Source of the DNA: Clostridia bacterium | GTDB lineage: Bacteria; Bacillota; Clostridia; Christensenellales; DTU072 | Assembly: GCA_017533505.1 (NCBI GenBank) | Contig: JAFXIB010000089.1 | Coordinates: 2,009-66,008, forward strand | Direction of reading: 5' to 3' | DNA: 64,000 nucleotides | Part shown: piece after piece, positions 1-64,000 of the stretch | Layout of the letters: every line of letters starts with the position of its first letter | Position numbering within the stretch: the first letter of the stretch is position 1 | Made by a program: the position numbers and the translations under genes | Notes under the pieces: model-generated | Database searches by the model: none | Seen by the model: the letters and a program-made list of their open reading frames with translations, nothing else | What the model was told of the DNA's origin: nothing

Positions 1-132
1 GGAGAAGGTAATGGTCTTGGACTATCCCTTGTAAAAAAGGTCATCGATGTGCTCGGTGGCACAATAAATGTACAAAGTGAAGTGGGTGTTGGCTCTACTT
101 TTACTATAAGACTAAAGGGCAGAAATGAATAA
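1..132 (+). CDS. Sensor histidine kinase, C-terminal fragment (HATPase_c); 5' part lies outside the window
   Basis: Frame 1 reads [43 protein letters not shown] then TAA. The GxGLGLS and GSTF motifs are the G2-box/ATP-lid end of HATPase_c kinases. Confidence 0.8.
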
Positions 133-1084
133 AAACCATAACCATAAATTTGATATAAAAGGTTGGCATCTTGCCATACTATATCCACTAACAATTCTAT
201 CGATTGTTGGCTCTTTAGTTTTGCTTACAATTAATATTGATAGCAACTGGGTAGATATAGCATCTTACATCGTTTTTTGTATTGCTGCTCTTTCTCTTGG
301 CTTATCTATATATACATTTGTTAAATTTGGGCCCACCATTGCAAAAAACATAGAAAAATGGCTACGAAAAAATGCTTTTATAGACCGCTTGTTTGCTCAT
401 TATGACTTCCGTACCATAGTGTTTAACACCATCAACTTTATAATTAATATCGGCTATGTTGTATTCAATGCAATAATCGGCATTGTATCAAAATCGGTAT
501 GGTATGGTTCACTTGCTGCATACTATCTTATCCTAACTATTATGCGCGGTGTTATAGTTATGTATCACGGCAAAAATGCCCTACTTAAAATTAAGCGTCC
601 CGAAGAATACGAAAGTATGAGCGATAAACAAGTTGAACTTCGTCTATATCGCCTAAATGGTGTGCTTTTGATTTTACTTCCTATTGCCTTGTCCTTTGTT
701 ATCCTTGATATGGTACAAAACGGCTCGGCTTTTGTAAAATGGGGTTGGACGGTGTTCGGTTTTGCAGCGATAGCTTTCTACAAGGTTATTGCATCCATAG
801 TACAAATTATAAAATCACGCAAAAAAAGTGAAGACTATACTATTTATGGCTTGAGAAACATTGGCTTTGCAGCTGCTCTTGTAACAATATTGAGCTTGCA
901 AACATCACTACTACACTCATTTGGCTCTACTGACTTTAATTCAGCTTACGCAAATGCAGCAACTGGCGCTGGTGTATGTGCCGTTACTGCTATAATGGGC
1001 GCTATCATGATAATCGGCTCATCAAAAAAAATTAAACTACTAAATATAGAAGAAAAGGAACATCAAAACACAAATGAACAATAA
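125..1084 (+). CDS. Polytopic integral membrane protein, function unknown
   Basis: 319-aa ORF with about 8 hydrophobic segments. Its ATG overlaps the kinase stop (ATGAATAA), which suggests translational coupling. I recognised no family motif. Confidence 0.6.
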
Positions 1085-1469
1085 GGAAAAATTTGAATAT
1101 ACCTATACTGCCCTATCAGAAAAAGAGCGTCAAGAAGTATTGAGCATAAAAGACAACTATACTCCTACTCCTCATAAAAAAGAAACAAAGCTTGAACGCT
1201 TGAGAAAATTGGACAACAAAGTAACAAACAATGCCACCATAATTGCTTTGATATTAAGCATACCCGGGGTATTGATTTTTGGTACTGGCATAACTATGGT
1301 TTTAGAGTGGAATTTGATTATATGGGGAATCATTGTTGGGATTATTGGCGCTATACCAATAGCTCTTGCATATCCTGCTTACAAATATGTGTTGAATAAA
1401 AACAAGAAAAAATATGGGGCAGAAATACTAAAACTATCAGAAGAACTTTTGGAAATCAAAAATAAATAA
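1074..1469 (+). CDS. Small membrane protein (soluble N-terminus plus a two-helix hairpin), paralog of 1615..1953
   Basis: 131-aa ORF overlapping the upstream gene by 11 nt. It has a charged N-terminal part (LERLRKLDNKV), two TM helices, then a KKKYGAEILKLSEELL tail. The 1615..1953 product has the same layout. Confidence 0.6.
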   Translation: MNNKEKFEYTYTALSEKERQEVLSIKDNYTPTPHKKETKLERLRKLDNKVTNNATIIALILSIPGVLIFGTGITMVLEWNLIIWGIIVGIIGAIPIALAYPAYKYVLNKNKKKYGAEILKLSEELLEIKNK

Positions 1470-1477
1470 AGGAATAC

Positions 1478-1507
1478 AAAAGGCGACCTAAAATTGGTCG
1501 CCTTTTT
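1478..1507 (+). terminator. Rho-independent terminator
   Basis: aaaaggcgacc-taaaatt-ggtcgccttttt: a GC-rich 10-bp stem followed by a T-run, directly after the stop at 1469. Confidence 0.8.
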
Positions 1508-1614
1508 CAAAACTTTAACAAAACTTAACGAAACATTTACAAGTCTTTATTTTTTCTTTTACATCCAAATCATATAATTTACTTGTAAAAACAAAACAAG
1601 GAGACACAATAAAT

Positions 1615-1953
1615 ATGAACCAACAAGAATACGCAAAAAAGATAGCACAAAGTTACCAAGAAAAAACAATTACTCCAGTAGACACTCTCAAAAAAATGGA
1701 TAGAAAAATCAAGCGTCCAGCAAATATTTTTGCATATACATTTGGCACAATTTCTGCATTAGTACTTGGCGTAGGTATGTGCCTTGCTATGAAAGTTTTG
1801 GCTGATCTTATGGCATTAGGTATTGTTATTGGCGTAATTGGCATTGCAATGTGCTTGCTAACATACCCAATATACAAAAAAATACTAACTTCTGCAAAAA
1901 AGAAGAATGCAAGCGCAATAATCAAACTTTCAAACGAAATTTTAAATGCATAG
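1615..1953 (+). CDS. Small membrane protein, paralog of 1074..1469
   Basis: 112-aa ORF with RBS aaggaga 8 nt upstream. Same architecture as its paralog (LKKMDRKIKRP, two TM helices, KKKNASAIIKLSNEIL tail). Confidence 0.6.
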   Translation: MNQQEYAKKIAQSYQEKTITPVDTLKKMDRKIKRPANIFAYTFGTISALVLGVGMCLAMKVLADLMALGIVIGVIGIAMCLLTYPIYKKILTSAKKKNASAIIKLSNEILNA

Positions 1954-1963
1954 GTTAAATAAT

Positions 1964-1998
1964 AAAAAAGCAGGTAGCTGGCTACCTGCTTTCATTTT
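1964..1998. terminator. Bidirectional rho-independent terminator
   Basis: aaaaaagcaggtagc-tg-gctacctgctttcatttt. The 10-bp stem has an A-run on one side and a T-rich run on the other. It sits between the convergent genes ending at 1953 (+) and 2002 (-). Confidence 0.75.
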
Positions 1999-2001
1999 AT
2001 C

Positions 2002-2157
2002 TTATTCTTCTTCGCTGAAATCTTCCTTGCCTACGCCACAAAGGGGGCAAACAAAATCTTCTGGTAGATCGTTCCAAGCTGTAGCTTCAATACCATTATC
2101 TGGATCGCCTACTGCTTCGTCATAAACCCAACCACAAATGTTACATACATACTTCAT
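2002..2157 (-). CDS. Rubredoxin
   Basis: A 51-aa ORF, too short for the supplied track: [51 protein letters not shown]. It has the two CxxCG knuckles and conserved W/Y/F of rubredoxin. RBS ggaggaac lies upstream. Confidence 0.9.
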
Positions 2158-2172
2158 AGAAAGTTCCTCCAA

Positions 2173-3963
2173 TTATTGTATTTTTTCAAAATCTACTGCA
2201 CCATGTTTACATAATGGGCAGATGAAATCTTCTGGTAGTGGATCGCCTTCATAGACATAACCACAAATCTTGCAAACATAACCTTTCTTACCATCAACTT
2301 GGGGCTTTGGCTTTACATTTGCGTGATAGTAAGCATAGGTCATAGTTTCTCTGTCAGAAATAACTCTTGCTTCGGTTACTGAACAAATAAACATACCATG
2401 AGTTTCCATATCTATATATTGCTCAACTTTAAGCGACATAAATGAATTGATGTTGCGTGGTAGGAAGATGAGTCCATTGTCAGAACGAAGGGGCTCACAG
2501 CCTTCAAACTTATCAACATTTCTACCACTTTGGAAGCCAAACTTTTCAAACACTTGGAATGGAGCATCTATTGTAAGTGTGTTGACATTCATCTTTCCAG
2601 TTTGCTTGATGATATGATGTGAATAGTTCTCTTTGTTGATAGTTACGGCTACTCTATTTGGCATATTGGTAACCTGTGTAACGGTATTAACGATAAGACC
2701 ATTATCTTTTTTGCCATCGTTTGATGTTACAACATATAGTCCATAACCAATGTTGAACAATGCACTCATATCACTCTTATTAGCTGTATCATCCCTTCTT
2801 GCTAAATACTCGCGTGATAGCTCGTCGGCAAGGCTTTCGATTTGTGAGGAGCTATCTTCATTTAGAGCAGACATAATCTTTACGGTGGCATCGGTGTATG
2901 TTAGGTTTTTGCTATTTTCAAGCATACCCTTCATAACCTTTGTTGCCATAGGTGCCCATGAGCCATTTTCAATGAAAGCTATAGTGCGATTTTGATAGTT
3001 TCTTTCGGTAAGATGCTCAATAAACTCACGCATAAATGGGAAGATGTCTGCGTTATAAGTTGTAGTTGCAAGTACAAGCTTACCATATCTAAAAGCATCT
3101 TCAACAGCTTCTGCCATATCACATCTTGCAAGGTCGTTTACAACCACTTTAGGGCATCCGTTTGCCTTGAGCTTTTCTGCAAGAAGCATAACTGCCTTTT
3201 TAGTGTTGCTATATACTGATGTGTATGCAATAACTATACCTTCCGATTCCACTTGATAGCTTGACCAAATGTCATAAAGGTTGATGTAGTAGCCAAGGTT
3301 TTCATTTAGTACTGGTCCATGCAAAGGACAGATAATACTAATGTCAAGTCCAGATGCTTTTTTAAGAAGGCTTTGCACTTGTGCGCCATATTTACCAACA
3401 ATACCAATGTAGTATCTTCTTGCTTCACATGCCCAATCCTCTTCTACATCGAGAGCACCAAACTTACCAAATCCATCAGCAGAGAACAATACCTTGTCAG
3501 TTGCATCGTAGGTTACGATAACTTCAGGCCAGTGTACCATTGGAGCTGTTACAAATGTAAGATTGTGTTTACCAAGTGATAGAGTTGAACCTTCCCCTAC
3601 TATAATCCTTCTATCCTCAAAATCGGTGCCAAAGAAGTTCTTCATCATTTGGAATGCCTTTTGTGAAGATACAACTTTTGCATTAGGATAAAGCTTAAGG
3701 AAGTTAACAATGTTTGCAGAGTGGTCTGGTTCCATATGTTGGACGATAAGATAGTCAGGCTTTCTTGCGCCAAGCGTGTTTTGGATATTATCCAACCACT
3801 CATGGGTAAAGTTAGCATCTACTGTATCCATAATAGCAATTTTGTCATCAATGATTGCATATGAATTGTATGACATGCCATTTGGTACAACATATTGTCC
3901 CTCAAACAAATCAACCTTGTGGTCATTTACGCCAATATACTTGATATCGTTTGTGATTTTCAT
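2173..3963 (-). CDS. Multidomain flavodiiron protein (metallo-beta-lactamase-like diiron + flavodoxin-like + flavin-reductase-like + C-terminal rubredoxin domain)
   Basis: Diiron ligand motif HMEPDH, then PMVHWPE, FSADGFG and CPLHGP. A flavodoxin-like IVIAYTSVYSNTKKA segment follows, then a flavin-reductase-like FNIGYGLYVVTSNDGKKDNGLIVNT. The C-terminus is YVCKICGYVYEGDPLPEDFICPLCKHG. Confidence 0.9.
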   Translation of the reverse strand: MKITNDIKYIGVNDHKVDLFEGQYVVPNGMSYNSYAIIDDKIAIMDTVDANFTHEWLDNIQNTLGARKPDYLIVQHMEPDHSANIVNFLKLYPNAKVVSSQKAFQMMKNFFGTDFEDRRIIVGEGSTLSLGKHNLTFVTAPMVHWPEVIVTYDATDKVLFSADGFGKFGALDVEEDWACEARRYYIGIVGKYGAQVQSLLKKASGLDISIICPLHGPVLNENLGYYINLYDIWSSYQVESEGIVIAYTSVYSNTKKAVMLLAEKLKANGCPKVVVNDLARCDMAEAVEDAFRYGKLVLATTTYNADIFPFMREFIEHLTERNYQNRTIAFIENGSWAPMATKVMKGMLENSKNLTYTDATVKIMSALNEDSSSQIESLADELSREYLARRDDTANKSDMSALFNIGYGLYVVTSNDGKKDNGLIVNTVTQVTNMPNRVAVTINKENYSHHIIKQTGKMNVNTLTIDAPFQVFEKFGFQSGRNVDKFEGCEPLRSDNGLIFLPRNINSFMSLKVEQYIDMETHGMFICSVTEARVISDRETMTYAYYHANVKPKPQVDGKKGYVCKICGYVYEGDPLPEDFICPLCKHGAVDFEKIQ

Positions 3964-4002
3964 ATCAAAATCCCCTTGAATATTGTTCTTATCTATTATA
4001 GC

Positions 4003-4028
4003 ATATCTTTAATTGGAATTAAAGATAT
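4003..4028. promoter_or_regulatory. 26-nt perfect palindrome (12-2-12) between the 4Fe-4S gene and the flavodiiron gene; candidate operator or weak terminator
   Basis: ATATCTTTAATT-GG-AATTAAAGATAT. On the minus strand it is followed immediately by gcTATAATag, so it occupies the -35 position of a putative flavodiiron-gene promoter. Confidence 0.35.
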
Positions 4029-4753
4029 TAATCCAAAATTTTTCCATCAGTTGAAATTGTTACAACTTGCCATGGTATAAACTTGCCACTATCCTTGAGA
4101 GCGCGCTTAACAGCACTCTCAATACCACCGCAGCAGGGAACCTCCATTCTTACTACTTTTACACTCTTAATATCATTGTTACTGATGATAGCAAGGAGCT
4201 TATCATAGTAGTCGCCGGCATCAAGCTTTGGGCATCCAATTAGTGTAATATGGTTTCTTATAAAGTCGTTATGAAAGTTACCATAAGCATATGCCGTACA
4301 GTCTGCTGCAATGAGCAAGTTTGCTCCATCAAAGTAAGGTGCATTGACCGGCACAAGCTTTATTTGACAAGGCCATTGTATAAGCTGACTTTGCACGCTA
4401 TCTCTTTTCAAAGGCTCTTGTGGGGCTCTCTTCATTGACTTAACATTCATACCAAGACAACCACATGGAAGTGGAGCACTCTCTGCTTTTTTGGCTTCAA
4501 TCACAGCCTTTTCGTCATATTCGGGAGCTTCTCTCTCTTCAAAGCTGATTGCTCCAGTTGGACAGGTAGGCAAGCAATCTCCAAGCCCATCACAATAATG
4601 CTCACGAGTAAGCTTTGCTACTCCGTTTACCATTTCAATAGCACCCTCGTGACAAGCTGTTGCACAAGCACCACATCCATTACATTTTTCTTCATCTATT
4701 TTGATTATCTTTCTTATCATATCTTTTTCCTTTCCATTAGAAACATTTACCAC
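4028..4753 (-). CDS. 4Fe-4S dicluster domain protein with a Cys-rich C-terminal domain
   Basis: CNGCGACATACHEGAI and CDGLGDCLPTCPTGAI are two ferredoxin-type CxxCxxCxxxCP motifs. Additional CPKLD and PCCGG motifs occur further on. The start overlaps the ldhA stop. Confidence 0.75.
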   Translation of the reverse strand: MVNVSNGKEKDMIRKIIKIDEEKCNGCGACATACHEGAIEMVNGVAKLTREHYCDGLGDCLPTCPTGAISFEEREAPEYDEKAVIEAKKAESAPLPCGCLGMNVKSMKRAPQEPLKRDSVQSQLIQWPCQIKLVPVNAPYFDGANLLIAADCTAYAYGNFHNDFIRNHITLIGCPKLDAGDYYDKLLAIISNNDIKSVKVVRMEVPCCGGIESAVKRALKDSGKFIPWQVVTISTDGKILD

Positions 4754-5771
4754 TTCTGCAGTCTACTGCACTTCCACCACGATAGCAAAGTTCATTTGGA
4801 CACTCTTTATTCCTACTATACTCTACAATATTATTTATCGTTGTTTCGGCTATATTCATCAAGGCTTCTTCGGTTAAGAACGCTTGATGTGAGGTTACAA
4901 TCACATTGGGCATTGAGATTAACCTTGCCAAAATATCATCGTCAAGTATGTGCCCAGAGTAGTCTTCAAAGAAGAAGTCTGCCTCTTCTTCGTAAACATC
5001 CAAGCAAGCACCACCTACTTTCCTTGCCTTGATGGCTTTGAGCAATGCTTCGGCATCTACAAGTGCACCACGCGATGTATTGAGTATGATTACTCCCTTT
5101 TTGCACTTTTCAAGTGATTGTTCATCTATAATATGATAGGTGTCTTCTGTCAAAGGGCAATGGAGTGATATTATATCAGCCTTTTCAAAAAGCTCATTAA
5201 GTTCGACATACTTTATATTTTCTCCATCTTCTAAACCCTCATATGGATACTTGTCATAAGCAAGAACTTTCATGCCGAATCCACGGCAAATATTGATGAA
5301 TACCCTACCAATTCTACCAGTACCGATTACGCCTACCGTTTTACCATAAAGGTCACATCCAGTCATGCCGGAAAGACTAAAATTGAAGTCGCGAGTGCGA
5401 ATGTATGCCTTGTGAATACGCCTAATAGATGTAAGTAACATCGCCATTGTATGCTCTGCAACTGCATATGGTGAGTATGCTGGCACCCTCAAAACATGAA
5501 TTTTGCCATATGCGTACTTTATATCTACATTGTTAAATCCTGCACATCTCAATGCTACAAGATTTACGCCATAATCGACAAGCTTATCAATTACTACGCT
5601 ATTAACATTATCGTTTACAAAAACACAAACGGCATCATATCCTTCTGCCAAAGAAGCTGTATCCTCGTTTAGCTTGGTTTCAAAATATTTTATGGTTATA
5701 CCCTGTTCCTTTGCGTACCTATCAAAAGAAGGCTTATCATAAGGTTTGGTATCAAAAAAAGCTATTTTCAT
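4737..5771 (-). CDS. ldhA: D-lactate dehydrogenase (D-isomer 2-hydroxyacid dehydrogenase)
   Basis: Collinear with E. coli LdhA as I recall it: LRCAGFNNVD, VPAYSPYAVAEH, GVIGTGRIG (NAD fold), NTSRGALVD, DVYEEE, TSHQAF, CPNEL. RBS aaggagg lies upstream. It carries about 17 extra C-terminal residues with 3 Cys. Confidence 0.9.
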   Translation of the reverse strand: MKIAFFDTKPYDKPSFDRYAKEQGITIKYFETKLNEDTASLAEGYDAVCVFVNDNVNSVVIDKLVDYGVNLVALRCAGFNNVDIKYAYGKIHVLRVPAYSPYAVAEHTMAMLLTSIRRIHKAYIRTRDFNFSLSGMTGCDLYGKTVGVIGTGRIGRVFINICRGFGMKVLAYDKYPYEGLEDGENIKYVELNELFEKADIISLHCPLTEDTYHIIDEQSLEKCKKGVIILNTSRGALVDAEALLKAIKARKVGGACLDVYEEEADFFFEDYSGHILDDDILARLISMPNVIVTSHQAFLTEEALMNIAETTINNIVEYSRNKECPNELCYRGGSAVDCRSGKCF

Positions 5772-5825
5772 TATAAACCTCCTTGCTTTTATGCCCCAAT
5801 TATAGTATATTTATAATATAAAGTA

Positions 5826-5841
5826 TGTTGAAATTTCAACA
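5826..5841. promoter_or_regulatory. 16-nt perfect palindrome TGTTGAAATTTCAACA in the ldhA/crp divergent region; Rex-box-like or Crp/Fnr operator candidate
   Basis: Self-complementary over 16 nt. With flanks (ATGTTGAAATTTCAACAA) it matches the clostridial-type Rex consensus TTGTTAA-N4-TTAACAA at 11 of 14 specified positions. It lies 55 nt upstream of ldhA and just downstream of a + strand TATAAT. Confidence 0.4.
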
Positions 5842-5854
5842 AAAAGGGTTTTTT

Positions 5855-6511
5855 ATGAAAAAGTATTTACCTATTCTTAAAAAATGTGCTCTATTCCATG
5901 GCATTAGTGATGATGATATCATGCGCATACTTGGTTGCCTAAAGGCAAAAGTTATTGAGCTTGACAAAAAGTATACTGTTTTTAGAGAAGGTACAACACA
6001 AAAGCATATTGGCATTTTACTTTCAGGGTCATTACATCTTATAAGAATGGATTACTATGGCAATAGGAGCATTCTCTCTGGCGTAGAAGCTGGAGAAACC
6101 TTCCTTGAAGCCTTTGCTTGCACCGAGACTGAACTTCCCCTATCCGTTATTGCAGACGAGCCAAGTGAGGTTATGATAATTGATGTAAGACATGTTTTGC
6201 ACACTTGTTCCAATTGTTGTGCTTTCCACCAACATCTAATATTTAATATAATGAAAATCCTTGCTACAAAAAACATTGCTTTCCACCAAAAGATAGATAT
6301 CACTTCCAAGCGCTCCACTCGTGAAAAGCTACTCACTTATCTAAACTATCAATCAAAAAAAGTAAATAGCAATGAATTCAACATTCCATTTGATAGGCAA
6401 GAACTTGCAGACTATCTTGAAGTGGAAAGAAGTGGACTATCGATGGAAATAAGCAAACTAAAAAACGAGGGCGTGATTGATAGCTACAAGAATTATTTTA
6501 AATTGATGTGA
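5855..6511 (+). CDS. Crp/Fnr family transcriptional regulator
   Basis: N-terminal cNMP-binding-like beta-roll (LFHGISDDDI ... FREGT), C-terminal HTH (TREKLLTYL ... FDRQELADYLEVERSGLSMEISKLKNEGVI). I prefer the ATG at 5855 (MKKYLPIL). The track start at 5825 lies inside the palindrome. Confidence 0.85.
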   Translation: MKKYLPILKKCALFHGISDDDIMRILGCLKAKVIELDKKYTVFREGTTQKHIGILLSGSLHLIRMDYYGNRSILSGVEAGETFLEAFACTETELPLSVIADEPSEVMIIDVRHVLHTCSNCCAFHQHLIFNIMKILATKNIAFHQKIDITSKRSTREKLLTYLNYQSKKVNSNEFNIPFDRQELADYLEVERSGLSMEISKLKNEGVIDSYKNYFKLM

Positions 6512-6519
6512 TTTAATAA

Positions 6520-6968
6520 CTGTTCGGTTTACTCGTCAGGTTTGCTTACGCAAACTAACGCATCCCCCTCGCTAAAGCGAGTGAAAGTTAGTTTTCTGTT
6601 TGTACTTTTGTTGCTACATCAACTACTGTGGCGCGGCTTAAGGAGCCACTCAAAGTTGCTTTTACTTGGCTTACCACACAACGACCTATCACGATGCCCT
6701 GTGCGTTTACAGCTGTTCGGTTTACTCGTCAGGTTTGCTTACGCAAACTAGCGCATCCCCCTCGCTAAAGCGAGTGAAAGTTAGTTTTCTGTTTGTACTT
6801 TTGTTGTTACACCAACTACTGTGGCGCGGCTTAAGGAGCCACTCGAAGTTGCTTTTGATTGGCTTACCACACAACGACCTATCACGATGCCCTGTGCGTT
6901 TACTGCTGTTCGGTTTACTCGTCAGGTTTGCCTTGGACAAGGCAAACTAGCGCATCCCCCTCGCTAAA
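6520..6968. repeat. Tandem repeat, 193-bp unit x 2.3 (6520-6712, 6713-6905, partial 6906-6968), immediately downstream of tRNA-Arg
   Basis: Units 1 and 2 differ at 7 of 193 positions. Each unit contains an exact 18-nt copy of the tRNA-Arg 3' end (TGGCGCGGCTTAAGGAGC at 6629-6646 and 6822-6839) and two small hairpins. Confidence 0.9.
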
Positions 6969-7000
6969 GCGAGTGAGATGCGCTACTCCATTAGCCGAGC

Positions 7001-7039
7001 AAAACAAAAGGATGTACCGATGTGTACATCCTTTTGTTT
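7001..7039 (-). terminator. Rho-independent terminator of tRNA-Arg
   Basis: A 17-bp stem, aaaacaaaaggatgtac / gtacatccttttgtttt, with a 6-nt loop. It begins at the CCA end of the tRNA, and on the minus strand the 3' arm ends in UUUUGUUUU. Confidence 0.75.
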
Positions 7040-7116
7040 TGGCGCGGCTTAAGGAGCTCGAATCCCTAACCTTTGGTTCCGTAGACCAACGCTCTATCCA
7101 ATTGAGCTAAAGCCGC
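7040..7116 (-). tRNA. tRNA-Arg (anticodon ACG), CCA encoded
   Basis: Minus strand: GCGGCTT-TA-GCTC-AATTGGATA-GAGC-G-TTGGT-CTACGGA-ACCAA-AGGTT-AGGGA-TTCGAGC-TCCTT-AAGCCGC-G-CCA. This folds as a full cloverleaf with a 7-bp acceptor stem, T-loop TTCGAGC, and anticodon loop CT-ACG-GA. Confidence 0.95.
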
Positions 7117-7136
7117 ATATTCAGTCAACGATAGCT

Positions 7137-7165
7137 ATTATAGACTTATCGTTGACTTTTGTCAA
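7137..7165 (-). promoter_or_regulatory. Sigma-70/SigA-type promoter for tRNA-Arg
   Basis: Minus strand: TTGACA (7165-7160), 17-nt spacer, TATAAT (7142-7137). Both hexamers are consensus, about 20 nt upstream of the tRNA 5' end. Confidence 0.7.
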
Positions 7166-7196
7166 ATGATTTTTCTCTTTTATTTATGCTATTGTT

Positions 7197-8105
7197 CTAT
7201 TTTGCGTAAAGTTCATCAAGATATTGATAAACTGCTTCCATTGTATCCTTTGAAGTCTTGGTCCAGAAGTTGAAGTGGTAGCAATGGTTATCAATGAGCT
7301 TGGTGGAGTGCTTTTCAACAAGTGGTACTCCTGCCTTGCGAATGTTTTCGCATAGGAATTCACCTTGTCCCTTGCAGAACAAATCCTTTTCGGATAAAGT
7401 GATTACGCAAGGTGGCCACTTTTCATTAACATATGTAGATGGGCTGATTTCGTTGAAATACTCATATTCTTCCTTGTTAGAATAGTCTTCATTGAAATCA
7501 AAGTGGGTATATCCTTCTGCAATACATCTTACCATACCAAATGGAATTTTGAGTTTGAGAGAAGATACAAGGTCATAGATGCCACAGAAGCTAATAAGAC
7601 CTGCTGGCTTGATTTCTGCAACGGGAAGACCAACCTTTTTGGTAAGTTCGTCGTCATATGCTGCTGCTACGCAGTAGGTTGCTGCATAAGCACCTGCAGA
7701 GTCGCCAGTAAGCACTACCTTGTCAAGATTTAAGCTATACTTTTCAGCAAGCACTTTGAGGAAGTTGAGTGCTGTGATTACATCGTATGGTAGAGCTGGG
7801 AATGCATACTTTGGAGACAAACGATAGTTGATGTTTACAACAAACCATCCTCTATCAGCATAGAGATGTGCAATACTCTTTCTGTGCTTTTTGTCGCCCT
7901 TAACAAAACCGCCGCCGTGAACATTTAGTACAACAGGCATTGGTTCAGTTGCACCTTCTTTATAGTAAATATCGCATTTGCATCTTTCGTACTCTGCGTT
8001 ATAAACTATATCCTTAACACACTTTACACCCTCTTTGTTGATGTAGTTTTGGAAAGGATGGAATAGAATATCAATAGCTTTGAAAACAAATTCGCCTCTA
8101 TTCAT
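7197..8105 (-). CDS. Alpha/beta hydrolase (esterase/lipase, HSL-like family)
   Basis: Oxyanion motif HGGGF and nucleophile elbow GDSAGA, with candidate Asp/His near the C-terminus (EKDLF, DNHCYHF). Confidence 0.8.
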   Translation of the reverse strand: MNRGEFVFKAIDILFHPFQNYINKEGVKCVKDIVYNAEYERCKCDIYYKEGATEPMPVVLNVHGGGFVKGDKKHRKSIAHLYADRGWFVVNINYRLSPKYAFPALPYDVITALNFLKVLAEKYSLNLDKVVLTGDSAGAYAATYCVAAAYDDELTKKVGLPVAEIKPAGLISFCGIYDLVSSLKLKIPFGMVRCIAEGYTHFDFNEDYSNKEEYEYFNEISPSTYVNEKWPPCVITLSEKDLFCKGQGEFLCENIRKAGVPLVEKHSTKLIDNHCYHFNFWTKTSKDTMEAVYQYLDELYAK

Positions 8106-8118
8106 AATTGCCCCCTAT

Positions 8119-8670
8119 TTATTTTTGGATTACTGTCAAAAATTCTGCATCGCCACCCATTGGAACTTGTGCATGAGGTAGACTTGCATTAAAGTATACG
8201 CTGTCACCAGCTCTCAAATAGTACTCTTGGTCACCAAGCATAAGAAGTAGTTTGCCCTTGAGAACATAGTTGAGTTCTTGTCCACTGTGTCTTACAAGTT
8301 CTGGTGTTACGCCTTCCTTGATGGTTACTATCATAGGCTCAAGCTCTGGGTTGATAAAATCAGAATTGAGAGAAATAAATGAATATCCTTCGTATCTCTC
8401 AATAGGTGTACCCTTGCCTGCATAAATTACAGTAGCATCGTGCTTGGTTGCACCCTTGCCAAACAAAATAACGCTTGGGTCAATTTCCAATACACCTGCG
8501 ATGTTGTAAAGAATACCGATTGGGATATCGCGTTCTGCATTTTCATACTCTGCATATTCGCCAGCTGTGATACCGAGCTTTTCTGCAAAGCTTTCCACAG
8601 TGTAGTCAGAAAACTCGCGTAGGTCTTTGATTCTTGCTGAAATTTCTTGTAATTGTTTATGCTCTATCAT
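8119..8670 (-). CDS. XRE-family HTH regulator with C-terminal cupin domain
   Basis: N-terminal HTH_3-like segment (VESFAEKLGITAGEYAEYENAERDIPIGILYNIAGVLEI), C-terminal cupin (HSGQELNYVLKGKLLLMLGDQEYYLRAGDSVYFNASLPH). Confidence 0.8.
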   Translation of the reverse strand: MIEHKQLQEISARIKDLREFSDYTVESFAEKLGITAGEYAEYENAERDIPIGILYNIAGVLEIDPSVILFGKGATKHDATVIYAGKGTPIERYEGYSFISLNSDFINPELEPMIVTIKEGVTPELVRHSGQELNYVLKGKLLLMLGDQEYYLRAGDSVYFNASLPHAQVPMGGDAEFLTVIQK

Positions 8671-8673
8671 ATT

Positions 8674-9237
8674 CTACCTTCCATATGGAAATTGTTTGTT
8701 TTTTCTTCTTTTATCCTTCATCTTGAACTTGTATGGGTCAATTTTTGATTTTGCAAACTCGCAAAATTCGATGAAGTTACCCTCTGTCATGCTGTCGAAC
8801 TTGATATAGTACATAGATGCAGCACCAGCATAGATATATACTCTATCCTTTTTGAGTGCGACCTTTTCCACTTGGTCGTAACTGCGCTTTTCGATATAGG
8901 CATCTTCGCCACCTTGTTCGTTTACGGTTATGTCAAATCCGTCCTCGTGGAAAGCAAAATCCCAAGTGGTAGTATGGCGCTTTGCATACTCCTCTGTATA
9001 GTTCTTTTTGGATACAGCAAGGTATACAACGACAGCTCCAGCCATAAGCAAAAGTGTTATCCCTGCAAGTATGGCAACTATCACTTGATTAAAAGCAAAA
9101 TACATCACGAATGCACCAACAAGTAGCGCCAAAACAAGTATCAGCTCCTTGATGCCGATGTATTTGAGTAGATAATATCTACTCATTGCCATATAATCCC
9201 TTTCGGTGATTTTTACTGTCGCTTTGAATTTGTACAT
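8674..9237 (-). CDS. Membrane protein with two TM helices and a soluble C-terminal domain (YcxB-like architecture)
   Basis: 187-aa ORF with a hydrophobic hairpin (LILVLALLVGAFVMYF ... ILAGITLLLMAGAVVVYLAV). The assignment rests on architecture only. Confidence 0.5.
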   Translation of the reverse strand: MYKFKATVKITERDYMAMSRYYLLKYIGIKELILVLALLVGAFVMYFAFNQVIVAILAGITLLLMAGAVVVYLAVSKKNYTEEYAKRHTTTWDFAFHEDGFDITVNEQGGEDAYIEKRSYDQVEKVALKKDRVYIYAGAASMYYIKFDSMTEGNFIEFCEFAKSKIDPYKFKMKDKRRKNKQFPYGR

Positions 9238-11219
9238 TAGATAAATAGTGTTGGCATAATGCCGTCTTCTACATCAAGGTTGTTAAGGTTCCAAATGTTT
9301 ACATCGAATCCAAGGGTGTAACGATAGAATGTGCTATCATTGAGCATCTTGTAGGTTTGAGTTTGTGCACTATTGAAACCTGAATAGTTGGAGCCATTTC
9401 TTGTAACTATCATATCTTGGACAGCATATACAGTTTTGTAATCTGCTCCTACTATGGTATTTGTGGAGTGACCCATAAAGTTGTCTGCAAATGCCGAGTT
9501 GTAAACCAATTCTTCATCATCAATGATAGGACGATTTGAGATTGCTGTTACATCACCAAATGCGATACAACTCTTGATAAGTTGCTCGTATGATTGCCCA
9601 ATGAGTGAGCCCGCAAATACGGAGTAGTATACATTGGTGGTTACTTCTTCGCCCTTGTAATCTTTGAAGGTTGTTTCGGTAACATTTGCTTCTACTTCGC
9701 CATATGATAGACAGTTTTCGATTATAGCAAATCTATTTGAACTGCTACCATAGTCATCTTCTTTGTTATAAATGCTTTCGTGGAAATCTTCTCTACCAAA
9801 AATAGGAAGGTCAGCAGTAGCTCTACCTACGAGCCCACCTGCGTACTCGCTTGCGAATACATCGCCCGATGCGTATGCGTTTCTAATAGTACCACCAGCT
9901 GCTGTTGCGTAATCAAATACATTTACACCAACCAATCCACCAGCCGTCCTTGCCTTGGCTTTGCCAGTTGAATAGCATCTTTCAATTGTGCCACCTGTAA
10001 AGTTGTATGAAACCAAACCACCTGCTATTGCTGGGTAGGACAATGAGCCCTCTACATCACCCATTGCAAAACTTCTGGAAATAGCACCGTTGTTGTATCC
10101 AACCAAACCACCTGCGTATCTACCACGCACATATGCAATAGAGTTGGAACTGGTAAGTGTACCACTCAAAATATACCCTACTGCTCCACCAAGATAAACA
10201 TTGTCTGCATTGGACTCGGATGTAATCTTGCCTTCGCTTGATACACCAGTTACGGTTGCTTCTTCAATAAGGCCAACAACACCACCAAAATAGGTAGATT
10301 CAGTAGGTTCTGCATAGCTACCAAACAAGCTATCCCACATGTTTCCGGTATAGTCGATTTCAAGGTTGATGATGTTACCCACTGATGAACAATGAGAAAT
10401 GCTTGATTGATATGCCCAACCTACTACACCACCAATATAGAAACGAGATACATCGCCATCAACTTGGATACGATAGTCAACCAAGTTAACATTCTTTATA
10501 GTGCCACTAACTTTACCAAACAAACCAACAGGAAGATAGTTGAACTCTGGGTCTTCATCATAGTTGGTTAGGATAATTTCCATACCACTAATAGTATAAC
10601 CATTACCATCAAATGTGCCAGTGAACTCTTCACCTACGCCACCAGCGATTGGAATCCAGCTGTTTGCATACTTTACTTTGAGCTCATCAGCCTTTTCTTG
10701 CATTTGCTCTGGTGAATCAAAATCATCTGGATCCAATGTGTGCTCGCTTGCAAATGCGTAGTGGTCAAATTGAGAAAGGTCTATATTTGCAACAAGTGCG
10801 TAGTCCCCAGCAAGATTGCCATTGATGCGTTGAAGATCTTCTGCTGTTGCAATTTTGGTAACTGACTTTGCAATCCACTTTGCATATATTGTTGTGTTGC
10901 GTGTGAATGTATAGGGGAATGTGAGCTTTGTGCCAGAAAAATCAGAGCTCAAATACCAGCCAGCAAAATCGTATCCTGGCTTGTATGCAGAGTTAGGAGT
11001 GGGTACAGCATTTTCTTCAAGTACGCGAACTTCGATAGGGTCAATAACTTGCTCGGTACCTGTGTGGAAAGAGATAACATAGCTCATTGCTACATCACCT
11101 TCATCGTTTTGGATATCGTTGTTGAGGGCAGAAGCCTCCCCTGAAACACATCCTGCAAGGCATAATGCCAGTGCAAGCACCATAATTGTTGATATTAAGA
11201 TGACCCTTAAATTACGCAT
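9237..11219 (-). CDS. Surface lipoprotein with a Listeria-Bacteroides (InlB B-type) repeat and a GLUG-motif beta-helical region
   Basis: Lipobox signal MRNLRVILISTIMVLALALCLAG-C. Y.F.GW repeat (YDFAGWYLSSDFSGTKLTFPYTFTRNTTIYAKW). Multiple GLUG-type turns (GGVVGWAY, GGVVGLIE, GGAVGYIL, AGGLVGYNNGAISRS, AGGLVSYN, AGGLVGVN, AGGLVGRA). Confidence 0.8.
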   Translation of the reverse strand: MRNLRVILISTIMVLALALCLAGCVSGEASALNNDIQNDEGDVAMSYVISFHTGTEQVIDPIEVRVLEENAVPTPNSAYKPGYDFAGWYLSSDFSGTKLTFPYTFTRNTTIYAKWIAKSVTKIATAEDLQRINGNLAGDYALVANIDLSQFDHYAFASEHTLDPDDFDSPEQMQEKADELKVKYANSWIPIAGGVGEEFTGTFDGNGYTISGMEIILTNYDEDPEFNYLPVGLFGKVSGTIKNVNLVDYRIQVDGDVSRFYIGGVVGWAYQSSISHCSSVGNIINLEIDYTGNMWDSLFGSYAEPTESTYFGGVVGLIEEATVTGVSSEGKITSESNADNVYLGGAVGYILSGTLTSSNSIAYVRGRYAGGLVGYNNGAISRSFAMGDVEGSLSYPAIAGGLVSYNFTGGTIERCYSTGKAKARTAGGLVGVNVFDYATAAGGTIRNAYASGDVFASEYAGGLVGRATADLPIFGREDFHESIYNKEDDYGSSSNRFAIIENCLSYGEVEANVTETTFKDYKGEEVTTNVYYSVFAGSLIGQSYEQLIKSCIAFGDVTAISNRPIIDDEELVYNSAFADNFMGHSTNTIVGADYKTVYAVQDMIVTRNGSNYSGFNSAQTQTYKMLNDSTFYRYTLGFDVNIWNLNNLDVEDGIMPTLFI

Positions 11220-11251
11220 ACACGCACCCCTAAAATATTATATACGCGTAT

Positions 11252-11280
11252 ATTGTAACATAGGCGCGCGAGTAAATCAA
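11252..11280 (-). promoter_or_regulatory. Candidate promoter of the GLUG lipoprotein gene
   Basis: Minus strand: TTGATT (11280-11275), 17-nt spacer tactcgcgcgcctatgt, TACAAT (11257-11252). The spacer contains a CpG-rich alternating tract. Confidence 0.45.
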
Positions 11281-11307
11281 GTACTAATTTTAGGAGTTCA
11301 AAAATAA

Positions 11308-12144
11308 TTAGCTGATGCTATCCAAAATATGTTGGCAATAGTGCTTTGCTACATTGACTTCGCCATAGCACTCTATACCCTTAAAAAAGGCGTTTGAGTT
11401 GACTTCGCAAACATAATTTACGCCGTCCTCATCTGTCAAAAAATCTATACCACAGTAATCCAAATTTAGAGTTTTGGATACCTTAATTGCAATTTCTTCC
11501 ATATCTTTGCTTATAGTGGTTTTTTGACCAACACCACCAAGCTCGATGTTGGAGCGATAGTCTTTTTGGTTAACACGAAGCATACTTGCAACAACTTTTG
11601 AGCCAATTACAATTACCCTTGTATCAACCCCACGAGCATATGAAATATATTTTTGGTAGAGATGAGATGTTGTTCTAAAATTCTCCACCATCTCCTTTAG
11701 TCGCTTTTTACTCTCAATTAGGAACACCCCTTCTCCACGAGATTGCTTGTTGATTTTGAGTATCAAAGGTAGGCCTAACTGCTCTATGATATAATCCAAT
11801 TCTTCATCGGTTGCCTTTGCTGGCAAATAACTAAAAGTAGATGGTAAGGTTTTAGGTTGATTGACAATTCCATCAAGCGCAATATAAGTGAGCATTTTGT
11901 CGTCACAAACTTCAATGGCGCTTGAGCCGTTAAAAAGCCTTACACCCCTATTTTCGAGTGCGCGTGCCGTATAAATATCCTTGTCCAAAAATACACAAAA
12001 ATCTATGCCAGTTGGAATGTTGCTGGGCATATTCTTAACAATAGGAACATCAACACCAAGCTTTCTAAACTCTTCATTTAGTCTTTGAGCTTGATGCTCC
12101 CCTATTCCACTGAATGCATTGATTAGAATTATGCCCTTTTTCAT
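11308..12144 (-). CDS. ATP-grasp ligase (RimK-like)
   Basis: From MKKGIILINAFSG: ATP-grasp hallmarks LPLILKINKQSRGEGVFLIES, QKYISYARGVDTRVIVIG, YRSNIELGG, GIDFL...YVCEVNSNAFF. The start is reset to 12144, 1 nt after the trkH stop codon (12146-12148). The track's 72-codon N-terminal extension overlaps trkH. Confidence 0.75.
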   Translation of the reverse strand: MKKGIILINAFSGIGEHQAQRLNEEFRKLGVDVPIVKNMPSNIPTGIDFCVFLDKDIYTARALENRGVRLFNGSSAIEVCDDKMLTYIALDGIVNQPKTLPSTFSYLPAKATDEELDYIIEQLGLPLILKINKQSRGEGVFLIESKKRLKEMVENFRTTSHLYQKYISYARGVDTRVIVIGSKVVASMLRVNQKDYRSNIELGGVGQKTTISKDMEEIAIKVSKTLNLDYCGIDFLTDEDGVNYVCEVNSNAFFKGIECYGEVNVAKHYCQHILDSIS

Positions 12145-12145
12145 A

Positions 12146-13594
12146 TTAAATCTTTTTCCAAGTAGATGGAGTAAACAACAATAACAATGGGAACAATTCC
12201 AATCTACCTGCGAGCATATCCAATGATAGTATAAGCTTGCTAAAGATAGAATAGCCAGCATAGTTTCCAGTTGCACCAACCAAATCAAATCCAGGGCCAA
12301 TATTATTGAAGCATGCAACAACGGCCGAAAGGTTTGTTTCCAACCCACCATAGCCTTCAATAGAGATAAGCAGTAATGATAGAACTATTATGCCCACATA
12401 AGCAACAAGATATGTTTTTGTGTTACGGATTGTATCCTCGGACAATATATCTCCATCCAGTTTTGTTTTGATAACTTGGCGAGGATGCAACATTTTGCGC
12501 ATATCTGTATATGATGACTTCGTAAGAATAATCACTCTTGAAATCTTAAATCCACCAGCAGTCGAACCAGCGCAAGAGCCAATAATCATCAATAAGAACA
12601 GCAATATCTTGCTAAATATTGGCCAGCTGTTAAAATCGGCTGTTGAATAGCCTGTTGTTGAGATGATTGTATTAACTTGGAAGAATGAGTATCTTATAGC
12701 TTGGCCAAAGTTTTCATACAAACTCATTATGTCAAGAGCAATCAACAGAGTGAATAAAACAATGATTATAAAGTATACTCGAACTTCTTCCATCTTGAGA
12801 ATTTCGGTAAACTTGCCTATCAAAATTAGATAGTAAACATTGAAGTTGATACCAAACAGCAACATAAAAACAGCAATAACCATTTCAAAATAGGTGCTGT
12901 TGTAGTGAGCAATAGATGTATTCCAAACGGCAAAACCACCAGTACCGGCAGTACCTACTGCATTACAAATTGCATCAAATACAGGCATCTTACCAGCAAC
13001 CAAAAAGATAAAGCATGCAACTGTTAGCGCAGCATATATGGCATATAGTATGCGTGCCGTAAATTTCATTTTTGATACAAGTTTACCTACATTTGGACCT
13101 GTGGACTCTGCACGCAAAATATGGATACTTGAGCCATCTTGTGTAGGCAAGAAAGCAAGCACAAAAACAAGTATTCCCATGCCACCAATCCAATGCATAA
13201 AGGAGCGCCAAAACAGCATTGAGTGCGAAAGAACTTCAACATCTTTAAGTATACTTGCACCAGTTGTAGTAAATCCTGATACAGACTCAAATAAGGCATC
13301 TATATAGCTTGGTATTTCTCCACTTATTGCAAATGGAATAGCACCTATGATAGACATAAGCACCCATGCAAGAGATGTAATAACAAAACCTTCTCTTGCT
13401 TGCAATATTGTATTTTTAGGCTTCAAAAATAAGATTGTTGGGATACTAATAACAAGCAAACAACCTGCAGGCAACAAGAAATAAAGCCATTGACCTTCCT
13501 TATAAATAAGGTCCACAATGATTGGGAAAACCATCAATATGGCTTCAAGTAAAAGTATTCTGCTTAAAACATTTACAACTGCTTTGTAGTTCAT
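12146..13594 (-). CDS. trkH: TrkH/KtrB-family potassium transporter membrane subunit
   Basis: 482 aa with about 10-12 TM segments and repeated selectivity-filter-like motifs (SGFTTTGAS, VGTAGTGGF, TTGYSTAD, FNNIGPG). It lies immediately downstream of trkA. Confidence 0.9.
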   Translation of the reverse strand: MNYKAVVNVLSRILLLEAILMVFPIIVDLIYKEGQWLYFLLPAGCLLVISIPTILFLKPKNTILQAREGFVITSLAWVLMSIIGAIPFAISGEIPSYIDALFESVSGFTTTGASILKDVEVLSHSMLFWRSFMHWIGGMGILVFVLAFLPTQDGSSIHILRAESTGPNVGKLVSKMKFTARILYAIYAALTVACFIFLVAGKMPVFDAICNAVGTAGTGGFAVWNTSIAHYNSTYFEMVIAVFMLLFGINFNVYYLILIGKFTEILKMEEVRVYFIIIVLFTLLIALDIMSLYENFGQAIRYSFFQVNTIISTTGYSTADFNSWPIFSKILLFLLMIIGSCAGSTAGGFKISRVIILTKSSYTDMRKMLHPRQVIKTKLDGDILSEDTIRNTKTYLVAYVGIIVLSLLLISIEGYGGLETNLSAVVACFNNIGPGFDLVGATGNYAGYSIFSKLILSLDMLAGRLELFPLLLLFTPSTWKKI

Positions 13595-13596
13595 AT

Positions 13597-14946
13597 CTAT
13601 CTGACTATATCTTCCAATCCACTGACATTCTTTTCGGTTGTAACAATCAAAACTCTATCTCCAATCATAAATGAAGTATCGCCGGTTGGAATGATAAACT
13701 CTCTATCTCTAACAATGCCATTTACAAGATAATTCTTTTTGATGTTTAAATCTCTTAATGGTACATTAATGTGCTCAAAATCATTGTCGACAGGGAATTC
13801 CAAAGCTTCTACCTTATCATGGATTTTGTAAAGTTGATTGATTCGTGCACCTTCGTAGGTTAATTCTCTTACAAAGCGAACAATTGATGATGCAATAACT
13901 ATTCTTGGGCTCACAACAGAATCCAAGCCTAAATGGCTAACCATTTGTCCAATGGTGGGACGGTCTACCTTTGTGATAACCTTTGCAACCTTCTTCCTTG
14001 AAGCATAAAGAGAAACAATGACATTTTCTTCGTCCATACCAGTTAGTGTAACAACAGCATTGCACTTATCAATTCCCTCTTCGTCAAGGACTTCGTGGTC
14101 GGTGCCGTCTCCATTCAAAATGGTAGCTTCTGGTAGTTCTTCGCTGAGCCACTCGCAACGCGCTTCATCCTTTTCAATAATCTTTACAGCCACCTTGCGC
14201 GCAATAAGTTCTTTTGCAAGATAATATGCAATCTTGCCACCACCAACAATAAATACACTACGGGCGCGTCTGCGGAACACCTGCATCTTTTTGGAGAAGT
14301 TGGTTATTTCCTTTTCGCTTGCAGTGATATGAACAATGTCATTTTCTTGGATAACAAAATCACCGCGTGGAATATAAACTTTATTTTCCCTTACAACCAT
14401 GCTAAATAATGCCTTGACATTAAAGTCACGCATAATTTCCATGACCGACTTGCCAATCATGGGGTTTTCCTTTTTGACTTTGAGCTCTATCATAACAGCT
14501 GCGCCGTCAGCAAAGGTTTCTACATTGATAGCTGATGGGAAGGATAAAATCTCTGCAATTTCTTGGGCAGTACGGAGTTCAGGGTTAAACCACATATCAA
14601 GGTCAAGCTCACCTTTCATGTACTCCATTTCCATGAAATACTCTGGGTCTCTAACACGAGCAATAGTATGTGATACGCCCAGCTTTTTTGCAAGCATGCA
14701 ACAAAGAATATTAAGTTCGTCACGAGATGTACATGCAATAACAAAGTCAGCAGTTGATACTCCTGCCTCTTCCAAAATCATTCTGTCAGCGCCACCACCA
14801 CATACGCCCATAACATCGTAGCGATTGACTATCTGCTCTACAATTTTAGGGTCTTTATCCACGATAACGATATCGTGCTTTTCCTTGGAAAGTTTATCTA
14901 CAAGTGTTGCGCCAATTTTGCCTGCGCCTACAATAATAAGTCTCAT
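13597..14946 (-). CDS. trkA: TrkA potassium uptake protein (two RCK/NAD-binding modules)
   Basis: Two Rossmann motifs (MRLIIVGAGKIG, VFIVGGGKIAYYLA), each followed by a TrkA_C-like segment. Confidence 0.9.
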   Translation of the reverse strand: MRLIIVGAGKIGATLVDKLSKEKHDIVIVDKDPKIVEQIVNRYDVMGVCGGGADRMILEEAGVSTADFVIACTSRDELNILCCMLAKKLGVSHTIARVRDPEYFMEMEYMKGELDLDMWFNPELRTAQEIAEILSFPSAINVETFADGAAVMIELKVKKENPMIGKSVMEIMRDFNVKALFSMVVRENKVYIPRGDFVIQENDIVHITASEKEITNFSKKMQVFRRRARSVFIVGGGKIAYYLAKELIARKVAVKIIEKDEARCEWLSEELPEATILNGDGTDHEVLDEEGIDKCNAVVTLTGMDEENVIVSLYASRKKVAKVITKVDRPTIGQMVSHLGLDSVVSPRIVIASSIVRFVRELTYEGARINQLYKIHDKVEALEFPVDNDFEHINVPLRDLNIKKNYLVNGIVRDREFIIPTGDTSFMIGDRVLIVTTEKNVSGLEDIVR

Positions 14947-14981
14947 ATAACTCCTTTAATCCAAACTTTTCCTTACTGATT

Positions 14982-15009
14982 ATTTTATCATAGTAAAAAA
15001 ATATGTCAA
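14982..15009 (-). promoter_or_regulatory. Candidate promoter of trkA-trkH-ATP-grasp operon (extended -10)
   Basis: Minus strand: TTGACA (15009-15004), 16-nt spacer, TGaTAAAAT (-10 at 14987-14982). Confidence 0.55.
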
Positions 15010-15068
15010 CAATTTTAATCAATGTGTGCGTATGCGCCTATGCGCGCAGTTACCTTTGCGACCAATGT

Positions 15069-15091
15069 AAAAAAGAGATATGATATCTCTC
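15069..15091 (-). terminator. Terminator after the NUDIX gene
   Basis: Minus strand: agagatat-c-atatctct followed by tttttac, starting directly after the stop at 15092. Confidence 0.55.
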
Positions 15092-15631
15092 TTAAAACCC
15101 AATTTTGTTTTGAAGTGCATAGCGTAAAATGGCATAAACTGTCTTGGCGTCCTTGATGTCTCCTGCCATAACCATCTTCAAAGCTTCAACAAATGGCATG
15201 CGTACAGTATCCAAAAACTCATCCTCATCAAGATGCTTTTGTTGTGTTTTAAGTTCAGTTGCTAAAAACACATAAAGTGGCTCGTTTGTGTATCCAGGTG
15301 TTGGATATAGGATACCGAAGGGCTCAATTTTACCAACAAGTCCAGTTTCTTCCTCAAGCTCCCTTTTTGCTGTTAAAATGGGCTCTTCACCTTCTTCCAA
15401 CTTGCCAGCAGGAATCTCCAAAATACTTTCGCGATAAGCATATCTATACTGTCTTACAAGGTAGATATAGCCATCGGCATCAACAGCAAGAATACCTGCT
15501 CCACCCCTATGCTCAACATATTCTCTTGTGGCATATTTTCCATCTGGGAGCATAATGTCGTCTACACAAAGGTTCAAAATTTTTCCTTTGTAAATGTACT
15601 TTTTGTTAACTTCTTTTTCGATATATTCCAT
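15092..15631 (-). CDS. NUDIX hydrolase (ADP-ribose pyrophosphatase-like)
   Basis: Nudix box GKLEEGEEPILTAKRELEEETGL (G-x5-E-x7-REUxEExGU). Confidence 0.85.
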   Translation of the reverse strand: MEYIEKEVNKKYIYKGKILNLCVDDIMLPDGKYATREYVEHRGGAGILAVDADGYIYLVRQYRYAYRESILEIPAGKLEEGEEPILTAKRELEEETGLVGKIEPFGILYPTPGYTNEPLYVFLATELKTQQKHLDEDEFLDTVRMPFVEALKMVMAGDIKDAKTVYAILRYALQNKIGF

Positions 15632-15694
15632 AATATTGCAATATTTTGGGCTGGTATCAACCAGCCCATTGTTTAGTTTATTTTAGATTTAAGT

Positions 15695-18642
15695 CTATTT
15701 GATAAGGAATGTCTTTATCTCAAATGGCTTGAATGTAACATTCTCAAGACTTGCTTCACCTATGACTTCTTCAATCATATTGGTTTCGTAAACCTTGCCT
15801 TCAAGGGTTGTTGAAATGGTTGCAGTTCTGGTCATTCCAGTATCTTCATATACACGGACAACAACACCTTCACCACTTTCTGCGCGCTTAACGGTTTCCA
15901 CTACGATATGGCTATCGCTTGATGTAAATACTGATGCAATATCAACTGCTTTGTCGGTAATAAACAATCCATTATTGTAGCGATATGCAATCTTTTGTAC
16001 ATTTGCTTGATTGTAGTTACCAGCGTGTGGATAGATTGCATATTTGATGGTATGTGTACCACGGTCTGCAGTTGGATCGGGATATACAGGTGAGCGTAGA
16101 AGGTTAAGACTGAATAGTCCTTCCTTTACTCTCCAACCATACTTACCACCAGTGAGCATAGCATAACCTTCTTCTTCGTTGGATACATCAACCCACTTGT
16201 GAGCGCAAATTTCAAATTGAGCCTTTTCAACCTTGGTTTCATTCTTGGTTGAACGCTTTAGATTACCCATTTGAATGTCGCAAGTTACTTGGTCAGCAAA
16301 TACTCTTGGTCTAAATTCTGCGCGTAGCATCTTGTGAGTTTCGTTCCAATCAACGATGGTTTCAAAATCTACAAGTGGGCAACCAAGTCTCAAAATAACC
16401 TTTTGGACAATCTTGGACTTGCCATACTTATATATGTTTTCGCGCACGATTTGACCATCGCTTACAATTACATTATTATCAACCAAGCGGAATTCTGCTG
16501 GAGCCTTCTTGGTATAGTTGATGTCAATATCCCATGCGTTGTAGTGCAATCTCTTGTCATCGTAAACATTGAGCTTGTTGAGATATCTGCCAACATGTTC
16601 CTTTTCGGTCTTCTTTTCATATAGGCTTGTGATGTTACCAGCCTTATCAAAGGTTAGACGATATACATCGTTTTCAATGGTATCATCGGTATAGCTAAAT
16701 GGTGATTTTTCTGGAGCAACATATGGGGTGAGTGCAGCACTACCATAAGCAGGGACATCAACAACATACCACTTATCTTTGTAGCACTCAAGTCCCTTTG
16801 CTGGCTCGGAGTTAAAGTTGATAGCATATGGTACTTCTGCCTTTGGAGCGAGGAAGCTTAAGATATCATCACGAATTACAGCAAGCTCATGGAGCATCTC
16901 TTGGTATCTTGCTTGTGACTCTACATAAACACGGTGAATTGAGCTTCCTGGGATAATATCGTGGAATTGATAAAGGAGAACTTCCTTCCAAATTTCATCA
17001 AGCTTTTCCTTGGGATATGCGTAACCCTTGAGCGTAGCAATGGTTGCCAAAAACTCAACATTATGGAGCATAAACTCTATCTTACGGTTGCCCAACTTGT
17101 TGTTTGATTGAGTGGTATATGTACCTTGGTGCTTCTCAAGATACAACTCGCCTTTGTGTCTAACAAGCTTATCTTTATCTTCTCTGATTTTATCAAAGCA
17201 GTCAATGGCATTTGCAAACTTTACCTTTGGTAGGCCCTTCATATTGCCAGCATGTTTGAGCATTTCGATGTGTCCTTCGCCAGGTCCACCACCACCATCG
17301 CCAATACCATAGAGCATACCGAAGTTTTTGACCTTATCCTTTTCGGGGAAGTTCTTGATTGCATTGGAGAAGCTCCATGCTGTACCTTCGGAGTTGTAAG
17401 TTTCGTCTGGTGGCATATGTACGATAACTTCGGAGTCGTCTATACCTTCCCAAATAAATGTACGATGTGGGAACTTGTTGTGTTCGTTCCAGCTGAGCTT
17501 GATGGTTTCAAAATAGTCCATACCACACTTTTTGAGAATTTGTGGAAGGTTACCACTGAATCCAAATACATCTGGTAGCCAGCACATACGCATTTCCTTG
17601 CCAAACTTTTCAAGCCAATACTTTTTGCCATATAGGTTTTGACGGATAAGCGACTCACCACTTGTAACATTGGTATCACACTCTACCCACATGCCACCTT
17701 GTACTTCAAGTTGACCGCGTACAACGGCTTGCTTTAGCTCTTCAAACAACTCTGGATAGCGTCTTTCAATCCACTCAAATTGTTGTGGTTGGCTGGCACC
17801 AAAGATAAAGTCTGGGTAACGCTCCATGTTGCGTAGTTGGGTTGCAAATGTACGAGCAGCCTTTCTCTTGGTTTCACGGATAGGCCATAGCCATGCAAGG
17901 TCAAGGTGAGCATGTCCTGTTGCATAAATGGTAAATGGTGATTCTTCGCCAACTTGATATTCTGCTTCAAACACCTTTTTTGCCTCTTCCAAATTGCCCT
18001 TTGCAGCAAGGCCTAATCCCTTACGCAATGACTTCTTGATAGAAGCACGTTTTGCACTATCACAATCATCATCGGTTGCTTGGAAAACAAGTGCCAATGC
18101 ATCATAGTAAACTGATTTATATTCTTCGTTGATAACAACGATATCGGCTTGTCTAAACATTGCAGGTTTATCAATGTCGCCAAGTGGATGGTTGTTACCA
18201 CAGTCCATCCATAGGTCAATGGCTTCGCCACCTTCTGCAGAATCGGTTAGTTCGTAGAGCTTTTTACCCTTTGCTGGTTGCGCAAATTCTACAACTGCTG
18301 ATAGGTAGGTTATTGCACGACTTGGTGTGCCATTTGGTGTATACACACAACCTTCGCCACCAATAGCAAACAAGGCACCTACCTTCTTACCCTTGGCGCT
18401 TTCTGGAATTTGTCCTTTGAAATGGAACCATGCGCACTCATAACATTTTTTAGATAAACTTGACCTGTCTTTATAGTGCGATAGGACAAATCTTCCTTTT
18501 CTTCAAATTCAACAGGCTCGTTTGTAGGAGAATATTCTGCGCTTAATGTTCCTACCTTTGTATAACACTTTGATGCAAGTTTGAGTAGGTTAGCATCAAA
18601 GCCACTTCCAAAAATAAACCTGACAATATTAGATGCCTTCAT
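15695..18642 (-). pseudogene. GH38 alpha-mannosidase interrupted by a -1 frameshift in a homopolymer (ORFs 18379..18642 and 15695..18373+)
   Basis: The large ORF has GH38 motifs (TGHAHLDLAWLWP, GGMWVECD, QFHDIIPGSS). Its frame stays open upstream of the called start and reads SKKCYECAWFHFKGQIPESAKGKKVGALFAIGGEG. The 5' piece (MKASNIVRF..., RBS ggagga) ends out of frame. Adding one A to the A6 run (T6 at 18446-18451 on +) joins them as ...GQVYLKKCYECAWFHF... Confidence 0.7.
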
Positions 18643-18690
18643 TTCATCCTCCAATTTTAATTGTAGCAATAAGCCCACAATATTTATTAT

Positions 18691-18719
18691 ATTATACTAT
18701 GCACGCGCGTAAATTGCAA
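18691..18719 (-). promoter_or_regulatory. Candidate promoter of the GH38 gene
   Basis: Minus strand: TTGCAA (18719-18714), 17-nt spacer tttacgcgcgtgcatag, TATAAT (18696-18691). The spacer is a CpG-rich alternating tract. Confidence 0.5.
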
Positions 18720-18752
18720 TATGCAATTTTTAAGAGCTGTTTTATGGTAAAT

Positions 18753-18782
18753 AAAAAGCCCTGTTTTGATTAAAACAGGGCT
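18753..18782 (-). terminator. Rho-independent terminator of the pot operon
   Basis: Minus strand: agccctgtttt-aatc-aaaacagggct followed by ttttta, 24 nt after the potD stop. Confidence 0.75.
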
Positions 18783-18805
18783 ACACATTTAATTATCAGC
18801 AATTA

Positions 18806-20188
18806 CTACTCGGCGCTTTCTGCTTCTTCCGCTGCAATCTGCTCGGCTGTCTTGATGAGCCTACGATATGCATTGGCTCTATGGCTTACAAGATAATATA
18901 CTGCAAACCCTATTGCGCCAGCACCAACTACAGCAATGGAAACCCAGAGTATCCACAAGTTGTTTTGCTTGCTACTCTTTACTCTTTCCCACATCTCAAT
19001 GGTTGACGCATTTCTTTCGCCAAAGTCTTTCATAACACCAAGGTTAGCATTGGACTTAATGTCTGGATATCTACGCTCGTCGCCAAAGAATTCTTCGGCA
19101 TCGTACTCATTCTCTTCCAAAATTGCAAGGGCTTCTTCGCTTGCCATAAACACATCCTTGTCAATGGCTGATGTATATCCAATTGCCATAGCATTGCGCA
19201 TTGCGATATCTGGACGGCATACATAGTCGATGAACATATATGCTGCCTTTACATTTTGTGCGCCCTTGAGCATAACCCAGCCGTCAAACCAAATGTTGCC
19301 ACCAATTTCTGGCACAAAGTAATCAAGATTTTCACCATCTTCCATTGCCCACAATGCATCTCCTGACCAAGCAAGGTCGACATATGCTCTGTTTGATGTC
19401 ATTTGAGCCTTACCGAAGTCTACTTCGTAGCCTTTGAGAGCATCGCTTTGCTCCAAAAGAACTTGCTCAACTGCTTGTAAAAGTGTGTCATCAACGGTGT
19501 TGATTAGCTCTTGAACACTCAATGTTTCGTATCCAGCTGGTAGTCTATCCAATTCCTTAAGACGCATTACTGCTGCAACATAGCTATCACGAATTGAGTC
19601 CTTCATCAAAATCTTTTCTTCAAGCTCTGGATTGAGCGCACTATTCCAAAGTAGTCCATATCCCTCTGCCAAATCAGCTTCAGTTACAACATCAGCATTA
19701 TAAAGGATGCCAAGCGTTCCCCACATATATGGTACAAAGTAATCAGCCATTCTTTCGTCCTCGCCAACACCAGGAACCTTGATGTGTGTGAATACTTCGT
19801 TTACCTTGTCATAAATATCAGACTCAACATTTTGGTAGGTTGATATCTTGGAGTAATCTAACTTTTGGAGATATCCACCCTCCATTAGCTTTTGTATAGC
19901 GTACTCTGATGGACATACAAGGTCAATGACTTCTTCGCCCTTTTCAACCGTTGTAAGCATAATTTCGTTGGTTTCAAAGGTGGAGTAAACGATATCAAGT
20001 TTTTTGCCAGTTACACTCTCGTAATACTCTTCAAATTCCTCTTCAATATCTTCGTCAATATAGTCGCCCCAGTTGTAAATAACCAAAGTTTCATCAGGTT
20101 CTTCGGCAAAAGAGCAACCTGCTATACCACTAAAAAGTACAGCTGTAAGGAGTAGTAAAACCAAACTTAATGAAAGAATCCTCTTCAT
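18806..20188 (-). CDS. potD: Spermidine/putrescine ABC transporter substrate-binding lipoprotein, with an extra C-terminal TM helix
   Basis: Lipobox LFSGIAG-C. PotD-like body (LVIYNWGDYID, YMWGTLGILYN, NIWFDGW). The C-terminus adds NLWILWVSIAVVGAGAIGFAVYYLV plus a charged tail. It is the last gene of the potABCD order. Confidence 0.85.
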   Translation of the reverse strand: MKRILSLSLVLLLLTAVLFSGIAGCSFAEEPDETLVIYNWGDYIDEDIEEEFEEYYESVTGKKLDIVYSTFETNEIMLTTVEKGEEVIDLVCPSEYAIQKLMEGGYLQKLDYSKISTYQNVESDIYDKVNEVFTHIKVPGVGEDERMADYFVPYMWGTLGILYNADVVTEADLAEGYGLLWNSALNPELEEKILMKDSIRDSYVAAVMRLKELDRLPAGYETLSVQELINTVDDTLLQAVEQVLLEQSDALKGYEVDFGKAQMTSNRAYVDLAWSGDALWAMEDGENLDYFVPEIGGNIWFDGWVMLKGAQNVKAAYMFIDYVCRPDIAMRNAMAIGYTSAIDKDVFMASEEALAILEENEYDAEEFFGDERRYPDIKSNANLGVMKDFGERNASTIEMWERVKSSKQNNLWILWVSIAVVGAGAIGFAVYYLVSHRANAYRRLIKTAEQIAAEEAESAE

Positions 20189-20994
20189 TATTTAGCCTCC
20201 TTTTTGTTTCCCTTTTTGTAGGAGCGAAGGTTGGAAAACAATACGATAAATACAACAACCAATATAATGATACTAAATACAGGTAGCCAGAATGGTTTTA
20301 GACCACTTGCATTACGGAGTGAGCTATATAGATAGGTTGAAAGTGTATCAATACCAGTTGATGCGCCCTTGTTGAGCTGGGTGATGATAAAGTCATCAAG
20401 AGAAATGGTAAATGCCATTGCAAAGCCACTTATAACACCTGGAAGAATGGTGGGTATGATAACCTTAAAGAGCGCTTTGATGGGGCTTGCGCCAAGGTCA
20501 AGTGCTGCTTCATAGATGTTTGGATCCATTTGCATAAGCCTTGGCATTACTGAAAGAATAACATAAGGAGTGCAGAAAGAAACATGTCCTATGATTAACC
20601 TTACATAGCCTTGTGGGAACCCAAATGTAGCAAAGAACAACATCAATGAAACTGCCATAACAATCTCGGAATTGATGATTGGGAGCTGGTTGACATTCTC
20701 AACAATTCTTCTTGCGCGTGGCTTTAAGTAGAATATACCAACGGCGCTAATTGAGCCTATGAGGGTAGAAAGCACACTTGATACAACTGCAATTATAATT
20801 GTGTTCAAAAGGCTATCCCAAAGCTTTTTGGGAGCATTTGTAAATAGCTGAACATAGGCTTCAAAGGTAAAGCCTTCTGGGAATGTGAAGTTGTTAGTGT
20901 TGGAAAATGAATAGATTATAATCATCAAAATGGGAGCATACAAAATACCCAACATAAGAACGATATAACCTTTTTCGGCAATTTTTCTTACCAT
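20188..20994 (-). CDS. potC: Spermidine/putrescine ABC transporter permease
   Basis: Six TM segments and the EAA loop YEAALDLGASPIKALFKVIIP. Start and stop overlap the neighbouring genes. Confidence 0.85.
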   Translation of the reverse strand: MVRKIAEKGYIVLMLGILYAPILMIIIYSFSNTNNFTFPEGFTFEAYVQLFTNAPKKLWDSLLNTIIIAVVSSVLSTLIGSISAVGIFYLKPRARRIVENVNQLPIINSEIVMAVSLMLFFATFGFPQGYVRLIIGHVSFCTPYVILSVMPRLMQMDPNIYEAALDLGASPIKALFKVIIPTILPGVISGFAMAFTISLDDFIITQLNKGASTGIDTLSTYLYSSLRNASGLKPFWLPVFSIIILVVVFIVLFSNLRSYKKGNKKEAK

Positions 20995-21803
20995 AGATTC
21001 TTCGCTGCCTCCCCTTTGTTGATTTTGTTCATAAAGAAGTTGGAAACCAAAACCAATGCAAGCATAATCAAACTCATGACAGAGCCTACACCGTATAGCT
21101 TGTTTTCGAACTTAAGGTTGATGGAATCACCAAACAATATAATGCTGTTGTTTGAAAGTAGTTGTGAAATTGCAAACGCACTTATTGTTGGAATGAAAAC
21201 CATTGTAATACCACTAATTATTCCAGGAAGAGATAGTGGAAGTGTTGACTTAAAGAAGGTAGCAACAGGACTTGCGCCAAGGTCTTGAGCAGCTTCCTTG
21301 AAACTTTTGTCGATGTTGCTGATTGTGGTATGGAGTGGCATAATCATAAATGGTATAAAGTTATAAACCATGCCAAATATTACCGTACCCATACCAAGTG
21401 TTACTGCCATATTTTCAAATATGGTTTGTAGCGCGTATGTACGGATAAGGAAGTTAACCCACATAGGTAGAATAAATAGCACTACGATTACGCTACCACT
21501 CTTCCACTTGGAAAGTATGTATGCCACAGGATAGCCAAGTAACAAACATATAACTGTGGTAACAATGCCCACAACAATGGATGTGCCAAGTACCTTTAAG
21601 CTGGAGCCATCGGTTGCAAGGTCCACAAAGTTTTGGAAGCTGAGTGAACCATCATAAATGAAGGCATTGACAAGCACTATTACCAATGGGGTAACTACAA
21701 ACAAAAGCAAAAATAGTATATAAGGATAGGAAAAGACTCTACGCGTAAGCCTAAAATTCTTAACCTTATCTATGGCTTTCTTTGGTAAATCTTTTAGCTT
21801 CAT
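20988..21803 (-). CDS. potB: Spermidine/putrescine ABC transporter permease
   Basis: EAA loop KEAAQDLGASPVATFFKSTLP and six TM segments. Coupled to potA and potC. Confidence 0.85.
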   Translation of the reverse strand: MKLKDLPKKAIDKVKNFRLTRRVFSYPYILFLLLFVVTPLVIVLVNAFIYDGSLSFQNFVDLATDGSSLKVLGTSIVVGIVTTVICLLLGYPVAYILSKWKSGSVIVVLFILPMWVNFLIRTYALQTIFENMAVTLGMGTVIFGMVYNFIPFMIMPLHTTISNIDKSFKEAAQDLGASPVATFFKSTLPLSLPGIISGITMVFIPTISAFAISQLLSNNSIILFGDSINLKFENKLYGVGSVMSLIMLALVLVSNFFMNKINKGEAAKNLW

Positions 21804-23275
21804 TACTCTTCGTCCTTTCTTTCCAATTGTTCAATGATAATCTTGTCTGGAGCAACAGATAGACCTACTCTATCGCCCTTTAGCCAGTCGTCATCGGTAT
21901 CAACAAAGAAGTTGTAATAGTTGTCAGCACGAATGATGCATTGATAGTAACTGCCCTTATAAATGCTGGATACTACTTCACCACCGATGATGCCGTCTTC
22001 TTCGTCATCGTGTACTATAACATCGTCAAAGTCAATGGATACTTTGACAGGTGTGCCTGATGGTAGGTTAGAGTTACATGGGAACTTGCCACCACAAATT
22101 TCAACAACGCCTTCGTCCCACATTTCTGTTTCGATTTCGTTGATGATGCGTGCTTTGTGCATGATATGGAGATCAAATGGCTTGATAAAGATACCTATTT
22201 CGTCCCCTACCTTAACTTCGGTGTTATCGTGGATAAGGAGCTCGTTGACCTCTTCCTTGCCCTCAATAAGTGCTACGATTTGATAGTGGTCGCCCTTGAA
22301 CACACAGCTATCAACCTTACCAGTCATCATTGCTGCTTGGTTGTCTGCTGGCATAACGAATATATCTTCGGGACGAATGATAACATCAATAGGCTCATTC
22401 TTTTTGAATCCTTTGTCTACACACTCAAATTCTCTATCAAAGAACTCTACAACACAGTCCTTGCGCATAATACCACTAAAGATGTTTGACTCGCCGATAA
22501 AGTCTGCAACGAATGCATGTGCTGGCTCATCATATATCTTTTGTGGGTTGGCAATTTGTTGGATAACACCATCACGCATAACAACAATGGTATCGCTCAT
22601 TGTAAGAGCTTCTTCTTGGTCGTGGGTAACATAAACAAAGGTGATACCTATCTTCTTATGCATATTCATAAGTTCGATTTGCATATCCTTTCTCATCTTC
22701 AAGTCTAACGCGCCAAGAGGCTCGTCAAGGAGCAAAACTTCTGGCTCATTAACAAGTGCGCGAGCAATGGCTACACGCTGTTGTTGACCGCCTGAAAGGC
22801 TGTTAACATTACGATGACCATAGTCTTCAAGGTCAACAAGCTTGAGGGCGTTGTTTACCTTGTCCTTTATCTCTTGCTTTGTGAGCTTTCTGAGCTTTTC
22901 ATAAAGGTTGCCCTTTCTATCCTTGAAGGTTTCGCCTGTTGGGACCTTTTTGATTTTCAAACCAAAAGCAATATTGTTGAATACATTTAGGTGAGGGAAC
23001 AAAGCATACTTTTGGAATACTGTGTTAACTGGACGAAGATGTGGTGGAATTTCCGTTATGTTCTTGCCATTGAAGTACACAGCACCACTGGTGGGCTTTT
23101 CAAAACCAGCAATCATTCTGAGAGTTGTAGACTTGCCACAACCTGATGGTCCCAAGAATGTTACAAATTCGCCACGCTTAACAGAAAAACTGACATTCTT
23201 TACAGCAGGCTTGCCATCGTAATCTTTGTGAACATTTTTAAGTTCGATAATTACATCTTTAGTTTGATTTGTCAT
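21803..23275 (-). CDS. potA: Spermidine/putrescine ABC transporter ATPase, extended (insertion in the ABC domain plus two TOBE-like C-terminal modules)
   Basis: Walker A GPSGCGKST, signature LSGGQQQR, Walker B LLLDEP, H-loop VTHDQ. About 25 extra aa (VPTGETFKDRKGNLYEKLRKLTKQ) lie between the Q-loop and the signature. Two consecutive beta-rich C-terminal modules bring it to 490 aa. Confidence 0.9.
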   Translation of the reverse strand: MTNQTKDVIIELKNVHKDYDGKPAVKNVSFSVKRGEFVTFLGPSGCGKSTTLRMIAGFEKPTSGAVYFNGKNITEIPPHLRPVNTVFQKYALFPHLNVFNNIAFGLKIKKVPTGETFKDRKGNLYEKLRKLTKQEIKDKVNNALKLVDLEDYGHRNVNSLSGGQQQRVAIARALVNEPEVLLLDEPLGALDLKMRKDMQIELMNMHKKIGITFVYVTHDQEEALTMSDTIVVMRDGVIQQIANPQKIYDEPAHAFVADFIGESNIFSGIMRKDCVVEFFDREFECVDKGFKKNEPIDVIIRPEDIFVMPADNQAAMMTGKVDSCVFKGDHYQIVALIEGKEEVNELLIHDNTEVKVGDEIGIFIKPFDLHIMHKARIINEIETEMWDEGVVEICGGKFPCNSNLPSGTPVKVSIDFDDVIVHDDEEDGIIGGEVVSSIYKGSYYQCIIRADNYYNFFVDTDDDWLKGDRVGLSVAPDKIIIEQLERKDEE

Positions 23276-23284
23276 ATTGTACCT

Positions 23285-23818
23285 CTAAAAGTTGCTTGGT
23301 GTGGTTACCCAAATGATTTTTGCTTCTTTGGTGCCGATGTTGATAATCTTATGCTCATGGGCACCATCTATATAAAAGGCTTCTCCACGCTTGGCTGTGT
23401 GCATTTTGCCATCTGCCTCAATTGCTACCTTGCCTTCTAATACATAGCCGAATTCTTCTCCCTCAAAAGGATATCTTGTGTCTGACTCTCCGTTTTCAGG
23501 TAGTACCAATAGAATGGGCTCCATATCATTCTTTTGAGAATTAGGAATAAGCCATGTTGCACTACCCGAACCATTTTGTGACAAAAAGAAATCGTTTTTG
23601 CCAAACACAATTTGCTCCTCCTTTTCTTCTGCAAAAAAGGATTGTGGAGTAACACCCAAAACATTAAGTATATCAATGAGTGTTGCTATGGATGGAGATG
23701 CAAGGTCGTTTTCAAGCTGAGAAATATAACCCTTTGTCAGCTCCGAACGCATTGCAAGCTCTTCTTGAGTGAGCCCTCTACGCAATCTGATTGACTTTAG
23801 CTTGTTGCCGATATCCAT
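23285..23818 (-). CDS. XRE-family HTH + cupin regulator (PuuR-like), first gene of the pot cluster
   Basis: HTH: LKSIRLRRGLTQEELAMRSELTKGYISQLENDLASPSIATLIDILNVLG. Cupin: EGEEFGYVLEGKVAIEADGKMHTAKRGEAFYIDGAHEH. It lies 9 nt upstream of potA. Confidence 0.8.
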   Translation of the reverse strand: MDIGNKLKSIRLRRGLTQEELAMRSELTKGYISQLENDLASPSIATLIDILNVLGVTPQSFFAEEKEEQIVFGKNDFFLSQNGSGSATWLIPNSQKNDMEPILLVLPENGESDTRYPFEGEEFGYVLEGKVAIEADGKMHTAKRGEAFYIDGAHEHKIINIGTKEAKIIWVTTPSNF

Positions 23819-23860
23819 AAATTTTCCCCTTAAAGAAGCGTGCGCGTGTTTCGTAACTAT

Positions 23861-23889
23861 ATCATAACAACGATACTTACTGCTGTCAA
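23861..23889 (-). promoter_or_regulatory. Candidate promoter of regulator-potABCD operon
   Basis: Minus strand: TTGACA (23889-23884), 17-nt spacer, TATGAT (23866-23861). The predicted 5' UTR then contains ACACGCGCACGC. Confidence 0.55.
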
Positions 23890-23991
23890 TAATTTTGTTT
23901 AATTTTATTAAACTTATTTTTGTTTAGTATTTGTAAACTTTTTTATTAAGCAACCTATATTTATATTAGTGAATCAATGGGAGTTTTGCAT

Positions 23992-24025
23992 AAAAAATCC
24001 CCTATGGCAAAATGCCACAGGGGAT
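23992..24025 (-). terminator. Rho-independent terminator after the giant surface-protein ORF
   Basis: Minus strand: atcccctgtggca-tttt-gccatagggga followed by tttttt, 23 nt after the stop at 24049. Confidence 0.7.
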
Positions 24026-24048
24026 TTATACTTTGAGTTAGCTTTTAA

Positions 24049-27000
24049 TTATGCCGAGTACATGGAAACTGTAATATAACGGAGATAGCCGGTATAGTTT
24101 GCAGTTTCCTTCCATAGTGTTGAAATGCTACCACCATATACTTCACAGTCTGGTGAATATACAGCGCCGGCTTCTTTACCAGATTTGATAGTTCCACTTA
24201 CATTCCAGTCAGGACAGATACCACTTGCAGTTCCTGATACAGAATAGAAGTAAACGCTTGCTGAACCACTCAAGTAACCTGTACCTTCAAATCCCCAAGT
24301 GAAACCTGCTTCAATTGAAGCTTGGTTGTAGATTGTACCACCACCACAATACTCTGCTGTTGCTGTTACACTACATGTAGAGTTGCCTCCATTGCCATTA
24401 CCTTTTGCATTACCGATATATGCCCATTGTGTTTGTGATACATCTTCTGCTTGGTCAACCCAAATGTAGTTGAAGTACTTGATGATTGCACTACCACTTG
24501 CACTGATATTTTCATTAGTACTGCTACCTGTGATTGCACCAATATAGGTATCATTTCTACTTTCATCACTTGCTCTTCTGTTTACCATGAGCTTGGAGTT
24601 GTTAGCCACACCACTTACTGCACCTTCGTTGTAGCCAACTATACCACCGATATATAGGGTTGCAGTATCCGCACTCAAGACAGCATGCATACCAGAGTTA
24701 GCGCCACTTGTAGGTACATAAGCTTCATTTGCAGCAGTAACTACTTCGTATGCAGCAGTTGTTGAATTATAATCGTTTGTTGCTCCTTGTGAACCACTGA
24801 TGCTACCACCACTAATTTTGCCTGTGCTTGTGTTGTAGCCGACCATACCGCCATAAGTACCACCTTCAAGTGAAGCATTGATGTTTTGACGAGATGTGAA
24901 TATTCTTGCTGCAACGGAGCCGTTTTCCAAAGTTCCGAAGTTGACACCTACTAGACCACCTACCATTGAGCCAGTTATGCTCAATCTGAAGGTGCTTGAT
25001 GATGATACGGTTGCGCCTGAAATTGTACCATTGTTGAAGCCTGCAATACCACCAGCACCATGCATCATAAAGTTACCTTGGTCAGCAGTTGAATTTGGTG
25101 CTACGAAACCTGCTGTACTATTAGAACGGATGCCCATTGCAGAAGTGATTCTGTAAACGACATTGTTAATTCTTCTATTTGCGCCAATTGAACCAACCAC
25201 ACCACCAATTGCAGCCTTGTTGCTTGATGCGTCAAGACCACCATTAATTACGGTTGCATTTTCAATTGCAACTTGCTCGGTGCTACCGCTATTTGCTTGG
25301 ATGGTACCTGCGATACCACCAGCGCCAATACCTTCTGCGCCAAGAGCAGTACCACTCATTACAGTAACACCACTTGTGGTATATGTGCCATTGCCACCTG
25401 ATACTCTACCATAGTTACCGATTGATCCAACGATACCACCAGCGCCACCAGTGTAGTCAGAGCCTACACCAAGATAGCTACCACCGATGGTTGCAGTAAC
25501 ATTATAGTCTGTTACAGATGAGTTAGTAATCAAGCCTTCTGCATCGGTTTCACCAGCAAGCAAGCCAACTAAGCCACCTACAAAGTTTTGACCATATGCA
25601 GTCCTAATGATGTTTTCAGCACCAGTTGCTACGGTGTGAACATTTTGTACAGTACCACCAAATACTTGACCTGCAAGTACACCAACATTGGTTGCGCTTG
25701 TATATACATAAGATCTACCAATGTTCAAGTTCTTTACAACACCACCACGATAAATCTTTGCAAAGATACCAACATTTTCCATAATGGATGAGTTGGATAG
25801 CTCGAGATATAGGTTGTATAGAGTCTTGCTATTACCATCATAAACACCGTTGAATCCATTTAGATAAGTTACATTGTTGGATGCTGTGAATGCTCCACAA
25901 AGTGGCTCTTCTAAAGCGTTGTTAGTTTCGTTAAGGTTGATGTCAGCTATTTGGATGAAGTGTACTCTTAATACTTCGCTACCATTTTGACCATATACCA
26001 AAGTACCATTGTTGCCCTTGTATAGGCTGTCAATATTTCTCAAATGATCTACGGTTGCAATCTTGAATGGGTTGGTTGCAGAGCCATCACCAGCACTACC
26101 AACCACTCCACCATCAGCAAATGGGTAGTCATACATACCAGTGCCACTCTTTGACTGAGTCTGCAATGTACCTTCTACCCAAACATACTCGTCCCAAGTT
26201 GCTGTGGAGTAGTAGGCAATGTTTTGTACCTTCTTGGTAATTGATGAGCCGTTGAAGTTTACACCAATACTGATATAATCACTTTCGAGTACATTAGCTG
26301 TATCGATAAGTCTTGTTGCATAATCGCCACTTTCTTCACCATCAAAGCTGAATTCTGTGTTGATTGGTATGTTGTTGATTTGGATGATGCCATCGCCACT
26401 ATTGTCACCACTTGTTGCATGTGCGTCGCCAATAGCATCGTCCTTTACATAGTAAGCATCATTACCAAGAATGTCAGCTGATACTTCTACGCTGTTAGGA
26501 TCGTTTTCGTAAAGCACCTCGCCCAATGCGTTAGGTAGCTTGATTGATGAGCCAACATAAACATTGTGGAGCTTCAAAGTACCGAAAGACTCAAAGTTTA
26601 CATTGATGGTCTTTTGTGCATTTGCAGTAATTACAATTTCCATTGCTTCAACTGCATCATTGTATGCTTCGTATGTGGAGCTGTTGTTAGCATCAAAGTT
26701 CTTGAGAGCATCTGGAATGGTGGATTGTTGATAGTCAAGTGAACCATTTTGATCCCAGACATTCCTGTTTTCTTCATCAACAGAAGTGATGCCAGCAAAC
26801 CTATCATACAATGGGTTAAAGTTGGTAGAATCGTTGATGTTGCCCGAATAGTTGGTTACAAGCTTAAACATTAGCTTTGTGCCTACGCGTGCGTCAGTAA
26901 TGTTAATCATTCTTTCGCCACTGAGTTCACCTTGCTCAACCCAAGTGTCACCTACTTGCTTGTAGTACTTGAGCGTGGGCATTGAGTCGGTTAAAACTGG

Positions 27001-29322
27001 GCTTATACCAGAAAGGTTTGTTACCTTTACACTAATAGTGTAAATACGGATATACCTTGCAAAGATCTTGAATGAATCATTCATCAACAAATTGATTTGG
27101 TTGTTGTTGGGGTTGAAGCTATATGTAATCTTTGTATCGGTATCATTACCATTTAGGTCTTGAACTGTTTCTGTCTTGAAGTAATAGGTTGTTTCGCCCT
27201 TTGTTACAGATAGGTTGTTGTCTAACTCGGTTGCGTTTGCAACAAGAGCTTGCTTACCACCTTGACCATTTTCGGTGATATACCAACCTGCGAACTCATA
27301 ACCTTCAATAGTTGCTGGGAGCAAGGTTTGAACGGTATAGTAGTTGAAGTTACCACTTGAACGAGAAATGCTACCAATCTTTGGTTCTACATCGCCCTTT
27401 CCGTCAAGGAAGATATGCTCATCGTTGAGAGCTGTGGACTTAACAAGCTCAAGACTTTCTACCTTTTGGAACAAAGGTCTAATTCTTATAGCATAGATAT
27501 CAAATGAGCTTTCATATTCGCCCAAGCTATCATACTTGGATGCACTATAAGTGAATCCATCAGCATTGTCCTCTGGTACAACACCAGTTGAACCAATGTA
27601 TGCAGGATATGTTGTTGTGAACAAGCATGATACTGGGAATGTGAAGCTTGGCTTGGTTACAAGGTTGGTTTGTGAGTTTGCATCAACATATGGAATATTG
27701 AGCCAACCGAAGTTGCCATCACCAAGGTATGCATAGTATTGCCATGCAATGAATGCAAAGTTGTCATCGCCACCACTTGCACCTGCCCAGTTGAGGCTGA
27801 TGGTGTTATCTCTCCAAGTGTTGTATGGTGAGTTAGCAGAGTTCTTGTCAATATTATTTATAGTATTAATCTTACCAAGCATTTGGAAGTTAATATCGGT
27901 ATTATAGGAAACATCTGCGCCAAGTTTGGGTTCCACACTCATTGAAGAATTGAAATATTGAGTGATGTTTTCATCATACATAGTTGATGTTACGGTAATG
28001 GGTCCTGGGTTGAGATAATCGCCATTATCCAAGTACTCGTTTTCAACTACAATGTTGTATACAGGGATAAACCTTGCAACAACTTCGATGGTATAAGTTG
28101 TTGTTGAAACACCACTCGATACAGTAGTATTTTCAACGATGTTTACACCATTAGATAGGTTGTCAAGGTCGTTGATTACAAAGCTACCTTCATATGTAGA
28201 TGGGTAGTTTTGGATGAGTTGCGTATAGGAATTTATGCCATTGATAAAGTATCCTACAAATTGATAGTATCTTGAGAAGCTCTTGAACTCTGCTTCACTC
28301 AAACTGAAACCGATGTTGTAGTACAAGTTATCATTGTAGTCATACTTCTTGTTAGAAACGGTTGAGTCAGCACTGGAGTTAGATGTAAAGTTGATGTTGT
28401 AACCAGGTGTTGGGTCGTCAATAGATGTTCTTTCGTCAGTTACGAAGCTAATCTTTCTGGTTACTTCAACTTGCTTCCAGAATCTAATCTTGAAGATTGA
28501 GTTTTCGTTCAAGCCATTTAGAGTTACAACAACCCTGCTGATTCTATCGTTGCTGATGTTGGTTGAAGCATTGCCAGTCTCATTGTAATAAGTGATTTGT
28601 ACTCTGCCGTCAGCAGTTGCAACCAATGGGGTATAGGTTGAACTGAATTGCTTGAAGCCTTGCTCATCAGGTGTAGCAAGTGGGAGAAGTTCCATAACAC
28701 TATCAAACCTATAACTTGACTTTGGTGTTATGGTAATTGTCAAGGTTTGGTTAGGTGCCATTGTTACGGAGTTTTCGGTTAGACTTGCAACAGATGTTCC
28801 GTTGATAGCATATCTTACGGTACCACCTTCACCACTTACATTTGAGCCAACGGTTTCCATTGCAAAGCTTGCGTAGATTACATTGTTAAAGTAAGCATAT
28901 ACTAATCTATCTTCCAAGGTATCTACGCCTGTAGAATAGCTATCTTCCATTTGTGCAATCTTGCCACCATTATAAGTGATAACTGAATAGCTATATCCCC
29001 TTGTTGAGTTTACAGAGATACTATCGTTACCAGTAAGCATCAAGTTTGCACCACTCAATACTCTATATGTATAGCTTGCATCCTCTACTCCGTCTATATC
29101 AGTTATTACCTCTCTCATAGCTGAAACATTGGGTAGGATTACACCTTCGCCCTTCGTTGAGTAAGTAACAGTAGCTGTTAGACTTGCATATTGACGATAC
29201 TTCATTCTTGATGGATCATTTGTTGCAAATGAACCTTCAGTGTACTTGTATTCTGGGTGAACTTGAACGGTAATCTCGTAAGTGCGGAAGAATACTGCTC
29301 TAAACTCACGATTTGAAGTCAT
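24049..29322 (-). CDS. Giant surface protein, distal 1,757 codons (B-type repeats then GLUG-motif region); in frame with 29386..36624 across a single TAA
   Basis: Y.F.GW-type repeats (YEFAGWYITENGQG, FVGYFINGINSY). Then NPFKIATVDHLRNIDSLY followed by many GLUG turns (FVGGLVGLLAG, GAGGIVGSIG, GAGGIAGTIQ, IGGVVGSIG, GAGGIAGFNNGTISG, VGGLVGVNFGTLENG, YGGMVGYN, IGGIVGYNEGAVSG). There is no RBS before the called ATG at 29322. Confidence 0.8.
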   Translation of the reverse strand: MTSNREFRAVFFRTYEITVQVHPEYKYTEGSFATNDPSRMKYRQYASLTATVTYSTKGEGVILPNVSAMREVITDIDGVEDASYTYRVLSGANLMLTGNDSISVNSTRGYSYSVITYNGGKIAQMEDSYSTGVDTLEDRLVYAYFNNVIYASFAMETVGSNVSGEGGTVRYAINGTSVASLTENSVTMAPNQTLTITITPKSSYRFDSVMELLPLATPDEQGFKQFSSTYTPLVATADGRVQITYYNETGNASTNISNDRISRVVVTLNGLNENSIFKIRFWKQVEVTRKISFVTDERTSIDDPTPGYNINFTSNSSADSTVSNKKYDYNDNLYYNIGFSLSEAEFKSFSRYYQFVGYFINGINSYTQLIQNYPSTYEGSFVINDLDNLSNGVNIVENTTVSSGVSTTTYTIEVVARFIPVYNIVVENEYLDNGDYLNPGPITVTSTMYDENITQYFNSSMSVEPKLGADVSYNTDINFQMLGKINTINNIDKNSANSPYNTWRDNTISLNWAGASGGDDNFAFIAWQYYAYLGDGNFGWLNIPYVDANSQTNLVTKPSFTFPVSCLFTTTYPAYIGSTGVVPEDNADGFTYSASKYDSLGEYESSFDIYAIRIRPLFQKVESLELVKSTALNDEHIFLDGKGDVEPKIGSISRSSGNFNYYTVQTLLPATIEGYEFAGWYITENGQGGKQALVANATELDNNLSVTKGETTYYFKTETVQDLNGNDTDTKITYSFNPNNNQINLLMNDSFKIFARYIRIYTISVKVTNLSGISPVLTDSMPTLKYYKQVGDTWVEQGELSGERMINITDARVGTKLMFKLVTNYSGNINDSTNFNPLYDRFAGITSVDEENRNVWDQNGSLDYQQSTIPDALKNFDANNSSTYEAYNDAVEAMEIVITANAQKTINVNFESFGTLKLHNVYVGSSIKLPNALGEVLYENDPNSVEVSADILGNDAYYVKDDAIGDAHATSGDNSGDGIIQINNIPINTEFSFDGEESGDYATRLIDTANVLESDYISIGVNFNGSSITKKVQNIAYYSTATWDEYVWVEGTLQTQSKSGTGMYDYPFADGGVVGSAGDGSATNPFKIATVDHLRNIDSLYKGNNGTLVYGQNGSEVLRVHFIQIADINLNETNNALEEPLCGAFTASNNVTYLNGFNGVYDGNSKTLYNLYLELSNSSIMENVGIFAKIYRGGVVKNLNIGRSYVYTSATNVGVLAGQVFGGTVQNVHTVATGAENIIRTAYGQNFVGGLVGLLAGETDAEGLITNSSVTDYNVTATIGGSYLGVGSDYTGGAGGIVGSIGNYGRVSGGNGTYTTSGVTVMSGTALGAEGIGAGGIAGTIQANSGSTEQVAIENATVINGGLDASSNKAAIGGVVGSIGANRRINNVVYRITSAMGIRSNSTAGFVAPNSTADQGNFMMHGAGGIAGFNNGTISGATVSSSSTFRLSITGSMVGGLVGVNFGTLENGSVAARIFTSRQNINASLEGGTYGGMVGYNTSTGKISGGSISGSQGATNDYNSTTAAYEVVTAANEAYVPTSGANSGMHAVLSADTATLYIGGIVGYNEGAVSGVANNSKLMVNRRASDESRNDTYIGAITGSSTNENISASGSAIIKYFNYIWVDQAEDVSQTQWAYIGNAKGNGNGGNSTCSVTATAEYCGGGTIYNQASIEAGFTWGFEGTGYLSGSASVYFYSVSGTASGICPDWNVSGTIKSGKEAGAVYSPDCEVYGGSISTLWKETANYTGYLRYITVSMYSA

Positions 29323-29385
29323 TGTATAACGGAGAATTTGTCCGTTAGATTGTAGTGTAATACCATTTACACCATCTACAACATA

Positions 29386-32300
29386 TTACCATACGCCGTC
29401 AATCTTTTCTTGATATCCTTGGAATGAATACTTGTTGATAACAGCAGAGTCAATTCTTACGGTGTAGGTTGCGTCTGTATTGTACTCGTGCTCAATGGAG
29501 CTCTTGTAGTCGCTGAATGATGCTGAAAGTGTAAATGCATCTCTGTTATTAATCTTTGGAGTATCAGTAGCTGTTACAGTCCTACCATAGTTGGATGAGC
29601 CAACACCTTCAACAAGATACATGCTTGCCTTTGACTCATGCATATCCTTTTTGGTTTCGTAGTAAATACGGATGGTATTCTTGTTGTTGGAGTGGAAGTC
29701 CATCATCTTTAGAATATCAGCATCAAGCGTTACAGCAAGGTTTTCGCCCTTTTGTGAGAATGTGTTGTGATCACGCAAGCCCTCTCTCAAGAAGCTATAT
29801 GTAGTCTTGCTGGTATCGTTATAAGGCAAGTTGTAGAAGGTGACTGATGTGATTGAGTAGCCTTCCTTCAAGTCATGATTGATGAGAGTTGGTGTAACTG
29901 CATCAAAGATGATTTCGTTATTGTTGAGTGATACACCGAGAGTTGAATCTTGATATAGGTTAGTGATTTGTAAATTATTGATGAAGAATACTACACTATA
30001 TCTTTGCTTTTCGTATGTAGGCAAGATGGTAATCTTATCAGCGCCATTTACAAGTTCGTCGTTGATAATTAGTGATACCTTTTCCTGACTTGCGTTGATG
30101 GTGTCGGTAGTATATGTATAATGCATATCTGAACGACCACTAACAGTTGTAGGAATGGTTCTACCATTGATATCAAGGCTTGCGAGATAGTAGCCATCAT
30201 CAGAAATCATATTTACGCCAAATGCTTCATGGTGGCTTACAAGGGTGTTACCAGTTGAGCCATATCTACCACCTGGGCGATGGATATATTCAATGGTATA
30301 TGTCTTGATTACATACTCAACATGAACTCTTATATTACCAGTCATGCTGGGGATTGTGTAGGTACGAGCGCCACTACCATCATCTGCATCAAGGCCACTT
30401 TCGGATAGTACAAGGTTGGATTCTACACCACCATCATTATCCATGATGATGGATACTGCCGAAATCCTATAACCAACAGGAGCTGTTAGTGAAATGGTAA
30501 CCTTATCAGCAAATACTGCAGGGCTGATGTGTACTGTCTTATTTGGATCTGATGGATCAACTACTTCAATAAATACTCTACCATCTGCATCAATGCTTCT
30601 TGGAGTATCGGTTGTAAAGTAGTTTTCTTCTTGTTTTAGAAGTGAACCCTTGTTGAGAACAACACCACTTATTGCATGTACAAGAGTGTCGCTGTTGGTA
30701 ATTTCGGGATATTCCTTATTATAATCGCCACTAAACTCGATATCGTATGCCTTGTTTGCAAGGATTACAAAGATGCTATAATCACTTGTGATGTGCTCCA
30801 AGGTGTGGGTACCACCAAACTCAAGGGTGGAAGTCATATCGCTGTTTTGTCCGTTAAGCAATACCTTATCCATCACATAACCACGACTGATTACAAGTCT
30901 TACGGTTACACTTTCATTCCACTCTACAAGTGAAGTGCTAATGGTAGCAACACCACCTTCAAAGGTGTTAACTTCGATAACATATGTATGGATAGTAAAG
31001 TTGATTTCACATAGAGTATGTGAAACGATAACTTCTCTCTCACGCATCATGGCATCTTCATTAACAATCGCATATGCTTGCTTGTTGATGAAGAAGTTGC
31101 TAATTCTGTAACCTTCATCAGCATTTGGTACTGCCACAAAGATAATCTCTGTACCGTAAGTTACCACGATACCATTTTCGCTTGCCCAAACAACACCACC
31201 TTCAACAGCGCGTTTTGCATAGGTTTTATTTTCGTCTGAAGCGATGTCGCCACTCTCAATGATTTCAATGCCAGGAGCCCATAGGAGAGTGTCTGTTGTA
31301 TCATAAATATAGTACTTACCACCAACGCTTGCGCTCATTTCTACTTCGTAAGTATCAATGGTGTAGGTTACTTCAACATCCATTGCACCAGTTAAAGTAC
31401 CAATAAAGTTGTTGTTTCTTACAGATGTAAGTCTATCTTCGCCATTTACTGTAAATGCTGTACGACTATATCCTACGCCAGGCTTTACTGAAATAGAGTA
31501 GTTGAGACCATACTCATACATGCCGTCAACAACAACGACTGGTTGTTGAGCATAAGGATTGGTAAATGTTGCAATGATGTCGCCTTCACATTCCCATGTT
31601 GAGCCTTGATCGTCAATGGTCATTGTGCCAACATAAGCAAACATTCTTCTTCTAAACTCAACATTTACTGCTTGGATGTCGCTGGAAATGCCATATAGGA
31701 TATATGATCCACCCCTATCATCCAAAGTGGTGATGTTGTTGCTAATCAATTTGCCATCATCATTGTAATATTGGATTTCGAATCTTGCGATGTAGTAACC
31801 TCTGCCAGTTCTGGGAGTTACAACAAACTTAACATTGTTACCATGAGAGAAGCCTTGATATAGTCCGTTTGCATCGCTTTGATATCCGGTGATTGATACA
31901 ACACCATAGGTGTTGCTGTCAACATCGATGGTATTGAAGTTGGGGCTTTGGTTGGATACATTAACTTGGATTTGATACTCATTGATTGCATAAACAACTC
32001 TCAAAGAGATATTGCCTGTTACAACGCCAAGGTCATAGTAGATTTCTGTTAGGTCGTTGGCAGATACATTTTCTACCTTCCAGCCATTGTCCACAACACC
32101 ATTTACGCGTAGCTCTTGGATGTGATATCCCTTTTGAGCACTCATCTTGATGGAAACATGGTCACCTTCGCCAAGTTTTACATTCTTGGCTTGGTCATAC
32201 ATGCTACCTTCCTTTCTTACCAAGGTTTGACCACCAAGAGATTCGTTGATAGTGATGGAGTATACCATTGGAGAGAATGTTACATCCAATGTAGTATCGT

Positions 32301-35300
32301 GAGAGATGTGGATTTGCAATACACCCAAAGTATATTCGCCAGTAACTATTGGGGTACCGATTAGTGTTTGAGTGGAGATTTCTTCGCCATTCAAAACAAT
32401 CTTGCTAATATAGTAGCCACCAAATGCGCTGAGCTCAACTTCCTTGGTTTCGCCATAGTGTACACTGACAACACCCGTGTCGCCTACTCCACCGATAGTA
32501 CCATTGTCGCTATATGTATATGAAAGTTCATATTGAATAGGAGCAAAGCTTGCTGTTATTGTAATTGCGCCAGTAACATAGCTTGCTGGCATGGTGTAGT
32601 CAATCTTGCCACCATTCATATATCCATCGTATTCAGAGCCATTCAAAGGTTGGATGGGCTTGCTTTGTCCATCGATACTGATGATGAATGTTGATGCATA
32701 GTAGCCTTCAACCGGAGTGAGCCTAATGTTGAATGAAGAACCAGCTTCTACCATTGATTTATCGGTTGCTACAACACCATTTTCTACACCACTTACTATG
32801 GTAATAGGATATTTTGTTTCGCTAAATACAGCATAAGCATGGCTATCTGCATTTGCGATATAGCTATACTTGTTACCATCAACTGCAACGCTCTTACCAT
32901 CAACTACCAAGGCTTCAAGAACATGACCTGCGCTTGGGATTGCTTCCAAAACAATCTTCATACCACTTGAAATAGTAGCACCGGTTGCAATGCTTTCGCC
33001 ATTGCCGTCATAAGCAGAAAGTGTACCATTACCACTTGCAGTGTAAGTAAGAGTCTTTGGACTGCTTTCGGTGGTCTTCTTATCAAATGTTACATAAATA
33101 TCAACTGATGTGTGAATATCATAGATATTCAAGTATGTTGTTGATGATGCTTGTGAGCTACCAGCAATAAGAGCATAGAAGCCATTAGTTTCAGATTGGT
33201 TATATTCGCCAGAGAGTGGCAAATAGTAGTAAGATTCTCTTTGGTCCTTGTTTACAACAACAATCTTATCAATGCTCAAAGAGTATCCACTTGCAAGAGT
33301 GATGTTTGCTGTTAGGTCGTTGCCATAAGCAATAGATGATTGATAATGTGCATTGTTGCTGGATTCAGTATTGTTGATGGTTGCGTTGTTGATTACAACC
33401 CTATTATTTGCCTTGTTGATAAAGTGGATATCATAATCAAGTGCAATTGATGCACAAATGATTTCTACTGAATAGCTTGCATCAATGTTTGCAAGGGTTA
33501 CAACATGATTCTTTGCAGAATAGTTGATGATTTCGTTGTGGCTGTCGCCCTTGTTGGATGTAACCAAAATGCTGTTGATGTAATATCCTTCATTTGCCAC
33601 TACTTCAAATTCAGCAGTTTGAGCATGTTCAACGCCGTCAAATGTATAGCCTTCGCCACCAATGATATTGACTGTCTTATCATTATAAGTTACTTGTGAT
33701 GTGCCATCATTATCAACAAAACGAACATAATAAGTTGTTCTCTTGAAGATAAACTTGATGTCGTAGTCTTGCATGGTGTTATTTACGGCATACTCACGAG
33801 CAGTTTGAACATCGTCAAATGTTAGTTCTTCGCCGTTGACCAATACAGAGTCTACATAGTATCCACTTGATGTAACTGCATTGACATGGAATGGTGCGCC
33901 ATATGATACAGTAAATGGAGTTGTTACAGAACCGATACCTTCATAAGAAGTTGTGATATTGTAGTAAAGTTCTTCAAATTCAACTTCAAAGACAACATTT
34001 TGCTCAATGCCATCAATTTGAATTTGCATTTTGGTAACTCTATAATCGTTGCCACCCTCAACTTCTTCGCCATTGACAAGTTTGCTTTGAACAGTGTATC
34101 CCTTTGCAGAGATATATGGGTCGATTATAGTACCATTTGCAGTAATTCTCTTTACATAGTATCCTTCTTCTGCTTCTGCGATGAAGGAAGGTGCGTCACC
34201 CTTGTTGAAGTTTAGAATACTTGCCTCGGAAACTACCGAACCCTTTTCACTAACTTCTGGAAGTGTTACGGCATATGTAAATTGTAGGTATTGAATTTCT
34301 ACCCTATTGTCGCTATTTACATCTTCAATGATAAGGTTGAAGTATACTGCTTCACTTGGTACAGTGATTTCTTCGCCATTGAGCTTGATTGCTGAAATAT
34401 AATATCCGTAGCTTGAGCTTGGGTCAATTGGAGTTTCCCTTTCAGCTCTGGTTGCAATTTCGATACTTGCACCTGAACCATAGTTTACAAGGAAGCTGAT
34501 AGCTTTGTCGTTGCTGTTTTGACGGAAACTTTCGTCCTTACCCAAGATATTGTAAGCAATTTCGCCACTAACAGCACCGTTTGAGCCATTGGTGATAGCA
34601 ACTTCGTACTCGGTGAGCTTGAAGGTTGCTGTTACTTCGTGGTCGGTTTCGATGATGCTGGAAATTGTCAAATCGTAGTAACCTTGCTCTCCTGCGAGAT
34701 TGGTGCCTGTGTTGGTAACGCCATTTACATTTACAGCACTCAATGAGTATCCTGCGCTTGGACGGATACGGAGCAAGTAGTCTTCAGTAACAGGCATTGC
34801 TACCTTGCCAGAAATAGCCTTTTCGGTATAAACGCCATAAACGCTATCATAAACAAGAGCATTGATAGAACCTGAACCTTGAATGTTGATTGTCAAAGTC
34901 TTGGTGTTGACTTCAAATACAGGAACAACGAAGATTGCTGGATAACTTGCTGTTACATTGCCCAAGCCATCCTTAACTTCAACGATAGTCATGTAGTTTT
35001 CAAGCTTGAATGCTTTGTCAATTACGGTTGAAGTGGGTAGTCTGTCAGCATCGGCAAGATACCAGCCCTTGAATGTATAGTTTTCCTTGGTGGGTACAAC
35101 TTCTGGGAATGTGCCACTGATTGCACCAGCAAGAGTGTCTTGATAGTAAGAAGTGACAAGCTTTCCATTATAAGTGGTTTCGAAAATAGAAGTTGAGTCG
35201 ATAAATGAAAGGTCTTCGTTTTCGCCCTTTAGGAATACAGCTGCAAAAATTTGCTTTTCCCAGTAAGCAATTAGCTCTGTGGGTTGGCTGAATGTTGTTT

Positions 35301-36624
35301 GATTGGTTACAAGTACAGGAGTGCCGTCCTCTTTGACTTCGCCACCCTTGATGTACCAGCCCTTGAAGTCATAACCAAGGGTGGAGAGATATGTAAGGTC
35401 TTCTACATCAAACTTTTCGCCAATTGGGGTGTCGTAATCAATCAAGAAGCTCTCATGAGCCTTATTGTTCATGGAAGTAAAGGAAATTTCACTCTCAAGA
35501 TATACAAAATGAGCTTTGACCAAAATTTCTTCCACCTCGGAATCTGGTGTAAAGCTCAAAACAAATTCTTCACTCGTGCCTGTGCGCGTAGAAATAAACT
35601 CAATAGAGTGATTGATGCCTACATGGATAAGACGACCATCGCTCATAACAGGGTCAAGAGATATCCAAGTTTTGGTATTTACATCATAAACGGACCAGCC
35701 AATAAACTTTCTGTCTGCATTTGCAGTAACACGCACGGTTGCAAGGTCATCAAACTCATAGAATGCGCGTGCATCGGATGTGCCAAGTGGACGACCACTC
35801 CTATCAGTGGTGTACTCGATGTTAAAGTCAGCTGCGTACTTTTCGTAGATAGGATAGATGTTGGTATCCTTTGTGATGTGGGTGTAATCGGTGTCCCAAC
35901 CTACAAAGCGATATCCATATAGTTCCATATTGTGTTCATCTGCGCGTGGTACACGCATAGGAGCTTCGTTATAAGCAACGATTTCTTCTCTTGCAGTGGT
36001 GCCATCTGGATAGTAGAATACTACTGTGTAACGAAGTTTTTCGAACACAGCGATAAGACGCATACTCTTGGAGACTTGAGTATCAAGACGGCTTGCGTTG
36101 AGATTGCCATCAGACCAACCAGCAAAATAATATCCTTCATCTGGGATAGCTTCAACACGGGTTGCATCTGCCCCTGCTGTTATGCTTTGGATGGTGTCGC
36201 CATCAATTCTACCACCGGTAGAAGCAATATACTCTACATTGAGTTCGGTTGGAACAACATTGAATGAAATGGTTTGCTTAAAGCCACCGTAATCAAGCAC
36301 AACTCCATCAACAACACCTTCAGTACTTATGTCGAGACCGGTAACAACAAGTTCAGAAAGCGCAACTTGATTAGTAGTACCATCAGAATACTTGACGGTA
36401 ACAAACACCTGTGACAAATCGGCGCCAACAGAAATCAAGCCTTCGTCGGGCGCAACAATAGCCACCACTTCTGGTGCTTCGTAATCAGTTACATCTGCGT
36501 AATTAGGCAGGACAATACCCGCAGTGACAATAGCTGCTACTGCAACAATTGCAATGGCAATCATAGTGATGCCGAACATTCCATTGATGGAAAAACGCTT
36601 TCCAGTTACTCTTAATTTAGCCAT
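29386..36624 (-). CDS. Giant N-anchored surface protein, proximal 2,412 codons (more than 20 Listeria-Bacteroides/InlB-B-like repeat modules)
   Basis: N-terminal signal-anchor MFGITMIAIAIVAVAAIVTAGIVL and RBS ggaga. Repeats include YYFAGWSDGN, YRFVGWDTDY, YDFKGWYIKGG, YTFKGWYLADA. Many 90-100-aa modules carry (E/S)GYY(I/V)xS(I/V)xVNGE-type strands. There is no LPXTG and no choline-binding or SLH motif. Confidence 0.85.
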   Translation of the reverse strand: MAKLRVTGKRFSINGMFGITMIAIAIVAVAAIVTAGIVLPNYADVTDYEAPEVVAIVAPDEGLISVGADLSQVFVTVKYSDGTTNQVALSELVVTGLDISTEGVVDGVVLDYGGFKQTISFNVVPTELNVEYIASTGGRIDGDTIQSITAGADATRVEAIPDEGYYFAGWSDGNLNASRLDTQVSKSMRLIAVFEKLRYTVVFYYPDGTTAREEIVAYNEAPMRVPRADEHNMELYGYRFVGWDTDYTHITKDTNIYPIYEKYAADFNIEYTTDRSGRPLGTSDARAFYEFDDLATVRVTANADRKFIGWSVYDVNTKTWISLDPVMSDGRLIHVGINHSIEFISTRTGTSEEFVLSFTPDSEVEEILVKAHFVYLESEISFTSMNNKAHESFLIDYDTPIGEKFDVEDLTYLSTLGYDFKGWYIKGGEVKEDGTPVLVTNQTTFSQPTELIAYWEKQIFAAVFLKGENEDLSFIDSTSIFETTYNGKLVTSYYQDTLAGAISGTFPEVVPTKENYTFKGWYLADADRLPTSTVIDKAFKLENYMTIVEVKDGLGNVTASYPAIFVVPVFEVNTKTLTINIQGSGSINALVYDSVYGVYTEKAISGKVAMPVTEDYLLRIRPSAGYSLSAVNVNGVTNTGTNLAGEQGYYDLTISSIIETDHEVTATFKLTEYEVAITNGSNGAVSGEIAYNILGKDESFRQNSNDKAISFLVNYGSGASIEIATRAERETPIDPSSSYGYYISAIKLNGEEITVPSEAVYFNLIIEDVNSDNRVEIQYLQFTYAVTLPEVSEKGSVVSEASILNFNKGDAPSFIAEAEEGYYVKRITANGTIIDPYISAKGYTVQSKLVNGEEVEGGNDYRVTKMQIQIDGIEQNVVFEVEFEELYYNITTSYEGIGSVTTPFTVSYGAPFHVNAVTSSGYYVDSVLVNGEELTFDDVQTAREYAVNNTMQDYDIKFIFKRTTYYVRFVDNDGTSQVTYNDKTVNIIGGEGYTFDGVEHAQTAEFEVVANEGYYINSILVTSNKGDSHNEIINYSAKNHVVTLANIDASYSVEIICASIALDYDIHFINKANNRVVINNATINNTESSNNAHYQSSIAYGNDLTANITLASGYSLSIDKIVVVNKDQRESYYYLPLSGEYNQSETNGFYALIAGSSQASSTTYLNIYDIHTSVDIYVTFDKKTTESSPKTLTYTASGNGTLSAYDGNGESIATGATISSGMKIVLEAIPSAGHVLEALVVDGKSVAVDGNKYSYIANADSHAYAVFSETKYPITIVSGVENGVVATDKSMVEAGSSFNIRLTPVEGYYASTFIISIDGQSKPIQPLNGSEYDGYMNGGKIDYTMPASYVTGAITITASFAPIQYELSYTYSDNGTIGGVGDTGVVSVHYGETKEVELSAFGGYYISKIVLNGEEISTQTLIGTPIVTGEYTLGVLQIHISHDTTLDVTFSPMVYSITINESLGGQTLVRKEGSMYDQAKNVKLGEGDHVSIKMSAQKGYHIQELRVNGVVDNGWKVENVSANDLTEIYYDLGVVTGNISLRVVYAINEYQIQVNVSNQSPNFNTIDVDSNTYGVVSITGYQSDANGLYQGFSHGNNVKFVVTPRTGRGYYIARFEIQYYNDDGKLISNNITTLDDRGGSYILYGISSDIQAVNVEFRRRMFAYVGTMTIDDQGSTWECEGDIIATFTNPYAQQPVVVVDGMYEYGLNYSISVKPGVGYSRTAFTVNGEDRLTSVRNNNFIGTLTGAMDVEVTYTIDTYEVEMSASVGGKYYIYDTTDTLLWAPGIEIIESGDIASDENKTYAKRAVEGGVVWASENGIVVTYGTEIIFVAVPNADEGYRISNFFINKQAYAIVNEDAMMREREVIVSHTLCEINFTIHTYVIEVNTFEGGVATISTSLVEWNESVTVRLVISRGYVMDKVLLNGQNSDMTSTLEFGGTHTLEHITSDYSIFVILANKAYDIEFSGDYNKEYPEITNSDTLVHAISGVVLNKGSLLKQEENYFTTDTPRSIDADGRVFIEVVDPSDPNKTVHISPAVFADKVTISLTAPVGYRISAVSIIMDNDGGVESNLVLSESGLDADDGSGARTYTIPSMTGNIRVHVEYVIKTYTIEYIHRPGGRYGSTGNTLVSHHEAFGVNMISDDGYYLASLDINGRTIPTTVSGRSDMHYTYTTDTINASQEKVSLIINDELVNGADKITILPTYEKQRYSVVFFINNLQITNLYQDSTLGVSLNNNEIIFDAVTPTLINHDLKEGYSITSVTFYNLPYNDTSKTTYSFLREGLRDHNTFSQKGENLAVTLDADILKMMDFHSNNKNTIRIYYETKKDMHESKASMYLVEGVGSSNYGRTVTATDTPKINNRDAFTLSASFSDYKSSIEHEYNTDATYTVRIDSAVINKYSFQGYQEKIDGVW

Positions 36625-36660
36625 AATCCGGTCTCCATGGAGTTTGGTCGATATGGCACT

Positions 36661-36689
36661 ATTATATATAATAAAAGGCGCGCACGCAA
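36661..36689 (-). promoter_or_regulatory. Candidate promoter of the giant surface-protein gene
   Basis: Minus strand: TTGCGT (36689-36684), 17-nt spacer gcgcgccttttattata, TATAAT (36666-36661), 36 nt upstream of the ATG at 36624. Confidence 0.5.
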
Positions 36690-36761
36690 GTTGCGTACGC
36701 GTTATTTTACTAAAATTTTATCGTGCAGGTGTGTGCACGCAAGCGCATAAGCGTCAAAAAT

Positions 36762-38747
36762 CTACTTTTGGCGCTTATCTACCGTCTTTTGAGTGGGGCG
36801 CGCAATGCTGAATTTGCCACTTGGGATATCTTCGGTTATTGTTGAGCCACCAGCAATATAACAGTCATTCCCTATCTTCAATGGTGCAATAAGATTGGAG
36901 TTGCAACCGATAAACACTCTTTCTCCCACTTCTGTTCTTCGCTTTAATTTTCCGTTATAATTTGCAAACACCGTGCCACATCCTACATTTGTATGCGCGC
37001 CCACATCTGCATCGCCCACATATGTAAGATGCGCTGCTTTTACCCCGTCCCCAATCACCGAATTTTTGACTTCTACATAGTCGCCTATCCTACACCCCTT
37101 GCCAATATTTGCGCCCTTGCGTAGTGTTGCAAAAGGTCCTATTGTGGAGTGTGCTCCTATGTTTGCATTAAGACAATAGCTTGAACGAATGTCTACACCA
37201 TCGCCAATTGTAGTATCGGTTATATCGCAAAATGAATAGATGTTGGCATTTTCCCCTATAATCGTCTTGCCAGCAATATAATTGAATGGATAAATTATAC
37301 TGCCTTTTCCAATTTCCACCCCTTTTGCAATAAAAGTAGTACTTGGCTCTACAATCGTTACGCCATTAGTGGTGTAGTTTTGATAATCTTCTTTTGCATT
37401 TATTGGATTTTGGGATACTTTATTATTGGTTTTAGTATTCTTTAATTCCATATTTTGGACTATTTCTGTGCTTATAAATTCTTTAATTTTGATAGCACTT
37501 TCCTTGGCTTTTTCATAGGTTTCCCCCTCCACCATAATGCGTATTTTAGGCTCGGTGCCAGATGGTCTTGCGACGACTCTAACGGCGTTTTCTTTTTCAT
37601 ACAACTCAAGAAACTCTTTGATTTTTGTGGAACCTTGGAGTAGCTCTTTTTGTTCAACACTTGCAGTAATATCACTTTCCACACAAGGGTATTTGACCAT
37701 ATCAAGCAACCTATTTATGCCAACTTCTCTGTCTATCAAGGCAACAAACAAAGCTGTAAGCAGTCCATCTCCTGTTTGTGAATAGTGCCTTAAAATGATA
37801 TGTCCACTATCCTCGCCACCAATCTCCGAACCACTTTCAAGCATTTTTTGATATACATATTTGTCGCCAACATCTGCCCTAACAAATGATATCCCCCTAT
37901 CTTCCAACGACTTTTCCAGCCCCATATTGCTCATGAGCGTACCAACAACGCATCTTGTTGCCAATCTTCCCTTCAGCTCAAAGTATCGTGTAATTAGATA
38001 CAAAATATCATCTCCAGTCAGCATTTTGCCATCTTTGATGGCAATTACTCTGTCCCCGTCACCATCAAAAGCAAAACCAAGGGAGCAGTTTTCTTTTAAG
38101 CAATACTCTTGTAAAGGTGTTAGATATGTTGCGCCACATTTTACATTAATGCACTCTCCATTGTCGTCTGCATTTATATCCTTTAACCTTATACCCAGCC
38201 TTTCAAACACTTTGGACACAATGCTAAAAGTTGCTCCGTGACAAAGGTCTGTAGCCAACTCCATACCAATCAAGCTATTTCCAAAAATACCTTCAAGATA
38301 TGTAATATAGTTTTCCACTTCTCCATTATAAACAATTCCTTGCGCCCCAAAATTTGGCTTAAAATCTTGGTTTAGTGCACTCTCAATCTCTTTCTCCAAC
38401 TGCGTAGAAATCTTGGCTCCTTGCCCCGAAAACAGCTTCAAACCATTGTATTCTGGTGGGTTATGACTTGCTGAAATCATTATGCCCAATTGACAACCAC
38501 TGCTTTTTGTTAAAAAAGCAAGTGTAGGAGTCGGCATCACACCACCCCTAAAAACGCTAATTCCATTTGACAGCAAATGGGCAGTAAGCATATTTTCTAT
38601 TTCGCCACCACTAACTCTTGTGTCTCTACCTATATAAACACTAATTTTGCCAAAAACCTTGCAAATTGCTTTGGAAAACCTACAAATAAAGGGCTCATCA
38701 AACAATGTGCCCTTTGCTCTTATACCATCTGTGCCAAATTTAAGCAT
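36762..38747 (-). CDS. Fusion protein: phosphoglucosamine-mutase-like phosphohexomutase (N) + GlmU-type left-handed beta-helix acetyltransferase domain (C)
   Basis: N-terminal part: FGTDGIRA, phosphoserine loop SASHNPPEYNGLK, metal loop FAFDGDGDR, sugar loop GGEDSGH, phosphate loop RPSGTEPKIR. After a linker of about 40 aa: IGPFATLRKGANIG, GDYVEVKNSVIGDGVKAAHLTYVGDADVG, NVGCGTVFANYNGKLKRRTEVG, VFIGCNSNLIAPLKIG, AGGSTIT. This is collinear with the E. coli GlmU C-terminal domain as I recall it. No nucleotidyltransferase domain is present. Confidence 0.85.
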   Translation of the reverse strand: MLKFGTDGIRAKGTLFDEPFICRFSKAICKVFGKISVYIGRDTRVSGGEIENMLTAHLLSNGISVFRGGVMPTPTLAFLTKSSGCQLGIMISASHNPPEYNGLKLFSGQGAKISTQLEKEIESALNQDFKPNFGAQGIVYNGEVENYITYLEGIFGNSLIGMELATDLCHGATFSIVSKVFERLGIRLKDINADDNGECINVKCGATYLTPLQEYCLKENCSLGFAFDGDGDRVIAIKDGKMLTGDDILYLITRYFELKGRLATRCVVGTLMSNMGLEKSLEDRGISFVRADVGDKYVYQKMLESGSEIGGEDSGHIILRHYSQTGDGLLTALFVALIDREVGINRLLDMVKYPCVESDITASVEQKELLQGSTKIKEFLELYEKENAVRVVARPSGTEPKIRIMVEGETYEKAKESAIKIKEFISTEIVQNMELKNTKTNNKVSQNPINAKEDYQNYTTNGVTIVEPSTTFIAKGVEIGKGSIIYPFNYIAGKTIIGENANIYSFCDITDTTIGDGVDIRSSYCLNANIGAHSTIGPFATLRKGANIGKGCRIGDYVEVKNSVIGDGVKAAHLTYVGDADVGAHTNVGCGTVFANYNGKLKRRTEVGERVFIGCNSNLIAPLKIGNDCYIAGGSTITEDIPSGKFSIARPTQKTVDKRQK

Positions 38748-38794
38748 AAAATCTCCACGCGATATTATATGCCAAACTCAATATATGTGTGCAT

Positions 38795-38817
38795 TAAAAA
38801 AGCGCTCTACGGCGCTT
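38795..38817 (-). terminator. Rho-independent terminator after mtnN
   Basis: Minus strand: aagcgc-cgtaga-gcgctt followed by ttttttaa, 3 nt after the stop at 38821. Confidence 0.7.
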
Positions 38818-38820
38818 ATA

Positions 38821-39498
38821 TTAAAGTTGACTTATTACTTTTAGCAATGTACTTGAATTTATCTTACAAGCTGTTTCGGCAAGCTCATTATAGCTCAATT
38901 CTGCACCATCTTCGGCTGAATCGCTGATTACCTTTAATGCACCAAACTTTACGCCTAAAATATGGCAAACTTGGGCTACAGCGCCACACTCCATATCACA
39001 AGCTACTGCGCCAAAGGTATTTGCAATAGCCTTGGCTTTGTTTGAATCTGCAATAAAGGTATCCCCTGTTGCCACGATGCCAACAGAAGCGTTTTCAGCG
39101 CCATTTTTGATAGCTTCAACTATTTCCTTGTCCGCATCAAAATAAACCATATTTAGCCCACTGATAAGCCCTATGGGGTCGCCAAGTGCTGTTGTATCGC
39201 TGTCATGCTGACAAACTCTTGATACAGATAGTGCGCTGAGTGGCTTGAGTTTGCCAACACCCCCTGCTATACCTGTATTGATGACAACATCAACACCAAA
39301 CTTTTCCACCATAATGGTGGTGGTAAAGGCTGCGTTAACTTTGCCGATGCCTGCAAGAGCAAGAATAACTTCATTATCCCCCATTTTACCTATGGTAAAA
39401 GTTTTGCCCTTGTACTCAAGACTATAAGTGGATTGAAGCCCAGCGATAATATCGCGGGCTTCCTTATCCATTGCTACTAAAAGTCCAATTTTCCTCAT
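38821..39498 (-). CDS. mtnN: 5'-methylthioadenosine/S-adenosylhomocysteine nucleosidase
   Basis: MRKIGLLVAMDKEA, AGIGKVNAA, INTGIAGG, ATGDTFIAD, ACDMECGAVAQVC. These are the canonical Pfs/MtnN motifs. Confidence 0.9.
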   Translation of the reverse strand: MRKIGLLVAMDKEARDIIAGLQSTYSLEYKGKTFTIGKMGDNEVILALAGIGKVNAAFTTTIMVEKFGVDVVINTGIAGGVGKLKPLSALSVSRVCQHDSDTTALGDPIGLISGLNMVYFDADKEIVEAIKNGAENASVGIVATGDTFIADSNKAKAIANTFGAVACDMECGAVAQVCHILGVKFGALKVISDSAEDGAELSYNELAETACKINSSTLLKVISQL

Positions 39499-40433
39499 TA
39501 TTCAGTGTATGTTTCTACAACGAGTGCGTGTTCTTGGATTGCGATTGGCTTACCAAGGTTGGTTACAACACTGACAAATGCCTTGCCGATTTCTTCGTTA
39601 ACTACATTTTCTGAAGTATCAACTTCTTGACCTTCCTTTTCTGCCGTTTCGTCAGCTTTCTTTGCAAGAACCTTCATGATTGCCTTGGAAATTGGGCTAT
39701 CACTATCGTTAATCTTGAGAGATTGAGATTCGGTCTTCAAGCCATCTTCGCCAAGAATCAATGTTGAGTAGCTTACTGCATATACCTTTTCGGGTAGGCT
39801 GATGAAGCCACCAACACCCATTTCGTCAAGAGTAGCATTTACATCAGCAGCAATAGCAGTTGTTTCGATGCTTGCTACAACACGAAGAGTCCAGCTTTCG
39901 CCATTTTTAGAAATGGTTACTTCATTGATTTTTGCATCAAGGTCTTGTAGATACTTGATAGCTTCGTCGCTTGACTCTGCACCATCACTTACCATTTGAT
40001 TGAAAATATATGCAAGTGTGGTATCTTTGTATGTAATTTCTTGGGTGGTAGGATAGATAATCTTGTCGGTTACGATTGATGAGTAATCGATGGTACCGTC
40101 TTCCTTTTTAGCTACACTACTATTTTCGATAGCTGTGTCAGCAGTACCCTTTTCTTGCTCTTCGTTGACTGGGTTAAGCACGATGTCTTCTTCACTTGGA
40201 TTCATCAATGTTTTGATGAATGAGAATACATCCTTGAGTTTTACATCAGCGAGTCCCAATGTACGCAAGGTTTCGCCTTCAAAAAGCTCAATGTCAGCGA
40301 TACCAATTTGGTCTGGGGTAAGGTTTACTAATACCACTGCTGCGATTACGACAACAAGAATAAGTACGATTATCGTAACGATTGGTCCAATAATGCATCC
40401 TTTGATGATGCCTGGATTTGAGGGTTGTGCCAT
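39498..40433 (-). CDS. N-terminally membrane-anchored extracytoplasmic protein, unknown function
   Basis: 311-aa ORF with a single N-terminal TM (IIGPIVTIIVLILVVVIAAVVLV) and an acidic soluble remainder. Its stop overlaps the mtnN start (ATGA-type coupling). Confidence 0.6.
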   Translation of the reverse strand: MAQPSNPGIIKGCIIGPIVTIIVLILVVVIAAVVLVNLTPDQIGIADIELFEGETLRTLGLADVKLKDVFSFIKTLMNPSEEDIVLNPVNEEQEKGTADTAIENSSVAKKEDGTIDYSSIVTDKIIYPTTQEITYKDTTLAYIFNQMVSDGAESSDEAIKYLQDLDAKINEVTISKNGESWTLRVVASIETTAIAADVNATLDEMGVGGFISLPEKVYAVSYSTLILGEDGLKTESQSLKINDSDSPISKAIMKVLAKKADETAEKEGQEVDTSENVVNEEIGKAFVSVVTNLGKPIAIQEHALVVETYTE

Positions 40434-40506
40434 AATAATTCTCCTTCCTTTTTCCTTTAATAATTTTATTATTACATAATGCTTTTAGGTTGTCAAGATT
40501 AGTTTT

Positions 40507-43083
40507 TTATTGATTTATTGCACTTGTTAGCTTTGCAAACAATTCCTTTGAGTTTGGTACTGGGTCACCGGGCTTAATTTCTGGCTCGCCGTTTTCAAAG
40601 TCAGCACATACCAAGAAACAATCGTTTGTGATATGCATGGGCTTTGTGGGTTTTACAACCATATTTACAAGTGAATTTATTGATCCAAGATTACCAACAG
40701 GCTGACCATTTTCATCTTCAAGTGGAACAATATACTTTGTTAGATTATCATTTGCATTCTCTGTATGGATGATATTGGGGTCAGCTTTAGCAATCAATCC
40801 CATACCAAGAAATGCAAAACTTGCATATTCTTTGCCACCATATTTGTAGAATATATGGTCATACTCTGGCTCTTTTATAAAAGTATTGATGATTTTTGAT
40901 ACAGCATCAACAAGCATATCTCTCAATTGTCCCGATACGATATCAGTACCTACCATACCAAGCAATGTGTTTGAGAATATATTTTTGAATTCAGCGCGTT
41001 GCTTCCAGTTGTAAACATCCATAAAGCCTTCAATATTGATGTCCATACGGAATACTCCGTCGCTAACACGCTCATTAAAGTAGCTTGTAGCAAGCTGAAC
41101 TGCTGCAGCACCTGTTTGCTTAAAGATATTATTACGCAATGTTACTGTACAATGCTCTGCTCTATTGGGCTCATAACCCAAGGATATACCAGCATTAAAA
41201 TTGTCGCCAATAATGCAACCTTCAACAAGGATATTGAGCATATTTTGGATATTTAATCCGTTTGTAAACCCACTGAACTGACAATATTTAACTTCAGCTG
41301 GGCAGAATGACCAATAGAAGTTAATAGCTTCCAAAACATGGTCCGTATCTTTATATGCAGGAGCTCCAATGAAATTTATATCTTCAACAACTGTTGTGCC
41401 TGTGCCTGTTTCCTTCCATTCATAGTGGCCGTTTCCATCCCAAGAAGCCTCAATGACATAGGTACGCCAAGTACCTTCGTTGAGTGGATAGTTTGTAGCA
41501 TCAATTTTAAAACCATTGCCAAATATACTACAACCCAAACCAACAGTATGGTCTGGATAAACATCAGCTTGCAGAACGATATCGTGACGCTTGATATTTA
41601 CAACTCTATCGAACTCTTCCCAGCGGTAAACATTGATAGCATTTTTCTCTCTTACATTGAATGTAAAGCTACGCTTTACGCGTTCTTGCAAAAGGTTGTT
41701 GACCTTCAAAGTTGCTGTTAGTGTTACAGAGTTACCCCTGACGGCATCAAGGAATTGAAGCTCAATGTCTTGGCTGTTTTCAATGGGTGTGATTGTAGCA
41801 TATTCGGGATTAGACAAAGTCCAAACAACATCAAAAGTATTGCTCTTGTCGGCAAGTCCAAAAGTAAACTTATCGGTTATATTGCCGTTTTCGTCAAGGA
41901 AATATTGTCCCCAAGTACGAGTGAGTTGAATACCAAGTTTCTGGTCAGCTGAGCCAAGCTCCATTTCGAAAGCGATGGGGTTTTCTCTTACAATAACTTC
42001 CTTTTCTACACTTTCTCCATTGTAAGTTGCTTTTACCATAACGGTACCAGCTTTAAGTGGAATAAGCATACCAGTAATTGGCTCAAGTTCCAAAATGGAG
42101 CTATCAGAAATCTCAATGGTTGCGCCCTCAATAAGCTCTCCATTGATAAGGTTGCCTACAACTGGATAGTAACCACCATTGCGCGTATACATTGTGCTTG
42201 CAAGTTCAACAAAGCCCCAGCCATCAGCGCTTGCACTGATAAACTCAACTTCTACACTATAACTATTCTTTTGGAACAAATAACGATTATCGGCTATGTT
42301 AGATACTACTATATCACTATCCAACGCGTGATTATCAACTATCCAATCAATGGTAATCTCATCAACATCGGTATAAATTGTCTTTTGTGATACAAGTGCT
42401 TTGGTGGTATCTATATCAACATAGTCAGAAACGGTGTTGCCGTCCTTATCAACAGCATTTACCTTAATTCTTGCAAGGCCTTTTCCTACAACTTTGATTT
42501 CGCCGTTGTTGCTTACAGTTGCAACGGCTGTATTTGATGATGACCATTGGATGTCGTTATTGCGCAAAGCATCAACAGGATGGATATCTACATAGTATTT
42601 TTCGCCATGATAAACATCACGATGCTCGCCAACATCCAAGCCTTGCTCGTCGTAAATACTGATTTGCTCAATGGAATCACTTGTTACATAAAATGTAACT
42701 TCTTGGAAAACATTTATGTTTGCTTTAGCACGAATCTCCAGTTTGGTTACACCAATCTTAACAGGAGTGATAGAGTAGCGATTGCTATCCCCTATTTGCT
42801 CAAGTATGACTTCGCCTTCCCCAGCTTCTGCAACACGCTCATAAATGATTGTTTTATCCTGCGTGATAGCTGGCAAGACATCTATGATGATAAATTCATC
42901 ATAGTTTCTTGAGTCAACCTTGATAATTGTATTCTTGTCAAGCTCCACATTGTCGCTGTCCTTGATTACTATCTCGCTGGGGTTTACAGGCGTAGTAAGA
43001 GATATTATAGCACCAGTCGCTGATAGCGCTATAACCACGACAATAGGTATTAAAAAGATTACACCAACTAAAAATTTCTTCAT
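40507..43083 (-). CDS. N-anchored surface protein with Big_2-like Ig domain(s) and a C-terminal right-handed beta-helix-like region (paralog B)
   Basis: TM anchor MKKFLVGVIFLIPIVVVIALSATGAII. Big_2 signature IQWSSSNTAVATVSNNGEIKVVGKGLARIKVNAVDKDGN. Beta-helix-like turns (GNGFKIDATNYPL, VEGCIIGDNFNAGISLGY, LRNNIFKQTGAAAVQL). Collinear with 43113..45785. Confidence 0.7.
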   Translation of the reverse strand: MKKFLVGVIFLIPIVVVIALSATGAIISLTTPVNPSEIVIKDSDNVELDKNTIIKVDSRNYDEFIIIDVLPAITQDKTIIYERVAEAGEGEVILEQIGDSNRYSITPVKIGVTKLEIRAKANINVFQEVTFYVTSDSIEQISIYDEQGLDVGEHRDVYHGEKYYVDIHPVDALRNNDIQWSSSNTAVATVSNNGEIKVVGKGLARIKVNAVDKDGNTVSDYVDIDTTKALVSQKTIYTDVDEITIDWIVDNHALDSDIVVSNIADNRYLFQKNSYSVEVEFISASADGWGFVELASTMYTRNGGYYPVVGNLINGELIEGATIEISDSSILELEPITGMLIPLKAGTVMVKATYNGESVEKEVIVRENPIAFEMELGSADQKLGIQLTRTWGQYFLDENGNITDKFTFGLADKSNTFDVVWTLSNPEYATITPIENSQDIELQFLDAVRGNSVTLTATLKVNNLLQERVKRSFTFNVREKNAINVYRWEEFDRVVNIKRHDIVLQADVYPDHTVGLGCSIFGNGFKIDATNYPLNEGTWRTYVIEASWDGNGHYEWKETGTGTTVVEDINFIGAPAYKDTDHVLEAINFYWSFCPAEVKYCQFSGFTNGLNIQNMLNILVEGCIIGDNFNAGISLGYEPNRAEHCTVTLRNNIFKQTGAAAVQLATSYFNERVSDGVFRMDINIEGFMDVYNWKQRAEFKNIFSNTLLGMVGTDIVSGQLRDMLVDAVSKIINTFIKEPEYDHIFYKYGGKEYASFAFLGMGLIAKADPNIIHTENANDNLTKYIVPLEDENGQPVGNLGSINSLVNMVVKPTKPMHITNDCFLVCADFENGEPEIKPGDPVPNSKELFAKLTSAINQ

Positions 43084-43112
43084 ATAGTACCCAATATGTA
43101 AGCGTTATTTCA

Positions 43113-45785
43113 CTAATTTCCCCTTAGTTTATCATATAACTCTCTACTATTTGGAATTGGATCGCCAGGCTTGATGTCTGGCTCGCCTTGACTAAAGTTT
43201 GTACATACTATGGTTGATGGATTACACAAAGTGGTTACATTTGGCATACCAACCTTTGGTGCAAGAGTCTTTATAAGACTCTCAAGTCCGGCCATTCTAC
43301 CAACTGGCTTGCCTTCGCTATCGGCAAATGGTAGGTCTACCATCATTAGGTTTTGTGACTTGATATCAACATGACTACTATCAAAATAGAACAATGCACC
43401 CAATCCAAGCACACCAAATGAAACATATTCTTCACCAGCATACTTAAAGTATAGGTCTTGGATTTCATCACTCTTTGAAATATCAAGTAGCACCTTGTCA
43501 AGTACGGGCATCAAGAGTGTGTCTATTGCCTCCTTAAGATCTCCTGTTGCAACCATACCGACATATCCACCAATAAGATTTGCAAGACTATCGATAAATT
43601 CAGCCTTACTCTTCCAATTATAAATATCGTTAAATCCTTCAAAACGCAAGTCTGGTGCAGAGTTACAATTTGAGTCTATGTTCATATCAATCGGTACACT
43701 TGCAACCATAACACTTGGACCAGAACTAATCTTGAATACATTGTTACGGAATACAATCTTATTGGGTGTATCAAGGCGTCTATCTTTCTCATTATAGAAG
43801 AATGAGAACACGCAAGTTTCAGCATTATCACCCAAGATACAGCCTTCAACCGTTACATCATAGTGGTAGCCAATTTGTATACCCCTGTGGGTGTTATATA
43901 CTTGCAAATAACGGAAATATACTGGGATTTCCTTTTCTGGGAAATCGTTGAATATTGGTCTTGTTTCGTGCCAAATAGCTTCACTCTTGATAGCTACGCC
44001 ACGGCCTTCAGCTTCTTCAATGCTGTTTGCATTGAACATAATCATATCTTCAAAGACTATGGATTCGTTACCTTCGGAAACAAACAAATCATAGTTTGTC
44101 TTGAATTCGGGCTTACGAGTATCTTCAACAAAGTCTTCGTAGTCATACTCTATTGCGCCATCGTCCATATCCATATCGTTCAATGGTACATTTGTAGCAT
44201 CCCACTTGAAGCCATTACCAAACACACTTGCAGTAAGGTCTTCTATGCGTCCAGGTGCAACGATATCAGCTTGAAGCACAATATTATAGAAATGGAATTC
44301 TCTTATCCATCTTGCTTGCTCAAAGGTATAAACATTGATGCTGTTTCTTTGCTCTTTAATTTTGAAAGTAAAGCTACGCTTTACGCGTGTTTGAACAAAC
44401 TCATTTACCTTCAAGGTCGCTGTAATTACAACATCCTTACCTTCTGCTTCATGCTTAAAGTCAATGATGATGTCTTGACCTTCGCCAGTAGGAGTGATTT
44501 CTGCAAAGTTATTATCGTTTACACTCCAAACAACATCAAATGTATTATCTTTGTTTGCAAGGCCGAATTTATACTTTGTAGTTAGGTTGTAGTTTTCATC
44601 AAGCCAGTAAATACCATAGGTTCTATCAAGCTTTATACCAAGCTGTTGGTCTGCTGTACCAAGTTCAAGCTCAAAGGCAAGTGGATTGTCCCTTACAACA
44701 ACTTCCTTGGACTTGGTTTCGCCATTGTATTCTACATTTATAGTAGCAGTACCTGGTTTAAGTGGAAGAATAAATCCTGTTTCCTTTTCATACTCTAATA
44801 CAGAGTTATCACTAAAAGTGATAGTTGCGTTTTCTATGATTTCACCACTGATTAGCTTTGTTGCAACCATAGTGTATCCACCATTGCGTGTATACATCAA
44901 GGATGGAAGGTCGCTGATTTCCCAATCATTTTCGGTTGTAATTATAGTTTCAATAGTCGCGGTAGCATCGTCTGTAACAACTTCAAACTTACCATCGCCA
45001 AGTTCATTTATCGTTGCAGTTGCATCAAGCACAAGGTTTGCCATAACCCAATCACTATCAACTTCTTCTGCAACATAAGCCTTGTTGGTCTTAATAATTG
45101 CATCATTAGTATCGATGTCAACATAGTCAGTTACAGTGTTGCCGTCTTTGTCAATGGCTGTTACCTTGATACGAGCAAGTCCCCTATCAACGATACTTAC
45201 AACACCATTTTGTGATACCTTTGCAACTGATGTATTAGATGATGACCATTGGATATCATTGTTGCGTACTGCATCAAATGGGTTGATGTCTACATATAGC
45301 TTAAGTTCGCTTGAAATCTCTCTGTATTCACCAACTTCAGCACCTTTGTCATCATAGATGGTCATAGTTTCGATGCTGTCGGAAGATACATAGAAAGTTA
45401 CTTCCTTGTAAACATTGACATTTGCCTTTGCGCGTATTTCCAATTTGGTTACGCCTATCTTCTTTGGAACAATTGAGTAGCGATTGCTATCGCCAATTTG
45501 TTCAAGATCAACTTCGCCTTGTCCAGCTTCGTCAATTCTTTCATAAGTAATTGCCTTATCTTGCGTAATTGCAGGCAAAACATCAATAATGATGAATTCA
45601 CTAAAGTCTCTGCTATCAATTTTTATGATGGCATTTCTGTCAATTTCTTCATTATTGCTGTTCTTAATTACCATATCCGATGGATTTACAGGCGTTGTCA
45701 AGCTGATAATAGCACCAGTCGCACTGAGCGCTATTACCACGACAATTGGAATTAAGAATATTACACCTATAAGAAACTTTTTCAT
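43113..45785 (-). CDS. N-anchored surface protein with Big_2-like Ig domain(s) and beta-helix-like region (paralog A)
   Basis: N-terminus almost identical to paralog B (MKKFLIGVIFLIPIVVVIALSATGAIISLTTPVNPS). IQWSSSNTSVAKVSQNGVVSIVDRGLARIKVTAIDKDGN; GNGFKWDATNVPL; VEGCILGDNAETCVF; FRNNVFKISSGPSVMV. Shared C-terminal GEP(D/E)IKPGDP(I/V)PNS(R/K)EL. Confidence 0.7.
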   Translation of the reverse strand: MKKFLIGVIFLIPIVVVIALSATGAIISLTTPVNPSDMVIKNSNNEEIDRNAIIKIDSRDFSEFIIIDVLPAITQDKAITYERIDEAGQGEVDLEQIGDSNRYSIVPKKIGVTKLEIRAKANVNVYKEVTFYVSSDSIETMTIYDDKGAEVGEYREISSELKLYVDINPFDAVRNNDIQWSSSNTSVAKVSQNGVVSIVDRGLARIKVTAIDKDGNTVTDYVDIDTNDAIIKTNKAYVAEEVDSDWVMANLVLDATATINELGDGKFEVVTDDATATIETIITTENDWEISDLPSLMYTRNGGYTMVATKLISGEIIENATITFSDNSVLEYEKETGFILPLKPGTATINVEYNGETKSKEVVVRDNPLAFELELGTADQQLGIKLDRTYGIYWLDENYNLTTKYKFGLANKDNTFDVVWSVNDNNFAEITPTGEGQDIIIDFKHEAEGKDVVITATLKVNEFVQTRVKRSFTFKIKEQRNSINVYTFEQARWIREFHFYNIVLQADIVAPGRIEDLTASVFGNGFKWDATNVPLNDMDMDDGAIEYDYEDFVEDTRKPEFKTNYDLFVSEGNESIVFEDMIMFNANSIEEAEGRGVAIKSEAIWHETRPIFNDFPEKEIPVYFRYLQVYNTHRGIQIGYHYDVTVEGCILGDNAETCVFSFFYNEKDRRLDTPNKIVFRNNVFKISSGPSVMVASVPIDMNIDSNCNSAPDLRFEGFNDIYNWKSKAEFIDSLANLIGGYVGMVATGDLKEAIDTLLMPVLDKVLLDISKSDEIQDLYFKYAGEEYVSFGVLGLGALFYFDSSHVDIKSQNLMMVDLPFADSEGKPVGRMAGLESLIKTLAPKVGMPNVTTLCNPSTIVCTNFSQGEPDIKPGDPIPNSRELYDKLRGN

Positions 45786-45865
45786 TGCTATTTTTTGTTT
45801 CCCTTATCATTTTCTTTGGCGAAAACTCCTTTCGCCGGTAGCCCTAATTATGCGGTTAGGGTATA

Positions 45866-47506
45866 CTATTTTGCGATTTTGTTGTAAGTTTTAGTCAACT
45901 TGAAACAATAATTGAAAATAGAGCCGATTAGCACGATTCCTGCAAAGGCTGTGCATACGATATACATGAGATTTTCTGTCAATACGAACTCTGTGCCTGG
46001 TACAACAAAGCCATCGTGAGCAAGATAGCTTAAGAACATACACAAAACACCTTCCACAATTGCTACAAAGAAGCCAAGCGCAACACTCAAAGTGGTTGAT
46101 GCGTTGTTGTTTACAACTTCGCCTTCACCAGAAAGGTTGAAATATGGGCGCTTGATATCCATACGCATTGATGAAAGTGTAAGTCCAATTGATATAGCTT
46201 CAACTATAACAAATATCCATAGACCAACCATGGTTTCCACTTGCTTTGTGAAGATAAGCACGCCAACACAAATACCATTTGCAAGTACAGAAACGATAAA
46301 ATACATAAAGAATTTTACAAATAGTTGCTTAACTATGGAAACTGGAGCCACTTTTGTATGATAGAAGTTGTCACCCTCACGGCTAACACTTGTTGCACTA
46401 AAGGATGTTATGACGGTTGCAAAAATGAGCATAACAAGGAGAGTCATACCAAGTGCAATTTGCTCGCCGATTTGGTCTTGTCCAAGTTGGAGAGTAATGT
46501 TGTTGCAGAAGTAAACCATAACAGGCATTGCGCATGCGAGTACAAAATATTGGAAGGAGTAGTTTACAGAACGGAATACTTGCAAAAATTCTTTGTGCAA
46601 TAGCGCAACAAAGATGGGACGGCGTCTGTTTTTGGTTTTATGTTTGAAGGCAGAGCCTTCAACTTCTATATTATTTAGTAGTGTTTTTGCATAAAGCTTT
46701 GCAATAACAAGTATTGTACCAATGAGTCCCAAACCAGTTAGTCCAATGAGAACTGGATATGCAATATAAAGTTCATGCCCTATCAATACATCAGCAAAAT
46801 ACTTTGTTGGTATCAAATATTTGGCAACTTCTACTATAACTGCAACAAAACCATCACTAAATACACTAAACTCGGTATCGTTCATAAATGTTACCATTCT
46901 ATCAAACAGCAACATATATACTGCAAACATCAAAGTTACACAAATTGCAAGACCAATGATAATCAAGCCAAACTTATTACGGATTTTGTTGGTAAGATGC
47001 ATGATTGGTATAGCAAGCATATTTGAAATAAAGAATGGTATAAACATCATAAATAATACCGAAACAGGTATCATTTTATAAAAATCTACACCCAATTCCA
47101 TTGTATGTGCGTAAGAAATCAAAAATGGAACCAATACCACTGCAGTGATTGCAAATTGTGTGATAATTAGGAATAGTGTCTTGCTGATGAATACTTCTGT
47201 ACCAGATACAGGGTATCTCATCAAGATTTCGTTGTCGCCCTTGTAATAAAGTACCTTTATCGTTGATGATGTGCCGATAAAACACATAAACAAAAAGAAT
47301 ACCGTATATACCAAAACAAGGGATTCGTATGCAATTTCTGCCTTATCGAACATTTCAAACAACATACATCCCACATAGTAAATACCGTAAATTGCCACAG
47401 CAAGCAATATAGGATATCCTATATATTTCAGCCAAGAATTCTTGCTTTGAGAATTTCCGGAAAATCTATTTTTTAACTCCAAACGGAGCAAAGTTCTAAT
47501 ATTCAT
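45866..47506 (-). CDS. Large polytopic ABC-exporter permease (about 12 TM, ABC-2/ABC_export-like)
   Basis: 546 aa, highly hydrophobic throughout. It lies 24 nt downstream of an ABC ATPase gene. The assignment rests on context and architecture. Confidence 0.7.
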   Translation of the reverse strand: MNIRTLLRLELKNRFSGNSQSKNSWLKYIGYPILLAVAIYGIYYVGCMLFEMFDKAEIAYESLVLVYTVFFLFMCFIGTSSTIKVLYYKGDNEILMRYPVSGTEVFISKTLFLIITQFAITAVVLVPFLISYAHTMELGVDFYKMIPVSVLFMMFIPFFISNMLAIPIMHLTNKIRNKFGLIIIGLAICVTLMFAVYMLLFDRMVTFMNDTEFSVFSDGFVAVIVEVAKYLIPTKYFADVLIGHELYIAYPVLIGLTGLGLIGTILVIAKLYAKTLLNNIEVEGSAFKHKTKNRRRPIFVALLHKEFLQVFRSVNYSFQYFVLACAMPVMVYFCNNITLQLGQDQIGEQIALGMTLLVMLIFATVITSFSATSVSREGDNFYHTKVAPVSIVKQLFVKFFMYFIVSVLANGICVGVLIFTKQVETMVGLWIFVIVEAISIGLTLSSMRMDIKRPYFNLSGEGEVVNNNASTTLSVALGFFVAIVEGVLCMFLSYLAHDGFVVPGTEFVLTENLMYIVCTAFAGIVLIGSIFNYCFKLTKTYNKIAK

Positions 47507-47530
47507 ATCGTTTTTCCTTGGTTTTTAGCA

Positions 47531-48301
47531 TTAATCGTGCAAAATGATGTTTCTGCTCAAAGTGCTTTCTTGATTGATGAGGTCTTGTTCGGTAGCAGTA
47601 ATTTTGCAGAATGTGGTTTCGAGTGTTTCTTTGTTGCCCTTGATGTGTAGGTCAATTACAGTTTGGAGTCTGCCGTCTTTGATGATAGCAACTCTATCAC
47701 AAATTTTGGATACAAGGTCAAGGTTGTGTGAGCTAAAGAAAACTGTGTTACCATCTGCGCAGTGGTCATCCATTCTCTTGAGAATTTCTACCATTGATTG
47801 GTGGTCAAGACCCATCATAGGTTCGTCAAGTACCCATAGCTTTGGATTGTGAATGAGTGCTGCAATGATACAAATTTTTTGCTTCATACCATGTGAGTAT
47901 GACTTGATTTGATTATCAACTGCCTTGGTGAGCTTAAATTGATTGACATATTTTTCAAACCTTTCATTACGGTCGCGCTTGGAAACCTTGTATAGGTCAG
48001 CAGTATAGTTAACATACTCTCTACCAGTTAGCTTTTCGTAAACAGAGTGGTTGTCTGGAACATATCCCATATTGAGCTTTGCATTGATAGGATCCTTTTG
48101 GATATCATGTCCGCAAATGGTAATTGTACCTGAATTAAAAGGATAAATACCTGTCAAACACTTGATAGTTGTTGATTTACCTGCACCATTTTGACCCAAA
48201 AAACCAAAAATTTCGCCTGGTTTTAGTGAAAGGTTAAGGTCTTCAACAGAAAAGCGTTCTGAATTCATATACTTTTTATAAAGGTGACTGATTTCTAACA
48301 T
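47531..48301 (-). CDS. ABC transporter ATP-binding protein
   Basis: Walker A GQNGAGKST, Q-loop, signature YSHGMKQK, Walker B LWVLDEP, H-loop FFSSHN. The start is reset to MLEISHLYKKY (48301), which has aggagtaat upstream. The track's 11-codon extension lacks an RBS. Confidence 0.9.
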   Translation of the reverse strand: MLEISHLYKKYMNSERFSVEDLNLSLKPGEIFGFLGQNGAGKSTTIKCLTGIYPFNSGTITICGHDIQKDPINAKLNMGYVPDNHSVYEKLTGREYVNYTADLYKVSKRDRNERFEKYVNQFKLTKAVDNQIKSYSHGMKQKICIIAALIHNPKLWVLDEPMMGLDHQSMVEILKRMDDHCADGNTVFFSSHNLDLVSKICDRVAIIKDGRLQTVIDLHIKGNKETLETTFCKITATEQDLINQESTLSRNIILHD

Positions 48302-48460
48302 ATTACTCCTTCGTATGTACGCGCACGCGCGCACTTATTATATAATATACATTTGTATATTAACATACTTATTATATATAGTCAAGAACAAAATTTGATT
48401 TGAATGGAAATTTAGCCTAAAATTACCAAAAATCATCTCCATATCTCTATCAAACAACTG

Positions 48461-48489
48461 TTGCAAATCACCAAAAAGTGTGCTAAACT
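48461..48489 (+). promoter_or_regulatory. Candidate nagB promoter (extended -10)
   Basis: TTGCAA (48461-48466), 17-nt spacer ending in TGc, TAAACT (48484-48489). Confidence 0.45.
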
Positions 48490-48527
48490 ACAAAAATGAT
48501 AAGTATATTAACTCAAGGAGATAAAAT

Positions 48528-49256
48528 ATGATCGTTCTCAAAAAGGCAAAAAACTATGAAGAAATGAGCAAAATGGCTTATTCAATCGTAAAAGATGTTG
48601 TTACTAACAATCCAAATGCAACCTTGGGTCTTGCTACTGGTAGCACCCCAATCGGTTTATATAAAGAAATGATAAAAGATTATCAAGCAGGAGTTGTCAG
48701 CTACAAAAATATGCTCTCCATTAACCTTGATGAATATGTAGGACTACCCGTTGAACACCCCGAAAGCTATCGTAGCTTTATGAACACCAACCTATTCAAT
48801 CACATTGACATCGACAAAGCAAACACAAATGTACCAAACGGTCTTGCTGACGATATCGAAAAAGCTTGCAAGGACTACTCTGCCTTTATCGCTTCCCACC
48901 CTATCGATGTACAAATTTTGGGTATCGGTGGCAATGGACACATCGCATTCAACGAGCCAGGCACTCCACTTGATGCTCCCACGCACCTTGTCGAGCTCAA
49001 GGAAAAAACTCGCCTTGACAATGCAAGATTTTTTGATGGCGACATCAACAAGGTTCCTACCCACGCAGTTACCATGGGACTCAAGGATATCATGAGTGCA
49101 AAAAAGATTGTTCTTCTTGCTTCAGGAAGCAACAAAGCTCAAGCAGTTTTTGATATGCTCAATGGCCCCATCAGCACTGATTGCCCAGCATCAGTTCTAC
49201 AATCTCACCCCGATGTAACAGTAATCTGCGACGAAGGCGCAAGTTCTCTTCTATAA
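48528..49256 (+). CDS. nagB: Glucosamine-6-phosphate deaminase
   Basis: GLATGSTP, NLDEYVGL, GIGGNGHIAFNEPG, SVLQSHPDV. RBS aaggaga lies upstream. Confidence 0.9.
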   Translation: MIVLKKAKNYEEMSKMAYSIVKDVVTNNPNATLGLATGSTPIGLYKEMIKDYQAGVVSYKNMLSINLDEYVGLPVEHPESYRSFMNTNLFNHIDIDKANTNVPNGLADDIEKACKDYSAFIASHPIDVQILGIGGNGHIAFNEPGTPLDAPTHLVELKEKTRLDNARFFDGDINKVPTHAVTMGLKDIMSAKKIVLLASGSNKAQAVFDMLNGPISTDCPASVLQSHPDVTVICDEGASSLL

Positions 49257-49316
49257 GCTATTTTGGTAGCTTGAGATACATATTTTAGATAATTTTAGCA
49301 CATTCAATGCAAAAAG

Positions 49317-49351
49317 AAATGCTCACAAATTGTGAGCATTTTTTGTTTTTT
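49317..49351. terminator. Bidirectional terminator between nagB and the SIS gene
   Basis: aaatgctcaca-aat-tgtgagcattt, flanked by an A-run and a T-run (ttttttgtttttt). Confidence 0.8.
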
Positions 49352-49359
49352 ATTCTTTG

Positions 49360-50394
49360 TTATTTTGTGATTGTAATCTTTTTTCTGTTGCGAGGACAAT
49401 CTACATTGATGCCCTTCGCTTCTCCGATATATGCACAATAAAGTTCGGTTGCAAGCGCATATACAAATGGAAGATTCATGCCCCTATATGATGGCATATG
49501 GAAAGCTTTATGCGCCATACGAGCAACTTCGGGGATATCGGTGAACGCAATCACTTCTGCACCAAGAAGAGATAGGCGTGTTGTCATCGCAATAAACTCA
49601 TCTCTGAACTCGGAGTCCGGAGCAAGAAGCACAATCTTGGTTCCTTCTTCTACAATAGAGATAGGACCATGCATAAATTGTGATGTGCTAAACACATTGG
49701 ATAGTGTATAGCAAGTTTCCATCATCTTAAGACTAAACTCACTGGTTACACTTTGCAAAATGCCACGACTCAAAACGATAAAGTTATTGAGGTCCTTGGT
49801 TTCTTCTGCAAAAGCCTTCAACTCATCTGCTTTATCATTGATGAAACCCTTTAGCATTGATGGGAGTTCCATAACATTCATTTTTGCTGTAACTGGACTC
49901 AATGCATTTGAGAGCATAAACATACTTACCATTTCGGCAAGATAGGTCTTTGTTGCAGCAACACTTCGCTCTTCGCCAGCATGAAGATCAATATGATAAT
50001 CAGCAATCTTTGCAAGCTCGCTGTCTGGGTTGTTGGTTACAGCAACGGTAAGTGCGCCGGTTTCCTTTGCAGAGCGCATAACCATAATAGTATCAGTTGA
50101 CATGCCACTTTGTGATATAGCAAGGAGCATACTATTGTGAAGATTTACCTTTGCGCCATATACAGTGGTAACAGATGGAGAAAGCTTTGATACAGCAATT
50201 TCGCCGATGGTTTCCACTATATACTTAAAATAGGTAGCTGCACTATCGCTGGTACCTCTTGCAACGGTTGCAATATTGGTGATGTTGCGTTCTTTGAATT
50301 CCTTGGCAATATCATTTATAACTTTCTTGTTGGCAGTTGCAACATTTCTTACAACTTCTGGTGCCGACAGGAATTCATCAAGCATTATAGACAT
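49360..50394 (-). CDS. SIS-domain sugar-phosphate isomerase/deaminase (GlmS C-terminal/AgaS-like, two SIS modules)
   Basis: 344 aa. First SIS: ATVARGTSDSAATYFKY ... LAISQSGMSTDT. Second: FIVLSRGILQSVTSEFSLKMMETCY. There is no glutaminase domain. Confidence 0.8.
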   Translation of the reverse strand: MSIMLDEFLSAPEVVRNVATANKKVINDIAKEFKERNITNIATVARGTSDSAATYFKYIVETIGEIAVSKLSPSVTTVYGAKVNLHNSMLLAISQSGMSTDTIMVMRSAKETGALTVAVTNNPDSELAKIADYHIDLHAGEERSVAATKTYLAEMVSMFMLSNALSPVTAKMNVMELPSMLKGFINDKADELKAFAEETKDLNNFIVLSRGILQSVTSEFSLKMMETCYTLSNVFSTSQFMHGPISIVEEGTKIVLLAPDSEFRDEFIAMTTRLSLLGAEVIAFTDIPEVARMAHKAFHMPSYRGMNLPFVYALATELYCAYIGEAKGINVDCPRNRKKITITK

Positions 50395-50474
50395 AGCTAC
50401 CTCTCTTTAATTTATGTACTTTTGTATTATGGCACAAAAAAATTATTTTGTAAAACAAAATGAGCAAAAAATAA

Positions 50475-50503
50475 TTGACAAGTGCTCAAACTATCAATAT
50501 AAT
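50475..50503 (+). promoter_or_regulatory. Sigma-70/SigA-type promoter for tRNA-Thr
   Basis: TTGACA (50475-50480), 17-nt spacer, TATAAT (50498-50503). Both hexamers are consensus, 18 nt before the tRNA 5' end. Confidence 0.7.
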
Positions 50504-50521
50504 ATAGGAAGTGCTTGGAGT

Positions 50522-50597
<76 letters not shown>

Positions 50598-50599
50598 TT

Positions 50600-50640
50600 A
50601 AATAGAAAAACACGCATGTTAAGTGCGTGTTTTTCTATTT
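50600..50640 (+). terminator. Rho-independent terminator of tRNA-Thr
   Basis: A 17-bp stem, aaatagaaaaacacgca / tgcgtgtttttctattt, with a 7-nt loop. It is built the same way as the tRNA-Arg terminator (A-tract pairs with T-tract). Confidence 0.8.
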
Positions 50641-50704
50641 AATCACGCTATTGAGGACAATATACTCGCTTGTTTTAACAAGCAAGGTGCATTAGTTTGG
50701 CTTT
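50611..50704. repeat. Direct repeat copy 1 (94 bp) downstream of tRNA-Thr
   Basis: cacgcatgttaagtgcgtgtttttctatttaatcacgctattgaggacaatatactcgcttgttttaacaagcaaggtgcattagtttggcttt. It recurs 236 bp downstream with 5 mismatches. Confidence 0.9.
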
Positions 50705-50846
50705 GCCAAACCTGGCGAAAGCAAATGCTTTGCATTTGGGTGCATTATCATCAAACATATGTATTTTACAAGTTCATCATCTTATCATAATACCATACTT
50801 TGTATGAGACATTCTTTCGCTGTCCCGTCACAATCTACCGATACTT

Positions 50847-50940
50847 CACGCATGTCAAGTGCGTGTTTTTCTATTTAATCACGCTATTGGAGACAATATA
50901 CTCGATTGTTTTAACAAGCAGGGTGCATTAGTTTGGCTTT
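50847..50940. repeat. Direct repeat copy 2 (94 bp)
   Basis: About 95% identical to 50611-50704. It is preceded at 50822-50830 by GTCCCGTCA, which matches the tRNA-Thr T-stem/acceptor junction at 50580-50588. Confidence 0.9.
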
Positions 50941-51296
50941 CAAATTTTAAATATACCTTTTATTTGTTCCATTTTTATGTTAAAATAATCTATAACACTT
51001 TTATTAGGATGTGAAGTTATGGCTAAACTATACTTTTTGCCACTTTATGAAGAAGTTTACAAACCTACAGCAAACATAACAACGATATTGCAAAATATAA
51101 AAAAACTCCTTTTGAAAAAATTACCATTCCAGTTTTTAGCAATGGAGCAAGAATTCAATTAGATAAATATCAAAAGGCAGGTGACTATCAAGAGTATGGC
51201 GACAACAGATGGTTCAGAGAGCCATATACTGCAAGTAAATACAACTATAATGTTGTATCTATTACAATTGATGGCAATACCACATATATAAAAAAT

Positions 51297-52559
51297 ATGG
51301 TCACTTGCTTCGATTTAGCGTTAGGCAATCATCACATAAAAATAACAATGAATGCGTACAAGTACAATCCTAATGAGCATTCTACTAAAAAATACAAAAA
51401 AGAACAATTCACTTCCGACTCTCAACAATTGGATTTATACATGAAAAACGGCGACTATTATCTTGTTGCAACACACAAGGTACAAAATGGTGCTTATACC
51501 TACATAGATCCCTATAATAGCAGTGCATCATGCATAAGTGGATACTATTTTGAATACCATTCACAAGAAGCCAATATCGTTTCAAAGAGTGAATTCTTTA
51601 GCAAGCTTGATGGCAATATCGACTTCAAAAACATAGATGTTTCATCCCTTAAAGAAAGTCTAGCTTTTAGAACAACAGCTGATATTTCGGCTTCTATTGT
51701 TCCTAAATTAGAAGCCCAAATTTCAGTTTCTAAAAAAGAAACAGCACCTGTTTATTCTACACAAAAGACACTATCCAACGACGAATACTTTGACATGATG
51801 GTGGGTGCTGTTTCCACAAAAAAGACAACGCAAATTGCTTCTTCAACAAAGTCAAAAGAGCCAAGTTCTATCAAGCCCCTAACCTTCATCACCGACTCCG
51901 ACCCAAAGTATGCAGAGCTTTATGAAGACGGCACCCTTGCATATAACACACAAGAAATCGTTTATGTACCAAGGAGCGTTAAGAAGCTCAACCCATACTT
52001 CATTAAGGGCGACAAGAAAGTAAAAAAATTGGTACTTCCAGATGGTATTGAAGAAATTGCTAATGAGGAATTTAAGGAAAGTGCTCTTGAAGAATTGGTG
52101 TTACCTAAAACGCTAAAGCTATTCAAAAAGTCTGCCATTTATGGATGTATAAACCTAAAGAGCGTAAAATTTGAAGATGGTAACCCCTATTTTACTACCA
52201 TAGATGATGTTGTCTATGAAAGGAAAGGTGGCACCCTTGAACTATTTTGGTATCCACCCACAAAAACCGATGTTAGCTTTACACCTCATAGCAATTGCAC
52301 TTCTATTGGCTATCAATCTGTATGTAATCAACACCTTTATTATATAGACCTAAAGGGTGTTACGCTTGTTGATATGGGAGCATTCCAAGGCTCAAAGAAG
52401 ATTAGAGAAGTAATATTCTCAAAGGACATAAAAGATATCAAGTCTTTCGCTTTTGACGGAACGGATTTGGAAGAAGTCAGCTTGCCAATTTCCATAAAAG
52501 TAGGTAGTTTTGCTTTCCCTGATGGTTGCAAGGTAAAAAAGAAACTACTATTCAAATAA
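51297..52559 (+). CDS. Leucine-rich-repeat (BspA/LRR_5-like) protein; probably 5'-truncated by a homopolymer frameshift
   Basis: The C-terminal half has LRR_5-type units (IANEEFKESALEELVLPKTLKLFKKSAIYGCINLKSVKF; IGYQSVCNQHLYYIDLKGVTLVDMGAFQGSKKIREVIFSKDIKDIKSFAFDGTDLEEVSLP). The frame is open back to 51051 without a start codon. An ATG with RBS at 51019 is in the +1 frame. Confidence 0.6.
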   Translation: MVTCFDLALGNHHIKITMNAYKYNPNEHSTKKYKKEQFTSDSQQLDLYMKNGDYYLVATHKVQNGAYTYIDPYNSSASCISGYYFEYHSQEANIVSKSEFFSKLDGNIDFKNIDVSSLKESLAFRTTADISASIVPKLEAQISVSKKETAPVYSTQKTLSNDEYFDMMVGAVSTKKTTQIASSTKSKEPSSIKPLTFITDSDPKYAELYEDGTLAYNTQEIVYVPRSVKKLNPYFIKGDKKVKKLVLPDGIEEIANEEFKESALEELVLPKTLKLFKKSAIYGCINLKSVKFEDGNPYFTTIDDVVYERKGGTLELFWYPPTKTDVSFTPHSNCTSIGYQSVCNQHLYYIDLKGVTLVDMGAFQGSKKIREVIFSKDIKDIKSFAFDGTDLEEVSLPISIKVGSFAFPDGCKVKKKLLFK

Positions 52560-52610
52560 TAGATAATACTTATATTGCGTACACGCACGCAAATTTAACG
52601 CGCGTATTAC

Positions 52611-52639
52611 TTGATTTTTAACAATATCTTATGTATAAT
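52611..52639 (+). promoter_or_regulatory. Candidate promoter of the aminotransferase gene
   Basis: TTGATT (52611-52616), 17-nt spacer, TATAAT (52634-52639). RBS tggagg lies before the ATG at 52667. Confidence 0.6.
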
Positions 52640-52666
52640 TGTTAAATCGAACACTGGAGGCAAACT

Positions 52667-53848
52667 ATGGATTACTCAAAAATTATCAGCCAAAAAGCTC
52701 AATCTATCCCACCATCAGGTATTAGAAAGTTTTTTGATATAGCGGCTGATATGAAAGATTGCATTTCACTTGGCATCGGTGAGCCCGATTTTATAACCGC
52801 GGCTTCTTTTAGTGATGCAGGTATTGCAAGCATCAAAGAAGGTAAGACACAGTATACATCAAACGATGGTTTGTTTGCTCTTCGTAAAAATATTTGTAAA
52901 TATGTTCACATGCTTGGTGGCCCACTTTATGCTCCCGAAGATGAGGTTTTGGTTACCGTAGGTGCATCTGAAGCTATCGATGTATCTTTCCGTGCACTCC
53001 TTGACCCAGGCGACGAAGTACTTATCCCTGCACCATCTTATGTTTCCTATGCACCATGTGTTGAGCTCTGTCATGCTGTACCAAAGGCAATCAACTGCAA
53101 GGCAGAAAATCAGTTTAAGCTCACCCCAGATGAACTTGAAGAAGCCATCACTCCAAAGACCAAAGTTCTTGTTCTCCCATATCCAAACAACCCAACGGGC
53201 GCAATCATGGAAGAGCAATATCTAAAAGCTATTGCACCAGTAATTATCAAGCATAATCTCATCGTTGTATCCGACGAAGTTTACGGCGAGCTTACCTATG
53301 GCGCAACACATACCTCCATTGCAAACATCGAGGGTATGCGCGAAAGAACCATTCTTATCAACGGTTTCTCCAAGATTTTTGCTATGACTGGCTGGAGAAT
53401 TGGTTATCTATGCGCTCCACACGAGCTTGTAAGTGTAATAAGAAAAATACACCAATATGTTATCATGTGCGCTCCTACTGCAAGCCAATATGCTGCAACA
53501 GCTGCATTGGAGTTAAGCTTCAAAAATGGCTTCCAAGAAGTAGAAGATATGTGCCGTCAATACAACGAAAGAAGAGTATATCTTGTAAAGCGCTTGAACG
53601 ATATGGGACTAACTTGTTTTGAGCCAAAGGGTGCATTCTACGCCTTCCCGTCAGTAGCTTCAACAGGACTTGACGGAAGAGAGTTTGCAGAGCAACTTCT
53701 CCTTACCCACAAGGTTGCAGTTGTACCAGGCATTGCATTTGGCGAAAGTGGCAGAAACCACATCCGTATTTCCTATGCTTCCTCCCTTGATAACATCAAA
53801 ACTGCTCTTGATAGAATGGAACATTTTGTAAATTCCCTTAAAAAATAA
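52667..53848 (+). CDS. Class I/II PLP-dependent aminotransferase (aspartate/aromatic type)
   Basis: GEPDF, YPNNPTGA, SDEVYGEL, PLP-lysine motif FSKIFAMTGWRIGY, and a C-terminal R in IRISYA. Confidence 0.85.
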   Translation: MDYSKIISQKAQSIPPSGIRKFFDIAADMKDCISLGIGEPDFITAASFSDAGIASIKEGKTQYTSNDGLFALRKNICKYVHMLGGPLYAPEDEVLVTVGASEAIDVSFRALLDPGDEVLIPAPSYVSYAPCVELCHAVPKAINCKAENQFKLTPDELEEAITPKTKVLVLPYPNNPTGAIMEEQYLKAIAPVIIKHNLIVVSDEVYGELTYGATHTSIANIEGMRERTILINGFSKIFAMTGWRIGYLCAPHELVSVIRKIHQYVIMCAPTASQYAATAALELSFKNGFQEVEDMCRQYNERRVYLVKRLNDMGLTCFEPKGAFYAFPSVASTGLDGREFAEQLLLTHKVAVVPGIAFGESGRNHIRISYASSLDNIKTALDRMEHFVNSLKK

Positions 53849-53862
53849 TCATATTAATAAAA

Positions 53863-53896
53863 AACAACAGCTCCCAAATTGGGAGCTGTTGTGTTG
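53863..53896. terminator. Bidirectional terminator between the aminotransferase gene and pyrE
   Basis: aacaacagctccc-aaatt-gggagctgttgtg. It has an A-run upstream (a T-run on the minus strand, which ends the pyr operon) and a T-rich run downstream. Confidence 0.75.
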
Positions 53897-53907
53897 TGTA
53901 TGTTATA

Positions 53908-54558
53908 TTATTCTACATCAATCCAGCTTGGATCTTGTGGATTTGCTTGGAATGCAGAAACCATTCTGTACTCTTTGTCAGTGATATATCCCTTTTCAAG
54001 AGCAACCTTTGAAAGTGTGGTAAAACAGCTGAGAGATGTGTTTTTAACTTCTGCTTGAGCAAGTCTTTCAATACCCTTTTTCATTTCGTAGGTAAAGATT
54101 GATACGATGCCAAGAACATCTGCACCAGCTTCGCGAAGTGCGTTTACAACTTCAATTGCACTACCACCAGTAGAGATAAGGTCTTCTACTACAACAACCT
54201 TTTTGCCATTTGGATCTGCGCCTTCGATACGATTACCTCTGCCGTGCTCCTTGTTGCCACCACGAACATAACCCATTGGAAGGTCAAGAATTTCGGATAC
54301 GATCGCAGCATGAGGGATACCAGCTGTTGATGTTCCCATAAGAACTTCTGCTTCTGGATATTCTTCTTTGATAACAGATGCAATGCCGTTTTCCACTATC
54401 TTGCGAATAGCTGGAACAGCAAGTGTAAGACGGTTATCGCAGTAGATAGGACTCTTTATACCACTTGCCCAAGTGAAAGGATCGCTTGGACGAAGAAAAA
54501 CTGCTTTGATTGATAGTAATGCTTCTGCTACTGATGTTGCAAGTGCTTGTTTATCCAT
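53908..54558 (-). CDS. pyrE: Orotate phosphoribosyltransferase
   Basis: PRPP-binding loop VVVVEDLISTGGSA. Last gene of the pyr operon. Confidence 0.9.
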   Translation of the reverse strand: MDKQALATSVAEALLSIKAVFLRPSDPFTWASGIKSPIYCDNRLTLAVPAIRKIVENGIASVIKEEYPEAEVLMGTSTAGIPHAAIVSEILDLPMGYVRGGNKEHGRGNRIEGADPNGKKVVVVEDLISTGGSAIEVVNALREAGADVLGIVSIFTYEMKKGIERLAQAEVKNTSLSCFTTLSKVALEKGYITDKEYRMVSAFQANPQDPSWIDVE

Positions 54559-54560
54559 GA

Positions 54561-55259
54561 TTATTCTCCTTTGAATTCTTTAGTGCATCTAATATATGCT
54601 TCGCGTGGGTCTTCAGCTCCAGTGATAGAGCGACCAACTACGATATAAGTGCTACCCATTTCTCTTGCTTTTGCAGGAGTTGTAACGCGTTTTTGATCGT
54701 CAACAGAGTCGCCAGCAAGACGGATACCGGGGGTTACACTCATAAGACCAAGTTCCTTGATGATGGATGCTTCAAGTGGAGAGCAAACTACGCCGTCAAG
54801 GCCAGCTGCCTTTGCGTTGAGAGCATAGTGCTTAACGGTATTTTCAAGGGTTTCGTTGATGAGAAGCTCATTCTTGAGAGTATCTGCATCGGTAGAAGTA
54901 AGTTGTGTTACAGCGATAAGCTTGGGCATTGCGCCTTCTCCAGCTCCCTCTCTCAAGCCTTTGAGAGCTGCAGCCATCATTTTTACGCCACCAGCTGCAT
55001 GAACATTGGTGATATCAACACCAAGCTCACCAAGGTTTCTCATTGCCTTGTAAACGGTGTTTGGAATGTCGTGAAGCTTTAGGTCAAGGAAAATCTTGAA
55101 GCCCTTTGCTTTGAGTTCTCTAACCATTGGAGCACCCTCTTTGTAGTAGAGCTCCATACCAACCTTAAGATAAGGTTTTTGGTCGCCTAACTTTTCCAAA
55201 AAGCTATATAGTTCTTCTTTAGAAGAAAAGTCGCATGCAATAATAACATCTTTACACAT
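54561..55259 (-). CDS. pyrF: Orotidine-5'-phosphate decarboxylase
   Basis: IIACDF, LKVGMELY, FLDLKLHDIPNT, VVGRSIT. The start is set at MCKDVII (55259, RBS gggagg). That ATG overlaps the pyrD stop (ATGTGTAA). Confidence 0.9.
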   Translation of the reverse strand: MCKDVIIACDFSSKEELYSFLEKLGDQKPYLKVGMELYYKEGAPMVRELKAKGFKIFLDLKLHDIPNTVYKAMRNLGELGVDITNVHAAGGVKMMAAALKGLREGAGEGAMPKLIAVTQLTSTDADTLKNELLINETLENTVKHYALNAKAAGLDGVVCSPLEASIIKELGLMSVTPGIRLAGDSVDDQKRVTTPAKAREMGSTYIVVGRSITGAEDPREAYIRCTKEFKGE

Positions 55260-56187
55260 TGTGAGACCTCCCAATTATATCTGATAATTTATTTATTCCT
55301 AATTTTTCCATAGCGCCAGGTAGATTATCTACTATTTCCTTTGAGCCATATGGATTGACAAGATTGTATGAGCCAACCATAACTGCGTTTGCGCCGGCAT
55401 ACATCATCTCGATTACATCGTTTGCATTACTTATACCACCCATACCAATGATAGGTAAAGTGGTCTTTTCCCTTACCTTGTAAACCATATTTACTGCAAC
55501 AGGGAATACGCCAGGACCGCTATATCCACCACTCTTAACAGAGATGATGGGCTTTGCTGTCTTAAGGTCAATACGCATACCTACCAAAGTATTGATAAGG
55601 CTCAAACCATCTGCGCCACCATTTTCTGCTGCCTTTGCAAGTATGGTAACATCGGTAACATTGGGGCTTAATTTTACGATGATAGGTTTTGTAGATACCT
55701 TTTTGATTTCCTTAACTAAACTTTCTACGGTATCTGGATTTGTACCAAAAGCCATGCCACCACCCTTAACATTAGGGCAACTAATGTTGAGCTCAACAGC
55801 AAAAACTTTTTCTACATCGTTGAACTTTTCAACAGTTTCAATATACTCTTGGAAGCTATGTCCGCCTACATTTGCAATGACAGGTTTGGAGTATACCTTG
55901 CTTAATTTTGGAATTTCATCGGAGATAACCTTGTCAACGCCAGGGTTTTGTAGTCCTATTGCATTGATAAGGCCTGCTGGGCACTCTGCAATACGAGGGA
56001 GTGGATTGCCGTATCTTGCTTCCCTTGTTGTGCCCTTCAAACTCATTGAGCCGAGGCAGTTGATATCGTAGTATTCACTAAACTCATATCCAAATCCAAA
56101 TGTGCCACTTGCAGGGATAATTGGATTAGATAGTGTTACGCCAAAAAGTTCAACTTGGGTATCTAAAACTTTATTTTCGGTTATCAT
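55252..56187 (-). CDS. pyrD: Dihydroorotate dehydrogenase, catalytic subunit (class 1B)
   Basis: ELNISCPNVKGGGMAFG (catalytic Cys), GLSLINT, GGYSGP, IGMGGI. Paired with pyrK. Confidence 0.9.
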   Translation of the reverse strand: MITENKVLDTQVELFGVTLSNPIIPASGTFGFGYEFSEYYDINCLGSMSLKGTTREARYGNPLPRIAECPAGLINAIGLQNPGVDKVISDEIPKLSKVYSKPVIANVGGHSFQEYIETVEKFNDVEKVFAVELNISCPNVKGGGMAFGTNPDTVESLVKEIKKVSTKPIIVKLSPNVTDVTILAKAAENGGADGLSLINTLVGMRIDLKTAKPIISVKSGGYSGPGVFPVAVNMVYKVREKTTLPIIGMGGISNANDVIEMMYAGANAVMVGSYNLVNPYGSKEIVDNLPGAMEKLGINKLSDIIGRSHNV

Positions 56188-56906
56188 ATCTCAACTTCCT
56201 CCGCATCAAAGACAGGTCCTTCCTTACAAACGCGTGCATATCCAGACTTGGTTACCACACTACATCCCATACAAGCACCAAATCCACAACCCATGCGTGC
56301 TTCAAGGCTGAGTTCGCCCTTTTCGGAATACAGCTTTAGAAAATGCATCATGACCATTGGCCCACATGAGTAGTAGTAATCCCATTCCCTCTCAAGTGCT
56401 TTTACGCATGCAACTGGATTGCCAGCAAAACCTTTTGAGCCATCGTCAGTTGCGATATGAAGGTCGCAAATTTCCATTAGCTCCTTTTCTAAAACAACCT
56501 CATCAGCTGTTCTAAAGCCTGCAACAAAGGTGGGACGAATGCCCATCTTTGCATAGCACTTTGCAAGGTAGTATAGTGGAGCAATACCTATTCCACCACT
56601 AACAAGCAAAGGTTTCTTTGCTCTATCCAAACGGAAGCCATTTCCAAGGTTATAAATAACTTTTAACTTTTCGCCTACCTTGACTTCGGTCATCTTATCG
56701 GTTCCGCCGCCTACTACTTTGTAGAATATGGTAAGCTCGCCACCTTCATAATTGCCTACGCCAAATGGACGATTAAGGTAAAATCCTGGCACAGTTACTT
56801 CCACAAAGCTACCTGGAGCACAATACTCTGCGCCACTAAAACGCATCTCATATATTCCACCAGCAATAGGTCTATTTAGGCTGACTATTAGCTCTTTTTG
56901 AATCAT
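56184..56906 (-). CDS. pyrK: Dihydroorotate dehydrogenase electron-transfer subunit (FAD/2Fe-2S)
   Basis: FNR-like fold ([14 protein letters not shown]) and a C-terminal 2Fe-2S cluster motif [15 protein letters not shown] ... RVCKEGP. Confidence 0.9.
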
Positions 56907-59900
56907 ATTGTGGACACTCCCATGGTGTTTTCTTCAAGTACATCAAGAAGAACGCGTACTGTATCAAGAGATGTAAATACTGGTACATTGTTGTCAATAG
57001 CTGTTCTTCTGATATAAGCGCCATCAGCTTGTCCTGCTGTACCTTCGGTAATGGTGTTTACAACATAGGTTACATAACCCTTTCTCAAGCTATCCAAAAT
57101 TTCTTCGCTACCTTGTGAGAGTTTTTTGCGTACTCTGGTACGAATACCATGTTCTTTTAGGAACTTTGCAGTACCTGCGGTTGCTTCGATATTGAATCCC
57201 ATATCGTAGAAACGCTTGATAAGTGGCAATGCTTGTTCCTTTTGCTTGTCAGCTATGGTTGCAAGAACGGTACCATAGTTTGATACACGCAAACCACTTG
57301 CCTTGAGGGACTTATATAGTGCTCTATTCAAAGTCTTGTCGTAGCCTATTGCTTCGCCAGTTGACTTCATTTCTGGACTGAGAACTGCATCAAGACCAGT
57401 TAGCTTGCTATATGAGAAGGTTGGTGTCTTAACAAACCATCTTTCCTTCTTTGGATAAACGCCTTGATAGCCTTGCTCTTTTAGGCTTACACCAAGCATA
57501 ACCTTTGTTGCGATGTCAGCTATAGGTGCGCCTGTTGTCTTTGCAAGGAATGGTACTGTACGGCTGGAGCGTGGGTTAACCTCGATAATATAAACCTTAT
57601 CATTTGAGTCAACTACGAATTGAATGTTGAATGGTCCCTTTACATCAAGACCGATACCAATGCGATTGGTGTAATCAATGATGGTTTCTTGCACCTTTTC
57701 GCTCAATGAGTAGCATGGATATACGCTCATACTATCGCCACTGTGAACGCCAGCTCTTTCGATGTGTTCCATGATGCCTGGGATAAATACTTCGGTACCA
57801 TCACAAACTGCGTCAACTTCACACTCTTGGCCAAGAATGTATTTGTCGATAAGAACGGGGTGTTTCTTGTTGATTTTTACTGCTTCAGCAAGGATGGGTT
57901 CAAGTTGCTCGCGATCATAAACGATGTGCATCATTCTGCCACCAAGAACGAATGAAGGACGAACAAGGACTGGATATCCAATCTCTTCTGCTGCCTTGAT
58001 ACCATCTTTGATGTTGAATACACTTCTGCCCTCTGGCATTGGGATATTCAAGCGATTGAGTGCTGCATTGAATAAGTCACGGTCTTCTGCTGCTGCGATG
58101 GACTCTGCAGAGCTACCGAGAATGGTTACACCAGCTTTATCAAGGTCTTCAGCAAGGTTGATTGCTGTTTGTCCACCGAGAGCTACGATAACACCCATTG
58201 GCTTTTCGAAGTCAATGACATTCATAACATCTTCAAATGTAAGTGGCTCAAAGTAGAGCTTATCGGAGATGGTGTAGTCGGTAGAAACAGTTTCGGGGTT
58301 ATTATTGATGATGATAGCTTCATATCCAGCTTCACGGATAGCCCAAATTGCGTGTACGGTAGAGTAGTCAAACTCAATACCTTGACCAATTCTAATTGGG
58401 CCTGAACCCATAACGATTACCTTTTTCCTATCGGAGCAAACGGACTCGTTTTCGGACTCATAGGTGGAGTACATATATGGAATATATGAGTCAAATTCTG
58501 CTGCACAAGTATCAATCATCTTGTATACAGGATAGAGATTGTTTTCTTTGCGCATTGCATACATTTCAGCTTCGGTCTTGCCCCATTTTTCGCCGATGTA
58601 AGCATCACTGAATCCCATCTTCTTGGCTTTCTTTAGCACTTCAAGGTCGCCTACATTTTGAGCAATAACCTTTTCCATGTTAGTGATGTTTTGTATCTTT
58701 TCCAAGAAGAATCTATCAATTTGAGTTAGGTCGTATAGGTAGTCAATCTTAACATCACGACGGATGGCTTCGGCAATCGCAAACACGCGCTCGTCGGTGT
58801 TCTTGATGATGATGTCAATAAGATCGTGGGTACTGATTTCCTTGAGTGCCTTAACTTCAAGATGGTCAAGACCAGTTTCAAGTGAGCGAACTGCCTTTAG
58901 GATTGCCTCTTCAAAAGTTCTACCGATGCTCATAACTTCGCCGGTAGCCTTCATTTGAGTGTTTAGAACACGATTTGCTTTTGTGAACTTATCAAATGGG
59001 AATCTTGGTACCTTTGCTACAATGTAGTCAAGGCTGGGCTCAAAGGCTGCTTTACCACAACCAATGTCGATTTCATCAAGGGTAAGTCCACAAGCAATCT
59101 TTGCACTAACTCTTGCAATTGGGAAACCACTTGCTTTACTTGCGAGTGCTGAAGAACGAGAAACGCGTGGATTTACTTCGATTACAAAGTACTCAAAGCT
59201 GAATGGGTCAAGCGCAAATTGGACATTACATCCACCCTCAATCTTGAGCGCCTTGATGATGTTTAGTGCTGCATTCTTGAGCATATTGTACTCTTTTAGA
59301 GTAAGAGTTTGTGAAGGTGCTACAACGATGGAGTCGCCAGTATGAATACCAACAGGGTCCATGTTTTCCATACAGCAAATTGCTATTGCTGTGCCAGCCT
59401 TGTCGCGCATAACTTCAAACTCGATTTCCTTGTAGCCCTTGATTGATTTTTCAATCAAGACTTGGGTTACTGGGCTGAGTTTAAGTGCGTTTTTAGCAAG
59501 CTCACGGAGCTCTTCTTCATTGTCAGCAAAGCCACCACCTGTTCCACCAAGTGTGAAAGCTGGACGAACGATGATTGGATAACCAATTTCTTCTGCAATG
59601 CGCACACATTCGTCAACGGTGTTAGCAGTTTCGGATTGCAAAACAGGCTCGCCAATTTCAATACATAAATCCTTGAAGAGTTGACGGTCTTCTGCCTTTG
59701 CGATAGCTTCATAGCTGGTACCAAGTAGCTCAACTTGACATTCGTCAAGAATACCCTTTGTGGAAAGTTGCATACCAAGGTTAAGACCAGTTTGTCCACC
59801 TATTGAGCAAAGCAAACCATCAGGACGCTCATGACGAATAATCTTTGCTACATGTTCAAGATCCAAGGGCTCCATATAAACCTTGTCAGCCATAGCTTGG

Positions 59901-60070
59901 TCGGTCATAATGGTTGCTGGGTTGGAGTTGACAAGGATAACTTCATATCCCTCTTCTTTGAGTGCTATACAAGCTTGTGTACCTGCATAGTCAAACTCTG
60001 CTGCCTGTCCTATAACGATAGGACCAGAGCCTATCATCATAATCTTCTTAATATCTGTTCTCTTTGGCAT
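56903..60070 (-). CDS. carB: Carbamoyl-phosphate synthase large subunit
   Basis: 1,055 aa with a duplicated ATP-grasp architecture ([21 protein letters not shown] and [21 protein letters not shown]; [16 protein letters not shown] and [16 protein letters not shown]) and a C-terminal MGS-like domain. Confidence 0.95.
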
Positions 60071-61145
60071 TTTTGCGTCCTCCGATTTTCTTCATAAAGT
60101 TGATAAATTGCTCGAAGAGATAACCCATTCCTTCTTCTGCTGGATGATATTGCATAGCAATAACATAGTTATCTTTGTCGATTACACCCTCTGCTGTGCC
60201 ATCAATGATATTGGTATGAGTGAGGGTTAGGCCAGTGCCTTCAAGTGAGTCTTTATCTATAACATGAATGTGGTTTTGAGAAGTGATTTCAATTTCGCCT
60301 GTTAGGATATTCTTTACAGGTTGGTTTGCGCCATTGTGGCCCACCTTCATTTTTGCAATCTTTGCGCCATATGCGTATGCAATAAGATGTGCGCCAAGGC
60401 CAATGCCCATGATTGGTAGCTTGCCCTTGAATTCCTTGATAAGGTCAGCAATTTCCATGACAGAGCTTGGTGCATCTGGGCCGTCAGAGATAAACAAGCC
60501 TTGAGGACGGTGCTTTAGGATTTCTTCCTTGGTTGCATCAAATGGGAATACAACTGCGTTGCATCCATTGTTTTTGAACTTGCGAATCATGGTTGACCTT
60601 ACGCCACAATCAATGATACCAACGGTAAATTGTGGGTTACGGGTGCGTGCGTACCACACGCTCTTGGAAGATACTTCCTTGACTGCATGGGATACCAAAT
60701 TATATGCTTTGATTTCCTTAACACACTCATCAACATCTCTGCCAGCATCTGTTATCATTGCACGCATACTACCTTCGGTACGGATGATTCGTACAATTTC
60801 GCGTGTATCAATGCCCTCAATTCCAGGAGCGCCATTGTCGCGAAGAACTTCTGCAAGTGTACGGGTAAAACGGAAGTTTGATGGAGAGTCATTATACTCC
60901 CTGACAATCATTCCACTGATGTGCACAGCTTTGGACTCAAAGTCATCATCGGTTAGACCATAGTTGCCTATGATTGGATAACTCATGCAAAGCATGCAGT
61001 TGCGATATGCAGGGTCAGAGATAATCTCTTGATATCCTACCATCGAGGTGTTAAAGACCAATTCGGCGATACGAGTTTCGTTTGCGCCAAAGCCTTTACC
61101 CAAAAAGGTTTTGCCATTTTCAAGCACCAACATTCGTGTATTCAT
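60048..61145 (-). CDS. carA: Carbamoyl-phosphate synthase small subunit homolog with a degenerate glutaminase triad
   Basis: CarA N-domain motifs ([35 protein letters not shown]). The GATase elbow reads [11 protein letters not shown] where the family has G-I-C-L-G-H-Q. The later motif is QYHPAEE where the family has GHPE. The start is set at [11 protein letters not shown] (61145, RBS ggagg). Confidence 0.9.
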
Positions 61146-61168
61146 ATTTCCTCCAAACATTTGGATAT

Positions 61169-62365
61169 TTACTTATTTTGCCATACCACCTTGCCGTCTA
61201 CCATCGTAAGCTGATTGAAGCCGTAGAATGTGTAGCCGATAAAGGGTGAGTTTTTGGAAAGTGATAGTATTTCACTTTCTTCGTAAGTGTGCGCATTGCT
61301 GATATCAAGTGCGCAAAGGTTTGCTTTTGCACCTATCTTTAGCTCTGGGATAGGTAGTCCCATTCTCTTTGCAGGAGCTGTTGAGACAAGCTCAACAAAT
61401 CTCTTGTAAGAGATTTTACCATTCCTCACAAAGTGCGTGTATATGCTTGGTAAAAAGGTTTCAAGGCCAATGATACCATTCAAGCTCTTTTGATACTCTC
61501 CCTTTTCGTGTTTAGCATGGGGAGCATGGTCGGTTGCAAGCATATCCACAGTGCCATCTAAAAGCGCATCTATGGTTGCTTGCATATCTTCATATGAGCG
61601 AAGAGGTGGATTCATCTTGGTGTTGCCGTCCTTGATATCCCTATCACATAAGAGCAAGTGATGTGGACAAGCTTCAACGGTAATGTCATAACCTTCTTGC
61701 TTTGCATTACGAATGTACTCGTAAGCCTCGGCTGTGGAGATATGACAAAAGTGATATTTTACACCAATTTCCTTTGCCATTTCAATTTCGCGCTCAACAG
61801 CCACAATTTCTGCTTGTGGTGTTGTGCCAAGGTTTTCAGCTTCGGCGTGTGATGCTATCACTATGCCTGCTTCCTTTGCAATCATCATGGCCTTACGGAG
61901 TAGCTCAAGATTGTTGACACCCTTTCCGTCGTCAGTGAATGCTTTAACCCTGTCTTTTAGCTCTGTTAAATCACTTAACTCTACTCCCATTTCTCCTTTG
62001 GTAACAGAAGCAAATGGATAGCACTTTACAACTGCATCGCGCTCAATTATGTCCTCTTGTACCTTTAGGTTAGCTATGCTGTCAGGACAAGGATTTAGGT
62101 TTGGCATAGGCATAATTGTGCCTACTCCACCCTTTGCAGCAGCAAGGGTACCAGATGCTATCGTTTCCTTGTACTCATATCCTGGCTCACGAAGATGTAC
62201 ATGCACATCAACAGCTGATGGCATTACCCATAGTCCATTTAGGTCTATGGTATCTTTCCCTTGGATACTCTCTGCAATATCAACGATTACACCATTTTCG
62301 TCTATAGCGATATCGCGATTTTCGAGTTCATCTCCTATTAAGATTAGTCCGTTTTTGAGTATCAT
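61169..62365 (-). CDS. pyrC: Dihydroorotase
   Basis: DVHVHLREPG, AAAKGGVGTIMPMPN, ASHAE, FCHIST, ACPHHL, NPPLR, ATDHAPH. Confidence 0.9.
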   Translation of the reverse strand: MILKNGLILIGDELENRDIAIDENGVIVDIAESIQGKDTIDLNGLWVMPSAVDVHVHLREPGYEYKETIASGTLAAAKGGVGTIMPMPNLNPCPDSIANLKVQEDIIERDAVVKCYPFASVTKGEMGVELSDLTELKDRVKAFTDDGKGVNNLELLRKAMMIAKEAGIVIASHAEAENLGTTPQAEIVAVEREIEMAKEIGVKYHFCHISTAEAYEYIRNAKQEGYDITVEACPHHLLLCDRDIKDGNTKMNPPLRSYEDMQATIDALLDGTVDMLATDHAPHAKHEKGEYQKSLNGIIGLETFLPSIYTHFVRNGKISYKRFVELVSTAPAKRMGLPIPELKIGAKANLCALDISNAHTYEESEILSLSKNSPFIGYTFYGFNQLTMVDGKVVWQNK

Positions 62366-63240
62366 TATAGCTTTCCTTGTAGTGCGAGTGTGATTACTGC
62401 CATTCTTACATATACGCCGTTTTCAGATTGCCTATAAATGCGACTCTTTTCGCACTCGGCAACTTCGGAGGCAATTTCTATGCCACGATTGATGGGCGCT
62501 GGGTGCATGATGATGGCGCGATTTTTCATTTGAGCTACGCGCTCCGATGTCATACCATAGTTTTGGTGGTACTCTTCCTTGGTCATCTTCATAGCCTCTT
62601 GATGGCGCTCAAATTGTACGCGTAGAAGATTTATGATGTCGCAAGTCTTTACAGCTGTCTCGATGTCGATATACTCTGCTGTGTCCTTGTCCGCAAACTC
62701 TTCTGGGCCGGAACAGTAAACTTTCATACCAAGTCTACGCATTACTTCGGCATTTCCATGCGCTACCCTTGAGTGTGCGATATCACCTACAAGCGCAATC
62801 TTGAGTCCTTCAAATCTACCAAACTCTTCATAGATTGTCATAAGGTCAAGGAGAGTTTGGGTAGGATAGTCTGACTTTCCATCTCCACCATTAAAAATAG
62901 GGACCTTGATACCCTCAAGTTCCCTATAATACTCATCCTGCGTATGACGAATGACAACACCATCAACACCCAAACTTTCAAAAGTCCTTACTGTGTCGTA
63001 AAGAGTTTCTCCTTTTTGAACGCTTGATGTTGCAAGATTGACTGAAAGTGGTGTGATACCCAAATTAATCATTGCGATTTGAAAACTATATTGGGTACGA
63101 GTAGAATTCTCATAAAAAAGGTTGACCATCTTCTTCCCTGGGAAGTTGACTGTCCAACCTTTCTTAAAACGAATAGCAAGTTCTATGATGTCCATAATTT
63201 CGGGAGTTGATAAGTCCCTCAATGTTAGCAAACCTCTCAT
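62365..63240 (-). CDS. pyrB: Aspartate carbamoyltransferase catalytic chain
   Basis: STRTQ (family: STRTR), SSVQKGETL, VVIRH, DYPTQ (family: HPTQ), LRVQFER, HPAPINRG. First gene of the pyr operon. Confidence 0.9.
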   Translation of the reverse strand: MRGLLTLRDLSTPEIMDIIELAIRFKKGWTVNFPGKKMVNLFYENSTRTQYSFQIAMINLGITPLSVNLATSSVQKGETLYDTVRTFESLGVDGVVIRHTQDEYYRELEGIKVPIFNGGDGKSDYPTQTLLDLMTIYEEFGRFEGLKIALVGDIAHSRVAHGNAEVMRRLGMKVYCSGPEEFADKDTAEYIDIETAVKTCDIINLLRVQFERHQEAMKMTKEEYHQNYGMTSERVAQMKNRAIIMHPAPINRGIEIASEVAECEKSRIYRQSENGVYVRMAVITLALQGKL

Positions 63241-63362
63241 AAGTACCTCGCGTGCATATGCAAATTTTTTATATTATAATATAAGAACTTACACTTGTAA
63301 AGTAAATTAGAAAAAAACTCCATATAAATTTTGATACGATAACAAAAAATCCAAATGCACTC

Positions 63363-63391
63363 TTGACAAAGGATATAGCATTTCATAAAAT
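63363..63391 (+). promoter_or_regulatory. Candidate folD promoter
   Basis: TTGACA (63363-63368), 17-nt spacer, TAAAAT (63386-63391). RBS aaggaga lies before the ATG at 63424. Confidence 0.55.
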
Positions 63392-63423
63392 AAATTTAGC
63401 ACTTATGCAAGGAGAAACAAACT

Positions 63424-64000
63424 ATGTCCGAACCTTTAGTTCTTGATGGAAGAGCAGTAGCAAAGTGGGTGGAAGCAGACCTACAAAAAAGAGTGGCTGT
63501 TATCAAAGAAAAGAGTGGCGTAACACCCGTTCTTGCAACGATAATTGTTGGCAACAATCCCGCAAGCGAAACCTATGTTAGGATGAAAGGTAATGCTTGT
63601 AGGCGTGTAGGAATGGAGCCCAAAAAGGTAGAGCTACCCGAAACTACCACAACCGAAGAGCTTTTGAGCGTAATTGAAGAGCTAAACAACGACGATAGTG
63701 TATGTGGCATTCTTCTTCAACACCCAGTACCCAAGCACATTGATGAGCAAAAATGCTTCAATGCAATCTCCCTTGACAAAGATACTGATGGTGTAAACAC
63801 AGCTTCATTTGGCGCCGTAACAATGGGCAACAAGGGCTTCAAATGTGCAACCCCCTACTCAATTATGACCATACTTGACTACTACAAGATTGAGCTAAAA
63901 GGCAAGCATGCTGTGGTAATTGGCAGAAGCCCTATTCTTGGCAAGCCCGTATCCATGCTACTTTTGAATGCAGATGCTACCGTAACTATTTGTCACTCAA
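63424..64000 (+). CDS. folD: Bifunctional methylenetetrahydrofolate dehydrogenase/cyclohydrolase, N-terminal 192 codons (runs off the window)
   Basis: LDGRAVA, LATIIVGNNPASETYVRMK, GILLQHPVP, DKDTDG, ATPYSIM, GKHAVVIGRSPILGKPVSMLL. Confidence 0.9.
   Translation, partial: MSEPLVLDGRAVAKWVEADLQKRVAVIKEKSGVTPVLATIIVGNNPASETYVRMKGNACRRVGMEPKKVELPETTTTEELLSVIEELNNDDSVCGILLQHPVPKHIDEQKCFNAISLDKDTDGVNTASFGAVTMGNKGFKCATPYSIMTILDYYKIELKGKHAVVIGRSPILGKPVSMLLLNADATVTICHS

Follow-up and report, generated by a model that had tools for sequence, protein, structure and literature searches.

The window analyzed in the present study (64,000 nt of a Clostridia metagenome contig) carries two tRNA genes. Related genomes are referred to by L numbers. 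The first gene, tRNA-Arg(ACG), with an encoded CCA end, lies on the minus strand at 7040–7116 (ARAGORN; Rfam tRNA, 62.6 bits). Its sigma-70 promoter (TTGACA-17-TATAAT; 7137–7165, minus strand) matches the consensus at 12 of 12 positions, and the –10 box lies in the loop between the 11-bp arms of a perfect inverted repeat (7123–7133/7147–7157). The 3' side of the gene is part of a long quasi-palindrome without strand assignment (6986–7057), which consists of the tRNA 3' end, a bidirectional terminator, and an element designated anti. The terminator (7000–7041) is an A-tract, a stem-loop, and a T-tract with 18-bp perfect arms (100% complementary), and anti (6986–7000) is an imperfect inverted copy of the tRNA 3' end. 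In the minimum free energy fold of the palindrome, the tRNA 3' strand pairs with anti (z = –7.5). Anti was found in seven of seven related lineages, and it co-changes with the acceptor stem in L025. Its sequence differs in L011, L014, and L015, and an opposite-strand tRNA-like cloverleaf closed by GUUCGGU/GCCGAGC, which pairs in the window but not in these three, was rejected. The gene content downstream of tRNA-Arg also differs among relatives.

A tandem array occupies 6520–6976 (Tandem Repeats Finder: period 193, 2.3 copies, 95% matches). Its two full units, at 6520–6712 (unit 1) and 6713–6905 (unit 2), both on the minus strand, are supported by the array repeat, the 18-mer match, unit alignment, and nhmmer. 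They differ at 7 of 193 positions, as the initial annotation stated (6558, 6614, 6619, 6652, 6664, 6665, and 6711). Each unit is composed of a tRNA 3'-end copy, a spacer, an element designated H, and a tail. Read on the tRNA strand, unit 2 comprises the tail or "psi body" (6851–6905), the tRNA-3'-end block (6822–6850, with the 18-mer at 6822–6839), spacer S (6777–6821), and an H copy (6714–6776). The equivalent parts of unit 1 are the tail (6658–6712), block (6629–6657, with the 18-mer at 6629–6646), spacer S (6584–6628), and H copy (6521–6583), and the unit ends 8 nt past the stop codon of a convergent Crp/Fnr-like gene (5825–6511). There is no conserved ORF within the 193-bp units, which carry no gene. 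The 18-mer TGGCGCGGCTTAAGGAGC, previously noted as an exact copy of the tRNA-Arg 3' end in each full unit, was recovered at 6629, 6822, and 7040, the last being the final 18 nt of the tRNA itself (7040–7057); shuffles expect 0.02 matches even allowing three mismatches.

The two hairpins described for each unit are present, and the longer form in the third, partial unit was confirmed (6926–6935/6938–6947, 100% complementary). The partial unit itself exists; however, it ends at 6976, not 6968, and does not merge directly into the terminator. The segment 6977–6999 corresponds to the 5' strand of a long hairpin and the 15-nt imperfect inverted tRNA-3'-end copy (6986–7000). A faint similarity to a tRNA body had also been proposed, but the homology of the "psi body" to tRNA is weak and not clearly supported statistically (local alignment against shuffles, p = 0.03–0.5). 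The proposed GUGGCU/AGCCGC minihelix may be drawn, and the window, L011, and L012 all have its 6-bp stem. However, no covariation is seen, two of the six pairs are lost in L015, and CCA is replaced by CCC in L012.

In this species, many short-read contigs end within the tRNA or just past it, and the region is therefore difficult to assemble, as would be expected if one unit had been expanded or a longer array collapsed by the assembler. Nevertheless, independent assemblies of three samples (L001/L020, L021, and L023) gave the same 2.3-unit arrangement, with the same seven differences between units. Among related strains and species, differing but coherent arrays are present in L005, L011, and L012. 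An assembly artefact is extremely improbable, and we concluded from the independent assemblies that the array is real and variable in copy number.

The layout after tRNA-Arg(ACG), namely, the bidirectional terminator, anti, and then H (approximately 65–100 nt), is common to seven related lineages. H consists of two covarying hairpins around the near-invariant motifs GGGATGCGCTAG and CTGAYGA. The proximal H element (6907–6985, minus strand) was delineated by an nhmmer match (6907–6975), inverted repeats, and covariation counts. It contains a long hairpin (6948–6965/6968–6985) with hp1 (CTCGC-TAAA-GCGAG) at its tip, the conserved CTAGCGCATCCC, a long form of hp2 (6926–6947), and CTCGTCAG (CUGACGAG on the tRNA strand). 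In a structural alignment of 17 copies, which was fitted by hand and inflates pairing counts, 92.3% of cells were paired versus 74.9% in shuffles (0/500 reached the observed value). In the same hand-fitted alignment, sliding the partners left 24–53% of cells paired, and 14 of 29 pairs were altered on both sides. GAUGCRC and CUGAYGA are joined by a pair that changed from G-C to A-U in a compensatory manner in L015. The outer stem of the long hairpin (UAGCGC/GCGCUA) was discarded because its sides changed in parallel in L015 (GCGC to GCAC), and we therefore rely on the inner part, hp1, and hp2 with its 3-bp extension. On the tRNA strand, the stems include 303 Watson-Crick cells versus 22 G.U (7 distinct) and 9 A.C (5 distinct), counts that weakly favor this strand as the one that may be transcribed.

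We compared H with known elements. Among the Rfam 15 models, none matched H; the tRNA alone reached the threshold and other matches scored at most 25 bits, well under gathering scores. The conserved core of the hammerhead ribozyme is CUGANGA ... GAAA ... UH around three stems. H resembles the type II hammerhead in its three-way topology, A-U-closed stem, single unpaired A, hairpin, and CUGAYGA. However, it has GAGU in place of the obligatory GAA strand, CUGGCGA in the copy at tRNA-Thr breaks the core, and no Rfam hammerhead match was obtained at E ≤ 10; therefore, this identity was rejected. CUGAYGA and GUGAUAG were also considered as a K-turn or box C/D motif, which was rejected because the flanks of hp2 give no tandem G.A pairs. 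In integron attC sites, R'' (RYYYAAC) and R' (GTTRRRY) boxes flank an imperfect palindrome and an integron integrase is encoded nearby; the GTTTGC...GCAAAC of hp2 has the wrong order and consensus, and the 40 ORFs scanned include no integrase. The ends of IS200/IS605-type elements were also dismissed: H lacks the consensus boxes, its two hairpins do not resemble one another, and it is not a dispersed element.

Two further systems were compared. The 3' external transcribed spacer of Escherichia coli leuZ is a functional tRNA 3' trailer that sponges small RNAs. Similar to this trailer, H is a conserved non-tRNA sequence directly downstream of a tRNA and possibly an RNA derived from the tRNA transcript. 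However, H lies beyond an intrinsic terminator, is highly structured, is accompanied by an antisense tRNA-end copy, and is tandemly repeated. The primer-binding sites of retroviruses and LTR elements are 18 nt complementary to a tRNA 3' end. The present locus shares with them a stretch of approximately 15–18 nt that is the complement of one particular tRNA's 3' end, including the CCA-proximal bases; anti fills this place on the tRNA strand, and the 18-mers do so on the other strand. Unlike a primer-binding site, anti is an imperfect complement, is without a reverse transcriptase, and lies in cis as the outer part of the terminator palindrome. A full-text literature search found no description of such a tRNA-linked element. 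All of the evidence is drawn from metagenome contigs of a single clade of uncultured Clostridia. As judged from these sequences, H is a previously undescribed, strongly conserved element of two predicted hairpins, situated after stand-alone tRNA genes of this lineage of uncultured gut Clostridia.

Variable unit number among related genomes, which the initial annotation suggested looking for, was found, with 0, 1.3, 2.3, or 2.5 extra units among close relatives. There are 1.3 units in L005, 2.3 in the window, L001, and L021, at least 2.3 in L007, 2.5 units of 192 bp in L011, and three diverged units in L012. Array units are absent from L024, L025, and L036, each of which retains a single H and a single tRNA 3' end. 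In the four array-bearing lineages counted, the number of H copies equals the fragments plus the tRNA (3/3 in the window, L011, and L012; 2/2 in L005). The real tRNA and every copy share one order: the 3' end, a spacer of 45–66 nt, and H. The CAAAAAAG at the start of the real terminator also comes after the copy in L015.

Conservation within this region is uneven. Between the window and L011, which represent two species, the esterase gene shows 83% nucleotide identity and its synonymous third positions are 56% identical, and the terminator and spacer are approximately 50% identical. In contrast to the synonymous sites, H is identical at 64/64 positions (P about 1e-16) and the tRNA-end block at 29/29 (P about 5e-8). 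On this comparison, H and the tRNA-end block are conserved far beyond the neutral level and are thus under constraint. Further islands within the unit, GTGATAGGTCGTTGTGTG and GTAAACGCACA, are also identical between the window and L011. The 18–29-nt block is identical to the tRNA end even across lineages with 68% esterase amino-acid identity. The core is unchanged in L012 and L015, a variant (GCCGTGCC) occurs in L005 and L007, and the copies share a 3-nt insertion adjoining the block (TGG, or TGA in L015). Units within one genome resemble each other more than orthologous units between species.

The terminator-anti-H layout is also present after the second tRNA of the window, tRNA-Thr(GGU), on the plus strand at 50522–50597 (ARAGORN; Rfam). 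The Thr-locus module (50586–50760, plus strand; fold z = –6.7) was recognized by its sequence, an inverted repeat, nhmmer, and its fold. It contains a palindrome of the tRNA 3' end, terminator, and anti, with arms at 50586–50616/50624–50654 that are 87% complementary. The following H-like element (nhmmer match 50667–50726, E = 4e-9) consists of hp1 (CTCGCTTG/CAAGCAAG), GGTGCATTAG, hp2 (GTTTGGC/GCCAAAC), CTGGCGA, and a third hairpin. A partial second module (50823–50940, plus strand), identified by direct repeat and strain comparison, starts with a 9-nt piece of the tRNA-Thr T-arm, GTCCCGTCA (50823–50831), and continues with a 94-nt copy, 95% identical, of the terminator, anti, and start of H. 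This module is truncated in the window and complete in strain L111. A decayed promoter-like stretch at the Thr locus (p = 0.04 versus shuffles) suggests that the whole tRNA body may once have been duplicated there.

We consider it probable that the array at tRNA-Arg(ACG) is a tandem segmental duplication of the tRNA 3' module with H, and that it holds no integration scars. The equality between H copies and 3'-end copies is as expected from tandem duplication of the 3' module and does not fit serial integration. Among the origins offered in the initial annotation, an amplified degenerate tRNA gene unit came closest, in that the tRNA 3' end appears to have been duplicated with its downstream module in the same order. 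The duplication may have begun within the T-loop or close to it, where the long palindrome (tRNA end, terminator, and anti) has its foot, and ended downstream of H; a start near the T-loop would explain why each unit begins with the last 18–29 nt of the tRNA. The spacer may represent a decayed terminator and anti, followed by H and the tail, although the homology of the spacer to the terminator and anti is weak (p = 0.024 in L011, 0.17 in the window, and 0.57 in L012). The H copies, identical over 64 nt, would then allow copy number to shift through slippage or unequal homologous recombination, and copies within one genome would be homogenized by concerted evolution. Tandem duplication with pseudogenization and concerted evolution is familiar from tRNA pseudogenes and tandem small-RNA paralogues, with head-to-tail units, strain-variable copy number, and distal copies that are not recognized as tRNAs, as in the present array. 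However, the array retains the last 18–29 nt of the tRNA and a non-coding flank element, not a gene. The persistence of the tRNA-end block and the shared 3-nt insertion hints at a possible function of the copies themselves because the decay of junk duplicates predicts no such identity and ordinary gene conversion would require a longer block.

The initial annotation also raised serial integration of a tRNA-targeting element, with the 18-mers as duplications of an att core. In an extended form of this model, the units would be gene-less miniature remnants of such elements, inserted one after another or multiplied by a trans-acting integrase. The copies run from the T-loop to the 3' end at both tRNA loci, which is a classic crossover position of tyrosine integrases. 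The Islander description (PMC4383910) defines a regenerated tRNA and a displaced 3' fragment, as attL and attR, as the hallmark of a tDNA genomic island. The array resembles such islands in that the tRNA 3' end is repeated exactly and in direct orientation downstream of an intact tRNA gene, that the repeat begins in the T-loop region, and that the genes downstream of tRNA-Arg vary among relatives. However, H, not a distinct native flank, comes after each 3'-end copy, even the last one, the intact terminator adjoins the real tRNA, and H is vertically conserved at the locus even in relatives without a second core. The units, at just 193 bp, have neither ORF nor cargo. The earlier statement that no integrase is nearby was borne out: among the 40 of 43 window ORFs of at least 150 aa that were scanned, there was no member of the integrase or other recombinase, transposase, relaxase, or reverse transcriptase families. 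BLAST against phage and plasmid collections returned matches to the tRNA itself only. Exact unit patterns were absent from viral contigs, in which the 72 loci matching degenerate H patterns scored no more than 14 bits with the H profile. In JGI metagenomes, the H pattern had 0 matches and the pseudo-core pattern 4 chance matches, and in GTDB the unit matched one genome, at the same locus. Furthermore, the 3-nt insertion adjoining the core in the copies and the core variant in L005 and L007 do not favor att sites. We regard integration scars as very improbable, and retain tandem duplication of the 3' module as the probable origin.

Regarding the role of H, we tentatively suggest, at less than even confidence, that it functions as an RNA on the tRNA strand, as part of transcripts that start at the very strong tRNA promoter and extend past the terminator. 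In such RNA, anti could pair with the tRNA's own 3' strand or with a downstream tRNA-end copy, and this pairing would give read-through tRNA precursors a handle for processing or decay. A broader and more doubtful proposal is that H, anti, and the tRNA-end copies constitute a new class of structured RNA linked to tRNA genes and produced by read-through from very strong tRNA promoters, in which anti would switch between the tRNA's own 3' strand and the decoy copy to control the maturation or decay of read-through precursors or release tRNA-end mimics, with tandem amplification tuning the dose.

That the units are functional RNAs in their own right, an extension of the tRNA-mimicking RNAs of the initial annotation, appears unlikely. 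An RNA of approximately 150 nt with H and a tRNA-end copy would be excised from a read-through or 3'-UTR transcript and mimic a tRNA end, its CCA-bearing acceptor minihelix serving the tRNA-processing, CCA-adding, or tRNA-sensing machinery as a substrate or decoy. The identity of the 29-nt block and the two islands between the window and L011 despite 56% synonymous identity, the identical core in L012 and L015, the location of variable patches at would-be loops, and the possibility that anti closes the first unit through base pairing with the tRNA-end copy downstream are in keeping with this. However, promoter prediction revealed no promoter in either direction across the units and there is no terminator-like site per unit. 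The minihelix lacks covariation and is altered in L015 and L012 as described above. It is not kept at the Thr locus, where the copy retains just 9 nt of the tRNA end. Moreover, three relatives have H without a tRNA-end copy, and there is no matching Rfam family.

H may alternatively act as DNA, the hairpins and conserved single-stranded motif forming a structure-specific ssDNA site (e.g., for an HUH nuclease or relaxase-like protein), or the palindrome may be a fragile site, with the array as a by-product of repeated breakage and template switching. Nick sites have a hairpin directly adjoining an invariant motif, as does H, and the H stems are nearly all Watson-Crick on both strands. The duplication begins at the palindrome foot at both loci, and the terminator loop is inverted between strains (ACATCG versus CGATGT), which indicates recombination between the palindrome arms. 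Nevertheless, we consider a DNA-level role very unlikely: the scanned window ORFs include no HUH, relaxase, or transposase gene, H is single-locus, vertically inherited, and not dispersed, and the slight excess of G.U over A.C cells on the tRNA strand and the compensatory change in L015 also count against it.

Exact copies of a tRNA 3' end that lie downstream of a tRNA gene are routinely taken as integrase footprints. Tandem duplication of the 3' flank of a tRNA gene probably left the same signature here, and island-finding pipelines should allow for this process. H and the antisense tRNA-end copy appear to be conserved as tightly as the tRNA itself between species with near-saturated synonymous sites, and neither has a counterpart among described RNA families. 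If H is transcribed, it would represent a new kind of tRNA-linked RNA in uncultured gut Clostridia, and its copy-number variation would provide a natural dosage series.

The tandem array occupies positions 6520-6976 (period 193, 2.3 copies, and 95% matches in Tandem Repeats Finder) and takes up the space that separates the stop codon of a plus-strand Crp/Fnr-like gene (5825-6511) from the terminator of tRNA-Arg(ACG) (7040-7116, minus strand; ARAGORN and Rfam). The tRNA is preceded on its own strand by an esterase gene (7197-8105). The initial annotation gave 7 differences over 193 positions between the two full units, and we counted exactly 7. The exact 18-nt copy of the tRNA 3' end, TGGCGCGGCTTAAGGAGC, was also confirmed at three sites (6629, 6822, and 7040; shuffle expectation, 0.02 matches). 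On the tRNA strand, each unit runs from this copy through a 45-nt spacer (S) and a two-hairpin element (H) to a tail of ~55 nt that leads into the next copy. The same order follows the real tRNA-Arg: the tRNA 3' end, 66 nt comprising the terminator and an imperfect inverted copy of the tRNA 3' end (anti), and then H. The tRNA 3' strand, terminator, and anti fold into one long hairpin with perfect inner arms (7000-7017/7024-7041); the MFE of this palindrome region is -101 kcal/mol over 237 nt (z = -7.5).

Independent assemblies were gathered through contigs with an identical esterase or Crp-like protein. An identical 2.3-unit array with the same unit-specific differences was present in three samples (contigs L001/L020, L021, and L023). 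Strain contig L005 has one unit fewer (1.3 copies) and L007 has at least 2.3 units, both with the 18-mer variant GCCGTGCC. The array is real and its copy number is variable. Among one genome per GTDB species, a 23-nt unit pattern matched a single genome, L011 (a MAG from roe-deer colon with the label 'Clostridia bacterium RGIG4281'). The locus is the same there, and the Crp-like gene and tRNA-Arg enclose 2.5 units of 192 bp. Unit similarity is 96-98% within one genome versus ~80% between species, which points to concerted evolution or recent re-amplification. We noted that the 6-nt loop of the tRNA-Arg terminator (7018-7023) is inverted between strains with identical stems: on the tRNA strand, the window, L001, and L021 carry ACATCG, and L002, L005, and L007 carry CGATGT. 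This flip is of the kind that recombination between palindrome arms produces. Most short-read contigs of this species break within or just past tRNA-Arg, and seven (L002-L004, L006, and L008-L010) end 109-252 nt beyond the esterase stop codon. These breaks suggest that the genome has other, identical tRNA-Arg(ACG) copies in addition to the local repeat.

More distant relatives were reached through esterase homologues (L012/L013, L014, L036-L038, L015, L024, and L025). tRNA-Arg(ACG) is still next to the esterase gene at 63% amino-acid identity, but is gone at ~60%. All tRNA-bearing loci share three features after the tRNA. The first is a bidirectional terminator, a stem-loop preceded by an A-tract and followed by a T-tract; the second is anti, an imperfect inverted copy of the last 15-18 nt of the tRNA (GGCGCGTCTTAAGGAGT in L012), and the third is H. 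The order within H is hairpin 1 (hp1), the near-invariant GGGATGCGCTAG, hairpin 2 (hp2; GTTTG...CAAAC), and CTGAYGA. In L025, the acceptor stem is now GCGCCTT/AAGGCGC, and anti was altered along with it to GCGCGCCTTAA. Relatives with ~60% esterase identity (L028-L035) lack tRNA-Arg and the module and have a convergent 393-aa aminotransferase gene ~70 bp past the esterase gene; near tRNA-Thr, the window has a gene (52667-53848) that matches this one in length and Pfam families. In L012 (4468-4574) and L013, approximately five tandem 23-nt repeats, each a small hairpin (e.g., CAATGC-GAA-GCATTG), are inserted inside one array unit; those of L012 gave a weak, sub-threshold Rfam match to Gut-1 (24 bits versus a gathering score of 50).

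The same layout was found at tRNA-Thr(GGU) (50522-50597). A palindrome extends from the tRNA 3' end across the terminator to anti (arms 50586-50616/50624-50654, 87% complementary) and is followed by an H-like element (E = 4e-9 with a profile from nine H copies that include this Thr copy). A second, partial module of 94 nt (95% identical) lies 236 bp downstream, and the locus spans 50522-50940. Ahead of this second module are 9 nt of the tRNA-Thr T-arm and a stretch resembling the Thr promoter (p = 0.04). In strain L111, the second module is complete and 55 nt longer, and the differences between the strains are mostly in hairpin loops. The H profile detected no further copies in the 64-kb window.

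The esterase genes of the window and L011 share 83% nucleotide identity, with 56% at synonymous third positions, and the terminator and S are ~50% identical. In contrast, ~100 nt spanning the end of anti and all of H are nearly identical, and H itself matches at 64/64 positions. Two other blocks match throughout, AACTTCGAGTGGCTCCTTAAGCCGCGCCA at 29/29 positions and GTGATAGGTCGTTGTGTG at 18/18. At 56% per-site identity, the probabilities are ~1e-16 for H and ~5e-8 for the 29-nt block. In L012 and L015, 19-23 nt of the tRNA-end copy remain identical amid flanks that cannot be aligned. The copy adjoins a shared 3-nt insertion absent from the tRNA (TGA in L015; TGG in L011, L012, and the window), which makes repeated gene conversion from the tRNA unlikely. 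This conservation indicates that H is under purifying selection, and the tRNA-end copy probably is as well.

Pairs were counted on a manual alignment of 17 H copies (tRNA-Arg loci of eight lineages, 14 copies; Thr locus, 3 copies) for a model of the inner stem plus hp1 and of hp2 plus a 3-bp extension. Since the alignment was fitted to the structure, the pairing figures lean in its favor: standard pairs fill 92.3% of cells versus 74.9% in shuffles (0/500 reach the observed value), and 14/29 pairs changed on both sides. Sliding the partners by 1-3 columns left 24-53% of cells paired. The stems nevertheless genuinely vary in sequence, with TCGC/GCGA, TCGTGC/GCACGA, ATTCGC/GCGAAT, and CCGCAACGCA/TGCGTTGCGG in hp1, and GTTTGC/GCAAAC, TTTTTAGCC/GGCTAAAAA, and GTTTCGTCC/GGGCGAAAC in hp2. 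In L015, GATGCGC became GATGCAC and CTGACGA became CTGATGA, such that a G-C pair was kept as A-U. On the tRNA strand, G.U occupies 22 cells (7 distinct) versus 9 (5 distinct) for A.C, which at most slightly favors that strand. At E <= 10, neither the window nor seven related loci gave a match of H to any Rfam family. H is similar in outline to a type II hammerhead but does not belong to that class: it lacks the GAA strand, and the Thr copy reads CUGGCGA.

Regarding its origin, we interpret the array with fair confidence as a tandem duplication of the 3' module of the tRNA gene, expanding and contracting by recombination between H copies. Duplication from the tRNA 3' end to H plus the tail predicts a constant part order and equal numbers of H and 3'-end copies, and, with the tRNA itself counted, these are 3/3 in the window, L011, and L012, 2/2 in L005, and 1/1 in L024, L025, and L036. 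In L015, the tRNA-end copy is followed by CAAAAAAG, the start of the real terminator of that species. S possibly derives by decay from a terminator and anti, although the statistics are weak (p = 0.024 in L011, 0.17 in the window, and 0.57 in L012). The initial annotation listed att scars from serial integration as one of three options. This would place a distinct native flank after the last core and the intact native terminator at the far end; however, the intact terminator adjoins the real tRNA. The faint tRNA-body similarity noted in the units was weak (p = 0.03-0.5), and pieces of that stretch (GCAC...GTGAT) reappear after H in relatives without a 3'-end copy; a whole tRNA may or may not once have been duplicated at the Arg locus. 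At both the Arg and Thr loci, the foot of the long palindrome marks the start of the duplication; together with the inverted terminator loop, this suggests that the palindrome itself may promote rearrangement. A tandem duplicate with copy-number variation is in itself ordinary.

With regard to function, one alternative is that the tRNA-end copies may be used by an unseen integrase. Downstream gene content varies among relatives (compared regions: window, 3964-6511; L012, 4720-4868; L025, 4252-6909; L036, 2916-3719), marking the site as a hotspot of change: the window has Crp-like, 2-hydroxyacid dehydrogenase, and ferredoxin genes that L012 lacks, L025 a defence-like TIR-NACHT gene, and L036 a kinase gene. 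No 18-mer or tRNA-end repeat was found at the far boundary of these differences. Pfam scans of 40/43 window ORFs of at least 150 aa and two shorter ones yielded housekeeping and transport functions (e.g., pyrimidine synthesis, ABC transporters, and glycosidases) and no integrase, transposase, relaxase, or reverse transcriptase. Phage and plasmid records matched the region via the tRNA alone, and unit patterns had no genuine match in viral contigs (exact and degenerate patterns) or JGI metagenomes. The units may also be independent small RNAs mimicking tRNA ends; no promoter-like site was detected within them on either strand. H may otherwise be a hairpin site acting at the DNA level.

The tRNA-Arg promoter is a perfect TTGACA-17-TATAAT. 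An inverted repeat with perfect 11-bp arms (7123-7157; AGTCAACGATA/TATCGTTGACT) encloses its -10 box in a 13-nt loop, and both arms are changed in L011 (GTCGGCGAT/ATCGCTGAC) and still largely complementary. This repeat may serve as an operator or form a structure at the esterase transcript end. Because neighboring genes differ, read-through from the consensus tRNA promoter is the sole transcription source common to all lineages, which favors an RNA role on the tRNA strand. We only tentatively assign this putative role to H, with more doubt than confidence. In a read-through transcript, anti could pair with the 3' strand of the tRNA or with the downstream copy.

The evidence consists of metagenome contigs from one uncultured Clostridia clade and is restricted to sequence. 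No source that could be searched described an antisense tRNA-end copy inside a terminator palindrome, or two different tRNA genes each followed by a tightly conserved element with two hairpins. The shared arrangement at Arg and Thr indicates that stand-alone tRNA genes here have, as a family feature, the layout of tRNA, terminator, anti, and H with a duplicate that begins in the T-arm; this layout is more than a single-locus oddity. The selection on H, and probably on the tRNA-end copy, implies that they do something.

Follow-up and report, generated by a model that had tools for sequence, protein, structure and literature searches.

A clade-confined cell-envelope gene cluster of uncultured Clostridia places an ABC-2 transporter beside two Ig-stalked beta-helix paralogs and, in most species, a giant fibre gene

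In the NosDFY system, an ABC-2-type transporter (NosFY) and a periplasmic beta-helix protein (NosD) assemble nitrous-oxide reductase, and in LptB2FG-LptC and FtsEX-PcsB/EnvC, single-pass or stalked partners pass ATP-driven movement to the cell envelope. Gut anaerobes commonly carry giant fibrillar surface proteins, whose deployment, to our knowledge, is almost unknown outside type I secretion, sortase anchoring and accessory Sec. Nor do we know of any described cluster that joins an ABC transporter, two membrane-anchored Ig/beta-helix proteins and a giant surface fibre; our search of the literature on Stercoripulliclostridium and on PF16949/ABC_tran_2 returned no functional study. Here, we analyze a locus of this composition in a window of 64,000 nucleotides (the whole stretch of DNA under study) from a Clostridia bacterium. 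Its genes come in the order nagB (in the opposite orientation), ABC ATPase, 12-TM permease, ParA, ParB, p311, mtnN, GlmM/acetyltransferase (the variable member) and giant gene. An ORF check agreed with the ORFs, strand and order that the original prediction, made from the letters of the sequence, had given for 24049-48334, and Pfam and NCBIfam upheld its domain calls. The features are as follows:

49360..50394, minus strand: SIS-domain protein, GlmS isomerase-half/NagB-II-like (NCBIfam NagB-II, 5.4e-60, below cutoff)
48528..49256, plus strand: nagB, glucosamine-6-phosphate deaminase (TIGR00502, 296 bits vs a cutoff of 237)
48357..48385, minus strand: promoter-like site upstream of the ABC ATPase gene (TTGACT-17-TAATAT with upstream TG, 9/12 matches), a consensus match only
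47531..48334, minus strand: ABC ATPase, DrrA/ABCA-like (type V, ABC-2) class (Pfam ABC_tran, PF00005, 1.8e-30), likely start ATG at 48301
45866..47506, minus strand: 546-aa permease of the ABC-2 clan (ABC_tran_2, PF16949, 43 bits vs a cutoff of 25.7), about 12 TM by hydropathy
43113..45785, minus strand: ParA, 890 aa, with N-terminal TM helix, Ig-like stalk and C-terminal beta-helix-type domain (Big_2 match)
40507..43083, minus strand: ParB, 858 aa (Big_2 and weak generic Beta_helix Pfam matches)
40468..40496, minus strand: promoter-like site in the ParB/p311 gap (TTGACA-17-AATAAT with upstream TG, 11/12), the region's best match
39498..40433, minus strand: p311, small acidic N-anchored protein of 311 aa and of no known family, its N-terminal motif conserved in relatives
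38821..39498, minus strand: mtnN, MTA/SAH nucleosidase (NCBIfam PRK05584, 193.5 bits vs a cutoff of 169)
38800..38817, minus strand: terminator-like hairpin after mtnN, AAGCGCCGTAGAGCGCTT followed by a T-run
36762..38747, minus strand: GlmM-GlmU(acetyltransferase, LbH) fusion (four PGM_PMM domains and Hexapep)
36679..36701, minus strand: terminator-like hairpin after the GlmM fusion (10-bp stem, 7 GC pairs), followed by a TATAAT-like box before the giant gene
24049..36624, minus strand: giant gene of 4,191 codons (ORF pieces 29386-36624 and 24049-29322)
29386..29388, minus strand: in-frame TAA interrupting the giant ORF in this assembly

From the ATPase to the giant gene, the intergenic gaps measure 24, 80, 29, 73, -1, 73 and 137 nt. 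That all genes of the cluster lie on the minus strand is correct but carries little meaning, because nearly all genes between 2 and 48 kb do so and the GC skew is negative throughout. As for transcription signals, the promoter and terminator counts over the region were not above shuffled expectation, and for this reason only intergenic position and conservation were allowed to count. In this regard, the terminator proposed after mtnN was found again as a minus-strand hairpin (38817-38800), and both this hairpin and the one after the GlmM fusion keep their position in two relatives (L017 and L020). The promoter proposed at 36661-36689 overlaps the hairpin at 36701-36679 together with a TATAAT-like box. 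Because both hairpins are positionally conserved, it is reasonable, judging by these signals, to divide the cluster into at least three transcription units, as had been suggested, with the fibre gene as a terminator-bounded unit of its own. An Rfam search of the locus returned no RNA element.

The gene order recurs in most of about 35 GTDB species-level loci (Candidatus Stercoripulliclostridium/Christensenellaceae-like MAGs), and the full order is also present in metagenome loci whose paralogs are 33-40% identical to those of the window (L012, L014, L016, and L059); synteny holds in relatives at 28-40% paralog identity. Gene-neighbourhood analysis thus bore out the expected synteny, and the order is kept while the sequence on the upstream side of nagB/SIS has been exchanged several times: the flank is formed by SIS, ECF-TruA-L13-S9, GcvP-AcnX, Peptidase_U32-RlmL, or Mfd, and it turned over at least four times with the cluster intact. 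The nagB gene, divergent from and adjoining the ABC ATPase gene in nearly all loci, forms a conserved left border, whereas the SIS gene, which flanks this locus beside it, precedes nagB in many loci, though not in every one, and belongs to the upstream flank of the Stercoripulliclostridium-like subgroup only. From the other end, a reverse search with the N-terminus of the giant protein retrieved nine JGI metagenome loci with giant orthologues behind the same genes. The seven loci covering 7 kb or more upstream all carry the paralogs and mtnN, and six of them p311 (none detected in L065); L060 shows p311 and mtnN and L066 shows GlmM/acetyltransferase, the sequence upstream in L064 being too short to score neighbours. 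The original prediction had allowed that the linkage could be coincidental. Because synteny persists at such divergence despite flank replacement, and because giant orthologues were independently found behind the same genes, the linkage is, on this comparative evidence, selected. Deep vertical inheritance contributes to the synteny, since all genomes are MAGs of one clade, and gene order and content across them show a vertically inherited, clade-confined, predicted cell-envelope cluster of uncultured gut and digester Clostridia (Candidatus Stercoripulliclostridium and Christensenellaceae- or Clostridia-labelled MAGs).

In every locus covering both, the transporter genes lie next to those of the paralogs, and, as far as gene content tells, the constant core of the cluster is the ABC ATPase, the permease and two paralogs, with variants that carry three paralogs (L044, L047, and L068) or apparently one (L063). 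The linkage to a giant fibre gene holds for most species, as this gene is present in 14 of the 18 species loci that extend 6 kb or more downstream, but not for all, as the core persists without an adjacent giant gene in the remaining 4 (L032, L033, L041, and L046). On this basis, one may ask whether the ABC-paralog module and the fibre are two functionally unrelated neighbours, adjacent by shared descent like mtnN, GlmM and nagB. Such a reading, which we hold to be improbable, would fit the fibre gene's separate transcription unit behind a conserved terminator, the four species in which the core lacks an adjacent fibre gene, the housekeeping genes standing between both parts and the fact that the data all come from one lineage. 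However, it sits poorly with a cluster left intact through the repeated replacement of its upstream flank, with the position of every sufficiently covered fibre orthologue of the reverse search behind paralog genes, and with an adjacency that outlasts divergence to about 30% identity in surface proteins.

A DrrA/ABCA-like ABC_tran ATPase next to an ABC-2-clan permease assigns the transporter, by its domain matches, to the type V/ABC-2 class. The ATPase, about 256 aa long, is a nucleotide-binding domain alone, without carbohydrate-binding extension. Its nearest solved structures in a PDB search are the nucleotide-binding domains of ABCA1/4/7, with NosF chains (7o0y/7qba) also among its relatives; in NCBIfam its match to the drrA subfamily (1.5e-60) stays under the equivalog cutoff, and it resembles the lantibiotic-protection and PSM-export subfamilies too. 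Across all related loci it is 80-99% identical, the ranges at the loci compared being 52-86% for nagB, 40-62% for GlmM and 28-82% for the paralogs. A PDB sequence search with the permease found no relative, and the 120 matches listed in its homology search are all clade members with identities of 65% and above, which is uninformative on outgroups. Within the permease, residues 302-443 match ABC2_membrane_4 weakly, residue 302 aligning with position 1 of the profile. The motif L.LELKNRF, at about residues 8-16, is echoed by LLHKEFLQVFR at about 302-312; an orthologue also matches 12TM_1. The repeated interface-helix-like motif and the Pfam domain start at 302 suggest that the permease is internally duplicated, a comparison of its N- and C-halves by hhalign giving a probability of 3.6%, at which an internal duplication is not significant.

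The four surface proteins of the cluster each have one N-terminal TM segment by hydropathy, as had been predicted, and likewise no LPXTG motif was found near any of their C-termini and no Pfam match to SLH or CW_binding. ParB is confidently modelled by AlphaFold (pLDDT 86.7, pTM 0.78) as a TM helix (2-30), about five Ig-like domains (35-477), a divergent right-handed beta-helix (480-695), a helical hairpin and a beta subdomain, ending in a conserved Pro-rich tail. ParA, always first of the pair in relatives, is 47% identical to it overall. Over 45 paralog sequences, mean pairwise identity reaches 73% in the TM region and 62% in the C-terminal tail, against 28-44% in the ectodomains, and residues M1, K2, K3, F4, L5, I12 and P13 are invariant; as a control, the TM segment of the giant protein (46%) is not more conserved than its own ectodomain. 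Because the anchor is conserved to this degree, the TM helix of the paralogs would be functionally constrained, in a logic like that of LptC or FtsEX. Within one genome, the paralog anchors are 54-97% identical vs 30-43% for the C-terminal region, a similarity for which gene conversion could be an alternative source, as it clearly occurs between the paralogs (82% identity over residues 231-480 in L023). This conservation also bears on the notion that the paralogs are plain structural surface proteins, forming an S-layer-like or adhesin Ig coat, beside a pump for efflux or resistance that has nothing to do with them. When the whole ParB chain is searched with Foldseek, the best matches do include the S-layer proteins SbsB, Sap, EA1 and SbsC as well as cadherins, and the ATPase does resemble the DrrA, lantibiotic-protection and PSM-export subfamilies, but we regard the notion as very unlikely, given that the TM-scores are about 0.1 and reflect generic Ig arrays, that a passive anchor would not be the protein's most conserved segment, that the transporter never parts from the paralogs where both are covered, and that an accessory resistance pump would not usually have an ATPase this uniform throughout the clade.

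Since the whole-chain search gave only generic Ig arrays, the C-terminal domain of ParB was re-modelled separately (pLDDT 89.9). Its nearest folds in the PDB, all weak, are pectate lyase, alginate epimerase, chondroitinase B, WceF and VexL (best Foldseek E=0.015, TM about 0.34, about 10% identity), so that the structural check of the paralogs, run on ParB, supports a right-handed beta-helix of the class of CAZy-type enzymes but yields weak PDB matches throughout, those to VexL, AlgG and WceF being not significant. Residues E621, K655, D689 and N651/N652 are conserved, the first three not mappable to an active site. VexL belongs to an ABC-dependent capsule system (PMC6003464), and a type V exporter with a pectate-lyase-fold protein outside the membrane is the feature that the cluster shares with Wzm/Wzt or TarGH systems accompanied by VexL, AlgG/AlgL or WceF. 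By extension, the ABC-2 transporter could export a lipid-linked glycan in the Wzm/Wzt or TarGH manner, with the beta-helix proteins as extracellular lyases, epimerases or trimming enzymes, with nagB, GlmM and the acetyltransferase supplying amino-sugar precursors and with the fibre decorated by, or embedded in, the glycan. The polysaccharide lyases, epimerases and depolymerases (VexL and AlgG included) among the nearest folds, the type V class of the ATPase, the amino-sugar genes that flank and interrupt the locus and a GT2-TPR gene directly after the paralogs in L046 are all compatible with glycopolymer export and processing. We nevertheless consider it unlikely: every fold match is weak (E>=0.015, TM about 0.3), the ATPase is short and without the extension mentioned above, and the locus has no polymerase or flippase, with neither a glycosyltransferase nor a polyprenyl-phosphate priming enzyme among the window ORFs of at least 150 aa, the GT2-TPR gene being found only in the L046 variant. 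The beta-helix proteins also differ from those of Wzm/Wzt and TarGH loci in being membrane-anchored, paralogous and Ig-stalked.

The GlmM part of the fusion scores 6.6e-114 (381 bits, below the cutoff of 447.55) though all four PGM domains are present, and the GlmU match covers profile positions 241-447 only (the acetyltransferase LbH), without uridylyltransferase domain, so that in NCBIfam neither part is a full-length equivalog. GlmM and the acetyltransferase are separate genes in L012, L039 and L065, and in L044, L047, L060-L063, L067 and L068 neither stands in the interval from mtnN to the giant gene. Bracketed by terminators and absent in these variants, they are probably a bystander, or housekeeping gene embedded in the cluster, which weakens the earlier hint at a local GlcNAc-1-P supply and counts against glycopolymer export as well. 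The position of mtnN is kept in most loci, and its start overlaps the stop of p311 by 1 nt. The p311 gene is itself present in most loci, its product carrying in relatives the motif MAQP.TPG.LKGC, a TM segment and then LN(L/M)TP..LG(I/L)AD, with no Pfam, NCBIfam or PDB sequence match.

For the cluster as a whole, the explanation that we favor, with a probability of roughly 45%, is a complex in which an ABC-2 transporter has two single-pass ectoproteins as partners and which serves the fibre or the cell surface. The two paralogs would dock onto the permease via their unusually conserved TM helices and form with it and the ATPase dimer one ATP-driven envelope complex, in which they may pair with the two ABC-2-like permease halves. 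This complex would either export a surface component acted on by the beta-helix heads or control the heads by ATP hydrolysis; the giant fibre and p311 would be its likeliest clients or partners, while nagB, mtnN and GlmM/acetyltransferase would most likely be housekeeping genes that are caught in the cluster or co-regulated with it. We infer that export, maturation or glycosylation of the fibre may fall to the cluster. A bolder version of the same ABC-2 complex, tentative and on balance doubtful, is that of an undescribed envelope machine in which a type V ABC transporter, with two co-evolving, single-pass, Ig-stalked beta-helix partners docked to it in the membrane, would spend ATP on the assembly, upkeep or remodelling of a membrane-anchored fibre about 4,000 residues long in an uncultured family of gut Clostridia, as a Gram-positive counterpart by analogy of the partner-coupled ABC systems NosDFY, LptB2FGC and FtsEX.

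With regard to these systems, the cluster shares with NosDFY, which is not a plain pump, an ABC-2 ATPase and permease encoded beside an extracytoplasmic right-handed beta-helix protein. It differs by its two TM-anchored paralogs with about five Ig domains each and by a permease that is a single 12-TM chain and not a 6-TM homodimer; beyond these Ig domains, the beta-helix of ParB may lie far from the membrane, unlike NosD. The likeness is an analogy, as membership in the NosD family was rejected: there was no NosD Pfam match, NosD was not among the best 50 PDB fold matches and there are no nos genes in the window. With LptB2FG-LptC and FtsEX, the cluster would have in common a constrained single-pass TM helix (as the anchor conservation suggests) and a stalked extracytoplasmic effector domain, but these are type VI and type VII systems without sequence or fold relationship to the ABC-2/type V transporter studied here, and the cluster has no lipopolysaccharide or peptidoglycan-hydrolase domains. 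If the coupling is true, it would add to the partner-coupled ABC systems a new type, one of monoderm bacteria, and offer a handle on the cell surface of an uncultured clade widespread in ruminant guts, chicken guts and digesters. If it is false, what stands is a surface gene cluster that is well delimited and specific to its clade, together with a corrected model of the giant gene.

The C-terminal domain of the paralogs defines a rare family, with 68 matches at E<=1e-3 among 1.84 billion representative proteins, locked to a highly conserved ABC-2 transporter and in most species also to the fibre. Most full-length matches measure about 830-1030 aa with the domain C-terminal. Distant members of the P0077 type (P0077 and P0242) are found in an unrelated context with no ABC genes nearby, and another distant relative, P0245, sits in a full cluster. 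A search with P0077 as query added few sequences.

The giant protein has at its N-terminus a short cytoplasmic motif and a single TM helix; these are followed by about 3,400 aa of beta domains of the InlB-B-repeat/Flg_new type, by a GLUG-like region rich in Gly (about 3500-4000) and by a C-terminal end that contains Cys. Its length is about 3,700-4,200 residues in relatives. Both Flg_new domains exceed their Pfam cutoffs (Flg_new_2 at 2.2e-14, 53.6 bits vs 23.6; Flg_new at 1.8e-10, 41.2 bits vs 27), and these and its GGxVG-type repeats recall the giant InlB-B-repeat and GLUG proteins of Firmicutes, from which the fibre differs by its N-terminal TM anchor in place of LPXTG, SLH or CWB and by its tie to a conserved accessory cluster. 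The GLUG assignment itself was not retained: Pfam does not call GLUG (PF07581) in the protein, the C-terminal 1,757 aa hold no family at E<=0.01, and the region is termed GLUG-like because BLASTP matches it weakly (E=8e-4) to the genuine GLUG protein encoded in the window, and because of eight GG[ILV][VA]G motifs. A giant adhesin encoded beside dedicated export or maturation genes is also the arrangement of type I RTX adhesin secretion and of the aSec/SecA2-Y2 system. The locus, however, pairs a stand-alone nucleotide-binding domain with an ABC-2-clan permease, and it has no type IV exporter ABC, membrane-fusion (HlyD) or outer-membrane (TolC) homologue or C-terminal RTX signal, nor SecA2/SecY2 or the glycosyltransferases of aSec.

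Lastly, the giant ORF had been described as split, the ATG of its second piece lying in the same frame 21 codons past the TAA. Readthrough or recoding at this codon was rejected, since near-identical contigs carry CAA there. Phase variation was weighed for the disruptions as well; these are base substitutions or a deletion of one base (near 18456), none of them in a repeat tract, which makes an assembly error or sporadic variation, from the sequences compared, the likelier source. Because four independent near-identical metagenome contigs (L052-L055, 99.6-99.96% identity) read CAA (Gln) at the site, sequence comparison makes the giant ORF one gene of 4,191 codons. The TAA, a single C>T, is one of only 8 differences from L052 over 20.5 kb, and in a contig at 99.96% identity the giant protein is called as a single product of 4,191 aa.

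All eight reading frames of the cluster lie on the minus strand, in the order and at the coordinates originally predicted, with intergenic gaps of 24, 80, 29, 73, -1, 73 and 137 nt, in order, the largest remaining within the 140 nt claimed; the negative value corresponds to the start of mtnN, which overlaps the stop of its upstream neighbor by 1 nt.

47531-48334, minus: ABC ATPase (Pfam and NCBIfam)
minus: permease, 546 aa, ABC_tran_2 (Pfam/NCBIfam), about 12 transmembrane (TM) segments by hydropathy
43113-45785, minus: ParA, 890 aa, Big_2 (Pfam/NCBIfam)
40507-43083, minus: ParB, 858 aa, Big_2 and a weak Beta_helix match (Pfam/NCBIfam)
39498-40433, minus: p311, a 311-aa protein without a family match in Pfam or NCBIfam
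38821-39498, minus: MtnN, scoring above its equivalog cutoff (NCBIfam)
36762-38747, minus: GlmM fused to the acetyltransferase half of GlmU only (Pfam/NCBIfam)
24049-36624, minus: giant fibre protein, Flg_new_2 and Flg_new domains (Pfam)

Hydropathy gives each of the four surface proteins (ParA, ParB, p311, and the fibre protein) the single N-terminal TM segment expected of the proposed anchors, none of them carries an LPXTG motif, as had been noted, and ParA and ParB, at 47% mutual identity, are indeed paralogs. Co-directionality carries little weight here, because nearly all genes between 2 and 48 kb of the window are minus-strand genes, and the GC skew stays negative all along.

The gene-neighborhood comparison proposed with the original prediction shows a clade-specific, selectively maintained cluster, made of a four-gene core (ABC ATPase, permease, ParA, and ParB) to which the fibre gene is usually attached. 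ParB has few homologs, about 77 full-length clusters, all from Clostridia MAGs, and we examined the neighborhoods of relatives at 33-40% identity to the window protein. The same gene order was found in an anaerobic-digester contig (L012, where the fibre protein measures 4,142 aa), two metagenomes (L013 and L014), an NCBI MAG (L016), and one more sample (L059). A scan of GTDB with one genome per species returned 35 loci, labelled Ca. Stercoripulliclostridium, Christensenellaceae, Christensenella sp. UBA3944, or Clostridia bacterium, and tblastn with the window proteins recovered an identical order in all loci of sufficient contig extent. The flank upstream of nagB/SIS varies by lineage (ECF transporter-TruA-L13-S9; GcvP-AcnX; Peptidase_U32-RlmL; Mfd) and the cluster stays intact, which implies that it has outlived the surrounding gene order; the reservation that the linkage could be coincidental does not survive this recurrence at such divergence and with replaced flanks.

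The sequence downstream of ParB reaches at least 6 kb in 18 species loci; 14 of these carry the fibre gene, and the other four retain the ABC genes and both paralogs, followed by an unrelated lipoprotein or unrelated enzymes. In the reverse direction, a profile of the N-terminal 400 residues of the fibre protein retrieved nine loci from JGI metagenomes: all seven with at least 7 kb upstream contain the paralogs and mtnN, and p311 is detected in six of these (the exception being L065). Of the shorter loci, L060 shows p311-mtnN and L066 GlmM/acetyltransferase, the upstream sequence of L064 being too short to judge. Variants include three paralogs (L044, L047, and L068), apparently a single one (L063), and loci in which no GlmM separates mtnN from the fibre gene (L044, L047, L060-L063, L067, and L068). 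In most loci, mtnN retains its position after p311 and before the fibre (or GlmM) gene, even though no SAM-using enzyme is encoded in the cluster.

Terminator-like hairpins lie 3' of mtnN (38817-38800) and of the GlmM fusion (36701-36679), and two other loci (L017 and L020) have hairpins at both corresponding positions, with a different stem sequence on the mtnN side in L020. Judging from these hairpins, there are probably at least three transcription units, in agreement with the original prediction: ABC-permease-ParA-ParB-(p311-mtnN), the GlmM fusion, and the fibre gene. The totals of promoter-like and terminator-like sites over the region are not above shuffled expectation. The suggestion that a local GlcNAc-1-P supply hints at a glycan component is weakened, since the window locus has no glycosyltransferases, as already remarked, and since GlmM/acetyltransferase is dispensable (several variants lack it) and separately terminated. 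The uridylyltransferase domain of GlmU is found nowhere in the window. Most of the clade has GlmM and the acetyltransferase fused; the UBA3944-like lineage (L012, L039, and L065) has the two as separate neighboring genes (13855-15841 in L012).

The giant ORF had been described as split, and two pieces are indeed seen in the window, in one frame and separated solely by a TAA at 29386-29388. This codon is CAA in four independent metagenome contigs (99.6-99.96% identity to the window), one of them annotated with a single product of 4,191 residues, so that the ORF is really one gene of 4,191 codons. A genuine two-gene arrangement is rejected on these grounds, as is recoding at the TAA, given that near-identical contigs read CAA. 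Over 20.5 kb, the window and its closest contig differ at eight positions, two of which disrupt genes: this TAA and a 1-nt deletion near 18456, which shortens the ORF of a GH38 alpha-mannosidase gene (15695-18642) from 982 to 892 aa relative to the 99.96% identical contig. A near-identical contig (L001) itself shows TAT>TAA within the ABC ATPase gene (~2420; window 48014), and L055 has an N-gap (1874-1956) and a 1-nt deletion (~6550) in the fibre gene. We read the disruptions in the window and near-identical contigs as probable assembly errors or sporadic variants; those of the near-identical MAG contigs suggest consensus errors or low-frequency variants.

The nearest solved relatives of the ATPase are ABCA-type nucleotide-binding domains, with NosF and LptB further down the list, and the permease has no sequence relative among solved structures. 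Because a Pfam ABC-2 domain starts at its residue 302 and a motif near residues 8-16 is repeated at 302-312, the permease may consist of two fused halves, for which hhalign gives no confirmation. In every locus (L012-L068), the ATPase keeps 80-99% identity to the window copy, against 52-86% for nagB, 40-62% for GlmM, 35-84% for mtnN, and 28-82% for the paralogs. Such conservation is ribosomal-protein-like, though the subunit looks accessory.

Within the paralog family (mean pairwise identity over 45 sequences), the TM region reaches 73% and the Pro-rich C-terminal tail 62%, against 28-44% in the Ig and beta-helix regions, and M1, K2, K3, F4, L5, I12, and P13 are invariant; as a control, the TM segment of the fibre protein (46%) is no more conserved than its ectodomain. 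ParA and ParB of one genome have anchors 54-97% identical and C-terminal regions 30-43% identical, a pattern that fits gene conversion, a membrane partner common to the two proteins, or a combination of these. In some lineages, conversion is clearly at work. In L023 (7289-12580), identity between ParA and ParB is 82% over residues 231-480 and 34% in the C-terminal region, which indicates a recent conversion, in a segment other than the one concerned in the lineage of the window. Among family members, the most divergent (P0077-type, 24-26% identity to the paralogs of the window) retain the MKKFL anchor and occur in a different setting, two mutually syntenic loci (L011 1-15684; L058) with FtsH, DUF1256, CvpA, and AroE-AroK, without ABC genes nearby; in L011, the gene adjoins one for a 7,046-aa CarboxypepD_reg-repeat protein.

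The predicted model of ParB (pLDDT 86.7, pTM 0.78) comprises a TM helix and about five Ig-like domains, along with a right-handed beta-helix, a helical hairpin, and a small subdomain of beta structure. As a whole chain, it structurally matches generic arrays of Ig domains, S-layer proteins among them, at TM-scores of about 0.1. Modelled in isolation (pLDDT 89.9), the C-domain has a clear predicted fold class, the right-handed beta-helix, with weak likeness to pectate lyases, alginate epimerases, chondroitinase B, WceF, and VexL; these matches (best E 0.015, TM ~0.34) do not allow it to be placed in an enzyme family. An exhaustive HMMER search of 1.84 billion representative proteins with this domain (E<=1e-3) gave 68 matches, the majority of the full-length ones being ~830-1030 aa with the domain C-terminal; the family is tiny and its architecture essentially fixed.

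Overall, the locus combines known kinds of components, an ABC-2 transporter accompanied by ectoprotein partners, and a giant adhesin built of repeats. The TM helices of the paralogs would bind the permease, and the resulting complex would serve the fibre or the cell surface. With regard to the proposed dedicated fibre module, the gene linkage is thus real by synteny, and a function in fibre production, export, or maturation stays conjectural. As working analogies, partner-coupled ABC systems (NosDFY, LptB2FG-LptC, and FtsEX) come nearest, together with ABC-dependent polysaccharide systems that employ beta-helix processing enzymes (PMC6003464), but membership in each fails on the tested features. 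Our literature search found no functional study on the surface of this lineage or on PF16949.

The surroundings of the cluster in the window are ordinary:

53908-63240, minus: complete pyrimidine biosynthesis operon
51297-52559, plus: BspA-type LRR protein
50522-50594 and 7043-7116: two tRNA genes
18806-23818, minus: PuuR-like regulator and Pot-type ABC importer

Another surface protein, smaller at 660 aa (9237-11219, minus), has a clear GLUG match (6e-21) together with a Flg_new domain and appears to be a small-scale relative of the head of the giant fibre; its gene adjoins two small ORFs, one of which encodes an HTH-cupin regulator (8119-8670).

What the first reader, a model, noticed from the sequence alone, without database searches (positions are those of the whole stretch)
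29323..29388. Single in-frame TAA splits one ~4,190-codon adhesin reading frame into 2,412- and 1,757-codon ORFs
The stop of the upstream ORF (TAA, 29386-29388 on the minus strand) and the called ATG of the downstream ORF (29320-29322) are in the same frame. They are separated by 21 sense codons (YVVDGVNGITLQSNGQILRYT). Read through, the sequence ...YSFQGYQEKIDGVW*YVVDGVNGITLQSNGQILRYTMTSNREFRAVF... completes one more Y.F.G(W/Y)...A.F repeat unit. The downstream ATG has no Shine-Dalgarno sequence, and the downstream ORF has no signal or anchor of its own. The GLUG 'head' would therefore be expressed only by suppression or readthrough of the stop, or by reversion to a sense codon. Possibilities are a recent nonsense mutation (pseudogene or truncated stalk-only protein), a population polymorphism acting as an on/off switch, a base-call error, or low-level programmed readthrough.
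Basis: seen in the sequence. Interest (0 to 1): 0.6.

Follow-up and report, generated by a model that had tools for sequence, protein, structure and literature searches.

The report
One-off stop codon in giant gene
A single C-to-T change, found only in this assembly, puts a stop codon in the middle of a 4,191-codon surface-protein gene that is unbroken in every related sequence found, so it is an ordinary recent nonsense mutation or an assembly error, not a programmed signal.

Summary
A minus-strand TAA at 29388-29386 splits one reading frame (36624..24049) into 2,412 codons, the stop, 21 sense codons, and a 1,757-codon ATG ORF.

The stop is not conserved. Four independent metagenome assemblies of the same species (99.6-99.96% identical in DNA) all carry CAA (Gln) at this codon, and one of them has the gene called as a single 4,191-aa product. 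Orthologues at 81% and 33% identity also have CAA, in single ORFs of 4,207 and 4,384 aa. The window therefore differs by one C->T transition that no other sequence shares.

The distal half shows no decay. dN/dS is 0.07 against 0.06 upstream, the relative-rate test is balanced, and there are no window-only changes downstream of the stop.

Nothing points to recoding. TAA is the genome's main stop, and the TAA-T context matches most ordinary gene ends here. There is no RNA structure, hypermutable repeat, SD sequence or export signal for the distal ORF.

The same window carries 10 other window-only changes in 27 kb. Most are non-synonymous, one is a frameshift in a GH38 gene, and four are T->G. 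I therefore cannot separate a real young nonsense allele (about 0.5) from assembly noise (about 0.42). Either way the finding is ordinary.

The parts
24049..36624 (-). The whole giant surface-protein gene: 4,191 sense-equivalent codons plus the terminal TAA, interrupted once in this window.
   Evidence: One frame with a single internal stop. A conspecific contig has the same gene called as one 4,191-aa product. Orthologues are single ORFs of 4,207 aa (L001) and 4,384 aa (L002).
29386..29388 (-). Premature TAA at codon 2413. It differs from CAA (Gln) by one C->T change on the gene strand, which is + strand A at 29388 where all others have G.
   Evidence: CAA is present in L006/L016, L007, L008, L009, L001 and L002. 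P0001 has Thr at this position.
29389..36624 (-). The proximal 2,412 codons. This is the only part that would be made if the stop is real: an N-terminal membrane anchor plus a repeat-rich stalk.
   Evidence: ORF list. Pfam Flg_new_2 (E 2e-14) and Flg_new (E 2e-10). NCBIfam List_Bact_rpt.
36490..36594 (-). The predicted N-terminal signal-anchor, residues ~11-45. It is the only hydrophobic segment in the protein.
   Evidence: Kyte-Doolittle scan, and the N-terminus is conserved in L001.
24049..29385 (-). The distal 1,778 codons plus the terminal stop. They are left untranslated if the TAA is real, yet are fully intact and still look constrained.
   Evidence: dN/dS against L001 is 0.074, compared with 0.059 upstream. 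The relative-rate test gives 55 vs 52. No window-only change lies downstream of the stop.
29320..29322 (-). The internal Met codon that an ORF finder takes as the start of the 1,757-aa ORF. It is not a genuine start.
   Evidence: No SD-like sequence upstream. No promoter-like site on the minus strand. The Met is an internal residue in the homologues (RYTMTS in L001, RYSMSS in P0001).
24052..26700 (-).
   Evidence: Pfam Glug PF07581 is only sub-threshold (E 0.016, 16 bits, 4 stretches). The AlphaFold model is poor (pLDDT 40.8).

Best explanation
This is one gene for a giant (4,191-aa) surface protein. It has an N-terminal membrane anchor and InlB-B-repeat-type domains, and it belongs to an uncultured ruminant-gut Clostridia bacterium.

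In the lineage or sample behind this window, codon 2413 (CAA, Gln) has become TAA through a single C->T transition. It is a plain, very young nonsense allele, either fixed or segregating in the sampled population. It is not a recoding signal or a switch.

Inferred consequences:
- Ribosomes terminate at UAA-U and release a 2,412-aa product: membrane anchor plus stalk.
- The distal 1,778 residues, including the Gly-rich GLUG-like C-terminal region, are not made.
- The 1,757-codon 'ORF' is the silent remainder of the gene. It has no ribosome-binding site and no export signal.

Shown by the data: one gene, a stop found only in this assembly, CAA as the ancestral codon, and no decay of the distal part. 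Inferred: the truncated product and the loss of whatever the distal region does.
For: Conspecific sequences:
- Contigs from four independent assemblies all read CAA at the codon. They are ERZ28653880 scaffold_899, ERZ27256853, ERZ28653940 and ERZ28654013, at 99.6-99.96% DNA identity.
- scaffold_899 carries the gene as one 4,191-aa call, in the same gene neighbourhood as the window.

More distant homologues:
- The 81%-identical orthologue L001 and the 33%-identical L002 also read CAA inside single giant ORFs.
- The partial homologue P0001 reads straight through, with Thr at this position.
- The stop lies in a strongly conserved stretch: YSFQG[YF]QE[KE]IDG.W[Q/T]Y.

State of the distal half:
- It is as constrained as the proximal half. 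dN is 0.129 vs 0.121 and dN/dS is 0.074 vs 0.059.
- The window lineage is not accelerated: 55 vs 52 lineage-specific changes downstream and 79 vs 76 upstream.

No sign of recoding or independent expression:
- The window uses the standard code, with TAA as the main stop (29 TAA, 10 TAG, 3 TGA). T follows 17 of the other 28 TAA stops.
- No suppressor tRNA or Rfam element.
- No structure after the stop.
- No promoter or terminator.
- No SD sequence or hydrophobic segment for the distal ORF.

C->T is the commonest spontaneous transition (established knowledge).

Premature stops and frameshifts in large surface-protein genes are well documented:
- ebhA/ebhB in S. aureus Mu50 and N315, PMC3868527.
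- inlA premature stop codons, e.g. PMC12427964 and PMC5131979.
Against: No reads are available, so the allele cannot be verified.

The window carries 10 substitutions and 1 indel in 26.9 kb that no other assembly shares. Its nearest relative, scaffold_899, carries none.

These window-only changes look unfiltered by selection:
- In the window vs scaffold_899 comparison, differences that no third assembly shares are 10 non-synonymous, 2 nonsense and 5 synonymous. One of the two nonsense changes is scaffold_899's own. Shared polymorphisms are 19 non-synonymous and 70 synonymous.
- At 8 of the 9 amino-acid-changing codons checked, the L001 orthologue agrees with the conspecifics rather than the window. 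One is an Asn in a 98.4%-conserved ABC ATPase.
- They include a frameshift in a GH38 gene.
- Four of the ten are T->G, a class typical of Illumina miscalls and rare among real mutations (my own knowledge).

Two other low-coverage assemblies of the same clone carry their own frameshifts found nowhere else. This looks like assembly noise.

None of the window's own haplotype proteins is on record elsewhere.
Confidence: 0.5

Rival explanations
1. Assembly or consensus noise. The organism actually has CAA at this codon. The A at + strand 29388 would come from read errors, DNA damage, or an assembler following an error or rare-variant k-mer path. In that case the gene is intact and there is no biology to explain.
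For: - The allele is unique to this window among five assemblies of the species.
- The window has 11 changes in 26.9 kb that no other assembly shares, against 0 in scaffold_899.
- The single-assembly differences are about 70% non-synonymous or disruptive, against 21% for shared polymorphisms.
- They hit positions conserved in the orthologue.
- Four are T->G, three of them clustered within 9 bp at 37369-37377.
- A second gene-breaking lesion, a 2-nt-to-1-nt change at 18454-5, frameshifts a GH38 gene that is intact in scaffold_899 (L006) and L007 and has the same undeleted sequence in L008.
- Similar lesions unique to one assembly occur in other assemblies of the same clone: a L009 frameshift, a L011 1-nt deletion in the conserved ABC ATPase gene, and a scaffold_899 TAT->TAA.
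- A rate of ~3.7e-4 per bp is within the mismatch rates commonly reported for metagenome assemblers (my own knowledge).
Against: - G->A / C->T is not the signature Illumina error. It is the commonest real mutation.
- The contig is at least 64 kb long, which argues against very low coverage.
- Very young real mutations also show near-neutral N:S ratios, so the spectrum does not discriminate between the two explanations.
Confidence: 0.42
2. Programmed or leaky stop-codon readthrough. The TAA would be a maintained feature that yields mostly a stalk-only protein plus a minor full-length isoform carrying the head.
For: - The distal 1,778 codons are perfectly intact and in frame.
- The frame is the same on both sides of the stop.
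- A two-isoform surface protein would be a tidy design. This point is inference only.
Against: - The stop is absent from all four conspecifics and from all orthologues, which read CAA or Thr.
- UAA is the most efficient bacterial stop and is never the Sec or Pyl codon. UAA-U is the strongest termination context known in E. coli (established knowledge) and is the commonest normal gene-end context in this window.
- No stimulatory structure (z -0.93).
- No suppressor tRNA or Rfam element in the window.
- The intactness of the distal part is fully explained by how young the change is. There are no window-only mutations downstream.
Confidence: 0.02
3. A population-level on/off polymorphism, meaning a contingency or phase-variable allele, or recurrent selected loss of the distal head (for example to escape phage or host recognition).
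For: - Both alleles exist in the species' sampled diversity: TAA here and CAA elsewhere.
- A second, independent truncating lesion lies in the distal half of the same gene in L009, a frameshift creating TAA at codon 3118.
- Surface proteins are frequent targets of such selection (established knowledge).
Against: - There is no hypermutable sequence at the codon. The only repeat is a weak 9-nt x 2.6 in-frame repeat beside it, and there are no meaningful inverted repeats. Switching would run at the ordinary point-mutation rate.
- The gene makes up about 35% of the compared DNA, so 2 of 5 disruptive lesions falling in it is what chance predicts.
- The L009 lesion sits in a gapped, low-coverage scaffold and may itself be an error.
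Confidence: 0.04

Closest known systems
Staphylococcus aureus ebh split into ebhA/ebhB in strains Mu50 and N315
   Same: A giant surface-protein gene that is one ORF in most strains is annotated as two adjacent same-strand ORFs in some, because of a single small lesion (PMC3868527). Here too, conspecifics carry one intact 4,191-aa ORF.
   Different: The ebh lesion is a frameshift seen in sequenced isolates. Here it is an in-frame CAA->TAA nonsense change seen in one metagenome-derived assembly and not verified in reads. The two proteins are unrelated in sequence.
Listeria monocytogenes inlA premature-stop-codon (PMSC) alleles
   Same: Naturally occurring single-nucleotide nonsense alleles truncate a surface protein of a Firmicute. 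Intact alleles are found in other strains (PMC12427964, PMC5131979). The window's protein shares the InlB B-repeat / Listeria-Bacteroides repeat domain type.
   Different: InlA is anchored at its C-terminus (LPXTG), so truncation releases it from the cell. This protein is anchored at its N-terminus, so truncation would keep the stalk on the cell and lose the distal end. The inlA alleles are recurrent and linked to phenotype. Here there is a single unverified occurrence.
Programmed recoding of stop codons in bacteria (selenocysteine UGA/SECIS, pyrrolysine UAG, leaky readthrough)
   Same: An in-frame stop inside a long, intact reading frame.
   Different: The defining features are missing: the stop is not conserved, it is UAA, there is no element or structure, and the termination context is strong.

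Membership tests
Programmed stop-codon readthrough / recoding | The in-frame stop is conserved at the same codon in orthologues and conspecific strains | tested here: not met
   CAA (Gln) in four conspecific assemblies and in L001 and L002. Thr in P0001.
Programmed stop-codon readthrough / recoding | A recodable stop type (UGA with SECIS, UAG with PYLIS) or a leaky context with a stimulatory downstream RNA structure | tested here: not met
   The stop is UAA followed by U, the commonest normal gene-end context in this window (17 of 28). No Rfam match. The fold of the 111 nt around the stop is no better than shuffles (z -0.93).
Programmed stop-codon readthrough / recoding | A suppressor tRNA or a genome-wide reassignment of the codon | tested here: inconclusive
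   TAA ends 29 of 42 ORFs, so it is not reassigned. Only tRNA-Arg(ACG) and tRNA-Thr(GGT) lie in the window. The rest of the genome was not seen.
Phase-variable (contingency) locus | A hypermutable element at the switching site, such as a simple-sequence repeat, homopolymer or invertible segment | tested here: not met
   Only a weak 9-nt x 2.6 repeat at 29362-29384 lies beside the codon, not including it, and its period keeps the frame. Only chance-level inverted repeats.
Premature-stop allele of a surface-protein gene (ebh / inlA-PMSC type) | An intact allele of the same gene exists in the same species, and the lesion is a single small mutation | tested here: met
   scaffold_899 has a 4,191-aa call and differs from the window gene at 5 of 12,576 nt. 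One of those is CAA vs TAA.
Premature-stop allele of a surface-protein gene (ebh / inlA-PMSC type) | The allele is real in the organism, confirmed by reads, re-sequencing or a truncated protein | not testable with these tools
   No reads or proteomics are available. The window's own haplotype is not on record elsewhere.
InlB B-repeat / Listeria-Bacteroides repeat surface proteins (Pfam PF18998, PF09479) | A match above Pfam's gathering score | tested here: met
   Flg_new_2 scores 53.6 bits (cut-off 23.6). Flg_new scores 41.2 bits (cut-off 27) in the proximal half. TIGR02543 scores 26.3 bits (cut-off 20.95).
GLUG-motif proteins (Pfam PF07581) | A match above Pfam's gathering score in the distal 'head' | tested here: not met
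   16.0 bits against a 20.5-bit cut-off, E 0.016, in four weak stretches. One distant homologue, P0007, carries PF07581.

The most novel reading that the evidence does not exclude
The TAA is real, and the distal 'head' of this giant surface protein is repeatedly lost in gut populations. There would be two independent truncating lesions in the distal half: codon 2413 here and codon 3118 in L009. Each falls a few residues after a Y.F.G[WY] motif. On this reading, selection from phage or the host keeps head-less variants segregating alongside the intact allele.
Probability: 0.05. Interest if true: 0.4.

Novelty: already known. Interest (0 to 1): 0.1.

Why it matters
It matters little as biology. 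Either a young loss-of-function allele has clipped the distal 42% of a giant surface protein in one strain, or the assembly has a wrong base.

The practical value is for annotation:
- The two ORFs (2,412 and 1,757 aa) should be treated as one gene, either disrupted or mis-assembled.
- They should not be annotated as two proteins or as a recoding event.
- The window's assembly carries an unusual load of unshared, unselected changes, which should temper any other single-base finding in it.

The protein family itself is very rare in public data. Searches of 5.8 billion proteins returned 2-5 hits. It is uncharacterised, but that is a separate matter from the stop codon.

Tried and rejected
- **Exact look-ups.** Both ORF products and two neighbouring window proteins were looked up. 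None is on record, so the window's own haplotype could not be found in an independent assembly.
- **JGI metagenome scans.** Two scans were run. The first found nothing. The second found only a near-copy of L002 (also W-Q-Y at the site) and two unrelated short matches.
- **Protein searches.** Searches across the junction and with the C-terminal 913 aa gave only 2 and 5 hits. That was too few for a good profile.
- **Structure prediction.** AlphaFold on the C-terminal 913 aa with 5 sequences gave pLDDT 40.8. I did not run a fold search on it, and the 'head' fold stays unknown.
- **Pfam on the repeat unit spanning the stop.** No hit. The 'one more repeat unit' claim rests on the motif and on the collinear alignment of homologues.
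- **Genetic-code reassignment of TAA.** Rejected, because TAA is the main stop.
- **Selenocysteine or pyrrolysine.** Rejected, because the codon is wrong and there is no element.
- **Re-initiation at the internal ATG as a route to a functional distal protein.** Rejected. There is no SD sequence and no promoter, and the product would have no export signal.
- **A deaminase-type mutational signature among the window-only G:C->A:T changes.** No shared sequence context on reading the flanks.
- **Lesion enrichment in the giant gene.** Not above chance, given that the gene is about 35% of the compared DNA.

Full report
**1. The observation**

On the minus strand the window reads ...GAC GGC GTA TGG TAA TAT GTT GTA GAT GGT.... 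The TAA is at 29388-29386. Twenty-one sense codons follow (YVVDGVNGITLQSNGQILRYT), then the ATG at 29322-29320 in the same frame.

The ORF finder lists 29386..36624 (2,412 aa) and 24049..29322 (1,757 aa). Translating 36624..24049 in one frame gives 4,192 codons with a single internal stop. The description is accurate. An open frame of 1,778 codons after the stop cannot be chance in 40%-GC DNA (composition).

**2. Setting**

The window is ordinary bacterial chromosome. Its GC content is 39.8%, and its stops are TAA 29, TAG 10 and TGA 3, so it uses the standard code with TAA as the main stop.

Neighbouring genes are as follows:
- Upstream: a phosphoglucomutase/hexapeptide-transferase fusion, a nucleoside phosphorylase, and two Big_2/beta-helix proteins.
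- Downstream: an HTH-cupin regulator and a PotABCD-like ABC transporter.

The closest named relatives are uncultured Clostridia MAGs from ruminant gut and from digesters.

The protein has one hydrophobic segment, at residues ~10-45, which is conserved in the orthologue. It has no LPXTG motif and no other membrane segment. Pfam finds Flg_new_2 and Flg_new (InlB B-repeat / Listeria-Bacteroides repeat) in the proximal half. It finds only sub-threshold Flg_new_2, Flg_new and Glug matches in the distal half.

I infer an N-terminally anchored, outward-projecting giant surface protein. 'Adhesin' is plausible but untested.

**3. It is one gene, and the stop is found only in this window**

- A partial homologue, P0001 (43% identity), aligns collinearly across the junction with Thr at the stop position. 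The flanks there are highly conserved.
- A scan of species-representative genomes found two loci.
  - L001 (Clostridia bacterium RGIG4281, roe deer colon) has a single 4,207-aa ORF, 81% identical, with the same neighbouring genes.
  - L002 has a single 4,384-aa ORF, 33% identical.
  - Both have CAA (Gln) at the codon.
- Looking up two neighbouring window proteins by exact sequence found contigs of the same species in independent metagenome assemblies.
  - scaffold_899 of ERZ28653880 is 99.95% identical to window 13286-49498. It carries the gene as one 4,191-aa call.
  - It differs from the window gene at 5 of 12,576 nt, one of which is CAA vs TAA.
- Three further assemblies also read CAA. They are ERZ27256853, ERZ28653940 and ERZ28654013.

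The window's TAA is therefore a single C->T transition, + strand G->A at 29388, that nothing else shares.

**4. The distal half is not decaying**

Against L001, dN is 0.121 upstream and 0.129 downstream. dN/dS is 0.059 and 0.074; dS is saturated, so these ratios are approximate.

With L002 as outgroup, the window lineage has 79 specific changes against 76 for L001 upstream, and 55 against 52 downstream. No window-only change lies downstream of the stop. The change is therefore either extremely young or not real.

**5. No sign of a programmed mechanism**

- UAA is not a Sec or Pyl codon.
- The following base is U, as at 17 of the other 28 TAA gene ends in the window. UAA-U is the strongest termination context known in E. 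coli (established knowledge).
- The window holds no suppressor tRNA and no Rfam element.
- The RNA around the stop folds no better than shuffled sequence (z -0.93).
- There is no promoter-like site on the gene strand and no terminator.
- There is no SD-like sequence before the internal ATG.
- That Met is simply an internal residue in the homologues.
- The codon is not in a simple-sequence repeat.

Readthrough, re-initiation and phase variation all lack their defining features.

**6. Real mutation or assembly noise?**

I could not settle this question.

Where at least two other assemblies cover a site, the window has 10 substitutions and 1 indel in 26.9 kb that no other assembly shares. scaffold_899 has none.

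In the window vs scaffold_899 comparison, the differences that no third assembly shares are 10 non-synonymous, 2 nonsense and 5 synonymous. One of the two nonsense changes is scaffold_899's own. Polymorphisms shared among assemblies are 19 non-synonymous and 70 synonymous.

At 8 of the 9 amino-acid-changing codons checked, the L001 orthologue agrees with the conspecifics rather than with the window. One of these is an Asn in a 98.4%-conserved ABC ATPase.

Four of the ten substitutions are T->G, three of them within 9 bp at 37369-37377. T->G is rare among real mutations and common among Illumina miscalls (my own knowledge).

The window also has a second gene-breaking lesion. At 18454-5 two bases are replaced by one, which frameshifts a GH38 alpha-mannosidase gene. 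That gene is an intact 982-aa ORF in scaffold_899 (L006) and L007, and L008 has the same undeleted sequence at the site.

Other assemblies of the same clone have their own unshared lesions:
- L009 has a frameshift in the giant gene.
- L011 has a 1-nt deletion in the ABC ATPase gene.
- scaffold_899 has TAT->TAA in another ABC ATPase gene.

This pattern fits unfiltered noise. It also fits very young mutations, which are likewise unfiltered. C->T is the classic real mutation, and a contig of at least 64 kb is unlikely to have very low coverage.

My estimates are:

| Explanation | Probability |
|---|---|
| Real nonsense allele, fixed or segregating | ~0.5 |
| Artefact | ~0.42 |
| Everything else | under 0.1 |

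**7. Consequence if real (inferred)**

Translation would end at codon 2413 and give a 2,412-aa anchored stalk. The distal 1,778 residues, including the Gly-rich C-terminal region, would not be made.

**8. Comparison with known cases**

The closest precedents are:
- the split of S. aureus ebh into ebhA/ebhB in Mu50 and N315 (PMC3868527);
- inlA premature-stop alleles in Listeria (PMC12427964, PMC5131979).

This case meets the sequence-level criteria for that class: an intact conspecific allele exists, and the lesion is a single small one. Whether the allele is real cannot be tested here. The case fails every tested criterion for programmed recoding and for phase variation.

**9. Verdict**

| Item | Judgement |
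|---|---|
| Observation | Confirmed |
| Novelty | Already known |
| Interest | Low |

Read mapping at 29388 would settle real versus artefact.

Noticed in passing
window 18454-18455 (gene 15695-18643, minus strand): A second disrupted gene. A GH38 alpha-mannosidase is an intact 982-aa ORF in conspecific contigs L006 and L007, and L008 has the same undeleted sequence at the site. In the window it carries a 2-nt-to-1-nt change (gene strand TGG T -> TA T) that frameshifts it at codon ~63. What remains is an 892-aa ORF starting at a TTG.
   Followed up: partly
L009:6547-6549 (equivalent to window 27272-27273); also L009:1874-1956: In another assembly of the same clone, the giant gene carries its own lesion. 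GA->T at codon 3118 creates an immediate TAA and a frameshift, just after a YEFAGW motif. The scaffold also has an N-gap. This could be an independent truncation or an assembly error.
   Followed up: partly
window 48014 (gene 47531-48334, minus strand); L016:1198-1968: The 267-aa ABC ATPase gene is intact in the window. In scaffold_899 it is split into 95- and 118-aa calls by a TAT->TAA change.
   Followed up: partly
window 37347-37377 (661-aa PGM/hexapeptide gene): A cluster of four window-only changes within 31 bp. Three are T->G within 9 bp, and two change residues that are conserved in the orthologue. It looks like base-call or assembly noise, or a tiny recombination patch.
   Followed up: partly
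window 22192 and 22519 (490-aa PotA-like ABC ATPase, 21803-23275): The window has His-253 where the conspecifics covering the site and the orthologue all have Asn, in the motif IYDEPANAFVADF. The protein is 98.4% conserved overall. Separately, contig L011 has a 1-nt deletion in the same gene.
   Followed up: partly
window 24049-36624; P0001-P0007: The giant protein family is extremely rare. Searches of 5.8 billion proteins with 801-aa and 913-aa pieces returned only 2 and 5 hits, all from uncultured Clostridia or unnamed metagenome proteins. The distal 1,778 aa has no Pfam domain above threshold.
   Followed up: partly
P0002 (498 aa, ENA contig of 7,128 bp): This is a short protein with a lipoprotein-like N-terminus. 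It continues into a segment 59% identical to the middle of the giant protein (TYTITVNTFEGGVATISTS...) and ends in an odd hydrophobic tail. It may reflect domain shuffling or a chimeric or broken contig.
   Followed up: no
window 40507-45785 (minus strand): Two more large predicted surface proteins (858 and 890 aa) lie just upstream in the same orientation. They have a Big_2 domain plus beta-helix or hyaluronate-lyase-like pieces. The region may be a surface-protein cluster.
   Followed up: no
window 36762-38747 (minus strand): A 661-aa fusion of a complete phosphoglucomutase/phosphomannomutase (four domains) with a C-terminal hexapeptide-repeat (LbH) transferase domain. It lies immediately upstream of the giant gene and is only 67% identical to its L001 orthologue.
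   Followed up: no
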